A stretch of 63,929 nt of DNA, the filler included, from Reclinomonas americana ATCC 50394 (lineage: Eukaryota), in NCBI GenBank assembly GCA_048213135.1. It is 5 parts of 3 records of this genome, joined end to end, with 100 filler letters (N's around TTAATTAATTAA, not from the genome) between each part and the next. Parts side by side here need not be neighbours in the genome. Positions count along the whole stretch, not along the records: positions 1 to 20,466 come from PS015513.1; positions 20,567 to 41,789 come from PS015514.1; positions 41,890 to 52,886 come from PS015514.1; positions 52,987 to 62,792 come from PS015514.1; 1 more part is not named here. The stretch is one strand, 5' to 3'. Positions 1 to 63,929 of this stretch are shown piece after piece. Each line of letters starts with the position of its first letter. Within the stretch, counting starts at the first letter, position 1. The notes below the pieces were generated by a model, which did not search any database, was not told the DNA's origin, and was given only the letters and a program-made list of their open reading frames with translations. Made by a program: the position numbers and the translations under genes.

Positions 1-43
1 ACAAACAGACTGGTGCTGATCTTCACTGTGTCATGCTATACAG

Positions 44-2338
44 CAAGCTCACCATCATCGAGACCACCAATGACCTCTTCAACGACACGCTGATTCAGTA
101 CATTCAGCCGACCACCGTGCTCTGCTTTGCGCGCATGTACATTGCGAACCTGGTGGCCACGTTGCGTCCGTGGTGTCGTGTCTTGTGTCGTGTCGTACGC
201 AGTTCTCGACAATTAACCGCTGGCTATCCTGCACGACAGCAATGGACAAGAGTGGGCACACTATTTTGGCATGCACAACTCGTTGCGTATCTTTTCTTCC
301 TCGTCCTCACACGCACCGGCAATACCTGACGTTGCCTTTCTTGACTATTTCATGTCGCTCACTCTCTCTCCCGCTTTCCTCTCGTAGTGGAACCTACAAC
401 AACCAGGTGAGGTCGTTTTTCCTCAACAATCTCCCTGTTTTGCTCTCGTCCTCACACACACACACACACACGCACACAAACGCCTCGCTTCTGTTCTTTT
501 TGTAGTACATTGTGATGGATGGCAAGCGATTCCAGGCAGGCAGTCCACCCTCCAGTGGCTTCCTGTGGGTCCTCGAGCAGATTCCTGGCAAGGTGGTGCA
601 GTTGCGCTGTAGGAGGAGGGGGCATGTCTGTTTCTCCCTTTGTTTTTGACTACGTTCCTCTGACCGTCGCCCTCTTGCAGGCAAGATATGACGCCGTTCT
701 TGGTGCAGCACGGCTACTTCCCCTCGTACAATGTTGCGGCAGCGCAGAGATGCCCTTTTCGCGAGGTGATATTCTCAAACACCCCCCTGTTCTCCTTCGT
801 GCCTGCAGATCCCCTACTTCCAGGAGATTTACGATGACAGCGGGTGAGTCCATTGTTGGTGGAGAGGGCACGACACACGGATACAGAAGGAATCGTGCAC
901 AAAAGAGAAAAAAGAGAAATCAAATCACCACTTTCGTAGGCGATAGGTTACAAGCACTTTCTCCCTTCTTCCTCGCCTCGTTCCTCGCCACATGAGGGAA
1001 AGCGGGTAGAGCGATTGCTTCATTCCTCGGGAGTGCCCATTCGTGCCTCACTATCTCCGATGCGCTGCTCGCTTCCCCCGCCGGTGTGTGTCTCCTCTCG
1101 CTGGATGCCCTTTCGGCCGCTTCTATCCTTCTCCGTCTCCAATTCTTTGTTATGCCTGTCGCCACGCACTCCCCCTCTCTTCCTCCTCTCGTTTCTCCCA
1201 TGCTCCTCAATGCTCTTTTCGAGGCCTGTTTGACGAAAGCTGGCAACAGTAGTGGAGACTATTACCAACAACAAACAGTCGCACTTCATGTCGGGCGTGC
1301 CCCGCCACTGCACGTACGAGCAGGAGCGTCGGGTGGAGGGTGCAGAAGTGGGAGGCGCACTCGCGCTACATGTGGTGACGCAGTAGAAGGAAGAAGAGAT
1401 CATGCATCTCTTTATGAGAGAGAGATGATTGCTCTCAGAAGGAGACTGTCTTGTGATAGAGTGATTCTCAGGTGAGAGATGTGACACGCATCTCTTCGTC
1501 AACAAGAGTGAATAGTGCTCTCAGAAGGAGACTCTTTTGTGCCAGTAGAAAAGTGAGATACCGGCATGACCGGCAATGCCGCACTTTTTTTCTTTTCGTT
1601 GTTGTTTTCAGCCCCTCTTTTTCTTCGTGGGAAGAATGGCGATCGAGTGGGTGATTGCCATGGCTGACCGCACTCTCGGTGTTGCTTGCGTGCAGGTACC
1701 CGGCCATGAAGGCCAAGTACGGCGACGAGTTTAGCTACGAGAAATGTCCGCGGGCACTTATTTTTGCGCGCGACCACGCGGCCGTCGTCGACCGCCAGAG
1801 CTTCCGCGCCATCATGCGGTACAATGACTACACCAAGGTTTTGTGGAGGGGCACAGATGAAGGAGGGCCTCCAAGTGTTGGTCCAACTGAAAATAGTATA
1901 ATCATCACTGTAGGATCCGCTGTCGGGCAACGATCCGCTGAATGCGGTGGCCTCGCGCGGTGATCTGATTGTGCGCTCCAAGGACGACAAGCCCGTGGCC
2001 TTTGGAGCGATTGACGCCAAGAGTTACGTTTCGCGTGGGAGGGTACGAGAGAAACAGCAAAAGCCAGCCCGCGAAGATCGCCTTTCGGCAGTTTTCAATT
2101 TGCTGTCGTTTGGTCGCTGGCTGCCACACTCACTGCCTGCATTCCTGTTCCTTGCGTAGTTAATGACGCTGTAAGTTTGGCCTCGGGGCATCCGGTTGTG
2201 GACGTTATATCAGGGCCGACGCACGAGTCGCTGCCGGCATTTGCCTGGAAGGAACGCGACGGCATTTTTATGGAGGTGCCGCATGAGGGGCAGCCGGAGG
2301 TGTTCGACTTTGACTGGGTGCAGGGTGTGATGGAGTGA
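44..2338 (+). CDS. Phospholipase B-like protein (PLBD/laminin-A family), 5'-partial, 8 visible exons
   Basis: Spliced translation gives IIETTN, NSGTYNNQ, LWVLEQIPG, YFPSYNIPYF, PRALIFARD, IMRYNDY..DPLS, SRGDL, GAIDAK, ISGPT and PHEGQPEVFDFDW, all typical phospholipase B motifs. Introns at 161-239, 282-387, 407-505, 601-680, 733-808, 844-1695, 1838-1913 and 2023-2159; TGA at 2336-2338. Confidence 0.93.
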
Positions 2339-3330
2339 GTGAGTGAGTGAAGGAGAAGAGAAGGATTGGGAAGGGCGACGATGCCCAAATGCGTAGCCGC
2401 GGGAATTGGTCGTCTTTCACAAGCAAGTCCCACCATTCAGCTCACTTCAATATCAACGGCGGCGCCTGTATGCGCACTGTGCACATATTCGAAACCGTTA
2501 CCACAGAGCAGCGCGAGAAGGGTGAGAAGCATCGCCTGCAGCGTCGATGTCTGCAGATGATGTTCGAACCGAACAAGACGCACTCATTCTTCTTTGCAAT
2601 TGTTTCTATCACCTCGCGCAAGAAAAGATCCCTTCTCATCCCCCTCGGTGACGAGGCACGCACGACACACACATGCGCCCAATGCTCAATCAAAACGCAT
2701 CTGCGCTTGCAGGAATCGATTTCTTTCACTCCGCATATGCATCTCAACCAGTCATTGACAAATATGGGCAATGTGCGCCACAAATCACAGCGACAGAGCG
2801 AAATACAATCCGCATATACGCTTGCCGCTGTGCCTCTGTGCGCCTCTCCGCATCTACGCGCACGCGTGTTGTGCGTGTTGTGCGTGTTATTATTGTCCGA
2901 ACATTCATTGAGGTAATTTATCATTTTTTTGTGTCGGGGAGAGCAAGCAAACACCACTCGCCGAGTGCCTTTTGCGCAAAAACACAAACAAACAGAAGTG
3001 AGTGTGTGTTTGAAACGAAGAGGAGGCAGAGGCAGTGTGTGTGAGAGAGAGAGTGAGTGGGTGAGAGTGCATGTAGATATAATCACCACATGCTGTTCTC
3101 GTGTTTGATTGCTGCGATATGTGCGATCGGTGTTGTGTGTGAGCGACAAAGAGAGAGTTAATTACCAGAGCTCTCTCTCTCTCTCTCGCTCGCTCTTGTG
3201 AGATGTGTGTGTGTGTGAGTGGGGGGTTGTGTTTGTGCATGCGTGTCAGGAATGTGTGATTATCATCTCCGTGTCGCACAAGACGGTTTTTGTATCTCTA
3301 TAGCCCTTTCTCTCTCTATCTCCTGACACG

Positions 3331-3386
<56 letters not shown>

Positions 3387-4310
3387 GCGCGTGTGTGTGT
3401 GTGCGATTCATATGTTGGAAAGCGCACCTTTTTCCACACCGAAGACCAAAAAACGACACCGAATCGTGCATTTCATATCAATCTTGCCTCTCCGCTCTCA
3501 TGTGCGTGTGTAGCAGTGTGCACAGTGATGTTAGAACATTCCCCGTCCGTTCCTCTCTACGTGTTTGCATGTGTGCCCGCGCACGTTAGAGAGGAAGGAG
3601 TGCATCGACAAATTTGCCTTTTTTGGCAGCGCTGGTCTTTGAGTCGCAAGTTGAAAGTCTGTGTTTGATTTTGTTTTTTCTTCAGCACACACACGCGCGC
3701 ACACATCTATGCACTCTCGCCTGTTTGCACCTTATTGCATTCTCGCGCGCTGCTGCCAGTGATTGCCAGCGCCCTTTTCGTTGATATTTTATTATTAGGG
3801 ACATACCGTTGAGGCTTGAGGGCGCCAGTGCTTGCAATTGTCTTTGTAGTAGTCGTGCTGGGTGTGTGTGAGAGAGAGTGAGTGAGTGGAGGCAGTTAGT
3901 GACTGATTTACGTCGGGTCCACTAGAAACCGCTAGATTCTTTTTTTCCTCTGTCGGCGACGGTGGTGTGAAAGCGAAAACAGTTGTAATGCACAATGAGG
4001 CGTCGCACTTGGTATATATGTGTGCACGAGCTTAATCGTTTGTGTGGAGGGGAGAGAAGGGGGAGAGCGCAGAGTGACACATGTACACAGCGGCGCGGAG
4101 TCACCCGCAGCCCGTTGGGGACACGCCTCGTTGGATTTGTTCGCTCCTTTTTCTCTCTTTCTTTTTTCTTTTCTTTCCTTCTGCGTGAGAGCACGCAGTG
4201 CCTGACAGAAAGAGTTGCCGCGACATGCATGCAATGCACAGTGTGTGTATGCATGACTGACACTCTCTCTATGCGCGCTGTGTGCAGTCCTTCTCGCTTG
4301 CAACACACAC

Positions 4311-6129
4311 ATGCAACACGTGGCGATGATGCCCCAACACCGCCACCTGTCTTCGTCGTCGACCACTTCGCTGACGTCGGTGGTGGTCTCCTCGCCTGTC
4401 TCCACCTCCACCACTCCCACTCCACCTGCAATTGCGCCAGCGGCCGCCGGCAGTGGTGCAGAAGACGGCGCATCACCCTCATTGACATTTGTGCAAGAAA
4501 CAGGTCGCCATCGGCGGACCAAGATTCGTTTCACCCCTGCGGAGCTGCAATACCTGACCCATTTCTACGACAATGTTGCGTAACACCACCACTACACATC
4601 CTGCCTGCTGCATCGCGGGGATGACGCGTGCTGTGCGCAACGTCTCTTCTGCTGCTGCTGCACTTCATCTTGTCTCAAGAATCTCACAAATGCACCAGGT
4701 TTCGCGCAAGCCAACTGTGCAGCAACTTGAGCAAGTGGCCAGTCGCCTTCCGCGCCAAATTCCTGTACACAACCTGCGCATCTACTTTCAGAACAAGCGG
4801 TAACTTTTTTCGTGTCGCCACTCTCCCCCCAGGACCTTGTTTCATACTTATTGAATATTCCTCATCAGTGCGCAAGAGCAACGGATGTTGAGGCAAATGG
4901 CGGCCGAGACCGGTGGCAACGGTGTGGTTGCGAGCAGAAAGGCCGCAGCTCCGTCCCGCTCCATGTCGCCCGCGTCGCCGAACGATGCAGCCGCCGACCA
5001 CGACTGCTGCATTTCGTCGTCGCGGTCTTCGCCGGATTTGTTTCGCCTGGCTCCCACTGCAGCTGCAGCGGCGGCAGCAGCCGCGGTGGCCGCATTATTG
5101 TCACCGCCTCCACCACCACCGCCGCCACCATCGTCGTCTACGAAAACGACCGTGAAGCAGCAGCAACGACAACCATTCCATCGGCTGCAGCAGTCGCCGC
5201 CGCCTGCATCGCAGCCACCCCTGGTGTTGAGTGGCGGAAAACTGAAACAGCAGCAGCCGCAACGACAGCACCGGCCAGGCGATGTGGCTGCCGCCTCCGC
5301 TGCACCGAAGCGCGTAGACCCGAAACCCGTCGTCGATCTCTCCGACCTGGACGTGCTGGCCGGCGCCGCCATGTACATGTCCCCGAAACCGTCGCCGGCG
5401 ATGACACCAACAGTGGCAGCGGTGACGAGGACAACGACACCACCAACAATAGCGACGCCGACCGCGACGCGCGCGCCAGTGCCCCTGCCTGTTCCCGCTC
5501 TCGCCCTCACCAAGCCAGCCGTGTCTGCCGTCGTCGTCACCGCTGCCACTGCGGCGCCGCCAGTTGTCGATTCCATCGCCAAGACGTTGCTGGCGGCGAC
5601 CAGCAAGCCGGCAGCACCAGCAGCACTGACACGACGAGAGTCGCCGTTCTCGCTGCTCAACTTCCCACCAGTCGACGTGATGCCAGTTGTGCCGACCGCG
5701 CGTCACGTGTCGCTCCACGACGTAATCAATCCGCCATCGCCACTCCGACTGGCACCTCCTCCACCACCGTCGGCATCATCGGCACCACCGCAGTCGGCAG
5801 CCGCGGCCCCTCGCGATCGGTTACCGCAAATTCGTGAGCGCGACGATCAGAGTCCGCCCACCAAGCGCCAAAAGACGGCGGCGAACCAGGTGCTGCGTGG
5901 TGGCATTGCGTGGATGCTGGATAATGACGATGAGGAGGAGAACAACGACGACAAGGGCGATGCCAGCGAGGAGTACGTGAGCGAGGGCAGCGACAGCCAC
6001 AGTGCGCCTGCACAGAGCGATCATCGATGTGCGCCTGTAAGAGCCTCGTGGTCCCCGCTCTCTCGAGCGCAGGCCGAGCGCGACCAGCTTCTGGTGCGCA
6101 AGCGGCTGCGCGATCAGATGGAAAGGTGA
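4311..6129 (+). CDS. Homeodomain transcription factor with long Pro/Ala/Ser-rich tail
   Basis: Exons 4311-4574, 4699-4799 and 4869-6129 give RRTKIRFTPAELQYLTHFYDNVSRKPTVQQLEQVASRL...LRIYFQNKRAQ. The start codon is uncertain (4311 or 4326). Confidence 0.85.
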
Positions 6130-6360
6130 CAAGCGCGTAGATCAATCACCTCTTCCTCCCCCCCAACCGCTGCCCATACTTTCTTTGTCTCGCCACCATA
6201 ACCTCCTCCCCAAATCTGCCCCCCAATCTCTGTATCTTACGATCTGTATACCAATGTCTGTCGCTCGCTGTCTACCGTCAATAATAAATCGCTGGGTGGC
6301 GATACCGTCTTGCCAAACTACGTCATGTGTGTGTGTGTGTGCACAAGGCGTTGTATATTC

Positions 6361-7094
6361 TCACGACGACGACGACGACGACGACGCAGCCCCTTCCTCG
6401 CTGCCACCGAAATTGAGAAGGCGAGGCTGGAAGATGCGCAGAAACTCTTCGGTGTTGACGCGCTGCCGACAACGAGTGAGCAACGACGCAGCGAGAGCCC
6501 CTTGCCAGTTGAGTGAAGGAACTCACCATCTTGAGATCGACCTCGCCGGCACCGAGGTAGAAGAACGGCAACGCGGCCACCGCCTCCGAGAGGATGACCG
6601 GAATGCGACTGCGCAAGCCGACAGGGCACACTGCGACAAGCAGCAATGATTAACACCCGGGGGAGAAGAATAGATGTCTGCACTGCAGCAAACCTGCGTT
6701 GCGAATGTATCCCGAAAGCGTGGCTGCCGTCTGTGCGTGTCGCAATGAGGAGACAACTCGCGCGACGGTAAAAAAAACAGCGCTTTTCTGCACGCTGTCT
6801 CTTGCTCTTGTACATTGCTCTCATTCTCTTCTGCTTGCTCTCTACTCTCATCTCCGTTGCGTTCTCACTCTCACACATCTCTCTTCCTTTCCTCTTTCTC
6901 TTGTTCTCGCTCTTGCTCTCATTCTCATGCACATCCCGTGCCTCTTGTACATTGCTCTCGTTCTCTTCTGCTTGCTCTCTACTCTCATGTCCGTTGCTTT
7001 CTCACTCTCTCTTCATTTTCTCTTTCTCTTGTTCTCGGTCTCGCTCTCGTTCTCTTGTGCATCGCCCTGTAGTCTCATGTCCATCGCTTTCTCA

Positions 7095-7125
<31 letters not shown>

Positions 7126-7925
7126 GCACATCTCCCTTCCCTTCCTCTTTCTCGCAGTCTCTCTCATCGTGTATCGCTGTCTCTTGCACTGCCAACCTCC
7201 TCCGCCACCAGCCGGAAGGTGAAGCCACTCTTGCCGCGATTGTTGAGCTGCCCAAAGTGCCGCGCCATTCTATCCGTGTCCATCTGTCGAGCACAGTGAG
7301 CGCACAGTGGCTGTGCACGAGCGGAACAACAACGCACCTTGCCACTGTACTGCACCACAACCAAAATGAACGGCGGATCACGCTCCTCATCGTCGGACTT
7401 GCGCAGCACATTGCCACTGCTGTCGACCAATCGCGTGTTGTGCATTACCACCGACTTGCACAGATAGTGCACCGTGGGAGCACCTGCGAAGCGATCGATC
7501 AGCGTAAGAACAAGCACAGAAACTGACATCGAAACGCACCAAGCAAACGAGCTCGCTCCTCCAATGGTCGATCGTAATAGTCGGCAGGCACACGATAGAA
7601 CGCCAAACTACGCACTCACACCCGTGCATATGAGCACGCGCGATAAAGGAGAAGACAGACTCTGTCGAGCATGATGCAACTGCCGACGCAATCCGCATGC
7701 CTCGCACGCAGCGACCAGATCGAATCCGCATCCATCGCGCACCGATCCGCGGACGACACTCAGTGACACAAACGAAGGCGCCACGTGCGCTCCCTCATCG
7801 TCTTCAGCATGCACAACAACCTCTTTCTTCTCTTCCTCTTCCTCGTTGGTGTGCGCAATGTCATCAGCGATCACGGAGGCATGCAGTCGCCGAGCACGCG
7901 CAAGCAACGCGTCCACACTGTGCAT
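6361..7925 (-). CDS. YbaK/aminoacyl-tRNA synthetase-associated (deacylase-like) domain protein
   Basis: Spliced motifs PADYYDRPLEERARLLG, APTVHYLCKSVVMHNT, LVVVQY, FTFRLVAEE and AVCPVGLRSRIPVILSEA..FFYLGAGEVDLKM match the eukaryotic YbaK-like family. TGA at 6361-6363. Confidence 0.85.
6805..7100. repeat. Intronic diverged tandem duplication, period ~137 bp
   Basis: ctcttgtacattgctctc..ttctcttctgcttgctctctactctcat occurs at 6805 and 6942, with a partial third copy. Confidence 0.85.
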
Positions 7926-8046
7926 GAGTGCTGAGTGAGGCAAGGCGTGAGGCACCACAGAGCAGTGAGCAAAGACCGATGCTCCAAGTCGTGCATGTGA
8001 GAACGAATGTCCTTCTGTGTGTCTATGTGTCCTCCGTCCAACGAGA

Positions 8047-9064
8047 ATGGCTGCAGCTGCTGGTGCCAGTGCTGCTCTCGCACTCGATCAAGGCGTTGTG
8101 CTGGTCACTGGTGCAGCATCGGGCATTGGTCGCGCACTGGCCACACATGCTGCCACTGGTCTGCTCTTGCCTCTCACGCTCTCTCTCTCTCTCACACACA
8201 CTCACTGACTCCACAGTGGAGCACTGCAAGGCACTGGTGCTTGCCGATCGCGACAGCGAGGGAGTGGCCGCCGTGCAACGCGAGCTGAGTGAGAGCAGCA
8301 CGACGATTGTCAGCAGTGTAGTGTGCGACCTGTGCGTGCCCGACGATGTGCGTCGCATGGCGGAGCACGTGCAGCACGTGTGCAGTGAGCACAGTGATGG
8401 AGCGCTGTCGGCCATGTTCCTCAATGCCGGCATTGCGGGTCGATCGGCCGGCACTGCGCCGACGTGGATGACCAGTGAGGAGGAGTGGGCGGGGGTGCTG
8501 GGCGTGAATCTGTTGGCAGCCACGCGGTGTGTGCGACTGCTGTTGCCGGCGATGCTGCAGGCGAAACGGCGAGCGCATGTGGTGTGCACGTGTTCGCACT
8601 CGTCCGTGTCGACCGGCTTGCCCCTGGCCGCGCCTTACTCAGCCTCCAAGCACGCCATTCTGTCGTTTGTGGAGTCGCTGTCGCGCGAGTTGGAGCTGAC
8701 GGGCCATGGGGCGCTGGTGGGCGTGTCGGCGTTGATGCCCGACTGGGTGGCCAGCACGGCATTGTTGCGCGATCAGCTGCAGAATCCGCGGTTTCCGCCC
8801 GACATGGCCGCCGCCATTCAGAGTGGCTCCATTCCGGCCGCCGAGTGCGCCCGGCTCGCCTTTGAGGGCATGCACGAGCGACGCGTGTACATTTTCACGC
8901 AGCCGGCCACCACACGGCGTGAGTTGCGCGCGCGGGTCGATGCGCTGCTGCATGCGCTCGACGAGGCCGCCAACAAGTCCGCGCCGACACCGCCAGACAA
9001 GCCGCGTGATCGAGGAGACGGTGGCGGCGACGATCAAGGCCCCACCACAACAGCCGAGGAGTGA
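8047..9064 (+). CDS. Classical short-chain dehydrogenase/reductase
   Basis: VTGAASGIG cofactor motif, NAG, GVNL and catalytic YSASK. One intron at 8159-8216. Confidence 0.92.
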
Positions 9065-9125
9065 ACGCAAGGAGTTACTAAACAAAGTCACTTCTGTACT
9101 ACTAACAATAAGAGTCTCATTTTTT

Positions 9126-9884
9126 CTACTTGTCACGCCGACCGACTCGCCGGTACGACGGCCCTGCACGACCACTACGAGTGCCACCATCACCACCACC
9201 ACCACCACCGGCAGTCATGTCAATCACTGCCGTCGGCTCCTGCGGCCACTGCACCTCGGCAGTGGACAAAGACGCCTTTGCCTTCCCCTTTGCACCCTCG
9301 TCGTCGTCATCGGAAAAGTCATTGGTTTCCAAGCGCGCCAGGTACGACTTGGGCGGCGCCACCAACGTCGGCTGTAGCGACGTCGGGAAGCGTTCCTCGA
9401 CTACGCGACACCAGTGAGCCACACACACACACGCACGCAGCAACACGGGGGGAGTGCACACGAAACATGTCTCCGATCGCTTGGCGGCTGTCGCATCGAC
9501 GCGATTGCAGCGAATGATAAACAGCACCGTCTCCATGAGCAGACCGAGCACTGCACCAGCCAAGCCGACCATGGCCGACTGCGATGACGCGCGCGTGCAT
9601 GAGTGTCACAGTCATGCGCGCATGTGTGTCAAGGAAGAACTCCTTACCTTGGTGCTATCGCCTCCAAAGATGCCGCTAAACGCCACCGAAAAGGCAATGT
9701 AGAGGCCGCCCATCATCACAATGGTGTTGAGGCCGACGCCCACCTGCTCTCGCGTCTGCACGTAGCCCTCGCGCTCGCGCTCCACCTTCTCCTCGTGCGT
9801 CGTCACATTGGAGACCAGTCGGTTGTACTCTCGCTGCTCCACCAGTCGTCGCAGCTTGTCTGTGCGCTGTGCATAGTCTGGCGG
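9126..9884 (-). CDS. TMEM199: TMEM199/Vma12 V-ATPase assembly factor, 5' end in gap
   Basis: KLRRLVEQREYNRLVSNV followed by two hydrophobic helices and GLLMETVLFIIR, the Vma12 family pattern. Confidence 0.8.
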
Positions 9885-9984
9885 CTGTGCACGCGAGTGT
9901 GTGAGAGAGAGAGAGAGGAGAAGAGAGAGGAGAAGAGAGAGAGAGAGATGCACAGAGAGACGAGAGAGAGAGAGGTGACAAGGA

Positions 9985-10020
<36 letters not shown>

Positions 10021-11017
10021 GAGGGAGGGAGGGAGGACGACGACGACGACGGACGGACGGACGGGNNNNNNNNNNNNNNNNNNNNNNNNNNNNNNNNNNN
10101 NNNNNNNNNNNNNNNNNNNNNNNNNNNNNNNNNNNNNNNNNNNNNNNNNNNNNNNNNNNNNNNNNNNNNNNNNNNNNNNNNNNNNNNNNNNNNNNNNNNN
10201 NNNNNNNNNNNNNNNNNNNNNNNNNNNNNNNNNNNNNNNNNNNNNNNNNNNNNNNNNNNNNNNNNNNNNNNNNNNNNNNNNNNNNNNNNNNNNNNNNNNN
10301 NNNNNNNNNNNNNNNNNNNNNNNNNNNNNNNNNNNNNNNNNNNNNNNNNNNNNNNNNNNNNNNNNNNNNNNNNNNNNNNNNNNNNNNNNNNNNNNNNNNN
10401 NNNNNNNNNNNNNNNNNNNNNNNNNNNNNNNNNNNNNNNNNNNNNNNNNNNNNNNNNNNNNNNNNNNNNNNNNNNNNNNNNNNNNNNNNNNNNNNNNNNN
10501 NNNNNNNNNNNNNNNNNNNNNNNNNNNNNNNNNNNNNNNNNNNNNNNNNNNNNNNNNNNNNNNNNNNNNNNNNNNNNNNNNNNNNNNNNNNNNNNNNNNN
10601 NNNNNNNNNNNNNNNNNNNNNNNNNNNNNNNNNNNNNNNNNNNNNNNNNNNNNNNNNNNNNNNNNNNNNNNNNNNNNNNNNNNNNNNNNNNNNNNNNNNN
10701 NNNNNNNNNNNNNNNNNNNNNNNNNNNNNNNNNNNNNNNNNNNNNNNNNNNNNNNNNNNNNNNNNNNNNNNNNNNNNNNNNNNNNNNNNNNNNNNNNNNN
10801 NNNNNNNNNNNNNNNNNNNNNNNNNNNNNNNNNNNNNNNNNNNNNNNNNNNNNNNNNNNNNNNNNNNNNNNNNNNNNNNNNNNNNNNNNNNNNNNNNNNN
10901 NNNNNNNNNNNNNNNNNNNNNNNNNNNNNNNNNNNNNNNNNNNNNNNNNNNNNNNNNNNNNNNNNNNNNNNNNNNNNNNNNNNNNNNNNNNNNNNNNNNN
11001 NNNNNNNNNNNNNNAAC

Positions 11018-11088
<71 letters not shown>

Positions 11089-11168
11089 CTCACACACACT
11101 GCAAGTGTGCATCTCCGATGGATGCATTGCATGCTCACTCATCCTCTCTCTCTCTCTCTCTCTTGCAG

Positions 11169-11560
11169 TGTGGAGACACGTGTTGCCGCAGGAGGCGCCT
11201 GTGAGTGCTCTGTCGTGCGGCGATGAGGGTTGCGTCTGCTGTTTGTTTGCTAGTGAGAGAGACGGAGAGAGATAGAGAGAGAGAGAGACGGAGGGAGAGA
11301 GAGAGAGCGAGAGAGAGAGAGAGAATCGTACGCGTTCGTGTGTGTGAGAGTGAGACTCACTTGTACGTGTGTGTGTGTGTGTGTGTGTGTTGGTGCAGTG
11401 GTCGTCGCTGCTGTTCAGCAGTGTGTGTACGCCTTTTCGCTGTCGTCGGGGAAGCTGCAGTGGGATGCGTGTGTCACGGAAGACAGCAGAACGTTGCGTC
11501 CTTGCGTATTTTCCGTGTTTCATGGTGGCGACTCATATGCGCGGTGCGGTGCAGTGAGCT

Positions 11561-11596
<36 letters not shown>

Positions 11597-14500
11597 GGTC
11601 GTACAGGGCAAGTTTGTGGTGCTGTTGACTGGCTCGACTGTGCGAGCGTACGGGATGAAGCGCGGCGAGGTGGCTTGGACGTGGAACAGTTCAGAGTTGT
11701 GTGTGGATGCATTGTCGTCTTTCCTTGGTGATGCGTTCCGCCGACTGTGAATCGATTCGCAGACCCAGCGCGGTACCAGTGGCTCTGTCGACCGCCAGCG
11801 CGTCGTCGCTGGAGGTGCAGGTCATCACTCTGTTGACGTTGCGTTCATCGGCCGGTCCTGGCAGCAACGCGTGGTCGTTTGTGGCGGCCGGCATCAAGGT
11901 GCGCGCCTTCATAATGACCGACCCTTCCAGCGTCAGCATCTTGATTCACTCGCTGCTGCTGCTGCTGCTGCTTCTGCTCACGCAGGTTGTCAACCTGACG
12001 GTGGCCACGGGCGCCGAGCGCGTGTCGTCCACCCAGCACTTTTCTCGTGACTTGCGCGTGTCGTCGACGAGCATGGCCGTCACCGATCGTGGTCTGATTG
12101 CCGTGCTCGACACGACCACTGGCACGCTGCTGTGGCATGACGCCAGGTCTGAGTTGTCAAACGTTGCTGGCGGAGCATATAGCACGCACACACTCACTCA
12201 CTTTCTCTTCTCACTCGCCAGCGACGACACCGAGTTGCATTCGGTGACGCTGCAGGTGAGTTGTCATGATTGTGCACGTATTCCCCCTCCCCGCAAATAC
12301 TGACATTGTCGCAAAGAAACTCGGCGTCAAGGATCGTGACTCGGTGGTGACGGCGCTGGGCGCCAACGCATTTGGTGTGTCGTCCGATGCGACTCGTGTG
12401 CTGGTGTTGCGCGCCGACGGCAAGAAGAAGGAGCTGACAGTGGCCAAGGATATCAAGGTAACTCGCACCGTGTCCCCCTGATTTTTTGTACGTCGCACCC
12501 TCATGGTTGTGTGTTTTGGCCACAGTCACCGACCGGTGTCAAGTGCACTCCGTTCGCCGAGTTCTTCAGCTGCGGCTCGGTGAGCGCCAGTGGCGAAGTG
12601 CAAGTGCAGGTGTTTGACTCGCAGACTACGGCGGAGTTGGCGACTGAGAAGGTGGTGGTCTCCGCACTGGCCTCCCAACAACAGCAGGGCGCAGTTCTCC
12701 GCAAGGTCCTCCTTTTCTCTCCCCCCCCCTCACATCTCTTGTTCCCTCTCATGTGGGCGTTTTCGCAGACCTTCCCCTGTCCGTTCAAGAGCGCGCCTGA
12801 CTACTCGTTCCGCACGTTGGTGGTGCTCGACGACGGCCGCACGCTGGCGGCGCAGGGCGGCGAGGTGGGCAACTGCCATTGCCGTTGTTTGCACCCACGC
12901 TTTTTCTCACTCGTTCACCGGAAACAGCTGCTGTGGTTGCACGAGGAGGCGCTGGCGAACTCAGTGTCGGCGCACGTGGTGAACGCCGGCAACGTGGCGG
13001 ATGGTGAGCGTCTCGCAGGCAAGAACGTCTTTCCGGATTATCATGATCTGCTTACTGGTTATTATTTGAATACAGAGTATGAGAGTAGCCAGTCGCTGGG
13101 ATTCTTCTCGCGTCTGGTGGATCAAGTGGCGTTCTTGCAGGTCCGCTGTGCTGTTCTACAATTCGTGTCGCAATATGATGATGGCTCATCGATGTGTGGG
13201 GGGATGCAACGCAGCGTCTCGCTTCAAGTCTCGTGGCGTACGAGTCCATCACCGCCATGAACGAGCAGGTGGCAACGCGCTTTGGTTTCCGCCGCCTGGT
13301 GGTGGTCGCTACGGCATACGGCCGCGTGGCAGCACTGGATACGCTGCACAAGGGCGAGATCACGTGGGCGGTGTCACTGACGCGCGGTGTTTCAGATGTT
13401 GCGACGCCTGTGCGTCTGTTGTTGTGCACCTTTATCTGTAATTTGCTGAATGCGTGGTGCGGTGCAGGATCTGGAAATTCGATCCGTGTTTGTGACAGAA
13501 GAGGGTCATCACCGCGCGCCTGTCCTGGCTGTTGTGCTCGTCCGTCGTAGCGACGTTTCGTGTTATTTTCTGTCGGTGTATGTGGTCGATTTGTTGGCGC
13601 CTGCTAAAAACTTATCCATCACGCCGTGCAGGATACTGTCGATTCGGTGGTCTGGTTGCACGGTGGCACTGGCGAGGTATTGGAACGGCAGACTGCCATC
13701 AACGCCAAGCCTATTCGCATGTTCCTCTCCGACAGTCACACGTCGTGCGGCACCAACCGTCTGGGGCGTGCACTGATTCTCGTGTCGGAGGCGCTGAAGG
13801 TGCGTGCACATGTTGCTCGTCTGCGTGTTTGTGCGGAGTTTATGTGCACTGATTTCTGCGCAACAGGTATCGGTGCTGCCCGAGGAGTGTGTCAGCGCGG
13901 TGCTGTCCTCCTCCGCTGGTGTGCCCGTGTTCTTTGACCACCTGGACAGGACGACTGGCACGGTTACCGGGTACAAGGTGGCCGACGGCAAGGTGTGTTT
14001 TGTTGGGGTAGTGGTGTTGCTGTCGGTGTTGCTGATGGATTGACATTACACCGCGCAGGCCACGTCGGTATGGAGCATGGTGTTGGAGGGTGGCGGAGTC
14101 CATGTTGCCGCCATCGCGTCGACAGTGTACTCGTCGCCGGTGCCGTTTGCGAATTATCGCGCCCCGGGTCGTCCCACTCGTCGCAAGTACCTGAATCCGC
14201 ACGCGCGTGCCGTCGCTCTGGAGACCCCTGGTGCGTCGTTGGCGTGCATGCGTGCATGCTCTCACGTACATTTTACCCACGTGCGCTGTGTGCACAACAG
14301 GAGCCGAGGGCAGCACCTCGGTTAAGATCCTGGTGTTTGACGGACTCACGGGCACGGTGGTGTACTCGGTGACGCAGCCGAACGCGCGTGGACCAGTGCA
14401 CCTGTACATGGTGAGTGGCACATGCTGGCCAAGTGTGAATGCAAGTCCCTTTGACTATGAAGTCACTTGTTTGTGTCGCAGCGTGAGAACTGGCTGACCT

Positions 14501-15379
14501 ATCACTTGTGGAGCACCAAGGCCAATCGTTACGAAATGGCCGTGGTCGAGCTCTTCTCGGAAGTGCCGTTGCGTGCGGACACGGTATCTTTCTCCGCCTT
14601 CTCTGCGTCAACACGCTCACGTACCTCGCAGCGCCGATCACTCGGACGTGACGTTCAACGCCTTTGATGCTCCCCGTGTGACAGCCGTCTCACAGTCATT
14701 CATCTATCCGCACGGCATCCGCACGTTGTCGTCGACTTCCACCCGCCTCGGTGTCGCGCCAACTCGCCTGCTGGGTTCGTCGTGTTTGCGCTGCGTGTCC
14801 TCCCATCGTGTTGTTGTTGACGTGGGGGAGGGGCGAAAAACATAGTCGGCCTGGCGTCGGGACAGGTGCACTCGCTGCCGCGGCAGTATCTGGATGCCAA
14901 TCGCGAGTTTGCCGACCAGCCGAATCCCGCCGCACCGCCAGCTCCTGGCACGCCGTACCCGTACTACCCGGTGTTGCCAGTGGACGACCTGAATGTGATC
15001 TCGCATGATCGTATCGTGCGTCCACCACTGTGCATCGACGAGTTGTCGTCGACTATAACTGACACACACGCACAGATTCCGAGGCTGCGCGACATTGTCT
15101 CCGCACCGGCCGTCGCCGAGTCGACGAGTCACGTGGTCGCCCGTGGCATTGATTTGTTCTACACGCGCACCTTCCCGGCACAGTTGCGCAGTGCTGCATG
15201 TGAGATGCAGCTGTGGTGGGAGCTGACAGTCGCTGCCGCCCTGCAGAGAGTTCGACATGATTACGGAGAATTTCAACTTCAAGCTGCTGGCGGGCGTTCT
15301 CGGCGCTCTCACTGCGGTCACGCTGCTCCTCCGATGGCTGTCGCGGCGCAAGGAGTTGTCCAATCTGTGGTCGAACTGA
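11169..15379 (+). CDS. EMC1: ER membrane protein complex subunit 1, 5' end in gap, multi-exon
   Basis: WRHVL, LWLHEEALA, FGFRRLVVVAT, KYLNP, ENWLTY, AVSQSFIYP, ESTSHVVARGIDLFYTR..P..FDMITENFN, then a C-terminal TM helix and ..KELSNLW*. Confidence 0.93.
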
Positions 15380-16430
15380 CAGTAGTAGTGTACGCACCCC
15401 GTAGATGTTCCGCAAACAGTGTGTTATTTAATTCTCTTCGTTTTCTTGTTCTATTTTATGGCGACGACATGCCAGACGCTTTAGGGNNNNNNNNNNNNNN
15501 NNNNNNNNNNNNNNNNNNNNNNNNNNNNNNNNNNNNNNNNNNNNNNNNNNNNNNNNNNNNNNNNNNNNNNNNNNNNNNNNNNNNNNNNNNNNNNNNNNNN
15601 NNNNNNNNNNNNNNNNNNNNNNNNNNNNNNNNNNNNNNNNNNNNNNNNNNNNNNNNNNNNNNNNNNNNNNNNNNNNNNNNNNNNNNNNNNNNNNNNNNNN
15701 NNNNNNNNNNNNNNNNNNNNNNNNNNNNNNNNNNNNNNNNNNNNNNNNNNNNNNNNNNNNNNNNNNNNNNNNNNNNNNNNNNNNNNNNNNNNNNNNNNNN
15801 NNNNNNNNNNNNNNNNNNNNNNNNNNNNNNNNNNNNNNNNNNNNNNNNNNNNNNNNNNNNNNNNNNNNNNNNNNNNNNNNNNNNNNNNNNNNNNNNNNNN
15901 NNNNNNNNNNNNNNNNNNNNNNNNNNNNNNNNNNNNNNNNNNNNNNNNNNNNNNNNNNNNNNNNNNNNNNNNNNNNNNNNNNNNNNNNNNNNNNNNNNNN
16001 NNNNNNNNNNNNNNNNNNNNNNNNNNNNNNNNNNNNNNNNNNNNNNNNNNNNNNNNNNNNNNNNNNNNNNNNNNNNNNNNNNNNNNNNNNNNNNNNNNNN
16101 NNNNNNNNNNNNNNNNNNNNNNNNNNNNNNNNNNNNNNNNNNNNNNNNNNNNNNNNNNNNNNNNNNNNNNNNNNNNNNNNNNNNNNNNNNNNNNNNNNNN
16201 NNNNNNNNNNNNNNNNNNNNNNNNNNNNNNNNNNNNNNNNNNNNNNNNNNNNNNNNNNNNNNNNNNNNNNNNNNNNNNNNNNNNNNNNNNNNNNNNNNNN
16301 NNNNNNNNNNNNNNNNNNNNNNNNNNNNNNNNNNNNNNNNNNNNNNNNNNNNNNNNNNNNNNNNNNNNNNNNNNNNNNNNNNNNNNNNNNNNNNNNNNNN
16401 NNNNNNNNNNNNNNNNNNNNNNNNNNNNNN

Positions 16431-17946
16431 CATGTCTGCCCTCGGCCAGGTACACGCGATACCGATCACCGCCCGCCGACGACGAGAGCACTCCAGCGCC
16501 TTGCCGTTGTTGCTGCTGCTGGTGATGTGCGTCTCCATCCTCGTCACTCGCCTCGCTCACATCGCCGCACGGTGCAATGGTGACCTCGCGTGCTCGCCGC
16601 GGAGGTGACGAGGCGTTGATCGCCGCAGGGGAACACGTGTTCGGTAGTGGCGGCCTCTCGGAAGCGGCCACCGCGAAGACCGTATTATCGGCAGTAATCG
16701 CCGAGTTGGCCGACACTGTCGACTGTGCCGAGGCAGTGGTGGGGCTCATGACAACGTGCTGCTCGATGTGCTGCAGCGGATCCTCGGAGAGTGAAATCAC
16801 CGAGTCGGTACGGTTCCGGCCACCACCGTGTGAAATCGGCACCACCAGCGACAGCGTCTCTTCCGACTCCTCGCTGGCCACATCATCGTCCACAATGCGC
16901 CTCACACCCACGTCACGAAGCAAATGGTAGGCCGACGACGTGCCGTCGGCCTTGGGCGCATACAGTCCGCTCTGTGCGGCCCACCGTCCAGCACCCTGGT
17001 CTCCACTTCGCCTCCTCATGCTGCTTCCGAGTGTGCTCTGCTTGCCCTGAGCCGGTGCCGTGAGGCCGCTGCGTGGCGGCACGGCAGAGCCAGGCCGAAG
17101 TCCACCCGCTGCCGCCGTGCCACCACCGCCGGCTGCTGGTGCTGCAAGTGACGGAACCTTGAACATGATGTCGTTGCAGCTCTCCTCCAGCACCTCACTA
17201 TCCGCCGTGTCCATCATGCGCAGCACCGAGTTGCTCATGGATGGCGGCGCCGAGAACAGGAGCGACGGATCCACGTATGGTGGTGGGCAGGCGAGAATCA
17301 CACTGCCGTCCACCGGTTGACCGTCGCTGCTCGCGCTGCTGCCCGGGTGCATGTGGTACACGGAGCTGCTGCCAATAGCGGTCGGCACCAGCAGTTGATG
17401 CGCGCGCACGGCATCCTGCTGAGCCTGTTCGTCGCGCGCCCGAAGCGCTGTCTCGTACATAAAGTTGGTCGGCGCGTCCGGCATGCTGCTCCAGCTGTGC
17501 AGCGACGACTCGCTGGAGCACGTGCTCGGGTCCGTCGCACACGGTTCGTCGCCATTGACGGCGGCGGCGACGGCCACCATGCCGTTGAGCATAGTGCCGG
17601 CCTTGAGCAGCTGAGCCGCACTGCCCTCGGTGGAATCCGCTTCCAGCAGCACAGCTAGCGCCGCCGACGACTGGCAAGAGAGAGCGGCACTCGACGGCTC
17701 TCCAGGGGTTTCTACCGTGGCGGCGGCGGCCGCCGCCGCCGCCGCCGCTGCTGTTGCTGCTGCTGCTTCGGCGGCTGCCTTCTTCTTGCGTCGCTTGGAC
17801 TCGCGGACCTTGTGCACCGACCGCGGCTTGCGATTCACCGTCGCCAAGTCAAGGTCAAACAGCGCACTGGCAAACTCCTCCAGCGTCTGCGGCGTCGCCG
17901 GTGCGGGTTGTCGCGGACTGAACGGCACCGCTGTATCCGGTTGCAT
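16431..17946 (-). CDS. Hypothetical low-complexity protein with basic NLS-like cluster, 3' end in gap
   Basis: Open frame of over 500 codons with coding-like codon usage, including KRRKKK and poly-Ala. No recognisable domain before the gap. Confidence 0.65.
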
Positions 17947-18264
17947 GGCGGTGCACTCATCGCCTGTCTGCAGNNNNNNNNNNNNNNNNNNNNNNNNNNN
18001 NNNNNNNNNNNNNNNNNNNNNNNNNNNNNNNNNNNNNNNNNNNNNNNNNNNNNNNNNNNNNNNNNNNNNNNNNNNNNNNNNNNNNNNNNNNNNNNNNNNN
18101 NNNNNNNNNNNNNNNNNNNNNNNNNNNNNNNNNNNNNNNNNNNNNNNNNNNNNNNNNNNNNNNNNNNNNNNNNNNNNNNNNNNNNNNNNNNNNNNNNNNN
18201 NNNNNNNNNNNNNNNNNNNNNNNNNNNNNNNNNNNNNNNNNNNNNNNNNNNNNNNNNNNNNNNN

Positions 18265-18379
<115 letters not shown>

Positions 18380-19874
18380 TCTGGGGGTGTGTGTGTGCCG
18401 AACAGTGCACACACGGAATGTATGCACACAGTGAGCTGGTGAGAGAATGTCAATGAAAAGCGGACGTCGCCAGAGCCGGCGTGTGCGAATCGAACAAGCC
18501 GGGAATGCTGGTGGGGCGGCCCTCAACCCAGCACGCGCAGGAAGGGGAGCGATACAGTGCGGCGAGTGGATTGGCATGCAGAGAACGGCAGCAACGGTCC
18601 GGACACGCACTTGCCACCACATTAGGCGACCAGTGGCGCTGTTGCTCATGAGGGAGGAGGTGCCATTTGGCGCGGAAGCCAGTGCTGTCAAATACAGGCA
18701 CGCGATGCTCGTCGCTGACGAGATCACAGAGTGCGCTGCGTGCTTTGTCGCCATCGCTGCACTGCGTTGTCCCGCGCTGCGCAGCGAATTCGAACGAAAT
18801 TGTGTACACCGCACAGCCTACTGTTCTTGCTTTATGGCATGTGTTGTTCTTCTTGTGGGCGTTCGTGAGCATGCGTGCTGTTTTGTCATTGTCGGGGGAA
18901 GCTTCTCGTGTGTGCAATACCGACGATATCGATATCAAAGTTAAGTTGCTGCCACGCAGCGCAATCGCCTTTGCAACGAGCGGGGATACGCACGCACATC
19001 ATGGGAGAGATTTATTAGGCGTCGATGTGTGTGCGACTGGCCCGGTTGGTGGTGGTGGACAGAACCGGTTTCTGTTGCGTTCAACGGTCACGGGCAACGA
19101 ACAGCGAGTGGTGCGGTCTCACGCATATTGCACACGCGATGAATGCAGTCCAGGTCTCGGTGCCTGTCGATGGGGTTTGCAGAGTGTGCACAGTGCATTG
19201 CCGAAGAGCGGGCAAAAGCGGATCTCAGTGCCTCTCGACACGAAACATTTTGAACTCGAACACCTCGCTTTTTGCCGAATCGGGAGGCTCCGCACATGTC
19301 GACATCTGCGACGGCGGTGCTGCCATGGACCGGGCTGAAGGTATCCTCAACGCTGCTTGTGCGGAGTGGAAACGCTGTTGTCGAAATCGGTTTTGGTTTT
19401 TCCTGTTTTCAGTCGGGACGATGGAAGTTGTGCAGTTCCACGCGACTGCGATGCCACGTGCATCGTATGAACGCAAGGTGGGTCATGAGTGTTGCATTTT
19501 ATAGTACTGGTCTCAAGGGCGATGCATGTACGCAGCGCGGCAGGGAATCGGAATTGGATTTTTCCAAATTCTCGAGAAATCGAAGCACTTCGGATCCCAC
19601 GGTGTCAGCTGCAACGATGCACCAGGCGAGGTCTCCCTATTATATAGTCCTTAACAATCTTGTCCTTGGTCGGCGGACCGCTGATGTGGAGCGCGTGGAT
19701 CGCGAAAACAATGAGACGTCTTCGATGTTGTCCTGTGACCGGAACCACTACCGACCGACGGACTCGACAAACAGAACTAAACGACGGAGTATCGAGGGAT
19801 CAGAATCAGGATCAGATCAGAGTCCACTACAACGCAGGCGACGCGCAGCAACAAGCATAACAACGACGACAAGA

Positions 19875-20288
19875 ATGTCGGTGAGTTGCAAGGTCGAGAG
19901 GAGACGCTCAAGTATGCTCTCTCTTCTTGGAAGTCAAGATTCTTGTCAGTGTGCTCACTCTCCAGCGTTCCTTGTGCGTGTGACAGTTCTCTGTGCACGT
20001 GAGTGCGACACATGATTCGTCGCTGTTGGTGGTGGTGAAGGAAATGACCTCCACATCCACTCTCGCGGACTTACTGGGCGATGCCACGCGCTTGCTACGA
20101 GCAAAGAGTGGAGATGAGGCGATGGAGATTGCCGGAGTGGAGAAGCCGGCGCCATACGACTTGGAAGACGCGCCTGTCATGAGGCTCAAATCGATTGGGA
20201 TCAACTCGTCCACTCATCTTGTCGTCCGCGTGAAACTTGGCATTGCATTTCAGTGGAGTGGAAAGAGCAGTGGGAGTGCGAGTGGAAG
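19875..20288 (+). CDS. 5' part of a gene with possible N-terminal ubiquitin-like domain
   Basis: ATG TCG|gtgagt...cag|FSVHVSATHDSSLLVVVKEMTSTSTLADLL...LKSIGINSSTHLVVRVK has a beta-grasp-like pattern. Truncated at the scaffold end. Confidence 0.5.
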
Positions 20289-20339
20289 GTGCGTGTCTCT
20301 GGCTATTGTGCGAGTCGTCTCATGCAGTTGTTTTTGCTT

Positions 20340-20375
<36 letters not shown>

Positions 20376-20466
20376 GCTCGTACCGTACTACTCCCGTCCG
20401 TTCGGACCGTACAGCGAGGGAGGGTGAGAGTGAGGCCGTAGAACGAAGGGAGAGAGAGAGAGAGTG

Positions 20467-20566
20467 NNNNNNNNNNNNNNNNNNNNNNNNNNNNNNNNNN
20501 NNNNNNNNNNTTAATTAATTAANNNNNNNNNNNNNNNNNNNNNNNNNNNNNNNNNNNNNNNNNNNN
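20467..20566. other. Artificial scaffold linker (N-TTAATTAATTAA-N)
   Basis: A six-frame stop linker embedded in Ns; the same 100-nt structure occurs four times in the window. Confidence 0.95.
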
Positions 20567-20689
20567 GGACGGGCTCCTTGTGACCCCCCCCCCTCCCTCT
20601 CTCTCTGACCTGCTCCTCCATCATCCTCTCCTTCTCTCACTCTCTTTGACCGTTCGTGCGTCACCTTTGTCCTTCATTGCCTCTTCTTC

Positions 20690-21530
20690 ATCTTCTCACT
20701 CTCTTTGACCTTGTTTCCTCTCCTTGCAGCTCTTCTCTCACTCTGGCCCTCTGTGCCTTTCCTCGTGTCCTTCTCTCGCTCTCCTCCTTCATCTTTCGTC
20801 CTCCTATCCTTCTCCTCCTATCCTTCTCTCCTCCTGTAACCCTCCTTGCCTCTCCTCCTTGCTTATCCTCCATTCTGCAGCTCTTCTTTGTTTCTCTGGC
20901 CCTCTGCCTCTCCTCTTGTCCTTCTCTCACTCTCCTCCTTCATTCCTGTCCTCCCCTCCTTTAAGCTACATCCTCCTTGCCTCTCCTCCTTGCCTATCCT
21001 CCATCATGCAGTTCTTCTTTGTTTCTCTGGCCCTCCTTGCCTCTCCTCCTGTCCTTCTCTCACTCTCCTCCTTCATCTTTCATCTTGCTGTCCTCCCCTC
21101 CTCCTGTAGCCCTCCTTGCCTCTCCTCCTTGCTTATCCTCCATCCTGCAGCTCTTCTTTGTTTCTCTGGCCCTCTTTGCCTCTCCTCCTGTCCTTCTCTC
21201 ACTCTCCTCCTTCATCTTCTCCTCCTGTAACCTTTCTTGCCTCTCTTCTTTGCTTATCCTCCATATTGCAGTTCTTCTCTTTTCTCTGGCCCTGTTTGCC
21301 TCTCCTCCTACATCCTCCTACATCCTGCCCGTCTCTCAGTCTTGACTCCTCACTGCCTTTCTATTTGACATCTCCCTCCATTCCCCTGTCCTTTCCCCCT
21401 CCTGGCCTCTCCTCCTGTCCACTCCTCCGTCAGTCTCTCCTGCACTCGCTCTCGTTGACCCATCTTGTCTCTCTCCGTGCATCATTTTCTTCTGCTCTCT
21501 TTCTCTGGCCCTCAATGCCTCTCCTCCATT
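20690..21530. repeat. Pyrimidine-rich diverged tandem repeat, period ~120-140 bp, probably intronic
   Basis: tttctctggccct recurs at 20891, 21022, 21161 and 21281 with flanking cttgcttatcctccat..tgcag. Confidence 0.8.
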
Positions 21531-21865
21531 TTCTAATCCTTCTGTCGTTCTCTCACTTCGTTATCCCTCCGTGCCTCTCCCCTTCCTTCCCTTGCCTCTC
21601 CTCAACTTTTGACCTTCTTCGCCTCTCCTTCTTCTCTCGTCTCTGACTCCTCCTTTCCTCTCCGCCAATCTTGTCTTCCCTTCTCTTGCCCTTCACTCCA
21701 TCTTTGGCCCTCCCTGCCACTCCCTCATCCTTGACCTTCTTCCTCCTTCCTCCTTCATCCTTCATCCTCTTTTCTTCTCTTGTTCCCCCATCCCTTCTCC
21801 CTTCTCCCTTCACCCTTCTCCCCCATCCCTTCTCCCCTCTCACCCCTTCTCCCTATTCTTCGCAG

Positions 21866-22120
21866 GCGGTGGCCGACTGCGCCGCCGCCGTCCGACGACT
21901 CGTCGACAAGGGCCCTCCAATCTACGTGGCGGACCGCAACGGACTGCCCCTGCCCGAGGGCGACACGCACGTCGTGCGCGTGTGGTTCTCGAGCAGCAAC
22001 ACCGAGGAGAGTGCCAAGCTCAAGGGCGCGCTCGAGGGTGGCGAGCGCGAGGAGATGTGGGCGAACCAGCGAGAGGTGCTGGCGTCGATGGAGGCCGCGG
22101 AGGAGGCAGAGAAGGCGTAA
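21866..22120 (+). CDS. Terminal exon of an unidentified gene
   Basis: Polypyrimidine tract and cgcag acceptor, strongly GC3-biased frame AVADCAAAVRRLVDKGPP...EEAEKA, TAA at 22118-22120. Confidence 0.7.
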   Translation, partial: AVADCAAAVRRLVDKGPPIYVADRNGLPLPEGDTHVVRVWFSSSNTEESAKLKGALEGGEREEMWANQREVLASMEAAEEAEKA

Positions 22121-22127
22121 CCACGCA

Positions 22128-22735
22128 GCATGTACGTCGATCACAGTGAAGATGATTGCTGGGCATGCTACGTCTCTCTCCCTTTTCTTTTCTTCGCGAA
22201 TGACAGGGCTTGTTGTTTACTTAGTACCCTCTTTCTCTTACAACTTCTTCTTCCTGATGGCTCCCTGCGTGTCGATCGCAGTGAAGCTGATTGCTGGGCA
22301 TGTCACGTCTCCCTCTTTTTCTTTACTCGGCTCTTTTTCTTTACTCGGCGCATGACAGGGCTGTTGTTTACTGAGTACCCCCCTTGTTTCTAACAACTTC
22401 TTCTCCTCATGGCACCCTGTGTGTCGATCGCAGTGAAGCTGATTGCTGGGCATGTCACCTCTCCCTCTTATTTCTTTTCTTGGCGCATGACAGGGCTGTT
22501 GTTTACTTAGTGCCCATTTCTCTAACAACTTCCTTATGGCTCCCTGCGTGTCGATCATGCTATGTCTCTCTCCTTTTCTTTTCTTGTTTACTCAGTGCCC
22601 CCCTGTCTCTAACAACTTCTTTGTCCTTGGATGATTGCTGGGCATGCTACGTCTCTCTCCTTTTCTTTTCTTCGCGAATGACAGGGCTGTTGTTTACTTA
22701 GTACCCCCTTTTCTCTAACAACTTCTTCTTGCTTG
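22128..22735. repeat. Tandem array of ~127-152 bp units between two convergent stop codons
   Basis: gtcgatc at 22136, 22271, 22423 and 22550; recurring blocks tgattgctgggcatg, atgacagggctgttgtttact and tctaacaacttc. Confidence 0.9.
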
Positions 22736-22741
22736 CCGCTC

Positions 22742-25700
22742 TCAGCTGTAGCGCCACTCGCGCAGCGTGCGGACCCACGAATCGCGCTGTGCAATGCATG
22801 CGGTGGTCACCAACAGAGTATGTGTTTGTGACGAGCAGCTAGGGGTGACAAACCTCGCTGTCCTTGCAGGAGCAAAACACGCGTGGCGGCAGGTCTGAAT
22901 CCTCGCGGAACTCGATCTGGAACCAGAATGTGCGACCGTCCACGAATTCTGCGAGCGCGCAGTGAGACACACAATGAATCCACAAAGCAGAGCGGTGAAC
23001 TCACGGTGCGGCGTCAGCGGCGACGGGGCCGTCGGCAGCGGCACCACACGCACAATCTGATCTCTCCGCATTTCCACCTTATAAATTCTGCGAGCGTCTG
23101 GCATGTATGACACCAGCACTGTGCGAATTGTAAAGTACCCCATGAGCCTCCAACTCTCCACAGACCACCCTTCCAATCCACCCTCACCGTCGTTAAACAG
23201 CGTCAGCCGAATGTCCCTCGTCTCGGTGGGTCGATTGTCCAGTTGCATCTTCATCGGGTTAGGCCGGTTCAGTGCGGCCTCACGAATCAGCTTTCGGTCG
23301 GGTTCCACCTGGTCACAGAGCAATAAGCAAAATTTTGTGTACGTGCTCATCACGCGACAGACGCTCAGAACATAAATGGATGAACGAGCTTCTCTTCTGT
23401 GTCACTTGCATCGTGAGAGTGTCGCCCGGTTGAAGACAGACGCGCAGAACGCAGATGAACCAGTGAGCGTTTCTCTCTATCCCTCTCTCCCTTCTTCCCT
23501 CCCTCCTCCGTGTACGTGCTCATCACGCGACAGGGAGGAACCAATTGACACACCCTCATGTTCAGTTCGGCTTGCACCTTGCGCACGTCCAGCAGGCGCA
23601 AATTGAGACGCTCCACACTCTCCGCCCACTCCTGCTGTGCCACGCGGCACAGTTGAATCTCGGGCTCCGGACTGAGGTGCAGCAGAGTGGGAATGTCCAC
23701 ATAGGTGTAGAGATCCGGTGGTGTAAAGTCAATGAGTTCGACCAGCAACGGATTCGGATACTTCATGGCGCGCATCGGTGACATGGCCACCACTGCGATC
23801 GACGGTGAGACAAAAAAAAAGGACACCAGTCATCAATCTCCTCGCTGCCTCACCAACGTTGGCGTCCAGACCCGGCACACGTCGATTCTCCTCGGCAAAG
23901 GCCGGCATGTCGCGGACCAGCCGCATCACCATTTCTGCCGACAGAAAACAGTACATCAGCATCACAGACTTCTTCTGGGTGTAGTGCTTGTCACAGTCAC
24001 ACTCACCCTGGAAGTCGAAAATGTGCTCGGCGTAGTCGGCGGCAGCACTGCGATGGACATGTTCTCTTAATTGACCCACACTCGCATGATTGCGCGCGTT
24101 GGTGACGCACCTCAGATAGTGTGTGGAAGCACTGAGGATGCGACTGACGGGCAGTTCGCGATTCAGTTGCTCCCACCACTCAATGTCGGTTTCGAGGCCT
24201 TCCGTGTCGCGCAGTCGTTGCAGCGCATACTGCAGGGGATTGTAACGCTGCACGAATCCACGCCGTTCCTCCACGTCCGCCTGCGCACGAGCCATGACAA
24301 ATGAGTTGCTTAACAGCACAGTGCATCGCTGAATGATAAGACCTTTAGCAAGCTGAAGAACAATGCCATGGTATCGCGCGTGGGAATATGAACGGGCTGC
24401 TGCTCCTCGATGAGGCGCATGAATGGACCCTTATGCTCGCGAATGAACTGCGTGCACACAGTATCAGTACACGCACACCATGGACTTGGGCGCAGAGACT
24501 CTGCACTACGCACAAGCTCGCATGTCTCCACGATCTTGCCTTCCATGTCGACCATTTTGAGAATATGCTGCGACACAAAACAAGTCTTAAGAGTCAACAT
24601 CCGCGACACAAAAACAAGAAACAGGAAGAGAGCCGCACCTTGGCACGATTGCGCAGCTTATCCAGGCGCTTCGAGGCATCACCCGTCAGTCTGGTCGTCG
24701 GTGTCGTCTCCGCCCCGATTCGGATCAAGTGGAATTTGTTCCATCGCGCCGCCGAGTTGTGGATCCTACCAGTACACCGGGTGAGCAGCGAAGATCAGGT
24801 ACAATCATGCAGGGGGCGCTGGCAACACAGACCATTCGGCGCAGCTCGCCGCCAAATCAGACGCCATTGTGTTCACTGTTTCGCCGAGCTTGACGGCGAT
24901 CATACCGAGACGCTCATCAGCGGTCGGCGATCGAGGCACATCTCCGACACTCGGTGAGCCCGGCGAGACCTCCTCCTCCTGCACACCAAACTAATACAAT
25001 GCACGTAAGCAGCAGCAGCAGCGAGACCGAGTTCCAGCACACACACACACACACGCACTCTCTCTCTCTCTCACACACACATACATACACACACACAGAA
25101 CGAACCGGTGGCACATAGACGCGCAGCAAGCGATCTTCGTCAAATAGGTGCATATCGTGCACAATCACGTCGTGCACGCGAGCAGACTGGGCGAACTCCT
25201 GCCGCACTACTTCTTCCGTGATTTCGCGCGTGGTGGTCATCACCAGCACGCGAGGCGGCATGGAGAGTGCCGAGATCTACACACCACGGTGAGCAAACAT
25301 ATCGCGAACAGCCAGCTGTTATGTCGACCACCACTCGTTTTGCGCACCTGCTTGAACGCACTGAGTGTGGCGTGGCACAGCAGCACCAGATCAGCGTGGG
25401 TGGCGACGTTCAGAATGAGCAGGTTGCAGACGCCGGCAATCAGCGTGGTGGCGAATTCGGCCGAGTTTCTGCGCACACACAACAACGTTGCGGTTGTCAG
25501 GAACCGAGCAAAAAATGAACGAAAGTATCAACCGGACGAAACGCTGGCGCTGCGACTCCGGTGATGCGCACGTCATTGATCGACGGTGCCGCAAGCACGG
25601 CGACGTCACAATTCGGGTGCTCATCACCAGGGTGAACGCACATACCGGCCGACAGGAATGTTCCTTGCAGGAGAGGGATGTCGGTGGCCTCGCGGAAACG

Positions 25701-28700
25701 AGTGCCGAACAAAAAGTTGAGCAGCCGGGCTCTGCATGCAAACCAGTGAATTCCAAGCAGCAACCAACGCACAGATAACCATAGTATGATATGCTCACTC
25801 AACTGTTGCGTGTTGCGGACGCCGATGGCACCGACTGTCAACACGCGTGGCATCTCACCAATGTCGCCACCGCCCAGAATGACACTCGAGCCAAAGTGGC
25901 TCCAGCTGGGTGGCAGACCGCGGAAGGGCAGCATGCGCTCAAATGCAGTGAGGACAAGTTGTTGATCCAGTGGCTCCACACCGTTGCCGAAGACGCGGAT
26001 ACATCCGTTCTCCTCGGACCACATCAGGAATGCGTCCAGGATGGTGTTCAGCTGCGAACGCCTGTCAGTCATTCATGCACACAACAACAACAACAACAAC
26101 AACAAGACGAGCTCCTTCCCTCATACTCACCACTGGAGCCGCCTCGCGATATGCTGCCGAATTGTGGTCGCCGGCTTCGAGGATCTCGCGATACGACTAC
26201 AGAGCAAAGAAGAATAAGCAAACCGATGAGACGGAGATTCGACACACACAAAAGAGAGGGAGGGAGGGTGAACGGATTTGAAGCACACCAGTAGCTCATG
26301 CCAAAAGTCGTGAATCGTGTACACCGCTGCTGTGGCGGCAGTCGGCACACACTCGCGCAACGCATTGTCAAACTGGCGGCACACATCGCACACGTCGCCG
26401 ACACCGTCAAATGCATTCACGATCTCCCCAAGGAAGATCTTGACGGCCTCGCTGAGACCACTGTCGGCCGCGACCGCGTCAGCGCCGAATGGAACCTCGA
26501 ATACTCCAGGGGACGGTGGAATGAGTACCATGGCAGCCGCCGTGGCCGCTGCCGTGGTCACCGCCGGTCCCGCCAGAGCATCTTGACGCATAGCACGACG
26601 CCGACCTCGTTGCTGCACAGTGACGGTTGCGTTTGAGGAGGTCAAGAGCCAATGCACTACACTGCAAGGTACACGCACCAACAAAAACTCCTTGGCCTGA
26701 ATAGTGAACGGAAACAGTTCTTCCCGACTCATTTGCACCAGAGCTGCAAGATGTTGAACAAAGACCTGCGTGATAATGTCATGCGTGTGTCAGCAAACGC
26801 GTCCGTCGGTGGAGATAGAGATGCAAAACACACAAAAGGACGAAACATGCATCTCGTCGGGACGAGACAATGTGAGATCCGGTTCCTCGGCAGCCGCAGA
26901 AAGCTGCCTTGCCTGACGACGAAGCTCCTCAATTTGCTGCGACAGCTCTTCCACTTGCGCTCGGTCAACGCTCTGTGTGCACTCGGCAGTCAGGTGGTGT
27001 GTCTTACAAAGTCTCCCGTGTACAAAAATACACACACCGCTGAAATCAGACGACGACGACGGTCCACAAGCAGCTCCACCGACCGATCGAACTCGGCCAC
27101 GCGTCGCCGGCACTCCATGATGCGCTCGTAGCGTTGCAGAGTGGTCGCATTCTCATGTTGCAGCTCTGCCAGCTCCTTTATGGTTCCATTGATTTCGGCA
27201 GCGACGCAGCACAGGGCGGAGAACACCTCATTGGCGGTGGTTCTGTCACTCAGACTCTGTGCATGAAGCGAACGAGATCAATCAGAGTATACGCGCGCAC
27301 GTTTGCGTCATCAGGATAAGCAGGAACGCACCTTTTCTTCCACGTCGATCTCACGAGTGACCGCCATGCGCCACTGCGACACATCGGTACGCGGCAACAT
27401 CCACTGCGTGGTCTCGCTGGCCGTGCGAATGCGATCGCGATACATGTCGCACCACATGAAGGCCAGGTCGCAGGCCTCTGCGCACGCGAGTCATGTAATT
27501 CAGAATGAGTGTGCACAGACACACACGCGCGAGGTGCAGCACGCAACGTCGAAGATCCGTATCGGCAAATCCGCAAGCAACGTCACCAACGGCGGCAAAC
27601 TCGAATGCCTCGCGGAACTGCTGCAGCACCTCGCCAATCTCGTTTTGCATGCTGAAAATACGATCGAGGTCTCGACGGATTTCGTCCGTCAAATCCTTGG
27701 CCTTTTGCACAGCACGCCGGCACGACGCCGCCCTCAAGCGGCTCAGCTCACGCACCTCCGCCGACAGGTGATGATTCGCCATGGAGTGCCCACCAGCCGG
27801 TCTCGCCGATCGCGATGACAGACTCATGCTCGACACGGCAATGCTCAGTCGATGATGCGCCGATTCAGCCTCGCTGGTGGCATCGACCACCTCGACACGC
27901 AGTTGAACCACACGCTGCGTAGCCATGCTGGCCCGATTTCCTGGTTTCACTTGATCCAACTGTCACCACACACACCCAGATCAAATCAGCTACCGATCGC
28001 AGAGTCTGTCAATCACCGCCACCAACGCAACTCGACCAGTGCTGCGCATCCGCAGCAAGAAATCACAGGCCTTCATCATGCCGGCGGCGCGGAGTCGCTC
28101 GCGGCGAAGACCCTGCAGACCGTCGACCATGCGTTGCAGATCCACATCGTTGGCCACTCGCATGAAGCGCTCGACCACGATACGAGAATCTGCCTCGGCC
28201 GGCAACGGGGGGAACACCGGCGCCGGGGGAGCACCAATGTATGCCGACATGATGCGGTCGAACTGTGGTGAGAGCGGTGTGAGCGCACACACAATATAAC
28301 CAACTAATGCAAGAACGCGCGATACCAAACCTCGTCGGCAAAGATGTCGCTCATGTTGTCTTCTGCGCGCAGAACGATGCGCACATCACACAGCGAGGAG
28401 CCCGTCCCATACATTGTGTCGAAGAACTGCGAAATGGAACGCAGCATCACAGTGGCGGCCGAACCCTTCGGGAACTCTGCGAGACGCACGCCCAGTGAGT
28501 GAAACGAGGAGAAGGAGGAGGAGATCGTGGCACTCGTCACGCACTGGCAAAGCCGCAGCCAATGGCCGGGAAGGCCAGCGACTCGCACTGCTTCTCCGTC
28601 GCCTCTTCCAGGCAACGAAAGACAGCGTGACCGAGAAGCTCCTCAGTGGCACGCAGGTTCATCTCTTCCCCCGATGCGTCACCATGGGGGTCGTCTGCAT

Positions 28701-29674
28701 TGCCGCGAACGACTTGCGGGCCATCTGACGACACGAGAGAGTTCCACAAATGGGTCAGCGGACAGTGGCGAACGACGACGGCAACGATGAGACGCAACTT
28801 GTGTGCACAATCCACTTGATCAGGTGCTTTTCGGCCAGTTGTGAGCCTCCAGGGGCAATCACCGCCTACAGTGTGGGGTAAGTGACATGGCGACGGAGGC
28901 ATAAGCACTCGTGGGATGTGTACCTCGCCAGAGGGAAGCTCCGCCTTCTTGATCGGCGACGCGGCCTTGACAGCAGCCACGGCATAGCTCTCCACATCAC
29001 CGCCACCGGCGTCCTTCAGTGCACGACTGACTCCAGTCACAAACCGCACATTGGGGTTCGACGTGTTGACGACAGCAGTGACGGGGAAGTCGAGCAAGTT
29101 GCCCTCGAACACCTGTGGGCGGTGAGTGAGAAATTGTCCGCCTCCAAGAAGTACTAGTGAGACCAACAGAGGCGCGTCACACCTGAATGCGCCGTCCCTC
29201 GTGCGACACAAAGCGCCGCAGGACATGCAAGGGGAGCACCGTCGGCGGCACACAATGCCCGCCCAGTCGCTTGCTGTCCGCCAATACTGCCGCGCGTCTC
29301 TCTGACGACGCAAACATCTGCGACGGCAACAGCAGCGGTGGCTCGGGTGACTGCGACAGTGGCGGCGACGAGAAGAGCCGGCTGCCCGAGTCGTTGCGTC
29401 GCGGAGGCGGCGGAGTGGCGACATCAGTCACCAGTCCAATGGCGCTGGAGGCGAGCATGCGGCGTGCGCTGGCTGCGGCTGAGGCTGCGGCGTTGGTGGG
29501 TGGCACTGGCAAGGTGGGCGAGGAGTGGCTGGCGGGCAGATCATCGTCGTCGACGAAGCGATCCTGATCGCGAGGAGAGTACGCGGATTGAGAGGCGGCA
29601 CTGGGAACGGATGTTGCGCCCTGTGCTGGTGTGGTGCGCGAGGTCGGCGAGTCCTTGCTCTGACTGGTGCCCAT
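22742..29674 (-). CDS. Large multidomain protein: N-myristoylation motif, macrodomain, coiled coil, degenerate VLIG/GBP-type GTPase, C-terminal PH-like domain
   Basis: About 20 GT-AG introns link one continuous frame from MGTSQSK (ATG 29674) to ...ERDSWVRTLREWRYS* (22742). Macro motifs GNLL..AVVNTSN, WIVHTNGP and SLAFPAIGCG; GTPase-like LLNFLFGTRF and EFATTLIAGVCNLLILNV. The junction near 26290 is ambiguous but the frame is open across it. Confidence 0.72.
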
Positions 29675-29783
29675 GGCGTGCGCTGCTCTCTCACACACAG
29701 GCGCCGCGATTTGTGTTCCGTTTTGCAGCCGTCAGGAAATTGCGGATTGTGAGGATTGCGCGCCACGACGACGACGTCGACCC

Positions 29784-31179
29784 ATGACAGCGGCTGGTGT
29801 GCCTGTGTGGGAATACACGGGACTGCAAGGCGGAGGCCTTCGCATGGCGGTCTCGAGCGGATCACCGCAAGTTGCGCGGTGATTCTCGAACTCTTATCTG
29901 TCGTTCTTCCGCTCACATCACTGAGCGCAGATGGTGGCGGTGGCCGGCAACTCCGGGAGCACGCATGTTCTGGATGTTGCGGATGGGAGGCTGTTGCACA
30001 AGATCAAGGGCGGCCTCACGGTGGCGTTTTCGCCCACGGATCCGAACCTGCTCGTCACCACCGTGTATCCGGACGACGAGGACGACGAGGAAGGAGAGCA
30101 CGGTGTGACGGCGTGGACAGTCGATGCAGAGTCGGTGCAGCTGCGGTGGAGGAGCACGGGGCACTCGGATGTGGTGACGTCGTTGGAGGTGTCGCGAGAC
30201 AATCGAGTGGTGCTGAGTGGCAGCGACGACTGCACGTTGCGGGCGTGGTCGGTGGCGACGGGGGAGTGTGTGGGCATGTTCACCAGTGACGACTACGAAG
30301 AGGTCATGTCGCTGGCGCTGATCCGAGACTACGGCGACCTGTTGGTGGTGTTGTCGGTCGGTCGTTGTCTGTGCTGGTGGCGCGTGGCGACGCAGGAGGT
30401 GGAGCGGCGCGTCAGCACGCCATCGCCGGTGCTGAGCATGGCAGCGTCGCGCGATCGGCAAACGGTGGCCACCGGGCACGTGGATCGTGCCGTGCGGCTG
30501 TGGTCGGCCGACTCGGGCGACTTGCTGTGCACGATGAACCTATCGGAGGCGCAGTCGGTGCGCGTGCGCAGCTGCTGGGTACGGTCGGTGGTGTTTGCCG
30601 CCGACGGTGTGCACTTGCTCAGCAGCTCCAACGGTGAGTCCGTTCCGGTGCAGGCCGTGCACGCTGCATGCAGGTGTGCTTACTTGAGTGCAGAAAACTG
30701 TGTCTGGGTGTGGGATCGTCGCACGCCGACGGCCAGCGTCGCCATCGTAGAAACCAGCGGCACCGATGCGAGTGGCAGTGCACGTGGTGGGCGCGCAAGT
30801 GGAGCTGCATCGCCGTGCCTGTTGTCGAATCCCGAGGACCTCCTCACCATCAGCGCGTGCGGCGTACAACGGTGGCCTGCCGGTAAGCACGACGCCGGCG
30901 ATACACAGCGGCCGGTGCCTCACTTTGTGCATCATGTACACAGGTCCGTGGAGCGCGCGGTGGCACATGGAACTCGAAGTTGCCGCTGCGCTGTCGGCAC
31001 GTCGTGCGCTGACTGCCGAGCTGCAAGCAAATGCAGACGACGACGACGACGACGACAGCGGCGAACCACTCCCACTCGTCGTACTGCGGTGCTTCATCAG
31101 CGAAGACGCGCAGGCGACGCTGTGGAGACTGTCGGAACAACATCTGCGGCTGTCTTGTCCTCGTCTTGATCCACCATAA
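29784..31179 (+). CDS. WD40-repeat protein
   Basis: GHSDVVTSLEVS..VLSGSDDCTLRAWS, VATGHVDRAVRLWS and VWVWD repeats; introns start at 29871, ~30634 and ~30883; TAA at 31177-31179. Confidence 0.88.
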
Positions 31180-31181
31180 AA

Positions 31182-32212
31182 ATGACGGCTGTCGCGCGCA
31201 CCGTGCCACATACCAACTTCACCGCGGTGCCTGTCGCCCAGCCATTCTGCGCACTCCCTCGCTACCTGTTTGTGCGCGAAAACGAGGCCCCAACACCCGA
31301 CGCCGGCACCACTACTGCACTATTCGTGGTCAATGTGCCGCCGAGTGAGAGCGACGCACGTGCGCAGATCACTCGCGCATTCCAGCGCAAGAGCACCGAT
31401 GCACCCGTGGTCATTGGCAGCATGACACCCGCCGTCTCCACCGCAGGGCCCTCCACCGACGTGCGACGTGCGCGCCAGCAACTGTTGCGCTCTTCTCCGG
31501 CACACACTGTCTCTCTGCGCTGTGACTGACTCCTCTGCCACGCACACACACAGCGAGCTGCTGCATCCACTGTCGGAGGTGGCGGTGACCGAGAGCGCAC
31601 GCGCGGGCTTTGCGTTGGTGCCAGGCGCCGATCGCCGCGCCATCCGCATGTCCACCTCTGTCACCACAGGCACACGCGCAGTGGAGGCGACAGAGCACGG
31701 ACTCGGCGTGTACGTGACGCGGTATCGTGCACGGCGTCGCGTGCCTCGCGAGCTGCAGGCCGAGGTCGATACCTTTATGCGTCGCTTTGATGAGATGGAG
31801 CGGAGAAAGGAGGAGGAGCTGGAGACGCGTGCGCGCAGTGGGCCCGACGCCGATGGGTTCATCACGGTGTTGCCGACGAAGCGACAGAGTGTGCGGATGG
31901 AGGCGGCGGGTGGCGCCAAGGCCGTCGGCGATGCGTTTGATTTGGTCGATGCCGGTGTCGATGTGGGGGAGCCGGCGCAGAAGCGCGCCAAGACGACGGG
32001 CGGTGAGGCCATTGTCGACTTTTATCGCTTCCAGAGGAGAGAACGCAAGCGCGAACGTTGCGTCGTCGTCGTCATCTTGAGTGGAAAATGGTGCGTCGAT
32101 CTTGCTGATTTTCTTTCTGCATGCAGAGCTGGCCGACTTGCGACGCAAGTTCGAGGAGGACAAGGCGCGCATTGCCAAGATGCGTGGCCAGCGCAAGTTC
32201 AAGCCCTTCTAG
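31182..32212 (+). CDS. RRP7: Ribosomal RNA-processing protein 7
   Basis: YLFVRE..ALFVVNVP N-terminus, ELQAEVDTFM..FD, PDADGFITV, DFYRFQRRERKREQLADLRRKFEEDKARIAKMRGQRKFKPF*. Confidence 0.95.
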
Positions 32213-33505
32213 TGTACGCCGAACCCTTGCCTTGTTTTGCTATTACCCTGTTAGAAAGAGAAATAAATCGTCGTCATGCATGCATGTGGATTTCGAGCGA
32301 TCAGAAGTTTTGTGTACAACTCGGCTCGAGCGAGGCGCAAAGGACGCAAAATGAGACCCAAGGCTTTTCTGTGCATGGACACCAGGAAAGAGGAAGGAGG
32401 AGGAGGAAGGGAGGGAAAAGTAAATAAAAAACGCGGGCCGCCACTGTCACCCGAGGAGAAAATCAACCAACCGTCGTGCTTCTTCACTTCCCTCCCCCTC
32501 CCTGTTGTCCATTTAGCACNNNNNNNNNNNNNNNNNNNNNNNNNNNNNNNNNNNNNNNNNNNNNNNNNNNNNNNNNNNNNNNNNNNNNNNNNNNNNNNNN
32601 NNNNNNNNNNNNNNNNNNNNNNNNNNNNNNNNNNNNNNNNNNNNNNNNNNNNNNNNNNNNNNNNNNNNNNNNNNNNNNNNNNNNNNNNNNNNNNNNNNNN
32701 NNNNNNNNNNNNNNNNNNNNNNNNNNNNNNNNNNNNNNNNNNNNNNNNNNNNNNNNNNNNNNNNNNNNNNNNNNNNNNNNNNNNNNNNNNNNNNNNNNNN
32801 NNNNNNNNNNNNNNNNNNNNNNNNNNNNNNNNNNNNNNNNNNNNNNNNNNNNNNNNNNNNNNNNNNNNNNNNNNNNNNNNNNNNNNNNNNNNNNNNNNNN
32901 NNNNNNNNNNNNNNNNNNNNNNNNNNNNNNNNNNNNNNNNNNNNNNNNNNNNNNNNNNNNNNNNNNNNNNNNNNNNNNNNNNNNNNNNNNNNNNNNNNNN
33001 NNNNNNNNNNNNNNNNNNNNNNNNNNNNNNNNNNNNNNNNNNNNNNNNNNNNNNNNNNNNNNNNNNNNNNNNNNNNNNNNNNNNNNNNNNNNNNNNNNNN
33101 NNNNNNNNNNNNNNNNNNNNNNNNNNNNNNNNNNNNNNNNNNNNNNNNNNNNNNNNNNNNNNNNNNNNNNNNNNNNNNNNNNNNNNNNNNNNNNNNNNNN
33201 NNNNNNNNNNNNNNNNNNNNNNNNNNNNNNNNNNNNNNNNNNNNNNNNNNNNNNNNNNNNNNNNNNNNNNNNNNNNNNNNNNNNNNNNNNNNNNNNNNNN
33301 NNNNNNNNNNNNNNNNNNNNNNNNNNNNNNNNNNNNNNNNNNNNNNNNNNNNNNNNNNNNNNNNNNNNNNNNNNNNNNNNNNNNNNNNNNNNNNNNNNNN
33401 NNNNNNNNNNNNNNNNNNNNNNNNNNNNNNNNNNNNNNNNNNNNNNNNNNNNNNNNNNNNNNNNNNNNNNNNCACACAAATAACACAAAACACCCGCACA
33501 CACAC

Positions 33506-34217
<712 letters not shown>

Positions 34218-34370
34218 TGTGTATGTGTGTGGTGGTGGTGTGGTAAAAGCGAGAAAGGGTGCGCGCGCGCAAAGAGCAAAATCGAAGGGTATAACGGGCT
34301 CCTGGATGCCAGTCGGCCGGAATGGACCGTGGACCTTGTGACGAGAAAACCCCCTTAACGAGACGCCGCC

Positions 34371-37300
34371 ATGTCGTTCAGCATCCCTCAAGTGATTGAG
34401 AAGGTACGCGCAACGTGGATGCAGTGATCTCGGAGGCGGGCGGGGCGCTCTTCCTTGTTTTCGCCATGCATGTTGTCCGCTCGCTCCCTCTCTCTGCTCC
34501 CTCTCTCTCTCTCTTCCCCTCGCCGCCTTGTGTGCGTTTGTATGCACGTCATCACACTCCTCGCCATGTGCCTGTGCGTGTGTCTGTGGGCGACTTTGAA
34601 TTTTTCCTGGTCGACCATGTCAGAACAAATATACACAAGCACTCTGTTGTCTCACTTTCTTGTTCTGTGCACACACACTCTCTCGCGCACACAGAGAAAC
34701 GCACACACGCACACAACACGCACATCATCAGTCTTCATGAGATGACGTGATTTCGCATTTGAAGTAGCCCTCATGAAAGTCACTTTCTCTCTCTGTCTCT
34801 TATCCTCTCTCTTCTCTCTTTTGCACCTCTTGTGCCACACAGTTCCGGTCGCCGGACAAGGATCTCCGGTACATGGCCTTGAACGACCTCAATGCGGAAA
34901 TGTCAAAGGAATCGTTCAGGCTGGACGAGAGCGGTGCGCGCAGTCTCTCGGAGGCACTGCTCGGCATGCTCGACGACGCCAACGCCGAGGTGCAAACCAT
35001 GGCCATTCGCTGGTCAGTGCGCGCACCTCTCTCCCTTCTATCATCCTCCTGTACTCATGTTGTACGTGCAGCATGGTGCCGATTGTGTCAAAGATCCCCG
35101 AGACGCTCATCAGCGATCTGTGCGACCAGCTGTGCACACGAGTGTTGGGCGCCTCCGATGCGCAGCGTGAGATCTCGGCCATCTCGTTGAAGACCATTCT
35201 GCAGCAGCTGCCGCACAAGTACTCGTCGTTTGTGTTGCGCCGCGTCGGACCGCGCATTGTGGCGGGTGCGCGCGATGGTGCCTCCAACGAGGTCAAGGGT
35301 CAGTGCCTGGAGATTCTCGTTGAGCTGTTGAAGCGCTTTGGTGGCCTGCTGGCCGCCGAGCACGACTCGTTGCAGGCGGCCGTGATTCCACAGGTTACGC
35401 AATCACTCGCTCGCTCCCTCTGATCCCAAGATTCGCACTCAACATCATCATCATCATCCTTCGTCCACAGTTGGCGGCCTCCAACGACGCCGTGTGCAAG
35501 CGCGCCATTACTGCGCTGGCCACTCTGTCGATGCACTCGTCGGACGATTTGCTGGACTCGCTCATGTCGTTGCTGCTGGCGCAAGATCCGCACCCGGTGG
35601 GAGTGTCGGGCGAGATCACGTTGCACACGTACATTCAGACGACGGGCGCCATTTCGCGCTCATGTGGTGCACGGCTCGGCCGCTACCTCAGCCGTGTGAT
35701 CCCGCTGCTGCTGGAGAACGCTCACGCAGTGGAGGGTGACGATGGCGAGGCCGACGAGACGCGTGAGCACATTTTGCAGGCGCTCGAGTCCATTGTGCTG
35801 CGGTGTCCGCGCGAGGCCGCCGGCCACGTGGACGTGATTGTCGATTTCTGCAAGGAGATGTTGGTCTACGATCCCAACTGGGACACGAGCATGGATGTGG
35901 ACGAGGAGGGTGGCGATGAGGAGATGGACTACTCGGGCGATGAGTTGTTGCGTGCGCGACTCGTTGTGCCAGAGAACGTTCGCCACCAGTTGGCTGATGA
36001 TGATGTTGTCGTGTGTGTGTATATATGTAGCGAGGAAGAGGATGGATACTCGGACGACGACGACGTGAGCTGGAAGGTGCGCAAGGCCGCCTGCAAGTGT
36101 CTCACGGCGGTGATGAACGTGCACCCGGAGATGCTCGACCGCTTGTACGCCAAGGTGCGCATGATGATAAAGAGAGGGTGTCCCTGGTCGCCTCTCGCTC
36201 GTGTCACCTGTTCTCGATATCTTTGAGATGCTGCATCGTCGCATCTTTTTCTCTCTCCATTCCTCTCCCTCTCAATTCATTCAAGTGGGTGCATCTTTTC
36301 CTCTCATCCTCTCTTCCTGTCGTTCTCGGTCAAGTTTCTGCATCTTTACTTCCTCTCTCGTCTCTCCTTTTCTCGATTTCGTTCAAGCTGTTGCATCTTC
36401 ACATTTTCTTCTCCCTTTTGCCACTGACACTTCTTTCACCCGCACAGCTGGCGTCCCCCGGCGACCGTCTGCTGGTCGATCGCTTCCGCGAGCGCGAGGA
36501 GAATGTGAAGGAGGAGGTGATGAAGACGATGTTGGCGCTGCTGAAGCAGTCGGTCATTATCGGATCCAAGTTTCGTCTGCACTTCGCCATCTGCGCTGCA
36601 TCCTCGTCATTGCTCGTAAATGTAACCAATCGTTGCGCGCACAGCCAAGACATTCGTCGCCGCCCCGGTGTGATGGAGAACCTGACGGCGATCCGCGACC
36701 AAGTCGTGTCGTCGACGATTCGCGAGATCAAGAAGGCCAAGAAGCCCGACGTGCGCACGACCGGTCTCACTCTGCTCAAGCAGCTGGTCGTTGTGCTGGT
36801 ATGTGGTGTTTATTTCCTCACCGCCCTCCTTCTTCTGCCTTCGCTGCGCCCCTCCATCTTGTCGCTGTATATTCTCTCTCTTCATCTCTGCTCTGTCTGC
36901 TTCCTTCTAAGATGAAACATTTCTTCTCTCTCTGTTTCTCCCTCGCTCGTCTTCCGCGCAATCATTTTCTGGCGTGTTGCTCTCTCTCTCTCTCTCTCTC
37001 GCCCATCACTCATCGCTGACTTCGACCGTGTCAGAACGGCGGATTGGAGGGTCACATTAGCGCGCTGCTGCCGGTGCTTGTCGACGCCGTTGTGGAGCGC
37101 TCGACCAACTCGTCCAATGTCAAGTCCGTCGGTCTCTCACTGGCCCACACGCTGGTGCAGTTCCACGACGCACGCCTCCTCACGGGTGTGTACGCCAACA
37201 TTAGCAAGGCCGTGTTCTCCTGCGTGGAGGATGCGTACGCCAAGACCATGGCCGACGCACTGCGTGTGTGCCGCAACTTTGTGCCGGTGGTGCAGGCCTT

Positions 37301-40008
37301 CCGAGTTGCGTGAGAGTAATCGTCTACCCCTTTCCTATTTGTGATTGTTTCGCTGATTGGAGGCGAGCAGGCGAGCGGATCGCCCGACTTCCAGCGCCAC
37401 GTCACCGCTCTGTTCGGCGTGGTGGTGGGCCGTCTGCAAATGCAGGACATTAACCAGGATGTGAAGGAGGCCGCCATCAACGCCATTGCCGACATTATTG
37501 CCGCCTTTGGCGATGTGGTGCCGCTTGATGAGGTGTGTGTGTTTCTCTCCTGCGCCCTGTCCCTTCATTTCTCTCACACCCTGATCCCTTCTTCTTTCCT
37601 TAACACAGGCACTGTCGCTGCTGCTGGACCGCCTGCGCAACGAAATCACTCGGTTGACGACGGTCAAGGCGCTGCGCTCGATTGTGGCCACGCACGCTCG
37701 TCGCCTGGACCCGATCATGCGCGAGTTGATCGCCGAACTCATCTCGTTCTTGCGCAAGAACGACCGAGCTCTGCGTGCTGCCGCCATTCAGTCCTTGGCC
37801 AGCCTCATCACCGCGTACCCGGCGGCGTTTGCCGGCGACACCTACGCGCACCTGCTCGGCGAGTTGTCGCAGACCATTACCGGTGCCGACTTGTTCCTCG
37901 TCCAGCTGGCCGTGCGTCTCGCCGTCACAGTGCTCGGCGCCGATGGCTCCACTGCCGGCGCCGTGTACGAGTGCGTCGGACGACCGCTGTTTGTGCTCCT
38001 CCGCGGCGCGCTGCTGCAAGGCAACGCCATGGAGGTGTGTGTCTCTCCTCTCTCCCTTTCATTGTCATTGTCATCATGGTGCTCACCAATTCTTCCGCAG
38101 CCTGTTCTGCGTCTGTTCAGTGGCCTGGTGCAGGCCGGCACTCCGGGCTTCCGTGTGCTGTGCGACTCCGTGCTGGACATGCGTGCCTCGTCGGCCGAGG
38201 AGGCATCGCTGGGCAAGCAGGCGTACGTCTCACTGGCGCAAGCTCTGGCCGCCATGTGCTCGGTGGCCACGGCGCAGGAGCGCTCCTCGACGGTGCAGCA
38301 GTTGGTGCACACCATGCAGCGTGCCGGCGCTGACGACCCCAGCCGCATTCTCGGTCTCTACTCACTGGGTGAGATCTCGCGCTCGTTCGACGTGGAATCG
38401 GTGGTGCACCAGGTGCGCGACGAAGTGATCAAGTCGTTCGACGGCCCAGAGGAGGTGCGCAGTGCCGCCGCCGTGTGCCTCGGCAACATTGCGGCTGGCG
38501 CGCTCGACAAGCACCTGCCGTTCATTCTCGGCGAGATTCGTGGCGGCTCGCCGCACAAGTACACCCTGCTGCGCTCGTTGAAGCAGGTGATTGACGGTGC
38601 GGCTCCAGCGCAGCTGCAGTCGCGCGTGTCGGACATTGTGCCACTGCTGGTGGGCAGCGTGGAGGCCGGCCAGGATGTCGGCGTGCGAAACATTGTGGCC
38701 GAGTGCCTGGGCAAGCTGATTGTCACCAACCCGCCGGCGCTGCTGCCGACAATTCGAGTTGCGTGGAAAGAAATCACTCGCGTGATTCGGGAGCTTCTGA
38801 CGTGCCTTGTGTGTGTGCAGGAGGGCATGGACAGGTCGCTCAACATGCGCGTGGTGTCCATCACGGCACTCAAGTCGGCGCTGAGCGAGCCGGGCATTGG
38901 CGACGGTTCAGTGCTGGCCGACGATGTGCTGCGGACGCTGTCGATGCTCAACCCGGGACTCGATCTGGTGCGTGAAGAAAAAGAGGGGAGAAAGGGTTCA
39001 AGGTGGATTGCTGATGGGCCTCACGACTTGCAGGAGGTGCGACGTGCTCTGGTGCTGCTGCTGAACAGCTGCGTCCACAACAAGGCGCATCTGGTGCGCG
39101 ACCACCTGCACGAGATTGCGCCGTTGGTGTACGTGGAGACACCAGTGAATGTTGCGTCTGGTGTCGTGCCGCTCTCCGCTGTAGTTTGGTCGCCTGACTG
39201 ACTCGTGTGTGTGCGCGCGCGCTCCAACAGCAAGCGCTGCTGCGACAAGTGGATCTCGGTCCATTCAAGCACCAGGTCGACGATGGCCTGGAGCTGCGCA
39301 AGGCTGTGTTTGAGTGCATGGATGCCCTGCTGGAGAGCTGCTCGGAGGTGAGTGACTGGGGAGAAGGGGCGGAGTAAGTCCTGGTTGGTGGCTGACTCGT
39401 CAGTTGTTTTTCGCAGAGCCTCTTGCTGGCCGACTTTGTCAGTGCCTTGATCGTGGGTCTCTCCGATCCCGACTACGACATTCGCATGCTCGTGCACCTC
39501 ATCTTTGGCAAGCTGGCGCAAGTGGCACCCTCGTCGCTTCTGCCTGGTGCGTTGTGTGTTGACGACAGTGCGCGTGTCGTCGCCATACCCTTCCCATTTA
39601 CATGCTGTTTGCAGTTCTCGACGAATTGGTGGCGCCGCTGAAGGTGACGCTGGAGACCACGGCGAAGAAGAATGCCGTGCAGCAGGACGAGGATCGCGTG
39701 AAGGAGCTGATTCGAAGTGCCGTCAAGGCGTGCCGTCTCATTTCGATTGCACTGGTTGGTGTTCTCTCCTCTTTTCGTCTACCAGTCGGTTTTTTTGTGA
39801 TCTCACTCCATTGCTGCAGGGCACGGAGAGTGCCACGTCACAAAAGGCGCCCGACGCACTTGGCTCTGGTGCTTTCCACGAGCTCGTCACCAAGGTCATT
39901 CGCGCCAAGGACGATCTCAAGTCGTTGTACGAGAGCGGTGATTTGGACGCACCGACGACACCCACGCCGCCGCCGAATGAGGGCACGTCGGGCAACCCGT
40001 TCCGTTGA
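34371..40008 (+). CDS. CAND1: Cullin-associated NEDD8-dissociated protein 1
   Basis: [47 protein letters not shown]-like [36 protein letters not shown] and [24 protein letters not shown]. Confidence 0.97.
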
Positions 40009-40143
40009 AGCGAATCATGCACACCACACGCACGTTGAACCTTGCTGCACTGCGTCTGCCATCCAATGAAAAAAACAACACGGAGCTGACCTATTGCGGG
40101 TGTCTTACACATCATCTACTGGCGGCGACGAGGAAGAGGACGC

Positions 40144-41423
40144 TTATTTTCCATCTTCTTCTTCCTCCTCCTCATCCTCCTCCTCCTCCTCTGAGCTGTC
40201 ATCTTCTTCTGATGACGAGTCTGAATCTGAATCTGAATCATCATCATCATCGTCGTCGTCGTCGTCGTCGTCATCATCTTCCGCCGGTTGCGACGCTGGC
40301 GCCTGTGTCATTGGGTCCGACATGTGCTGTGGCATCCCCATGGTTACTGTCGTCGTCGTCGTTGTCGTTGCTGTTGTGGCCGTTTCCCCGTGCTTGGCGG
40401 CCATGCGACCGGCTCGCAGCATGGCACCCCGGCTGTCGTCGTCGTCCTCCTCCTCCGACGAATCCTCCACGTTGATCCGACTGCGGCCGCTCAACGACTT
40501 GAGAACTGGCGGCCTCGTGCGCGCCTGCGCCTGCGCCTGAGACTGCACCGGTGCGGCAACTGGCGCCGGTGGAGGTGGTGGTGGCGGTGGTGGCTGCACA
40601 GCAGCGGCCACTGCGGGTTGTCGCGTGGCGGCAGGAGCACGTACTTGTGGTGGTGGTGGTGGTGGTGCTGCAGCAGCAGCAGTCGACGCCCGCCTCCTTT
40701 TCCTTGGCGGTTCGCCAGCGGCGGCAGCGGCCGCCGCCAGATCCGGGAACTCGTCCATCAGCGGAGGCGCCTCCTGTGCCACCTCTGCCCCAGCACCAAG
40801 TCACGATGACGCCAACAACAACAAGAACGAAGAACAAACAAACCTGCCAGCGCATCCTCCGAGTACTCGGCGGCCTTGAACGAGCTCAACGAGTGGTTCG
40901 TGATGCGCTCCTTGGTCACCGACGTCTGCAGCGTGCCTCGCTGTATCGCGACCTTGTGTGTGAGACAGACAGCAGTGAAGAGGCAGGAGGCAAGCACACA
41001 GACGGACCTCCAGACGAAAGCACAATGCCTGCGGATCAAACACGAGAAAGTGCTCCACTCGTTCTGCAGTGCTCCCATAGAACGTCGATCGTGACTGCAC
41101 GCACCAAACAGTGTGAGCACAGGCACTCACACACACAGACAAGAGACAGACCTCTGTCAAATGATGACACTCAATGAGCGTGTCCTTCATGTTGAGCTGG
41201 TCGCGCCACATCAACGCCGGTCGTTTCCGGTCCAACGACGCAGGCTTGATGTCATCTATACACACAGAGGTTGTAAGAGAGAGAGAGAGAAACAAGTGTG
41301 TGAGTCTCTCTCTTTTGTCTCACATGTGACGCTCTGATAGAGTGGAGCATTGTCGGGAGGTGCTGTTATGGAGGCGCCTAGTACAATGGGATAGGAGACG
41401 CCTGCACTAAAAGGGCGATCCAT
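40144..41423 (-). CDS. EAF: ELL-associated factor (EAF) family transcription elongation factor
   Basis: YPIVLGAS..YDIKPASLD..FYGS..EHFLVFD..FRLE N-terminal EAF domain, followed by Pro-rich and acidic Ser/Asp/Glu tail. Confidence 0.8.
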
Positions 41424-41497
41424 GTTGTCAAGTGTGTGTGAGAGTGAGAATCGCGCGTCCTGCGTGTCTCTGTCTCTGTCTCTCTTTCCTCACAGTA

Positions 41498-41750
41498 ATG
41501 GCCTCGCGCAACATTCGTCACGTGTACTATGCCTCACTGGGCTTCAAGGGCATTGAGTGGGGCGCACTGGAGGCGCTGTTGGAGGAGCCTGTGATTGGTC
41601 TCTCACACTGTCTGCTCTTTCACACTCTGTCACAGTGTGAGCTCACCACACACTCGCCCTCACGCACAGACTTGGATAAGCTGCGACGATTGGTGTTCCA
41701 AGGCGGGCTCTCGTTCAAACTGCGTCAGCGATGTTGGCCTTTCTTGCTTG
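41498..41750 (+). CDS. TBC1D7: TBC1 domain family member 7 (TSC complex subunit), 5' fragment; may start at ATG 41422
   Basis: RNIRHVYYASLGFKGIE..ALEALLEE..IDLDKLRR..LRQRCWPFLLG matches the TBC1D7 N-terminus (RNFRSVYYEKVGFRGVE...VWKVLLG). Confidence 0.85.
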
Positions 41751-41789
41751 GTGTGCATTCACTCTTTAATCTCTCTCTCTCTCTCTCTC

Positions 41790-41889
41790 NNNNNNNNNNN
41801 NNNNNNNNNNNNNNNNNNNNNNNNNNNNNNNNNTTAATTAATTAANNNNNNNNNNNNNNNNNNNNNNNNNNNNNNNNNNNNNNNNNNNN
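41790..41889. other. Artificial scaffold linker
   Basis: N-TTAATTAATTAA-N. Confidence 0.95.
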
Positions 41890-42402
41890 CCGGCGAAACT
41901 GGTCGTGCAAGAGCTCCCTGGTTTTCGAACACAAACTTGACCAGTAATCTGTCGCTCATAACTCGTCGTCACATGCTCCGTTGGCATCAAGCCACATGGC
42001 ATTGCGTGGGAAATCGTCTCCTGCCTCTCGTGGACCCTTTTTGCAGGACGGAATCAGTCTGCCTCGGCAGTGCCATGCGCCACGCCAACTGGACACCAAA
42101 AACTGTCAAAATTCCGGCGGTGGACCAACATCCACCGTGCGACTGAGAAATCTCTGCAATTCACTGAAGGTACCACCATGTAGAATGCACGGCGTAGAAT
42201 CCAATGGACCCTTGCGCATGCACAAAATTTTGTTCGGATCCGGAAGGGGGTCTGGACATACCACCACCCGAGAGCATCTTCGTGATCTCGGCTCGAACAT
42301 GCCAACTACGCACTCCTTGGGAAGTGGGATGACCACCACTTTCAAGACGTTGCACAGTCCCGCAGCGCGCGCGCCCAACTCAAATTTTAGAATCTTGCAA
42401 TC

Positions 42403-43917
42403 ATGCACACGGCGCGTCTTTTCGTCCTTTTCCCCCTCCTCCTCCTCCCCCTCCTCCTCCTCCTCGTGTGGCACCCACTGTGCGTCCTCTCCTCCCCCAC
42501 CCACCCTCTCTCCTCTTCATCGTCGCACACGGAAACTCGCGGTTTCCGCGCGCTGCCACCCATTCCGCAACTCACGCAATCACCACCACACGCATGTCCC
42601 CCTGCCGGCCCCTTCCAGCAGCCCTCACCGCCGGGTTCCCGCTTCTGTGACGATGGCGCGCCAAGCATGGTACACCTGTGCATGTCGGTGAGCGGCTGGC
42701 AGTGGACAGGCATTCCGTGTGAAGACATTGTGTCGTCGTCGCCACTCGTCCTCTCCGTCGGTGGCGGTGGTGCGTCGAAGCAAGTGCAAGTGCCGGAGCA
42801 CTACGCCAACGCCTTGCTGCGTTTGCTGTGGCCGCTGTTGAATGCGCACGACGAGCCGCTCTCGTCGTCGCGATGCGTGCGTGGCAGTGGCGACGAGTGC
42901 GCAGAGTTCCCGCCTGTTGACTGCGCAACGGCCGCGGGCCGTGAGGTGCGCGGCACGCGCGAGGCCTTCATACGCTACGCCGAGGGAGTGGTAGTTGGCG
43001 GCGATGCTGATAAATACCAAGGCGGCTGGCTGCACCAGGAGGCGCTGCTGGCGTTCGTGCATCTCTCGCGCGTGCAGCACGAGCTGGGCGTGTACGGTGC
43101 GGTGGGCGAGATTGGCGTGTACCAGGGCATGTCGTTCGCGCCGCTGGCGTTGACGGCGGCTCGCTGCGAGTTTGTGTGGGGCGCCGATGTGTTTGACGAC
43201 CAGGCGCTCAACCTCGACACCTCGGGCGCGAGCCCTGCAGGCGCCGAAGGCAATGCAGGTATGTGCAATATTGACAATGGGAAAAAGATGCCACCCACTC
43301 TCTCTCATTCATCTCCCACAGCTGGTCTCTTCGAAAGGCTGCTGCATCGCATTGGCAACATTAACGATCAGCCGCGCACCATGGTTTTTGCGCGGTCGTC
43401 GCTCACGTTGAAGCCTCGCCAGCTCTGCAGCGCCGGCGTCACGCGCTCGCGCTTCATCTCCATCGATGGCATGCACTCGGCACACGCCACCTTTGAGGAT
43501 CTGGAACTGGCGGCGTGCTTGCTGCTCCCCGGCGGCATCATCGCCGTCGACGACATTCAAAACTACCATTGGCTGGGCGTGCACGAGGCGGTCGACCAGT
43601 GGCTGCAGTGGCGCCGCCACGAGTTCGCGCCGTTTGCAATGGGTGCCAAGCTGTACATCACCACTGCGTCGCACTACGATGAGTACCTGCGGCGGCTGCT
43701 GGAGCTGCGTACGATGGACAACTCGGAGCCGCTGTATCATGCCAACTTCCGCCGACAGCGCATGGTGCACGGCTGGCCGGTGGCCACCATCAGCGACAGG
43801 GTGCTCTCGCCGTCGGTGGCGGAGCTGGTCGTCGACTATCGATACGCGATGTCGCCCGTCGCCCTGGGCGAGCTGCTGGCGCGCCTGGCGGGGGTGGAGG
43901 CTCAACAGCGGGCGTGA
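42403..43917 (+). CDS. Class I SAM-dependent methyltransferase (Methyltransf_24-like) with N-terminal signal/anchor
   Basis: Hydrophobic N-terminus LFVLFPLLLLPLLLLLVW; GAVGEIGVYQG, DVF, FISIDGMHS and GGIIAVDD; probable 63-nt in-frame intron at 43259-43321. Confidence 0.85.
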   Translation: MHTARLFVLFPLLLLPLLLLLVWHPLCVLSSPTHPLSSSSSHTETRGFRALPPIPQLTQSPPHACPPAGPFQQPSPPGSRFCDDGAPSMVHLCMSVSGWQWTGIPCEDIVSSSPLVLSVGGGGASKQVQVPEHYANALLRLLWPLLNAHDEPLSSSRCVRGSGDECAEFPPVDCATAAGREVRGTREAFIRYAEGVVVGGDADKYQGGWLHQEALLAFVHLSRVQHELGVYGAVGEIGVYQGMSFAPLALTAARCEFVWGADVFDDQALNLDTSGASPAGAEGNAGMCNIDNGKKMPPTLSHSSPTAGLFERLLHRIGNINDQPRTMVFARSSLTLKPRQLCSAGVTRSRFISIDGMHSAHATFEDLELAACLLLPGGIIAVDDIQNYHWLGVHEAVDQWLQWRRHEFAPFAMGAKLYITTASHYDEYLRRLLELRTMDNSEPLYHANFRRQRMVHGWPVATISDRVLSPSVAELVVDYRYAMSPVALGELLARLAGVEAQQRA

Positions 43918-45067
43918 GCGGCCGCGTGACCATTGTCCGCCGGCATAGACCTTGGCACATCAACAAACAGAATAAACCACACACGTGCATGCGCACTAAT
44001 GATTCTCGAGCAGCGCGCAGGTCATCTTCCTGGCCTGGAGGCCGTGTGTCCGGAATTGGGTTTTTTTATTCGAACTCTCAACATCGAACACACTGCTGCA
44101 GCAACACTGACAGCAACGCCACAACTGCGCATACGCCACCACCGATATTAGCCTCACCAACAATACGACAAGCTCCCTTTGCTCCACCAACGACGACACT
44201 TCCACTGCTTTGCAATGGCTTTGCCTCGCAGCGAATTTCGATCGAATCCGGACCTAGCTTTGCTTTGTTTGCAATTGCCTGGCTTATGGCCTTTTTCCGA
44301 ATTTTAGGAGCCGTGTACGATCGCAGAAAACGCTATGCGTCTATATGCAAGTGCGTCAAATCTGGTCAACCACGCTTATTCGGTGAAGATCGCAGTTCTC
44401 GACTTGTTCGGAGCTCCGAGAGCGAACACACATACACATCGGTTTTGCCACCGGACTGAGGGAGGCACGTCAAACTGCGGCCGGAAGCAGGCTGCGCATA
44501 CGAGCAAAGAACAGCGTTCTTTGAGCGGCTAAGCAGACGCGAGGTTTGTCGATTTTGCAGTTCGGATTCTCGATATCGACGTGATCGAGTATCTCATTTT
44601 TTCGATCTCTATGTGTAACATGCACACTGAACATGGACACTGTTGCGGCCGCCTTCGTAGTTATCGATGTGGCCGTTGTTTTCCACGCCACGCCAGCAGA
44701 GCTTGATTATTTCCTTTCTAGGCAGTTCGACTTTTTCTCACTGTTTTCGTGATGTCTCAGCTTCTTTCGCTCAGGCCGGTGATCATCATGCAGCTGCGAT
44801 GCTGTCAGGATCTGTAAAGCTGTTGTTGCTGTTGTTTTTCTGATTTCCCACATTCCACCACTCCGCCACAACCGACGGACAGATACCGACACCACTCAAT
44901 CTCGCGACGTGAGTCCTCACACCTCCCCCTCCTCCGCTCCCCCACACGCATCACGCACTGCACATCGCCAGGCAAGCACCCCACCAACGCACTTGCACAC
45001 GCGCNNNNNNNNNNNNNNNNNNNNCTCGTTGACTGTGTGCGCGTGTGTGTGTGTGTGTTGGGCGTAC

Positions 45068-45110
45068 CTGTGCCGCTGGGGTCAAACTTCTTGAATGACT
45101 CGGCCAACAT
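45068..45110 (-). CDS. Apparent first exon of the + strand EF-hand gene, lying on the opposite strand
   Basis: ATG..MLAESFKKFDPSGT-G|gtacgc; phase 1 matches the phase-1 acceptor at 45859 and completes the EF loop DPSGTGRVSSDDF. Confidence 0.75.
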
Positions 45111-45859
45111 AACGACTCTTGTTGCACTTCACTCGGAAGTGCAAAATGCGTGCGTGCGCGGAGAGATTGCCTCTCTGTTTGCTGCGGGTGCATGCACAAT
45201 GGTGAGTCACAGATGGTGCGTGTGGCAGCGATCGTGAGAGAGAGAGAGGAGTGCGCGTGTGGGTGGGAGTGAGAGAGCCGCCATGGCCCATGTTCCATCT
45301 CCGCGGGAAAAACAGAGAGCGAGGACACAGAGAGAAAGACGTAGTNNNNNNNNNNNNNNNNNNNNNNNNNNNNNNNNNNNNNNNNNNNNNNNNNNNNNNN
45401 NNNNNNNNNNNNNNNNNNNNNNNNNNNNNNNNNNNNNNNNNNNNNNNNNNNNNNNNNNNNNNNNNNNNNNNNNNNNNNNNNNNNNNNNNNNNNNNNNNNN
45501 NNNNNNNNNNNNNNNNNNNNNNNNNNNNNNNNNNNNNNNNNNNNNNNNNNNNNNNNNNNNNNNNNNNNNNNNNNNNNNNNNNNNNNNNNNNNNNNNNNNN
45601 NNNNNNNNNNNNNNNNNNNNNNNNNNNNNNNNNNNNNNNNNNNNNNNNNNNNNNNNNNNNNNNNNNNNNNNNNNNNNNNNNNNNNNNNNNNNNNNNNNNN
45701 NNNNNNNNNNNNNNNNNNNNNNNNNNNNNNNNNNNNNNNNNNNNNNNNNNNNNNNNNNNNNNNNNNNNNNNNNNNNNNNNNNNNNNNNNNNNNNNNNNNN
45801 NNNNNNNNNNNNNNNNNNNNNNNNNCGAGAGAGAGAGAGACTGACTTGCGCGAGTATAG

Positions 45860-48538
45860 GTCGTGTATCCAGCGATGATTTCCGCAAAGTGCTGGCCGAG
45901 TACGGCGTGAAGCGCGGAGTCAATCCAATCGTCCGTCGCTTTGCCGCCGCCGCCGGGGCGTCTCCCGCCTCCGCCGCAGCGTCGCCGTCTACACAAGTCG
46001 ATTACACTGCGTTCTTGTCGTACTTTGCCGACGCGAAAAAGTTCTGCAATGGCCATGGCGCGCTCTCTCTCTGTGCTCTTCTCTCTTGTGTACTGACGTG
46101 TGGGTTTGCGTTGTGTAAAAAAAACAAGGCCGCAACGGACGCCGCCGACGCCGACGAGTATGATGGCTGCACTGGCGTCGCCGACTTCGTTGAATGCCGA
46201 GGTGGGTGTCAATCATGAATGAGAGAGAATGAGAACAGCAATGGGAGAGAGCAGTGTGAGGCAGTGTAGAGCAGTGTGGGAGAGAGAGAGAGCGTGTTTG
46301 GAGTGAGAATGCGTTCGACTTTGGATTGTCACGTTCTGTCATGTCTGAGATATCGAAACGCAGCGGACAGTGTGTCTGGTGAACGATCGAGTGTGTATGT
46401 GTGTGTGAGAGAGAGCATAGAGAGCGAAGAGTGTGTATGTGTGTGCGTGTGAGAGACGGTGAGCGTTCTTGTGACGCGATGAATCGCGACCAACAGTGCT
46501 TTGTCTTTGCGAGAGAGAGTGTCACGATAAGCGATGTCTTGCGTGGCTGTTGTGTTTGTGTGTACTCGGTTGTTGTCGCCGCGGGGTTGGTGGTGTTTCG
46601 TTGAACTGGCGATATTTCTCCGATTTCTCGGACGCGCGGCACTCATCAACCGCTGAACTGATTCTCGTCTCTCCTCCACCCTGTCATCTGTCTTGTTCTT
46701 TGCCTAGTTCTCCGTCTCCCTTGCCTCTCACTTCTCACGTCACTCCTCGACGCGATCCTCTCACTCCCCACATCTCGTTGTCCACCTCTCGTTCTCCACT
46801 TCGCGCTCTCCACTTCTCACTCCCCCACCTCGCTCTCCCTCCTCACTCCCCACCTCTCACTCCCCACCTCGCTCCCCCTCCTTTCCCTCTCTTTTCTCGC
46901 TTCCCACCTCACTCCCCCACCTCACTCCCCCACCTCTCTCCCCCACCTCGCTCCCCACCTCGTACTCCCCACCTCGCACTCTTCACCTCGCTTCCCCACC
47001 TCACACTCCCCACCTCGCACTCTTCACCTCACACTCCCCACCTCGCACTCTTCACCTTGCACTCTTCACCTCGCAAATTCCAACCTCTCACTCCCATCCT
47101 CCCCCTTCGCTCGCTTCCCCTTCCCTCCTTTCCCCTTCCCTCCCTCCCCCTTCCCCTTTCCCTCCCTCCCCCTTCCCCTTTCCCTCCCTTCCCCTTCCCC
47201 CACCCTTCCACCTCGCTCACCTCCCTTCCCCCTTTCCCCCCACATAGACTCCACCCGTCTCCCAGGCCAAGCCCACCGAGATCTCCCACTCCCCGAACCC
47301 GCGCGACATGCGCACATCGGTGGACAGGAAAGCCAATCACCTCCACGGACCTGGCGAGTCATCACTCGCACGCTTGCTGAAAGATCGCGACCGCGTCGGC
47401 AGCACACTCCGTGAGATGGACCGCGAGCGCAAGGGAGTCGTCTCCAAGGCCGATTTCGAAGCTGGTTGCGTCGCCGTCCCACACCCACCCTATTTTTGTG
47501 CCGCTCGCTCACTTTTGCTATTGAATGGCAGGTTTGGAGAGCGCTGGCATTCGAGCCACTGACCCCGAGGTGCAAGCCATGGTGCGTCGCGCCGAGACCG
47601 CCGATGGCAAGGTTGCGTACTCGCAGCTGCTGTCGATTCTGCCAGACGCCACCACCATTACCACCCCGTCGGCCGAGTCATCGTCGCACGCCAGCCTGAT
47701 GGCCACCACCGCCGCCAACCAGTTTGTGCCCGCCGCCGCCCAGAACGCCGCCTCGCGCCGCAAGTCGGTGCCGGAGACCATGGATATGCGACAGAACTCC
47801 ACGCCGCTCAACCCGGTGACGCAGAAGCGCATGGCCAAGTTGGATCGCGCGATGCAGCTCTTTTCGAGCTCCGATCCGCTCAACACGGGTGTCGTGCCGG
47901 CCGATGACTTTGTCAGCAGTTGCGTGGGTGGCAGGTGTTGTTCAGGGTGAAGGGATGTGTTCTTCTCTCTCTCTCTCTCATGTTGCTTGCTTTTATCATT
48001 TTCTGTCATCTCAATTCCAGTTACCCGCACGCTGTCACTCGTTTCCCGCTGCATCTCGGTCTTCTCTCTCTCTCTCTNNNNNNNNNNNNNNNNNNNNNNN
48101 NNNNNNNNNNNNNNNNNNNNNNNNNNNNNNNNNNNNNNNNNNNNNNNNNNNNNNNNNNNNNNNNNNNNNNNNNNNNNNNNNNNNNNNNNNNNNNNNNNNN
48201 NNNNNNNNNNNNNNNNNNNNNNNNNNNNNNNNNNNNNNNNNNNNNNNNNNNNNNNNNNNNNNNNNNNNNNNNNNNNNNNNNNNNNNNNNNNNNNNNNNNN
48301 NNNNNNNNNNNNNNNNNNNNNNNNNNNNNNNNNNNNNNNNNNNNNNNNNNNNNNNNNNNNNNNNNNNNNNNNNNNNNNNNNNNNNNNNNNNNNNNNNNNN
48401 NNNNNNNNNNNNNNNNNNNNNNNNNNNNNNNNNNNNNTCTCTTCTCTCTCTTCTTCTTCGTTCGTTCGTTTCGTTCTTCTTCTTACTTCTCTCTCTCTAC
48501 TACTACTACTACGTACTCGTACCTCTCGTCTCTCTCTC

Positions 48539-48636
<98 letters not shown>

Positions 48637-51600
48637 CCTGACGTACTCGTTGTCACTCATCTTGTACGTTGATGGTCACGCTCCATCACACTCCTGCCTT
48701 TGTCTTCCATCCCTCATGTCTCCCCGCATTTCTCTCCCTCTCCCTCTCCCTCGCTCCCTTTCCACTCTTACTCTCCCGTGTAAATTCTTCCCTCATTACA
48801 TCGCTTTCCATTTCCGTTTCCCTTCTCCTCTTCCCTTTCCCTTCTCCTCTTCCCCTTCCCTTCGCTTACCCTCTCGCAGCCCTCCGCACCATCAACCCCA
48901 CCGTCGGACCCAAGGAGGTGGAGCACCTCGTCAACCGCCTCAGCGATCCCGCCACCCGCACCGTCGACTACCGCAAGTTCCTGCAGGTGGCCAGCGCCCT
49001 CGAGAGCAAGTTTGTCAGCGATCCCTCCTCACCCAGCGCTGGTGGCGCCGTGACCGACGACAGCGACGTTTCGTCCATCTCGTGGCACTGTTCTACCTTA
49101 CTCCACAACTCACCTTCGCGTCTTTATCTCTCACAGCAACGACTTGCGTTTGGTGTGTCGTCCCCTCTGGCTGCCACCCGTCAGGAGCGCGCCGAGATGC
49201 TTCACACTTCGGAGGTGTTTGACTCGAGTGCGGTGAGTGGCTGCGAGTTTGGCTTGCCAGGCTGGCTTCTGTAGCTCACCACTTGCACTGCAGCCGCCAC
49301 CATCATCGCCGGCCGGCAAGCGCTTCGTCAGGGAAAACGTCAACGTTGCTCCCAAGTTTGACGAGCAGAAGCGCCGTGATGTGGTGACCTGGGACCGCTC
49401 CAAGGCCCTGACTCCGGAGGAGAAGCGATTGGAGGAGCTGCACAAGACCATTCGTGATAAGGTGTGTGATGAGATGGGGAGGTGGTGGGCTTGCTGGTAG
49501 ATTTTCCTTCATGCACTGTCTCTATGTACTTTGCCACCTTGTTCACGTTCGTGACGTGGCTTGACGCGCGCACGCACGTATTTCTTGTGCGATAGTTACA
49601 CCGCATGCGTACTTCCTGTGGTGTGGTTGCTGTGTGCGATGAATCGTGCAAGCGCTATTCTCTTAGCCACATTGTGCGTGTTCTCTTCACTGTATTTCCT
49701 TCTCACCGTAGCGCCTTGACGCGCGCACACGCACGTAGTTTGACTTCTTTCTGTTCTGCACTGTCTCGGTGTGCGTGTCCTCTACTCTGTATCTCCTTAT
49801 CGTCGTTGTGCCATGACTCAATTCCCTACTCGTTCACTCTCATGGTGCATTGTTTTTCTGTACATCGTCACACTTCTTTGCATTCCCTGTAGTGGTATCG
49901 TCTTGTCGTTTTTTCATAGAAATACGCGCGCACACGCGCGCATCTCAATTATCTACATGTCTTTCTTGGCTTTGGTGTTCATTTTCGTGACGTGCTCTGA
50001 CGCCCGCGCATTATTCTCTTCTCCCTTCACCTCTCTTCTCCTTTCCCTCACCCTCCCCCTTTCCCTTCCCCCCTTCTCACCCTTCCCCCTTCCCTAGGTG
50101 TACGGCCGCTCGTCCAACCTCGTCCAAGTCTTCCGCCAATTCGACCTCGACGGCAACGGCACGGTCGACCGCGACGAGCTCCGCAACGGCCTCTTTGGCC
50201 TGGGCCTGCAGCTCAACGGTCCCGATTTCGACCGCCTCTACCGCTCCTTTGACAAGGACGGCAGCGGCGAGATTGACTACCAGGAGTTCGCCACGGCTGT
50301 GGGCATGGGGTGCGTCGAGTTTCCCTCCCCCTTATATTGTGTTTTTCACGCGCTCACACTCTCTTCGCTAACAGACCGCCTCCACCACCCACCGAGTACG
50401 ACCTGTCGGAGCGCCGCGAGTTCACTGGCGGCATCAAGGGCGGTGTCGACGTGAAGATGGATCGCGACAAATCCGACATCTTTTTCGAGGGCGACGTGTC
50501 GAAGAAGGAGGAGGAGCGCATGCGCACCTCGGTCAAGGTCAATTACTACAAGAACAAGACCTCGGACGAGGTCAACCTCAGCCACAATCCGGAGGTGCAG
50601 GAGGAGATGGAGTTCCGCTTCCTCCGCGAGCAGATCATGGACAAGGCCGAGCGCAAGACCGAGCGCATTCGCGACCTGTTCTTGGAGTTTGACGAGAATG
50701 GCGACGGTGTCATCTCGTACGACGAGTTCCGCCAGGGTCTGCGCAAGCTGGGTGTCAACGCCAAGCCTGTGCAGGTGGAGAAGCTGATCCAGTTGGCCGA
50801 CGCCGACGGCAACGGCGACATAGATTACGCCGAGTTTGTCGACGTTATGCGCTTTGACAAGATGTTGCGTTGCGGGGCAAGAGTGGGGAAGGGTGTTTAG
50901 ATATCTGTGCAGTGACAGACAGAGTGCGGAGGTGAGCAGCAGATAGGGAGAGAGAAGTGCCAGGGGGTCTGTGTAGCATGAGGGCGTGCAAAGCGGGCGA
51001 GAGGTGCTGTGAGACTTTCTCAGCCTTCGAAACCATGAGTGTTTCTTCTTTCTGAGGCAAGAAGTTGCATGAGATCTGCGGAACAAAAGAAAGAAGGAGA
51101 ATGTGACTTGCTTCACCTTGGCAACGATGAGTGGTTCTGTGTGCCAGAGAGCGTGTGGCAGAGTGTACAAGGGATGTACTGTGCGACGTTCTCCACTTGT
51201 GAAGTGATGGGGAGAACTGTGAGACTCGTGCGCCGAAGATGTGCATTCTTTTGACTCGTGGAAGTGAGGGCAAGCTCAGTGATAATGTCTGTTGTTTGTT
51301 GAATGCATGTCACTGTGTTGCCGCTGCTTGATCACTTCCCGTCATATTCCTTTGCTCTTTCCTTCCTCCCCGTCCTCAATCCTCTTTCCCTTGCACCTGC
51401 CTCCCATCCTTTTGGCATCTCTTTGCTTCTCTCCCCTTGTATCTTCTGTCCCTGTCTCTCGTCCTTCTAATTTCCCTTTCCCTTCCCCTTCTTCTTACCC
51501 TTCCCCTTCCCTCCCTTCCCCTCCCTTCTCCTTATTCAGTGTGGCCGAGGACCCATTCGCCCAAGCCGCCATGAGGCGCAAGACCGTGCGCCGCCGCAAG

Positions 51601-52373
51601 GTCGACTACCCCGGCAACAAGTGCCTCGGTATTCCGACCGACGTGCTGAACCAGCACCCCGAGTACGAGCGCCGTGACTACGAGTTTGCCTCGTCGCAAG
51701 GCGTGTACCAGCTGGTGCCGCTGGTGAAGAAGGGCAGTGGACCGACGATTGTCGGACCGGACACGATGACCACCACCGACCGCAAGGATTTGCTGCTGCG
51801 CCGCAAGATCACTGTTGCGTGACATGACAAAGATGATGTTGTGGTTGTTGTAATGACTGTTGTTATTCACACTGTTTTTTTTCCCCCAACAACAGGAGAA
51901 ACTGTGGGGCCGCGACGACCGCCTGCGCGACATGTTCCAGCGCTTTGACAAGCGTGGCGAGGGTCACATTACGTACCCCGAGTTCCGCGACGGCCTCAAC
52001 TCTCTGGGCGTGGAGCTCACGATTCCCGAGTTTGAGCGCCTCGTCACCTACATTGATGCCGACAAGTCGGGCACGATCGAGTACAACGAGTTTGTCACTC
52101 TGGTGCGCCCTCCCGGCGGCGATGACGCGCCCGGCTCGCCTGTGCGCGTGCCCGACCACCTCAAGTCGTCGCTGAGTGGCGCGGCTGGAGCGCTGGCTGA
52201 CGATGCGGGACCACGCCGCAAGATGACGCGCCAGGATCTGATGCTGAAGCGCCGCATTGCCGACCGCATTACGCAGAAGACGGCCGACATTCGCCGCGTG
52301 TTCCAGCAGTTTGACACGGACGGTAATGGCAGCTTGGATCTCGACGAGTTCCGCACTGGATTGGAGAGCTTGG
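45860..52373 (+). CDS. Large multi-EF-hand calcium-binding protein (about 13 EF loops), partial
   Basis: Loops include DRERKGVVSKADF, DLDGNGTVDRDEL, DKDGSGEIDYQEF, DENGDGVISYDEF, DADGNGDIDYAEF, DKRGEGHITYPEF, DADKSGTIEYNEF and DTDGNGSLDLDEF in spliced exons. Confidence 0.9.
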
Positions 52374-52886
52374 GTGCGTGGATTGGAGAGGGGACGGGAA
52401 GAGAGGGCAAGGGAAGAGAGAGGGAAAGGGGAGAGAGAGGGCAAGGGAAGAGAGAGANNNNNNNNNNNNNNNNNNNNNNNNNNNNNNNNNNNNNNNNNNN
52501 NNNNNNNNNNNNNNNNNNNNNNNNNNNNNNNNNNNNNNNNNNNNNNNNNNNNNNNNNNNNNNNNNNNNNNNNNNNNNNNNNNNNNCAGAGTGTAGAGAAC
52601 ACAGATTGTGAGAACACAGACTGGAAAGAACAAGGAGTGGACGGGAACAAAGAGTGGATAGAAGCAATTGAGAAACACACAGACAAATACACGAGCGGAG
52701 AGAACGTAGAGAGGGAAGAGAAAACACAGTGTGAAGAACAGAGAGTGGAGAAACAGAGCAAGGAGACGGAGAATACACTTTATGAAGAGAACACAGATGC
52801 AGAGAACACGGAAGATACGGAACAGGTAGACTCCTCTCCGCAATCTCTTCCCTTTCTCTCCTCTCTACAATTCTCTCTTCCCTTTC

Positions 52887-52986
52887 NNNNNNNNNNNNNN
52901 NNNNNNNNNNNNNNNNNNNNNNNNNNNNNNTTAATTAATTAANNNNNNNNNNNNNNNNNNNNNNNNNNNNNNNNNNNNNNNNNNNN
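52887..52986. other. Artificial scaffold linker
   Basis: N-TTAATTAATTAA-N. Confidence 0.95.
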
Positions 52987-53011
52987 TCCTCTCCTCCTCC
53001 TCCTCCTCCTC

Positions 53012-53128
<117 letters not shown>

Positions 53129-53234
53129 CCTCCCTCCTCCTCCCTCCCTCCCTCCCTCCCTCCCTCCTCTCTCTCTCTCTCTCTCCCCCCCCCCCTATCT
53201 TCCCCTTGCTCACCTCCCTCTCTCCCTCCCCCAG

Positions 53235-53893
53235 GTGCCATTCTTCGACCAGAAGACATTCGCGACGCCTTTTCTCGCATTGGCTTGCCGCTGAGCGAGG
53301 GCCAGGCAGCACGCGTGATGTTGATGGCCGGCAGCGACCCTGCAAAGGGTGTGTCGCTGGCCGAGTTTTGCAAGACCTATGGTGGTGCGCCGCTGTCGCC
53401 GCTGGGCGAGGAGCTAAGTATGCCCGGATCGGCCGACCGCAAGAGCAAGGGCTTCCAGAACGTGTCGGAGGACCCGCACTTTGGTCCGTTTATTCGCGAC
53501 GAGATCAACGGCCCTGTGCCGCGCCGCAACGTCAGCAGTGGCGACATTATCGGGCACACGGATTCGGTGGAGGGCGACCTGTCGTCCGACCCGCTCATCC
53601 CCGTCGGCTCCTTCCAGGCCCTCAACTCGCCCACGGCGGTGCTGCGCGGTCGCCAGTGCTCGCCGGCACCTGCACGCGACCCGATTACGTGGCGCACGGA
53701 GGAGCCGTTGAAGACGGAGCCACTGCCACCGCCCGAGCTGCGCAAGGAGATTGGTGTGGTGGTGCAGCGCGCCAGACCACTGACGCCCGGACCGACGCTG
53801 AAGAAGAGCGACTGGAGGTCACCGAACTCGAACTATGGTGCGGTGCGATTCTCCACACCGCCGCCGACCCCACGACGGAACCCGCTGTTCTAA
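53235..53893 (+). CDS. Terminal exon with degenerate EF-hand pair, possibly the 3' end of the multi-EF-hand gene
   Basis: ccag acceptor; AILRPEDIRDAFSRIGLPLSEGQAARVM...GVSLAEFC; TAA at 53891-53893. Confidence 0.7.
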
Positions 53894-54255
53894 GAGCGAG
53901 CGGAGAAAAGAGAGAGAAAGAGAGAGCGGGATGGGGCGGTGCTCTCTCTTTTTTTGTTGTGTGTGTGTGCGCTCTGTTGTGTGTCGTCTGCTGCTTGTAT
54001 CATGTGCATTACAAACGAAATACATGCCTTATTGTGAGGAAATGGGGGCAGGGGGAAAGGGGGAGGAAAGGGCTATTGAAGTGCAAGGATCAAAGGTCCA
54101 GCAAAGCAGAGGGTCTGGAATGCATGTTACAAGTCCGATCCGGATGTCAGAGTTTGCCAAACTCCCCAAGAGGAGAAGGAGCTCGAGGAGGACAAGTGGC
54201 TTGCAAGTCTGTCGAGAAACCATCAANNNNNNNNNNNNNNNNNNNNGTCGTCGTC

Positions 54256-54345
<90 letters not shown>

Positions 54346-54926
54346 CCCCTCAATCATGATCTATTTCTGCACTTATCAATCTCATTACTCTCTTTCTTGT
54401 TCTTCTTCCTCTGCCTCTCTTGTTGTCGTTGTTCTTGGTTCTTCGTTCTATTCTTGTTCTTGTGTTTGGTCTTCGCCTTGTTCCCCTACTCTTTTTTGTT
54501 CTTGTTCTTCTTCTTGTCCTTGTTCTTGTTCTTCTTGTTCACCTCCTCCTGCTTCTTCTCTTCTTGTTCACCTCCTCCTGCTTCTTCTCTTCTTGTTCTT
54601 GTTCTTCTTGTTCTTGTTCTTCTTGTTCTTCTTCTTCCCCTCCATCCTCCTCCTCCTCCTCCTCCTCCTCCTCCTCCTCCTCCTCCTCCTCCTCCTCCTC
54701 CTCCTCCTCCTCCTCCTCCTGTTCCTCCTCCTTGTTCTTCTTGTTCTTCCTGTTCTTCTTCCTTCTCCTTCTTCTTCTCCTTGGTCTTCTCCGTCTTCTT
54801 CTTCCTCTCATCCTCCTCCCTTCTCCTCTCCTCTCCTCCTGTCGCCCCTCCTCCTTGTCCTTTCCCTTTTCCTTTCCCTTTTCCTTTCCCTTTGCCCTCC
54901 ACTCACCCCTTCCACCCACCTCGCAG

Positions 54927-56062
54927 AACGTGGGCTCCATCAACCGCGACGAAGAGACCGCCCCTGACCGCTACTTGCGCGCCGGTGCCCGCGCTCTCGG
55001 CATGCCCTTTGTTCGCTTCATCCCCACTCGTCGTTGCGCGCCTTGCGTTCTTCTTCTTCTTCTCCCCCATCTTTTTGATGACTATTCGCTGAGCTCTGCT
55101 CTCCCCAACCCAGCCGCGTACTTTGGCAACGCGATACTCACCCGCCTCCCCGTTCTCAAGTTCGCCTGGACGCACATTCCCGAGGTCGCCGTGCCACCAA
55201 CCTCGTCGTACGCCGACTATGGCGATCGCTCAGTGGCCGCCGTGCGCGTGCTGCTCGGCGACGGGCACGTGGTGAATGTGGTGTCGACGCACTTGGATCA
55301 CCGCACTGAGGACATTCGTGTGGGCCAGATGCGTTTCGTGAGCGAGTGGATGCGCGAGTTTGCGGCGGCGCCCAACGACGACGGCTCGTTGGTGGGGGTG
55401 AACGCTCCGTGCTTGGTGGTGGGCGACTTGAACTCGCTGCGTCGTGCCGACTATGACGAGGAGCAGTGGGCGCTCGTCAGGCGTGGTCGCAAGAAAGCAG
55501 TGATTGAGCCGGCGCGCTTCGAGGTGGTGCAGCTGATGGAGGAGGAGATGCAGTGGGTGGACTGTGCTCGCGTCGTGGCGCCGTGTGTGGGGGAGGTGAG
55601 GAGAATGAGTGAGAGAGGGAGAGAGATCATAGAAGGTGCTGCTTGTGCGACCTGCTGCACTAGGGAACAGAAGCTGACTTGCTGAGTGTGACGGTTGTGG
55701 TATTGATGACGCAGGCACGCTCGTGGGAGACTGTAGCGAGTCCGGCTTGGCCACAGTTGCGTCCGTGGGCGACTGTCAGCCCGCCGGGCAACTTCTTCTT
55801 CAACGTGGCCACCTGCTGGGTCGGCACGCGCGTTGATTACGAGTTTGTGACGCCCGACTGGAGCCTGCCGGTGGTGTCGTGCGCGCCGGCCGACAATCGC
55901 AGCGCGGATCACTTGCCACTCATTGCGGAGTTTGCGGTGCCTGAGGGCGGAGATGCGGTGATGGCAGTAGCAGCAGCAGCACCACCACCAGTAGTGGAAG
56001 CAGAGGAAGTGGCGGTACCACAACAGGGTCGTTTACAAGAGGAAAATCCTCACGTTGTCTAG
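54927..56062 (+). CDS. Endonuclease/exonuclease/phosphatase (EEP) family protein, 5' missing
   Basis: FGNAILTR, STHLD, VVGDLNS, RVDYEF and SADHLPL catalytic motifs. Confidence 0.9.
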
Positions 56063-59000
56063 CAAATATACGTGAAGCACTGCGGTCCTGAATAGCACTG
56101 TGCGGGAGGAGGAGATGAACATTCATGAAGAGGACGGATGTTAGGGGATACCAGAAGCAGACCTTGCTGCACGATTCGCACTTGCTGCCAGTGTATTGGA
56201 CCTGTGGGAGAGACAGAGAATGTTAGCATGAGTCGCCGCGCCTGCCGACGTTGCGCATCCTTGTTGCAGAATATTTTCACGTTGCAGTCTCTGTCTTTAT
56301 CCATGCGCCGGTGCAAGGAAACAACCACAATATCTTCGCTTTCTCCGCCACATTTATCATTCTCGTCCTCTCTATCTCTCTCCCAACACACAACCTTGTT
56401 GCAAAATAATCTCTCGTTGCTGTCTCCGTCTTTATCCATGCGCTGTTGCAAGGAAACAACCACAATACCTTCGCTTTCTCCGCCATGCACTTCCTCTTTC
56501 TCTACCACCGATCTCTTCTTCGTCTACTTCTTCTTGTTCTCCTTTTCTTGCCCTTCTTCTCTTTCCTCTTCCTCTTCCTGTTCCTCCTCCCGTTCCTCCT
56601 CTCTTCCTCCTCCTCTTCCTCATCCTCCTCCTCCTTTCTCTTCTTCACACATTTTTCTCATTCCTCGTCTCCCTCCACTAAACATTGCATACGCAGATGC
56701 CGGAAGCTCTTCTTCCGCTCTTTCCCTCTCTCTCGACACGTATACCATACCCCAGCCCCACGATACCCACTGCGAACACAACTGCAAACCATGTCTCCCC
56801 GCCACTTCCCCACCATGCACCGTCTCTTCCTCCCATTCTCATATCCCGTCTTTCCCCACACCACATTGCACACACAGTTGCCAGAATCTTCCCCTCGCTC
56901 ATCCTGACTTAATTCGCACTCGCTCCCTGCTCTGTCTGTCTCACTATTTCTCCCGTTTTCTTTCCCCACCCATCTCCCACCCTTTCCATCCCTTCCTCCC
57001 TTCCCCTCATCTCTCCCGTCCACGCAACATTACACACACAGTTACCGGCCGCGTTGCACTGGCCGCGACCACCGCATGTCTCAACAGGCCGACAGCTGCA
57101 ATCTGGTCCGCCGTACCTACACCACACATGGAAATGTGAGATTGCTGCAGTCAACACTGAGCAAGTGGCCTGCACAAACAAACCCTGTGTAGCACTTGCA
57201 AGTTCCTGCGAATAACAAACAACACTCTCAGCTCAGCACAGCAACACACCAATCCCACCACAAAAGCACAGACGAACGCACCGTCGGGGTTGCAAGTACC
57301 ACCATTAGAGCAGGTGATCTGAGCCGAGCACTGAGTCTGCAAGGGAGTAACCTCGTTGTCAGAACCAGCTGCTAACAAGCTGTGGGATGTGAGAAGGCTC
57401 ACCGCTGGTGCCGTCTCGCAGCTGGTGCCAGTGTAACCGGTCTTGCACACGCAACCGGTGCCTGTGAGGCCATCCGAGCAGGAAGCGGTGCCCGTTGATG
57501 AGCTGCAGTTGGAGCAGGGTGAGTGGAAACTACGGAACAGGACGAAGAAAGACCACCGTCATCAAACCATGAGGAGCACTGCAGCAGTAAAGCACAACGA
57601 ATGAGCTCGATATGCGCACAACAACAATCACTCATCAAGATAACACCACACCTTGCCAGCGCAAGACGCGCCAAAATAGCCAGCCGCGCATTGGTTACAA
57701 GCGGCGCCAGCAAAGCCCACATCGCACGTGCTACGAGAGAGAGGGAAAAATTGCGGTGATAAGAATGAGAGTCAGCGGCTACTGCATCATTGAAAGTCGA
57801 ATGCAGACCAGGTGCCAGCCGAAGTGCAAGTCCCGCGACTGGAGCATGTTCCGGCTCGCGAGCATGCGCACGTCGGGCCACTGTAGCCAGTGTTGCATGA
57901 GCAACCGCCAGTGGATCCGCTGACGCACGTGGCGGTGCCGAGAGTCGAGCACTCGGTGCATGAGCGATCGCAGAATGAACCCCAGAATCCCGACTTGCAC
58001 ACGCAGCCAGTGGAGCCGCAGGAGGCGGTGTTGGCGGCCACGCTGTGGGGTGGAGTAAGAATTCACAATCACCATGTCACTCTCCTCCTCCCCCCACAAG
58101 AAACTCACCATGTGGAGCACGTGAGAGTGCACGAGGCACCGAAGAAGCCCGCAGCACAGCCACTGCAACTGGCGCCGCCATAGTTGCCAGTGCACACACA
58201 GCTACCGTCAGCCTGTGCGACACCACGACCGGAGCATGTGGTGGCATCCGCGTATTGACACAACGGTCCGGCGGTACCAGCGGGGCACGAGCATTTTCCG
58301 TCGCCAGCAATGCCCTGGCGGCAAGTGCCACCATTCTGACACACTGGGCACTGACCGCTGCAGTCGGCACCGAATCGGCCGACGGTGCACTCGCTGCAGG
58401 AGGCGTTGCCTTGCCATGCCGCATTGCACACGCATGAGCCAGTTGCTGAGCATGTACCTCGTCCATTGCTACTCACCAAGAGAGGAGTGTGAGTTGCGCG
58501 TGCAGTGCCCCACGAGAGCGAACAACTCACCATGTGGTGGCCGGCACACAGACAACGGCAAGGGAGCAGTCGGACTTGGTGGAGCCATTAATGCACAAGC
58601 ATGCACCAGTGTCTGCATCATGCCGGCAAGGTGAGCCACATAGACTTCTCCAAACTGCACATCGCGTCAAACGCAACTGAGACACAAGCCACCGCCGGAG
58701 CAATTGACGGCTGGGTCGCACGGTGTGGGATTCTGCACGCGTATGAACAGGATGAGGAAAACGGAAGCAACCACAGCATCGCAGCATGCAATGCAGTGCC
58801 CACCGCCACGTAGGTTCGGCAATTGGGGAACTGCAGAGGGAATCGAGTGAGGGGAGACAGAGAAAAGGAGGGCAGTGCAGAATCACAAAAGTCACCTCCG
58901 AGGCAACATAGTTGCGGGCACAAGCGTTGCAGTTTGGTCCCTGTGTGCGTGAGGACGTGAGAACAGGACATACATTCACACGGCACCACCTCCATGAACG

Positions 59001-63929: not shown

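Follow-up and report, generated by a model that had tools for sequence, protein, structure and literature searches.

Several described systems resemble the donor class considered here. The GTTGCG class has three features in common with the shifted-register human 5' splice sites (Roca and Krainer 2009, described in PMC4856993): cleavage is at a GU situated one base upstream of the position implied by the remainder of the site, the conserved G is at +6 rather than +5, and the match to the canonical register is weak. In the account given there, the human sites are rare and atypical, with long A/U-rich pairing to canonical U1. On the other hand, the GTTGCG class accounts for about one intron in four, has an invariant GCG core, lacks stable canonical U1 pairing and keeps its A at -2. 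The bulge +2/+3 sites (Roca et al. 2012, cited by PMC4856993 and PMC9311317) also resemble the class in beginning with GUU, of which one U is able to loop out, and in having downstream bases that equal the standard consensus moved by one position. However, a bulged site should retain a preference for G-1, which is found in 2/22 donors of the GTTGCG class, and the predicted duplex is unstable.

Exon-side and intron-side donor types (AG//GUNNN versus NN//GURAG, outlined in PMC11732430) and negative exon-intron coupling within 5' splice sites (outlined in PMC10599564) are also known. The donors reported here show the same anticorrelation between an exon-leaning class (AG/GU) and an intron-leaning class without an exon consensus. 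In the scheme already described, a single register with G+5 holds for both classes, whereas the intron-side class reported here has one base more (T+3, C+5, G+6) and the exon-side class keeps G+5. A diplonemid genome, as presented in PMC12621601, contains U1 genes with differing 5' ends; it shows that a genome can carry several sequences that bind the 5' splice site, and a cause of this kind is favoured below. In that account, however, the variant U1 has complementarity comparable to canonical U1, a single donor logo is given and a second class is not described; the donors of those species are (G)/GTATG or weak and their YTRAY branch motifs few, unlike in the Reclinomonas americana DNA. Finally, U12-type introns share a tight multi-base start motif that does not require an exon-side G, but differ in the 5' motif itself. 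The GTTGCG class has no distinct branch site, because in its branch and acceptor signals it agrees with the major class.

Data and intron models

The sample is one 64-kb window of Reclinomonas americana DNA (the whole stretch analysed), in which 84 introns were curated, with junctions inferred from the DNA. Gene models were built requiring only GT at the donor, and junctions were then compared with homologues. The basis is the self-trained model alone for 46 introns, H for 30, M for five and F for one, and two were added by hand. All-against-all comparison of the 84 introns gave microsatellite matches only and no repeat family.

Introns starting with GTTGCG

The first-pass annotation had proposed 21 introns that begin with GTTGCG. 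The hexamer is present at all 21 positions, and the preceding base is other than G at 20 of them, the exception being 47465. Eleven have support from homologues or paralogues: residue-level homology at nine (161, 282, 601, 733, 15183, 32057, 37305, 38758 and 39151) and paralogous repeats at two (47465 and 51814). Support is moderate at 4575, 28798 and 29871, and comes from the gene model alone at 11493, 27547, 50864 and 55033. One proposed donor, the GTTGCG at 57028(-), is probably coding sequence, as the unspliced frame reads CVCNVAWTGE, EGF_2 and EGF_Teneurin matches extend 5-6 residues beyond it and its paralogue reads CVCNAAWQGN. The rarer relatives GTTACG, GTTTCG, GTTGAG and GTTGTG, also put forward earlier, also appear as donors in the gene models. 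All sites are collected in Table 1.

Table 1. GTTGCG sites and related features in the window; "additional" marks those beyond the first-pass list
Positions	Strand	Start	Length (nt)	Gene or feature	Basis
161..239	+	GTTGCG	79	Phospholipase B-like gene	Best GT..AG pair, guide P0014, 64 vs 51
282..387	+	GTTGCG	106		Two-intron enumeration, 54 vs 37
388-406	+		19	Micro-exon (GTYNNQ) after 282 intron	Followed by GTGAGG intron 407-505
601..680	+	GTTGCG	80		Guided enumeration, 79 vs 65
733..808	+	GTTGCG	76		Guide P0014, 90 vs 69
2023..2159	+	GTTACG	137	Candidate	Gene model; homology ranks 4 and 2
4575..4698	+	GTTGCG	124	Within homeodomain	Frame change needed; moderate
11229..11421	+	GTTGCG		EMC1; additional candidate	Gene model alone
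11493..11554	+	GTTGCG	62	EMC1	Gene model alone; homologues align poorly here
11696..11768	+	GTTGTG	73		Gene model alone
13398..13631	+	GTTGCG		EMC1; additional candidate	Gene model alone
14568..14631	+	GTTGCG		EMC1; additional	Selected in donor-unconstrained pass
15183..15246	+	GTTGCG	64	EMC1, C-terminal domain	Gapless junction, 11 homologues
25469..25542	-	GTTTCG		Additional	Gene model alone
25732..25803	-	GTTGAG	72		Gene model alone
27478..27547	-	GTTGCG	70		Gene model alone
27960..28031	-	GTTGCG	72 to claimed acceptor	Claimed donor	Frames open both sides, without homology
28725..28798	-	GTTGCG	74	Macro domain (HT-N/GP)	Moderate
29871..29930	+	GTTGCG	60	Upstream of WD40 exon	Frame-compatible, good acceptor; moderate
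31484..31553	+	GTTGCG		RRP7; additional candidate	Selected in donor-unconstrained pass
32057..32126	+	GTTGCG	70	RRP7	Pfam RRP7 profile coordinates
35394..35470	+	GTTACG		CAND1; G at -1	Mean 42.5 vs 25.2, 6 homologues; gapless
35944..36030	+	Ambiguous: 35944 GTTGTT, 35947 GTTGCG, 35952 GTGCGC		CAND1; extra intron	In frame
36570..36644	+	GTTTCG	75	CAND1	In frame, stop-free; 18.7 vs 15.3
37305..37370	+	GTTGCG	66	CAND1	Gapless; narrow margin, 14.2 vs 13.8
38758..38820	+	GTTGCG	63	CAND1	In frame, stop-free; 29.5, next donor 25.0
39151..39230	+	GTTGCG	80	CAND1	72.2 vs 60.8; gapless; also donor-unconstrained choice
47465..47531	+	GTTGCG	67	EF-hand repeats; sole claimed G at -1	Paralogous repeats, 27-28 vs 12
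47919..47924	+	GTTGCG		Repeat position and phase as 47465	Acceptor not found; downstream masked N 48078-48437
49068..49136	+	GTTTCG	69		Gene model alone
50864..51539	+	GTTGCG	676	Donor in tandem GTTGCGTTGCG; candidate	Gene model, frame
51814..51895	+	GTTGCG	82		Paralogous repeats; also donor-unconstrained choice
55033..55113	+	GTTGCG	81	Candidate	In frame, stop-free; gene model alone
57023..57028	-	GTTGCG		Claimed donor; V-A in CVCNVAWTGE	Probably coding
58613..58677	-	GTTGCG	65	EGF-repeat gene; additional candidate	Splice

With guide P0014, each of 161, 282, 601 and 733 is placed first among all GT..AG pairs; with the more distant guide P0015, the intron at 733 ranks third (46 vs 48). A 42-nt version of the 161 intron, ending at the first CAG, was rejected, guided enumeration giving the longer form. 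After removal of the 4575 intron, exon 2 matches the Homeodomain profile at 22-52; the exons around the 28798 intron match the Macro profile at 1-41 and then 71-106, in order; and around 32057 the Pfam RRP7 profile is divided into 5-92 (exon 1), the split codon at 93 and 94-120 (exon 2). Across the 37305 intron, Pfam TPR_CAND1 matches at 2-84, and then at 82-126 on the second exon. Removing the 36570 intron drops an insertion missing from 12 homologues, and for the extra intron at 35944-36030, in an acidic, low-complexity region, all spliced forms outscore the unspliced one against five homologues. EMC1 homologues align up to the 14568 junction on its upstream side and are variable downstream. 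With paralogous repeats as guides, the 51814 intron scores 74 and 64, versus 61 and 51 for an alternative acceptor. The acceptor at 51539 is frame-compatible with 50864 (phase 2) only, not with 50869. For 58613-58677(-), the unspliced read stops after three codons and the splice extends a Cys-rich frame. The exon upstream of 29871 has a weak coding score, its support being frame only, and splicing at 28031(-) would join two modelled genes.

The raw count of GTTGCG is just mildly high (69 copies on both strands vs 53.8 +/- 8.0 in shuffled sequence, with at least 69 in 2 of 100 shuffles); the signal is the location of the copies. The hexamer forms 0.9% of all GT sites in the window and begins 22 of the 84 curated introns, versus 2.3 expected from independent positions. 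Among homology-supported introns it begins 12 of 30. Both proportions agree with its proposed standing as a mainstream donor class within the window. In the modelling pass with unconstrained donors it begins 6 of 67 introns (binomial p 3e-5). A CTSAY...YAG signature lies 40-140 nt downstream of 19 of 29 GTTGCGT heptamers, versus 1740 of 7349 GT sites (24%; p 2e-6). Relative to the gene models, 24 GTTGCGT copies are sense (15 donors, eight exonic, one intronic) and two antisense. Overall, between about a quarter and a third of the window's introns are predicted to begin with GTTGCGT.

These results bear on whether the class might be an artefact of frames read by eye and self-trained models, or a mobile-element end irrelevant to recognition. 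Such a view could point to the probably coding site at 57028(-), to four sense GTTGCGT copies that are not used as donors (11838, 47612, 57455 and 57028) and to several junctions that the self-trained model misplaced, e.g., at 14784 instead of 14775. However, homologue-guided enumeration without donor preference chooses GTTGCG donors at nine sites and paralogue guides do so at two further ones, the downstream branch and acceptor signature is independent of the coding models, and the introns share only microsatellites. An artefact is very improbable, and it is highly likely that the GTTGCG sites are real donors.

Two donor classes with a common 3' end

The donors are bimodal, with a standard AG/GTG-N-GT form and an H/GTTGCGT form. 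A two-PWM mixture fitted without a prior recovered both, as AG/GTG-N-GT (weight 0.68) and AA[C/A]/GTTGCGT (weight 0.32). The combination of T+3, no G+5 and G+6 is found in 31 donors and that of non-T+3, G+5 and no G+6 in 33, with few mixed cases, in agreement with the proposed shift of the conserved G from +5 to +6. The remaining columns follow: in the GTTnnG class, +4 (G 77, T 13, A 6) resembles what the standard class shows at +3 (G 72, T 13, A 9), T occupies 74% at +7 versus 61% at +6 of the standard donors, and C plus G make up 74% at +8 versus 70% at +7. G4, C5 and G6 are near-invariant, and C+5 is present in 28 of 31 GTTnnG donors, as against only 33% C at the equivalent position, +4, of standard donors.

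On the exon side, G-1 occurs in 41 of 46 standard donors and 2 of 22 GTTGCG donors (Fisher 1.2e-10), and among homology-supported introns in 15 of 15 and 1 of 12, respectively (p 9e-7). Both the anticorrelation of the class with G-1 and the prevalence of G before ordinary donors had been noted at first pass, and they persist. A at -2 is similar in the two classes (52% standard, 50% GTTGCG), A at -1 reaches only 27% in the GTTGCG class, and the GTTGCG donors have no exon consensus other than A at -2/-3. Across all 69 copies of GTTGCG in the window, G precedes only seven, so part of the apparent depletion of G-1 may be background.

Downstream, the intron classes are alike in branch motif, branch distance, pyrimidine content and CAG acceptor. 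The CTSAY motif is found in 15 of 22 GTTGCG and 32 of 46 standard introns, versus 17% of shuffled tails, and C occupies -3 of the acceptor in 21 of 22 and 37 of 46. The 3' end machinery is common to both classes. As modelled, the GT-AG introns with GTTGCG(T) at their 5' splice site form a discrete and abundant set; they are otherwise ordinary, measure 60-125 nt, and have a predicted donor that carries its G-U at +6/+7 rather than +5/+6 and leaves G-1 unused.

The shared 3' end also bears on the idea that the GTTGCGT introns are spliced by a second system resembling the minor spliceosome and having snRNAs of its own. The tight 7-nt intron motif without G-1 would suit such a system, but it does not look like a U12-type 5' splice site, the branch and acceptor features are those of the standard class, and no U11/U12-like RNA was found in the window searched. 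We consider this exceedingly improbable.

Pairing with the U1 5' end

The 5' end of canonical U1 reads ACUUACCU. Optimal duplexes in any register were computed against AUACUUACCUG by using RNAduplex, whose nearest-neighbour energies leave out pseudouridines, U1C and LUC7. On this measure the median for the standard class is -6.4 kcal/mol, and G+1 sits on C8 in 44 of its 46 donors. The corresponding medians are -1.1 kcal/mol for the GTTGCG donors and -2.1 for random GT sites, and among 3000 control GT sites 77% pair at least as well as the GTTGCG donors; no stable duplex with canonical U1 was obtained for them in any register. This poor pairing hints at an altered splice-site reader.

It had been suggested that these donors are read by shifted or bulged pairing, and canonical U1/U6 might read GUUGCGU either with G+1 on C9 or with U+2/U+3 bulged. 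Both registers are documented for human sites, as described in PMC4856993, and the standard class here fits canonical U1. Positions +4, +6, +7 and +8 of the GTTnnG class mirror +3, +5, +6 and +7 of the standard class; placed on the standard-class columns, GTTnnG flanks give an LLR of +11.7 when moved by one base versus -37.0 unmoved, a gap that comes mostly from the G-1 column. However, the RNAduplex optimum of the GTTGCG donors places G+1 on C9 in 2 of 22 and on C8 in 2 of 22. A shifted register is at odds with the A that stays at -2, and a bulged one with the scarcity of G-1. In addition, C+5 (90%) would face U/pseudouridine of canonical U1, which this explanation leaves unaccounted for. The plain shifted register is unsupported because canonical U1, whatever the register, pairs less well with GTTGCG than it does with random GT sites, and a noncanonical register on canonical U1 is on the whole unlikely.

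Alternatively, the class could be set without U1 pairing, as an extreme intron-side ("U6-type", "right-handed") site recognised by U6, by U5, by Prp8 or by a LUC7-like protein, with the extra U accommodated at the active site. The poor canonical pairing and the near absence of an exon consensus are in line with this, and anticorrelation between exon-side and intron-side consensus is presented as a general rule in PMC11732430, PMC10599564 and PMC11842720. Nevertheless, the known intron-side class retains G+5. By our reasoning, pairing with a canonical ACAGAGA box would be limited to G+6 and U+7, and even these two pairs would require a one-base loop. The near-invariance over 7 nt also exceeds what protein-assisted classes usually show, and we regard this explanation as improbable.

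The near-invariant G4, C5 and G6 suggest a direct read-out of the GTTGCG core, and a variant U1/U6 or otherwise altered recognition, as first proposed, fits the donor results. Our tentative preference, held at slightly less than even confidence, is that GTTGCG is a real donor class read by a non-canonical snRNA partner. The snRNA step (U1 or U6) is itself plausible but somewhat doubtful; it is one that we infer, because no snRNA gene was found in the window searched. Moreover, conservation of the U1 5' end extends very widely across eukaryotes, which counts against a variant U1, as does the good fit of the standard class to the canonical end. Under the preferred reading, the extra donor base would be read through base pairing with a partner other than the canonical U1 5' end. 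Such a partner would most likely be a U1, either an isoform with complementarity to GUUGCGU or a form with one more nucleotide in the strand that binds the 5' splice site (...ACG(Y)AAC...). The longer strand would pair continuously with GUUGCGU and could pair with the standard AG/GUGNGU by bulging one of its bases, while U6 would need to bind G+6/U+7 with U+3 looped out.

Eighty hypothetical U1 ends of the form AUAC-(2 or 3 nt)-ACCUG were screened. The one-base-longer GUA and GCA ends distinguish donors of both classes from control GT sites (AUC 0.92/0.86 and 0.89/0.82), although this fit is not independent evidence because the longer end was selected on these same 77 donors. The corresponding values for the canonical end are 0.35/0.90, the standard class fitting well (0.90). 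Either form of U1, longer or complementary, would still pair with G-1, and the lack of this base would need exon pairing to be dispensable or too stabilising. Seven contiguous pairs with GUUGCGU, four of them G:C, may make exon-side pairing dispensable, and G-1 would therefore be absent.

The window and the calling of its introns

The window is eukaryotic nuclear DNA of 63,929 bases with approximately 52% G+C, of which 4,497 bases in 17 runs are masked as N (10066-11014, 15487-16430, 32520-33472 and 14 shorter runs). Some of the N runs lie within genes, in the EMC1 upstream region and at 48078-48437 and 52458-52585 in the EF-hand gene, and hide exons or acceptors there. The genes were named from Pfam profile matches and are listed in the table, together with candidate donors that the first-pass annotation did not include. 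No tRNA was found in the window, and no Rfam family, snRNA genes included, reached the gathering threshold in it; at E <= 1, the Rfam matches in the window consisted of three sub-threshold miRNA/snoRNA matches.

All junctions were called from the sequence and from protein comparison, not from transcripts. A GT-AG gene finder was scored on codon usage, with no donor knowledge beyond GT in the first passes and with a two-component donor mixture learned from the data in a later pass. In the homology test, all GT..AG pairs that keep an open frame between two anchors were considered, and the resulting peptide was scored against homologues. The sample is this one window, with a curated set of 84 introns, 30 of which are labelled as homology- or paralogue-supported (the supported set); its members at 36155, 39547, 39755, 14231 and 14568 are loosely supported.

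Genes of the window and further candidate GTTGCG donors
Feature	Coordinates	Strand	Basis or remark
Phospholipase B-like gene	1-2338		Pfam
Homeodomain gene			Pfam
Short-chain dehydrogenase			Pfam
EMC1	11.2-15.4 kb		Pfam
Macro-domain gene		-	Pfam
WD40 gene			Pfam
RRP7			Pfam
CAND1	34.4-40.0 kb		Pfam
Methyltransferase			Pfam
Multi-EF-hand gene	47-52.6 kb		Pfam
EGF-repeat gene	56.9-61.4 kb	-	Pfam; left unmodelled by the gene finder
Further GTTGCG candidate	14568
Further GTTGCG candidate	11229
Further GTTGCG candidate	13398
Further GTTGCG candidate	31484
Further GTTGCG candidate	58677	-	EGF-repeat gene; looks like an additional GTTGCG donor
Further candidate	35944/35947/35952		Ambiguous donor

A discrete class of donors without G at +5

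Two kinds of 5' splice site are used in the window. The 84 curated introns all have GT and AG ends; 22 start with GTTGCG, 9 with another GTT-N-N-G donor and 46 with a donor that has G at +5, and 7 show neither pattern. Within the window, GTTGCG donors exceed the number predicted from independent positions, both in the curated set (22 of 84 versus 2.3 expected) and in the supported set (12 of 30 versus 1.8). The hexamer itself is in mild excess only, with 69 raw copies versus 53.8 +/- 8.0 in shuffled sequence, a count reached by 2 of 100 shuffles. Already in the first passes, with donors unconstrained beyond GT, 6 of 67 introns started with GTTGCG, against a background of 69 in 7,629 GT sites (binomial p = 3e-5). 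When the donor mixture was learned, a split arose unprompted into one class of weight 0.32 (A-R-[C/A] followed by GTTGCGT, 15% G at -1) and another of weight 0.68 (AG followed by GTG-N-GT, 86% G at -1). The distribution has two modes: 31 introns combine T+3 with G+6 and lack G+5 (the GTTnnG class), 33 combine a base other than T at +3 with G+5 and lack G+6, and mixed cases are few.

The exon side separates the classes as well. G precedes the intron in 2 of the 22 GTTGCG donors versus 41 of the 46 G+5 donors (Fisher p = 1.2e-10), and in 1 of 12 versus 15 of 15 within the supported set (p = 9e-7), which bears out the anticorrelation with G-1 proposed in the first-pass annotation. Since G precedes just 7 of all 69 GTTGCG copies in the window, the avoidance of G-1 in this class may be part background; the strong G-1 selection of the standard class is certainly absent from it. 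Independently of coding capacity, 19 of the 29 GTTGCGT heptamers in the window are followed by CTSAY...YAG 40-140 nt downstream, as compared with 24% of all GT sites, 32% of GTGCGT and 35% of GTGAGT. The GTTGCG observation is real, and it is stronger than the first-pass annotation was able to show.

Junctions examined individually

The first-pass annotation listed 21 GTTGCG intron donors, and the hexamer is present at all 21 coordinates with the -1 bases given for them (G in one). Removal of the intron restored the frame in alignment with homologues at 9 of these sites and with paralogues at 2 more, and failed to do so at 57028. In the phospholipase B-like gene, with P0014 as guide homologue, the GTTGCG donors scored 64 versus 51 at 161, 54 versus 37 at 282, 79 versus 65 at 601 and 90 versus 69 at 733; with the more distant guide P0015, the donor at 733 came third (46 versus 48). 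The intron at 161 has a length of 79 nt instead of 42 nt. A 19-nt micro-exon at 388-406 (+) encodes GTYNNQ of the phospholipase B-like protein; it is flanked upstream by a GTTGCG intron (282-387) and downstream by a GTGAGG intron (407-505).

In CAND1, whose best homologues in the protein collection share only 37-38% identity, the donors 38758 and 39151 (GTTGCG), 35394 (GTTACG) and 36570 (GTTTCG) were the top choice over six homologues, as was 37305 (GTTGCG), by a thin margin (14.2 versus 13.8). At the RRP7 junction, the Pfam profile covers exon 1 up to its last residue with positions 5-92 and exon 2 onwards from its first residue with positions 94-120; position 93 falls to the split codon. The EMC1 donor 15183 gives a gapless alignment to 11 homologues. 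In another EMC1 intron, 14775-14845 (+), four homologues fix the donor as GTTCGT preceded by G, so T+3 is found in the standard register (G+5) also.

The donors at 47465 and 51814 of the EF-hand gene were picked by uninterrupted paralogous repeats. The GTTGCG copies at 47465 and 47919 (+) agree in phase and in their place within paralogous EF-hand repeats (F-x-x-[G]-L), which suggests that the donor type was inherited through internal duplication; 47919 is followed downstream by masked N. The sites 11493, 27547, 55033 and 50864 were called from the gene model or the frame alone, and for the in-frame candidate intron at 55033, comparison with PDB across the site yielded a chance match only. A tandem GTTGCGTTGCG at 50864-50874 (+) offers two candidate donors 5 nt apart; only the first of them, 50864, keeps the frame into the next clear exon at 51540, implying an intron of 676 nt.

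The proposed donor at 57028 (-) probably does not hold: read-through gives CVCNVAWTGE, matches to EGF profiles extend 5-6 residues beyond the site, and a paralogue reads CVCNAAWQGN, so GTTGCG is probably coding here. Within the EGF-repeat gene (56900-61400, -), GTTGCGTG reads as coding sequence both at 57028 and at 57455, as C-V or V-A in CxCxxxWxG-type motifs. Sense-strand GTTGCGT heptamers are exonic at four places (11838, 47612, 57455 and 57028); therefore, the heptamer by itself is insufficient as a donor.

Intron type and 3' signals

The two classes do not differ in their 3' signals. The branch motif CTSAY is carried by 15 of the 22 GTTGCG introns and by 32 of the 46 G+5 introns at 8-45 nt from the 3' end (17% in shuffled tails), C occupies -3 of the acceptor in 21 of 22 and 37 of 46, the pyrimidine content is alike, and the median lengths are 75 nt and 70.5 nt, respectively. 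Because these signals are equal, a separate minor-spliceosome system was rejected. The 5' motif of U12-type introns is approximately RTATCCTT, whereas the class in the window reads GTTGCGT; U12-type introns also have a branch site of their own, whereas CTSAY is equally frequent in both classes here. An introner or mobile-element origin was likewise rejected, since the 84 introns share microsatellite similarity only and form no sequence family.

Offset of the intron side and pairing with U1

The intron side of the GTTnnG class looks like a standard donor with one extra T. Its +4 (G 77%, T 13%, A 6%) corresponds to +3 of the standard class (G 72%, T 13%, A 9%), its G at +6 to G at +5, its +7 (T 74%) to +6 (T 61%), and its +8 (C+G 74%) to +7 (C+G 70%). 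On the exon side, A remains at -2 (50% in GTTGCG donors versus 52% in standard donors) and makes up 27% at -1 (n = 22). On the intron side, C occupies +5 in 28 of 31 GTTnnG donors, as against the corresponding +4 in only a third of the standard donors. The position of A and the near-fixed C+5 do not fit a simple shift.

The pairing of the 5' splice site with the U1 5' end is among the most conserved in eukaryotes. To our knowledge, the U1 5' end ACUUACCU is near-universal, and noncanonical registers are known mainly as rare human exceptions. Donors were paired by RNAduplex, free to choose the register, with the canonical U1 5' end taken from PMC4856993. For the standard donors the median was -6.4 kcal/mol, and 44 of 46 placed G+1 on C8. 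The GTTGCG donors gave a median of -1.1 kcal/mol, and 77% of 3,000 other GT sites were equal or better; the class is thus not complementary to the canonical end, which may not be the organism's own. Stable pairing in a shifted frame was not found with this end either: G+1 lay on C9 in 2 of 22 optima, with energies near zero.

These results divide the earlier proposal that a shifted or bulged U1 register serves here as a mainstream donor class: the one-base offset on the intron side stands, and shifted pairing to canonical U1 is not supported. A pure shifted register on canonical U1 was rejected on the unmoved A, the nearly fixed C+5 and the duplex energies, the energies weighing most. With a bulged +2/+3 register, G-1 should still be preferred, and just 2 of 22 donors have it. 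Canonical U1 in some noncanonical register, for which the offset speaks, ranks second among the readings and is rather unlikely. Definition of these donors independently of U1, by U6, U5 or proteins, ranks third and is less probable still.

Altered recognition of the GTTGCG donors is likely. Since canonical pairing is no better than at most other GT sites and the exon side is neither shifted nor bulged, the favoured reading, held with less than even confidence, is that a non-canonical snRNA partner would read them. Among 80 hypothetical ends of the form AUAC-(2 or 3 nt)-ACCUG, the canonical one gives an AUC of 0.90 for the standard and 0.35 for the GTT class, whereas one-base-longer ends separate both classes from background (GUA, 0.92 for the GTT and 0.86 for the standard class; GCA, 0.89 and 0.82 in that order); as fits to the same donors, the AUCs of the longer ends are a prediction, not evidence. 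A more specific and somewhat more tentative form of this reading is that U1, as the sole or a second isoform, departs from ACUUACCU, for example by being one nucleotide longer (...ACG(Y)AAC...), and that a GUUGCGU donor has co-evolved with it in at least a quarter of major-type introns.

The standard donors of the whole window are themselves odd for 52% G+C, with G at 72% versus A at 9% at +3 and hardly ever G at +4; G-1 stands at 89%, and at 15 of 15 in the homology-supported set. This excess of G over A would likewise be compatible with a U1 that has neither U nor pseudouridine opposite +3.

Comparison with known systems

Shifted and bulged U1 registers are established at human sites (Roca and Krainer 2009; Roca et al. 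2012, as cited in excerpts of PMC4856993 and PMC9311317). Those sites are exceptions with real pairing to canonical U1, whereas the class in the window shows no stable pairing; the conserved G-U at +6/+7 without G+5 of shifted-register sites is shared by the window class (31 donors, T+7 74%). According to PMC11732430, PMC10599564 and PMC11842720, consensus on the exon side and consensus on the intron side are generally anticorrelated, and the donors of the window share this feature with the NN//GURAG versus AG//GUNNN scheme. However, both classes of that scheme, as excerpted, keep to G+5, whereas the intron-side class here has G+6 and C+5. In a diplonemid, U1 genes with different 5' ends occur in one protist genome; the excerpted text ties no second donor class to them, and the donors it describes are unlike those of the window (PMC12621601). 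Among the matches listed from the main texts of the open-access literature, no description of a GUUGCG, GTTGCG or GTTGCGT donor was found; those listed for GTTGCG were primers or patient variants.

If true, the reading of a departing U1 would amount to a natural large-scale co-variation of U1, and perhaps U6, with 5' splice sites, with two registers in one spliceosome. A genome that used a discrete donor one base longer in a quarter to a third of its introns would serve as a natural experiment on two questions: what sets the point of cleavage if U1, U6 and the contacts on the exon side disagree, and whether snRNAs can co-evolve with splice sites.

Consequences for gene models

Gene finders trained on one donor matrix will put many junctions of this genome in the wrong place, as the single-model pass did here. 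Homology moved the EMC1 junction 14784 to 14775, cut the intron at 28923 from 321 to 58 nt and removed the introns 50869 and 51064; the gene model had overlooked introns at 36570, at ~35944-36030 and probably at 11899-11985. The introns 36570-36644, 38758-38820, 37305-37370 and ~35944-36030 and the candidate introns 55033-55113 and ~11899-11985 (all +) have lengths divisible by three and no in-frame stop. Three stop-free in-frame introns were read through by the model until homologues revealed insertions; open-frame reading alone is therefore blind to introns of this kind.

Scanning metagenomes with a CAND1 exon turned up 600 pattern matches, with no relative among them. The closest relative of the phospholipase B exon is the protein P0014 (67% identity), which bears a contaminant label within the genome assembly of an isopod. 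Given this label, a relative of the organism of the window may be present in that assembly.

Follow-up and report, generated by a model that had tools for sequence, protein, structure and literature searches.

The locus studied here lies on the minus strand, from 29674 down to 22742, of the window, the 63,929-nt stretch of Reclinomonas americana ATCC 50394 DNA that was analyzed (assembly GCA_048213135.1; this part from PS015514.1). It is probably occupied by one intron-rich eukaryotic nuclear gene that encodes a large protein, and from its 5′ end we describe a putative lipid-anchor signal, a macro domain, a helical heptad-rich region and a long C-terminal tail.

Gene structure and coding signal

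The minus-strand model runs unbroken from the ATG at 29674 to a TGA at 22742, with 28–29 exons and GT-AG introns that are mostly 49–96 nt long. Dynamic-programming splice models gave a GT-AG path with 26–32 exons and 1,477–1,621 aa, and a later model of the locus has 29 exons and 1,652 aa. Every parameter setting tried yielded the same stop at 22744 and an unbroken GT-AG path, a continuity that in itself proves little, because dynamic programming forced to start at 29674 nearly always finds one. The 28-exon and 29-exon models share 20 of the 28 exons unchanged, and eight change. Two other models were discarded, a 20-exon model that skipped small exons and a 42-exon model that was over-split and overran the true stop. 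An initial annotation of this DNA had proposed a multi-exon gene for a protein of roughly 1,700 aa; the multi-exon structure is upheld by the GT-AG path and by coding signal in all 28 exons, the length is nearer 1,580–1,650 aa in the models, and all the sequence strings it quoted are found in the DNA. Microsatellites occur within two of the introns, and the assembly, still a draft, contains gaps.

With codon usage trained on only seven neighboring ORFs (2,678 codons), the codon score is positive in the model frame for 28/28 exons, and that frame is the best of six for 25 of them. The coding sequence scores +0.30 bits per codon; its other frames give −0.26 and −0.29, introns give −0.19 to −0.27, and exon GC3 is 0.70 vs. 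an intron GC of 0.53. Exon 1 has a codon score of +25.1, yet one antisense frame there reaches 29.6. That all of this is a single gene is probable on the basis of exon spacing and frame continuity, the junction near 27990 being the weakest point; the gaps at the doubtful boundaries (57–102 nt) are similar to the remaining introns. No paralogues were found in the window, and an Rfam search of the window and of the locus returned no match. The neighboring genes appear intron-poor, in contrast to this one.

The N-terminus and the macro domain

The ATG at 29674 (context GCCATGG) is the first ATG in the ORF 29180–29731, and it opens the peptide MGTSQSK (29654–29674). N-myristoylated proteins begin with Met-Gly and have a small residue at position 6 (MGxxxS/T), and at the level of sequence MGTSQSK, with Gly2, Ser6 and Lys7, follows this rule, as the initial annotation had pointed out. 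Gly2 is probably N-myristoylated. Exon 1 (29183–29674; 164 aa) is of low complexity and rich in Ser, Pro, Ala and Thr, which together make up 0.49 of residues 1–160, and it may form a disordered stretch of ~160 aa that links the N-terminus to the macro domain.

By profile and alignment, the macro domain is real. It spans 28331–29112 and is built from exons 2–5 (29112–28924, 28865–28799, 28724–28545 and 28476–28331) together with the last two codons of exon 1. It matches Pfam PF01661 in two stretches with 38.7 bits (cut-off 22, E 1.1e-9), profile positions 1–41 coming from exon 2 and positions 71–106 from exon 4, which alone scores 28.9 bits; since these two exons cover separate stretches of the profile, splicing is required for the domain. 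The best full-length match of the spliced domain is PARP14 (and PARP9/PARP15), and the alignment with PARP14 macro 1 (P0002) is collinear over 202 aa with 27% identity (pairwise E 9e-14). It runs from the exon 1/2 junction into exon 5 and therefore ties the exon with the MG start to the macro domain. Among PDB sequences the best match is Af1521 (E 7.7e-5), which again aligns in two stretches. The motifs VNTSN, FVTGVS, HTNGP and AFPAIGCG are present within 28545–29112, HTNGP being created by the exon 3/4 splice, and the macrodomain first proposed from the VNxxN, HTxGP and AFPAIGxG patterns is confirmed by Pfam and alignment.

The VTG found in place of a GGG loop had been put forward as a peculiarity of this protein, a view that does not hold, as it is normal in PARP14-type macro domains. 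The loop reads FVTGVSRAL here and KTGVSRAI in PARP14 macro 3, the TGVSRA of loop 1 being identical, and PARP14 macro 1 likewise lacks GGG. Af1521 and the MacroD-type hydrolases belong to the same fold family, and their VVN..N strand and AFPAI..G motif are kept here, whereas the Af1521 segment ehgggvayai is aligned to rfvtgvsral (hgggv vs. fvtgv) and the second loop is GCGFAKFP. The Gly-rich GGG loop is a defining feature of MacroD-type catalysis. It does not follow the strand that corresponds to VVNAAN here, and MacroD-type catalysis is not indicated because the first loop is VTG and the second GCGFAKFP; because these are both phosphate-binding loops and both differ from Af1521, ADP-ribose binding is not assured either. 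To judge from the loops, ADP-ribose or an ADP-ribosylated protein is the most likely ligand of this PARP14-type domain, which would not be a MacroD-type hydrolase. The protein differs from PARP14 in having a single macro domain, no PARP catalytic, WWE or KH domains, a lipidation signal predicted at the N-terminus and a long tail of orphan sequence.

The helical region and the C-terminal half

Exons 6–10 (26834–28262) encode a helical, heptad-rich region. A crude, home-made heptad score flagged 278 residues, mostly within 26885–28076; 200 shuffles averaged 63 and never exceeded 194. AF2 modeled exon 7 (27528–27938) as two helices, residues 2–43 and 51–120, with a mean pLDDT of 73. Long helices and heptad periodicity, the marks of a coiled coil, are thus both found by these two approaches, and the heptad-rich region of the initial annotation stands. 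Pfam gave weak matches to coiled-coil families (Rod_CreS, E 0.0056; COG4_N, E 0.053). The long helices, about 400–450 aa in all, probably mediate self-association.

The junction that joins exon 6 to this helical region (27914–28037) is ambiguous, with three in-frame GT-AG options (28037>27940, 28017>27959 and 27994>27927). Its leave-one-out splice scores are 1.8 for the donor and 2.7 for the acceptor, the alternatives are no better, and the ORF past exon 6 continues to a TAG at 27992–27990. A separate macro-protein gene of ~480 aa is conceivable here because the junction is weak, the TAG at 27990 is available and an in-frame ATG at 27925 follows 65 nt on. The locus would then hold two or three adjacent genes, a myristoylated macro protein that ends at this TAG and one or two downstream genes that start near 27925 and possibly also at 26072. 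The in-frame stop lies 45 nt past the chosen donor, in-frame ATGs head the next ORFs at 27925 (MATQRVV) and 26072 (MTDRRSQ), and the pair of splice scores is the weakest in the gene except for those of introns 2 and 18. Nevertheless, we consider this arrangement unlikely. It implies an intergenic gap of 64 nt, whereas a divergent WD40 gene has an ATG-to-ATG distance of 256 nt and, for the next tandem pair along the window, the distance between stop codon and first ATG is about 480 nt; no intron of the gene has a more canonical donor (GTGAGT) than the one ahead of 26051, whose acceptor is good as well (scores 6.4 and 6.8); and introns 2 and 3 score as low as the junction after exon 6, yet they are validated by the macro-domain alignment.

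Continuing with the single-gene model, exons 11–13 (26131–26765) have positive codon scores, no Pfam match and no recognized family. Exons 14–17 (25106–26051) contain the strings VLTVGAIGVRNTQQARLLNFLFG ... VAVLAAPS ... NSAEFATTLIAGVCNLLILNV ... VLVMTTTRE and have been proposed, from their sequence pattern, as a degenerate GBP/VLIG-like G domain; the block VLTVGAIGVRNTQQ|ARLLNFLFG ... NSAEFATTLIAGVCNLLILNV ... RVLVMTTTRE is found at 25106–25870. Exons 18–24 (23554–24978) form a middle region of unknown family, and within 24343–24978 the exon limits differ from model to model. The last four exons (23308–23188, 23118–23005, 22948–22854 and 22786–22742; 22742–23308 overall) have a PH-like pattern, and the C-terminal end reads FWFQIEF..RVFCSCKDSE|RDSWVRTLREWRYS*, with the stop TGA at 22744–22742.

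Searches with these parts found no family. Pfam gave no GTPase or PH family for 17 ORFs (E ≤ 1) or for 18 exons (E ≤ 10), and PDB sequence searches with single exons and read-through ORFs gave no GTPase or PH match. A word search with the exon 14–15 part matched 0/702 candidates at E ≤ 10, another with the exon 22–23 ORF against longer proteins matched 0/258 candidates, and the ESM Atlas, run twice with the G-like block among the queries, gave no usable match. Two queries from the tail found no relatives in metagenome contig scans, nor did a tail query in prokaryote genome contigs; GBP and PH families are rare in prokaryotes, and a profile in which G motifs dominate would miss a domain without such motifs. 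AF2 of the exon 14–15 read-through ORF, 24 aa of which are an insert encoded by an intron, had a mean pLDDT of 37.3, a model of too low quality for a fold search. The sole HMMER match among 1.84 billion representatives (P0001, to ORF 25500–26072) is a 2,515-aa repetitive fiber-like protein in which one 47-aa motif is hit five times, and it was rejected as spurious. The C-terminal ~900–1,100 aa thus appear to be orphan and lineage-specific, with no relatives detectable in the searches made.

Could the downstream part be the decayed or mis-assembled tail of a pseudogene, without functional coding sequence? The failure of every search to find homologues, the gaps of the draft assembly and the microsatellites in two introns would fit such a tail. 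It is nonetheless very improbable, as exons 14–28 have a coding signal as strong as that of the macro exons, and splice sites preserve the frame throughout with no frameshifts needed.

A more specific reading makes the protein a macro-domain-bearing, membrane-bound pseudo-GTPase scaffold, in which exons 14–17 are a catalytically dead G domain that belongs to the GBP/atlastin/Sey1/VLIG branch within the dynamin superfamily, followed by a helical stalk and a C-terminal PH domain. We regard it as possible and tentative, well short of even odds. As a matter of sequence pattern, hydrophobic strands alternate with amphipathic helices in G-domain order, and a Gly-rich loop precedes ARLLNFLFG. The segment NSAEFATTLIAGVCNLLILN stands at the position that we take to be that of the post-switch-II helix and strand of the GBP/atlastin/Sey1/VLIG families, and the C-terminus has the ending ...CKDSERDSWVRTL with a Trp in the final helix, presumably a PH pattern. 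VLVMTTTRE stands where GBPs have the G4/RD motif. One paper defines the G1 and G4/RD motifs of GBPs and reports that in GBP2 the guanine is bound by R181 and D182 (PMC11846989). Against this, Pfam, PDB, the HMMER scan and the word search gave no GTPase or PH family; the Walker A pattern [AG]xxxxGK[ST] is absent from the three sense frames of 22000–29800 and from the model, and the G1 P-loop GxxxxGK[ST] of GBP/atlastin/VLIG-type G domains is likewise lacking. The blank searches are weak evidence because the queries were single exons or read-through ORFs only. With that reservation, neither the pseudo-VLIG GTPase nor the PH-like end of the initial annotation gained profile or sequence support, the latter from four single exons or a read-through ORF searched against Pfam and PDB.

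A precedent for a G fold without its motifs is SMG8, which PMC5473137 describes as a scaffold with a dynamin-like G fold that has lost all nucleotide-binding motifs and binds no nucleotide. No sequence similarity between SMG8 and the present protein was found, its context is different, and the exons and ORFs gave no match to Pfam Smg8_Smg9. The proposed order of a G-like block, a helical region and a membrane-binding end is like that of GBP, atlastin, Sey1/RHD3 and VLIG proteins, with a resemblance also at the motif level; unlike them, the present protein lacks a P-loop and DxxG, and no profile or sequence search matched it to them.

A working model of the architecture

We favor, with a probability of roughly 0.55, one gene that joins a putative myristoyl anchor, the macro domain, long helices and an orphan tail in a protein of about 1,600 aa. 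The analysis shows an in silico exon structure with coding signal, as well as the macro domain and a helical segment; lipidation, ligand binding, oligomerization and any cellular role are inferred. The working model that we consider likeliest is an oligomeric ADP-ribose reader or scaffold tethered to a membrane, in which the C-terminal half would supply a second, putative interaction or membrane-binding module. It is doubtful that a single polypeptide unites an N-myristoyl anchor with a PARP14-type ADP-ribose reader, a coiled coil, a GBP/atlastin-like G domain devoid of nucleotide-binding motifs, a stalk and a C-terminal PH domain; such a fusion would be a pseudo-GTPase of the dynamin superfamily through which ADP-ribosylation signals are coupled to a membrane. 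A role in defense or at the phagosome, also suggested initially, found no support.

GDAP2 consists of a macro domain and a Sec14 lipid-binding domain. There, too, a macro domain is coupled to an element that binds lipid or membrane, with Sec14 in GDAP2 and a putative myristoyl group and possible PH domain here; GDAP2 is much smaller and is not known to have a coiled coil. In the literature we found no description of a myristoyl–macro–coiled coil–pseudo-GTPase–PH architecture, and the present protein appears to be a new architecture around a known domain, in which only the macro part is established, all else being orphan sequence.

ADP-ribosylation is read and erased mainly by macro domains, and the domains joined to them indicate where this signal is put to use. 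If true, a macro protein with a lipid anchor and a coiled coil would place the reading of ADP-ribose at a membrane, in a eukaryote that has been little sampled. Should the tail be a dead GBP-like G domain with a PH domain, the protein would represent a new branch of pseudo-enzymes in the dynamin superfamily, and it would also link PARP14-type macro domains with GBP/VLIG GTPases, two systems that act together in the cell-autonomous immunity of animals.

The longest intron of the 28-exon model (23309–23553, 245 nt), inside which the 29-exon model adds an exon at 23493–23386, contains an exact 24-nt direct repeat with GTGATGA at 23337–23360 and 23510–23533 (two matches vs. zero expected).

Gene structure and coding signal

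Introns 1–5 were set by eye on the minus strand, where translation from ATG 29674, the first ATG in its ORF (context GCCATGG), gives the MGTSQSK start read in the initial annotation. The model was extended by a splice-graph dynamic programme with GT-AG introns and in-frame stops disallowed, scored by codon log-odds and splice-site weight matrices. Two early models were dropped, one of 20 exons as too coarse and one of 42 exons as over-split. Once a minimum exon length was imposed, runs at four intron penalties yielded 26–32 exons and 1,477–1,621 aa with a common end at TGA 22744–22742, and our working model has 28 exons and 1,577 aa. When codon scores were trained on neighboring genes and intron length was given a prior, a rerun returned 1,652 aa in 29 exons. 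It leaves 20 of the 28 exons unchanged, and the two models disagree at 27914–28037, 26743–26847, 25028–25106, 24639–24863 and 24343–24394, and on a possible additional exon at 23386–23493. The introns are mostly 49–96 nt long; their donors resemble GTGCGT, GTGTGT or GTGAGT and their acceptors CGCAG or CACAG. Intron 13 contains an (ACA)8 microsatellite (26081–26105) and intron 17 a (CA)30 microsatellite (25038–25097), which the 29-exon model doubtfully takes as coding.

The model exons are real coding sequence of this genome, as codon scores, frame comparison and base composition indicate. Under codon usage learned solely from seven neighboring Pfam-supported ORFs (2,678 codons), every one of the 28 exons has a positive score in its model frame, and 25 outscore the other five frames; exon 1, exon 15 (a tie) and the last exon, of 14 codons, do not. 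Per codon, the CDS scores +0.30 bits vs. −0.26 and −0.29 in other frames and −0.19 to −0.27 for the concatenated introns, and GC3 is 0.70 vs. an intron GC of 0.53.

The locus is real, and it is most likely one gene (probability roughly 0.7–0.75). Both boundaries at which the initial annotation thought it might split do exist: TAG 27992–27990 closes the exon 6 ORF, with in-frame ATG 27925 coming next, and ATG 26072 opens the exon 14 ORF. After exon 6 three in-frame GT-AG introns are possible, all weak (donor/acceptor 1.8/2.7, 3.8/−3.3 and −0.8/−10.4, against backgrounds of mean 1.1, SD 2.7 for GT sites and mean −2.4, SD 4.6 for AG sites); introns 2 and 3 are equally poor (−0.9/1.0 and 1.1/2.1), and both are proven by the macro domain alignment described below. 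The intron preceding exon 14 has the best donor in the gene (GTGAGT; 6.4/6.8), and a separate downstream gene would imply an intergenic gap of 64 nt vs. about 256 nt (divergent) and 480 nt (tandem) between neighbors.

A macro domain and long helices in the N-terminal third

The N-terminal third comprises a predicted lipid-anchor signal, a PARP14-type macro domain and long helices. N-myristoylation follows the rule MGxxxS/T, which we take MGTSQSK to match as a candidate lipid anchor; Ser, Pro, Ala and Thr together account for 49% of residues 1–160. The macro domain of the initial annotation is confirmed by Pfam Macro (PF01661; E 1.1e-9, 38.7 bits) in the ORF at 28540–29427, the sole convincing family over the 17 fragments queried, and by a collinear alignment of the spliced domain with PARP14 macro 1 from a bird (P0002; 27% identity, 202 aa, pairwise E 9e-14). 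Exon 2 matches Macro profile positions 1–41 and exon 4 positions 71–106, so the 22-aa exon 3 must supply the gap. The PARP14 alignment begins two residues before exon 1 ends and continues through the whole of exon 5; it thereby validates introns 1–4 and links the MG start exon with the macro domain. In the search with the macro ORF, PARP14 was the only long relative among 2,807 candidates (E 4.4e-4), and the nearest solved sequence in the PDB sequence search is Af1521 (E 7.7e-5), whose "hgggv" aligns to "fvtgv". The VTG noted in place of GGG is therefore present, and since PARP14 has KTGVSRAI (macro 3) and HIGGLAEAL (macro 1) as its counterparts, this loop is typical of PARP14-type macro domains and no oddity. 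The domain is predicted to be an ADP-ribose reader rather than a MacroD-type hydrolase; macro 1 of PARP14 has been reported as a hydrolase, so it might also be catalytic.

The proposed heptad-rich region stands out in our home-made heptad score, which marks 278 residues, mostly 421–723 (28076–26885); 200 shuffles average 63 and reach at most 194. AF2 on exon 7 alone predicts helices at 2–43 and 51–120 (mean pLDDT 73), and Pfam gives only weak coiled-coil cross-matches here. In the best-supported mechanism the protein would self-associate and, tethered to a membrane, serve as an ADP-ribose reader or scaffold; a defense role is pure speculation. The gene places a known domain in a new domain context.

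The C-terminal two thirds and the proposed G-like and PH-like domains

The C-terminal two thirds are coding sequence without a recognized family. The strings on which the initial annotation based its GTPase-like and PH-like parts are all present. By eye, 25106–25870 reads as a strand, a Gly-rich loop, an "ARLLNFLFG" helix, two strands, a "SAEFATTLIAGV" helix, an "LLILN" strand, a helix and then "VLVMTTTRE", an order that we take to be that of a G domain, with "TTTRE" presumably at the G4/RD motif of GBPs; the last 125 aa, in four exons (23308–22742), are in our view PH-like in pattern, with a Trp-bearing final helix. In GBPs, R181/D182 bind guanine and the P-loop is R48–S52 (PMC11846989). None of the three sense frames across the locus contains a Walker A motif, so a G fold, if present, could not bind nucleotide in the conventional manner; a motif-less G fold of this kind has a precedent in SMG8 (PMC5473137).

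No GTPase or PH family was matched by Pfam on read-through ORFs (E ≤ 1) or on 18 single exons (E ≤ 10), or by PDB sequence searches with single exons and read-through ORFs. For the G-like block, a word search gave 0 of 702 candidates at E ≤ 10, ESM Atlas gave no usable match, and AF2 on the read-through ORF reached a pLDDT of 37. A single HMMER match among 1.84 billion representatives (P0001) is a repeat protein and was rejected as spurious. Profile searches blank for GTPase and PH similarity, which the initial annotation held would tell against these domains, were thus obtained, but they weigh only formally, since the queries were contiguous translations whereas each proposed domain spans four exons, and HMMER filters tend to lose weak exon-level matches. 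The resemblance is a lead rather than a test. A dead GTPase with a PH domain would be an attractive reading; from pattern, the PH-like end has about even odds, the G-like block is a more doubtful candidate, and both together in a single gene would be unlikely. A weak PH_17 match (24313–24657, minus strand; E 0.025, 14.8 bits vs. a cut-off of 22.4) lies in the ORF holding exon 20, distant from the proposed C-terminal PH, and is probably chance.

No relatives of the non-macro parts were found in protein collections, metagenome contigs, prokaryote contigs or the rest of the window; this lineage has apparently been little sampled, which by itself may account for the "orphan" label. Among the literature matches listed, as far as their available text goes and with subscription journals outside the coverage, no such fusion was described; the one match to macrodomain and VLIG, judged likewise, is an unrelated salmon transcriptome study.

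Genomic surroundings

The window consists of draft sequence from a eukaryote; it includes 4,497 N and has four identical 100-nt spacers (44 N, TTAATTAATTAA, 44 N; 20467–20566, 41790–41889, 52887–52986 and 62793–62892) with stops in all six frames. Separate contigs are therefore joined end to end, and genes across spacers need not be neighbors of the locus, which sits on the piece 20567–41789. Pfam families were matched in 10 of 54 window ORFs, including plus-strand genes for WD40 (29925–31166), RRP7 (31426–32424), HEAT-repeat (35324–39198), methyltransferase (42391–43914) and short-chain dehydrogenase (7928–9061) proteins. These five show long unbroken ORFs of 300–540 codons vs. 27–28 introns in the target gene, a striking contrast in intron density.

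The first ATG of the divergent WD40 gene (29931) is only 256 nt from the target ATG, leaving scant space for additional 5′ exons. About 50–70 nt 5′ of the target ATG lies CTCACAATCCGCAATTTCC (29700–29760, minus strand), which to us resembles an oomycete-type initiator with a flanking promoter motif. The 2 kb 3′ of the stop codon are occupied by CT-rich tandem repeats (20780–22484; period 139 nt at 20841–21309 and 152 nt at 22183–22484), into which the over-permissive 42-exon model extended. Finally, the longest intron contains two copies of an exact 24-nt direct repeat, CTGTCGCGTGATGAGCACGTACAC (23337–23360 and 23510–23533, minus strand; 2 matches vs. 0 expected). The repeat has no Rfam match; it includes a C-box-like GTGATGA, with CTGA immediately preceding the second copy, and could be a snoRNA-like element or a small duplication.
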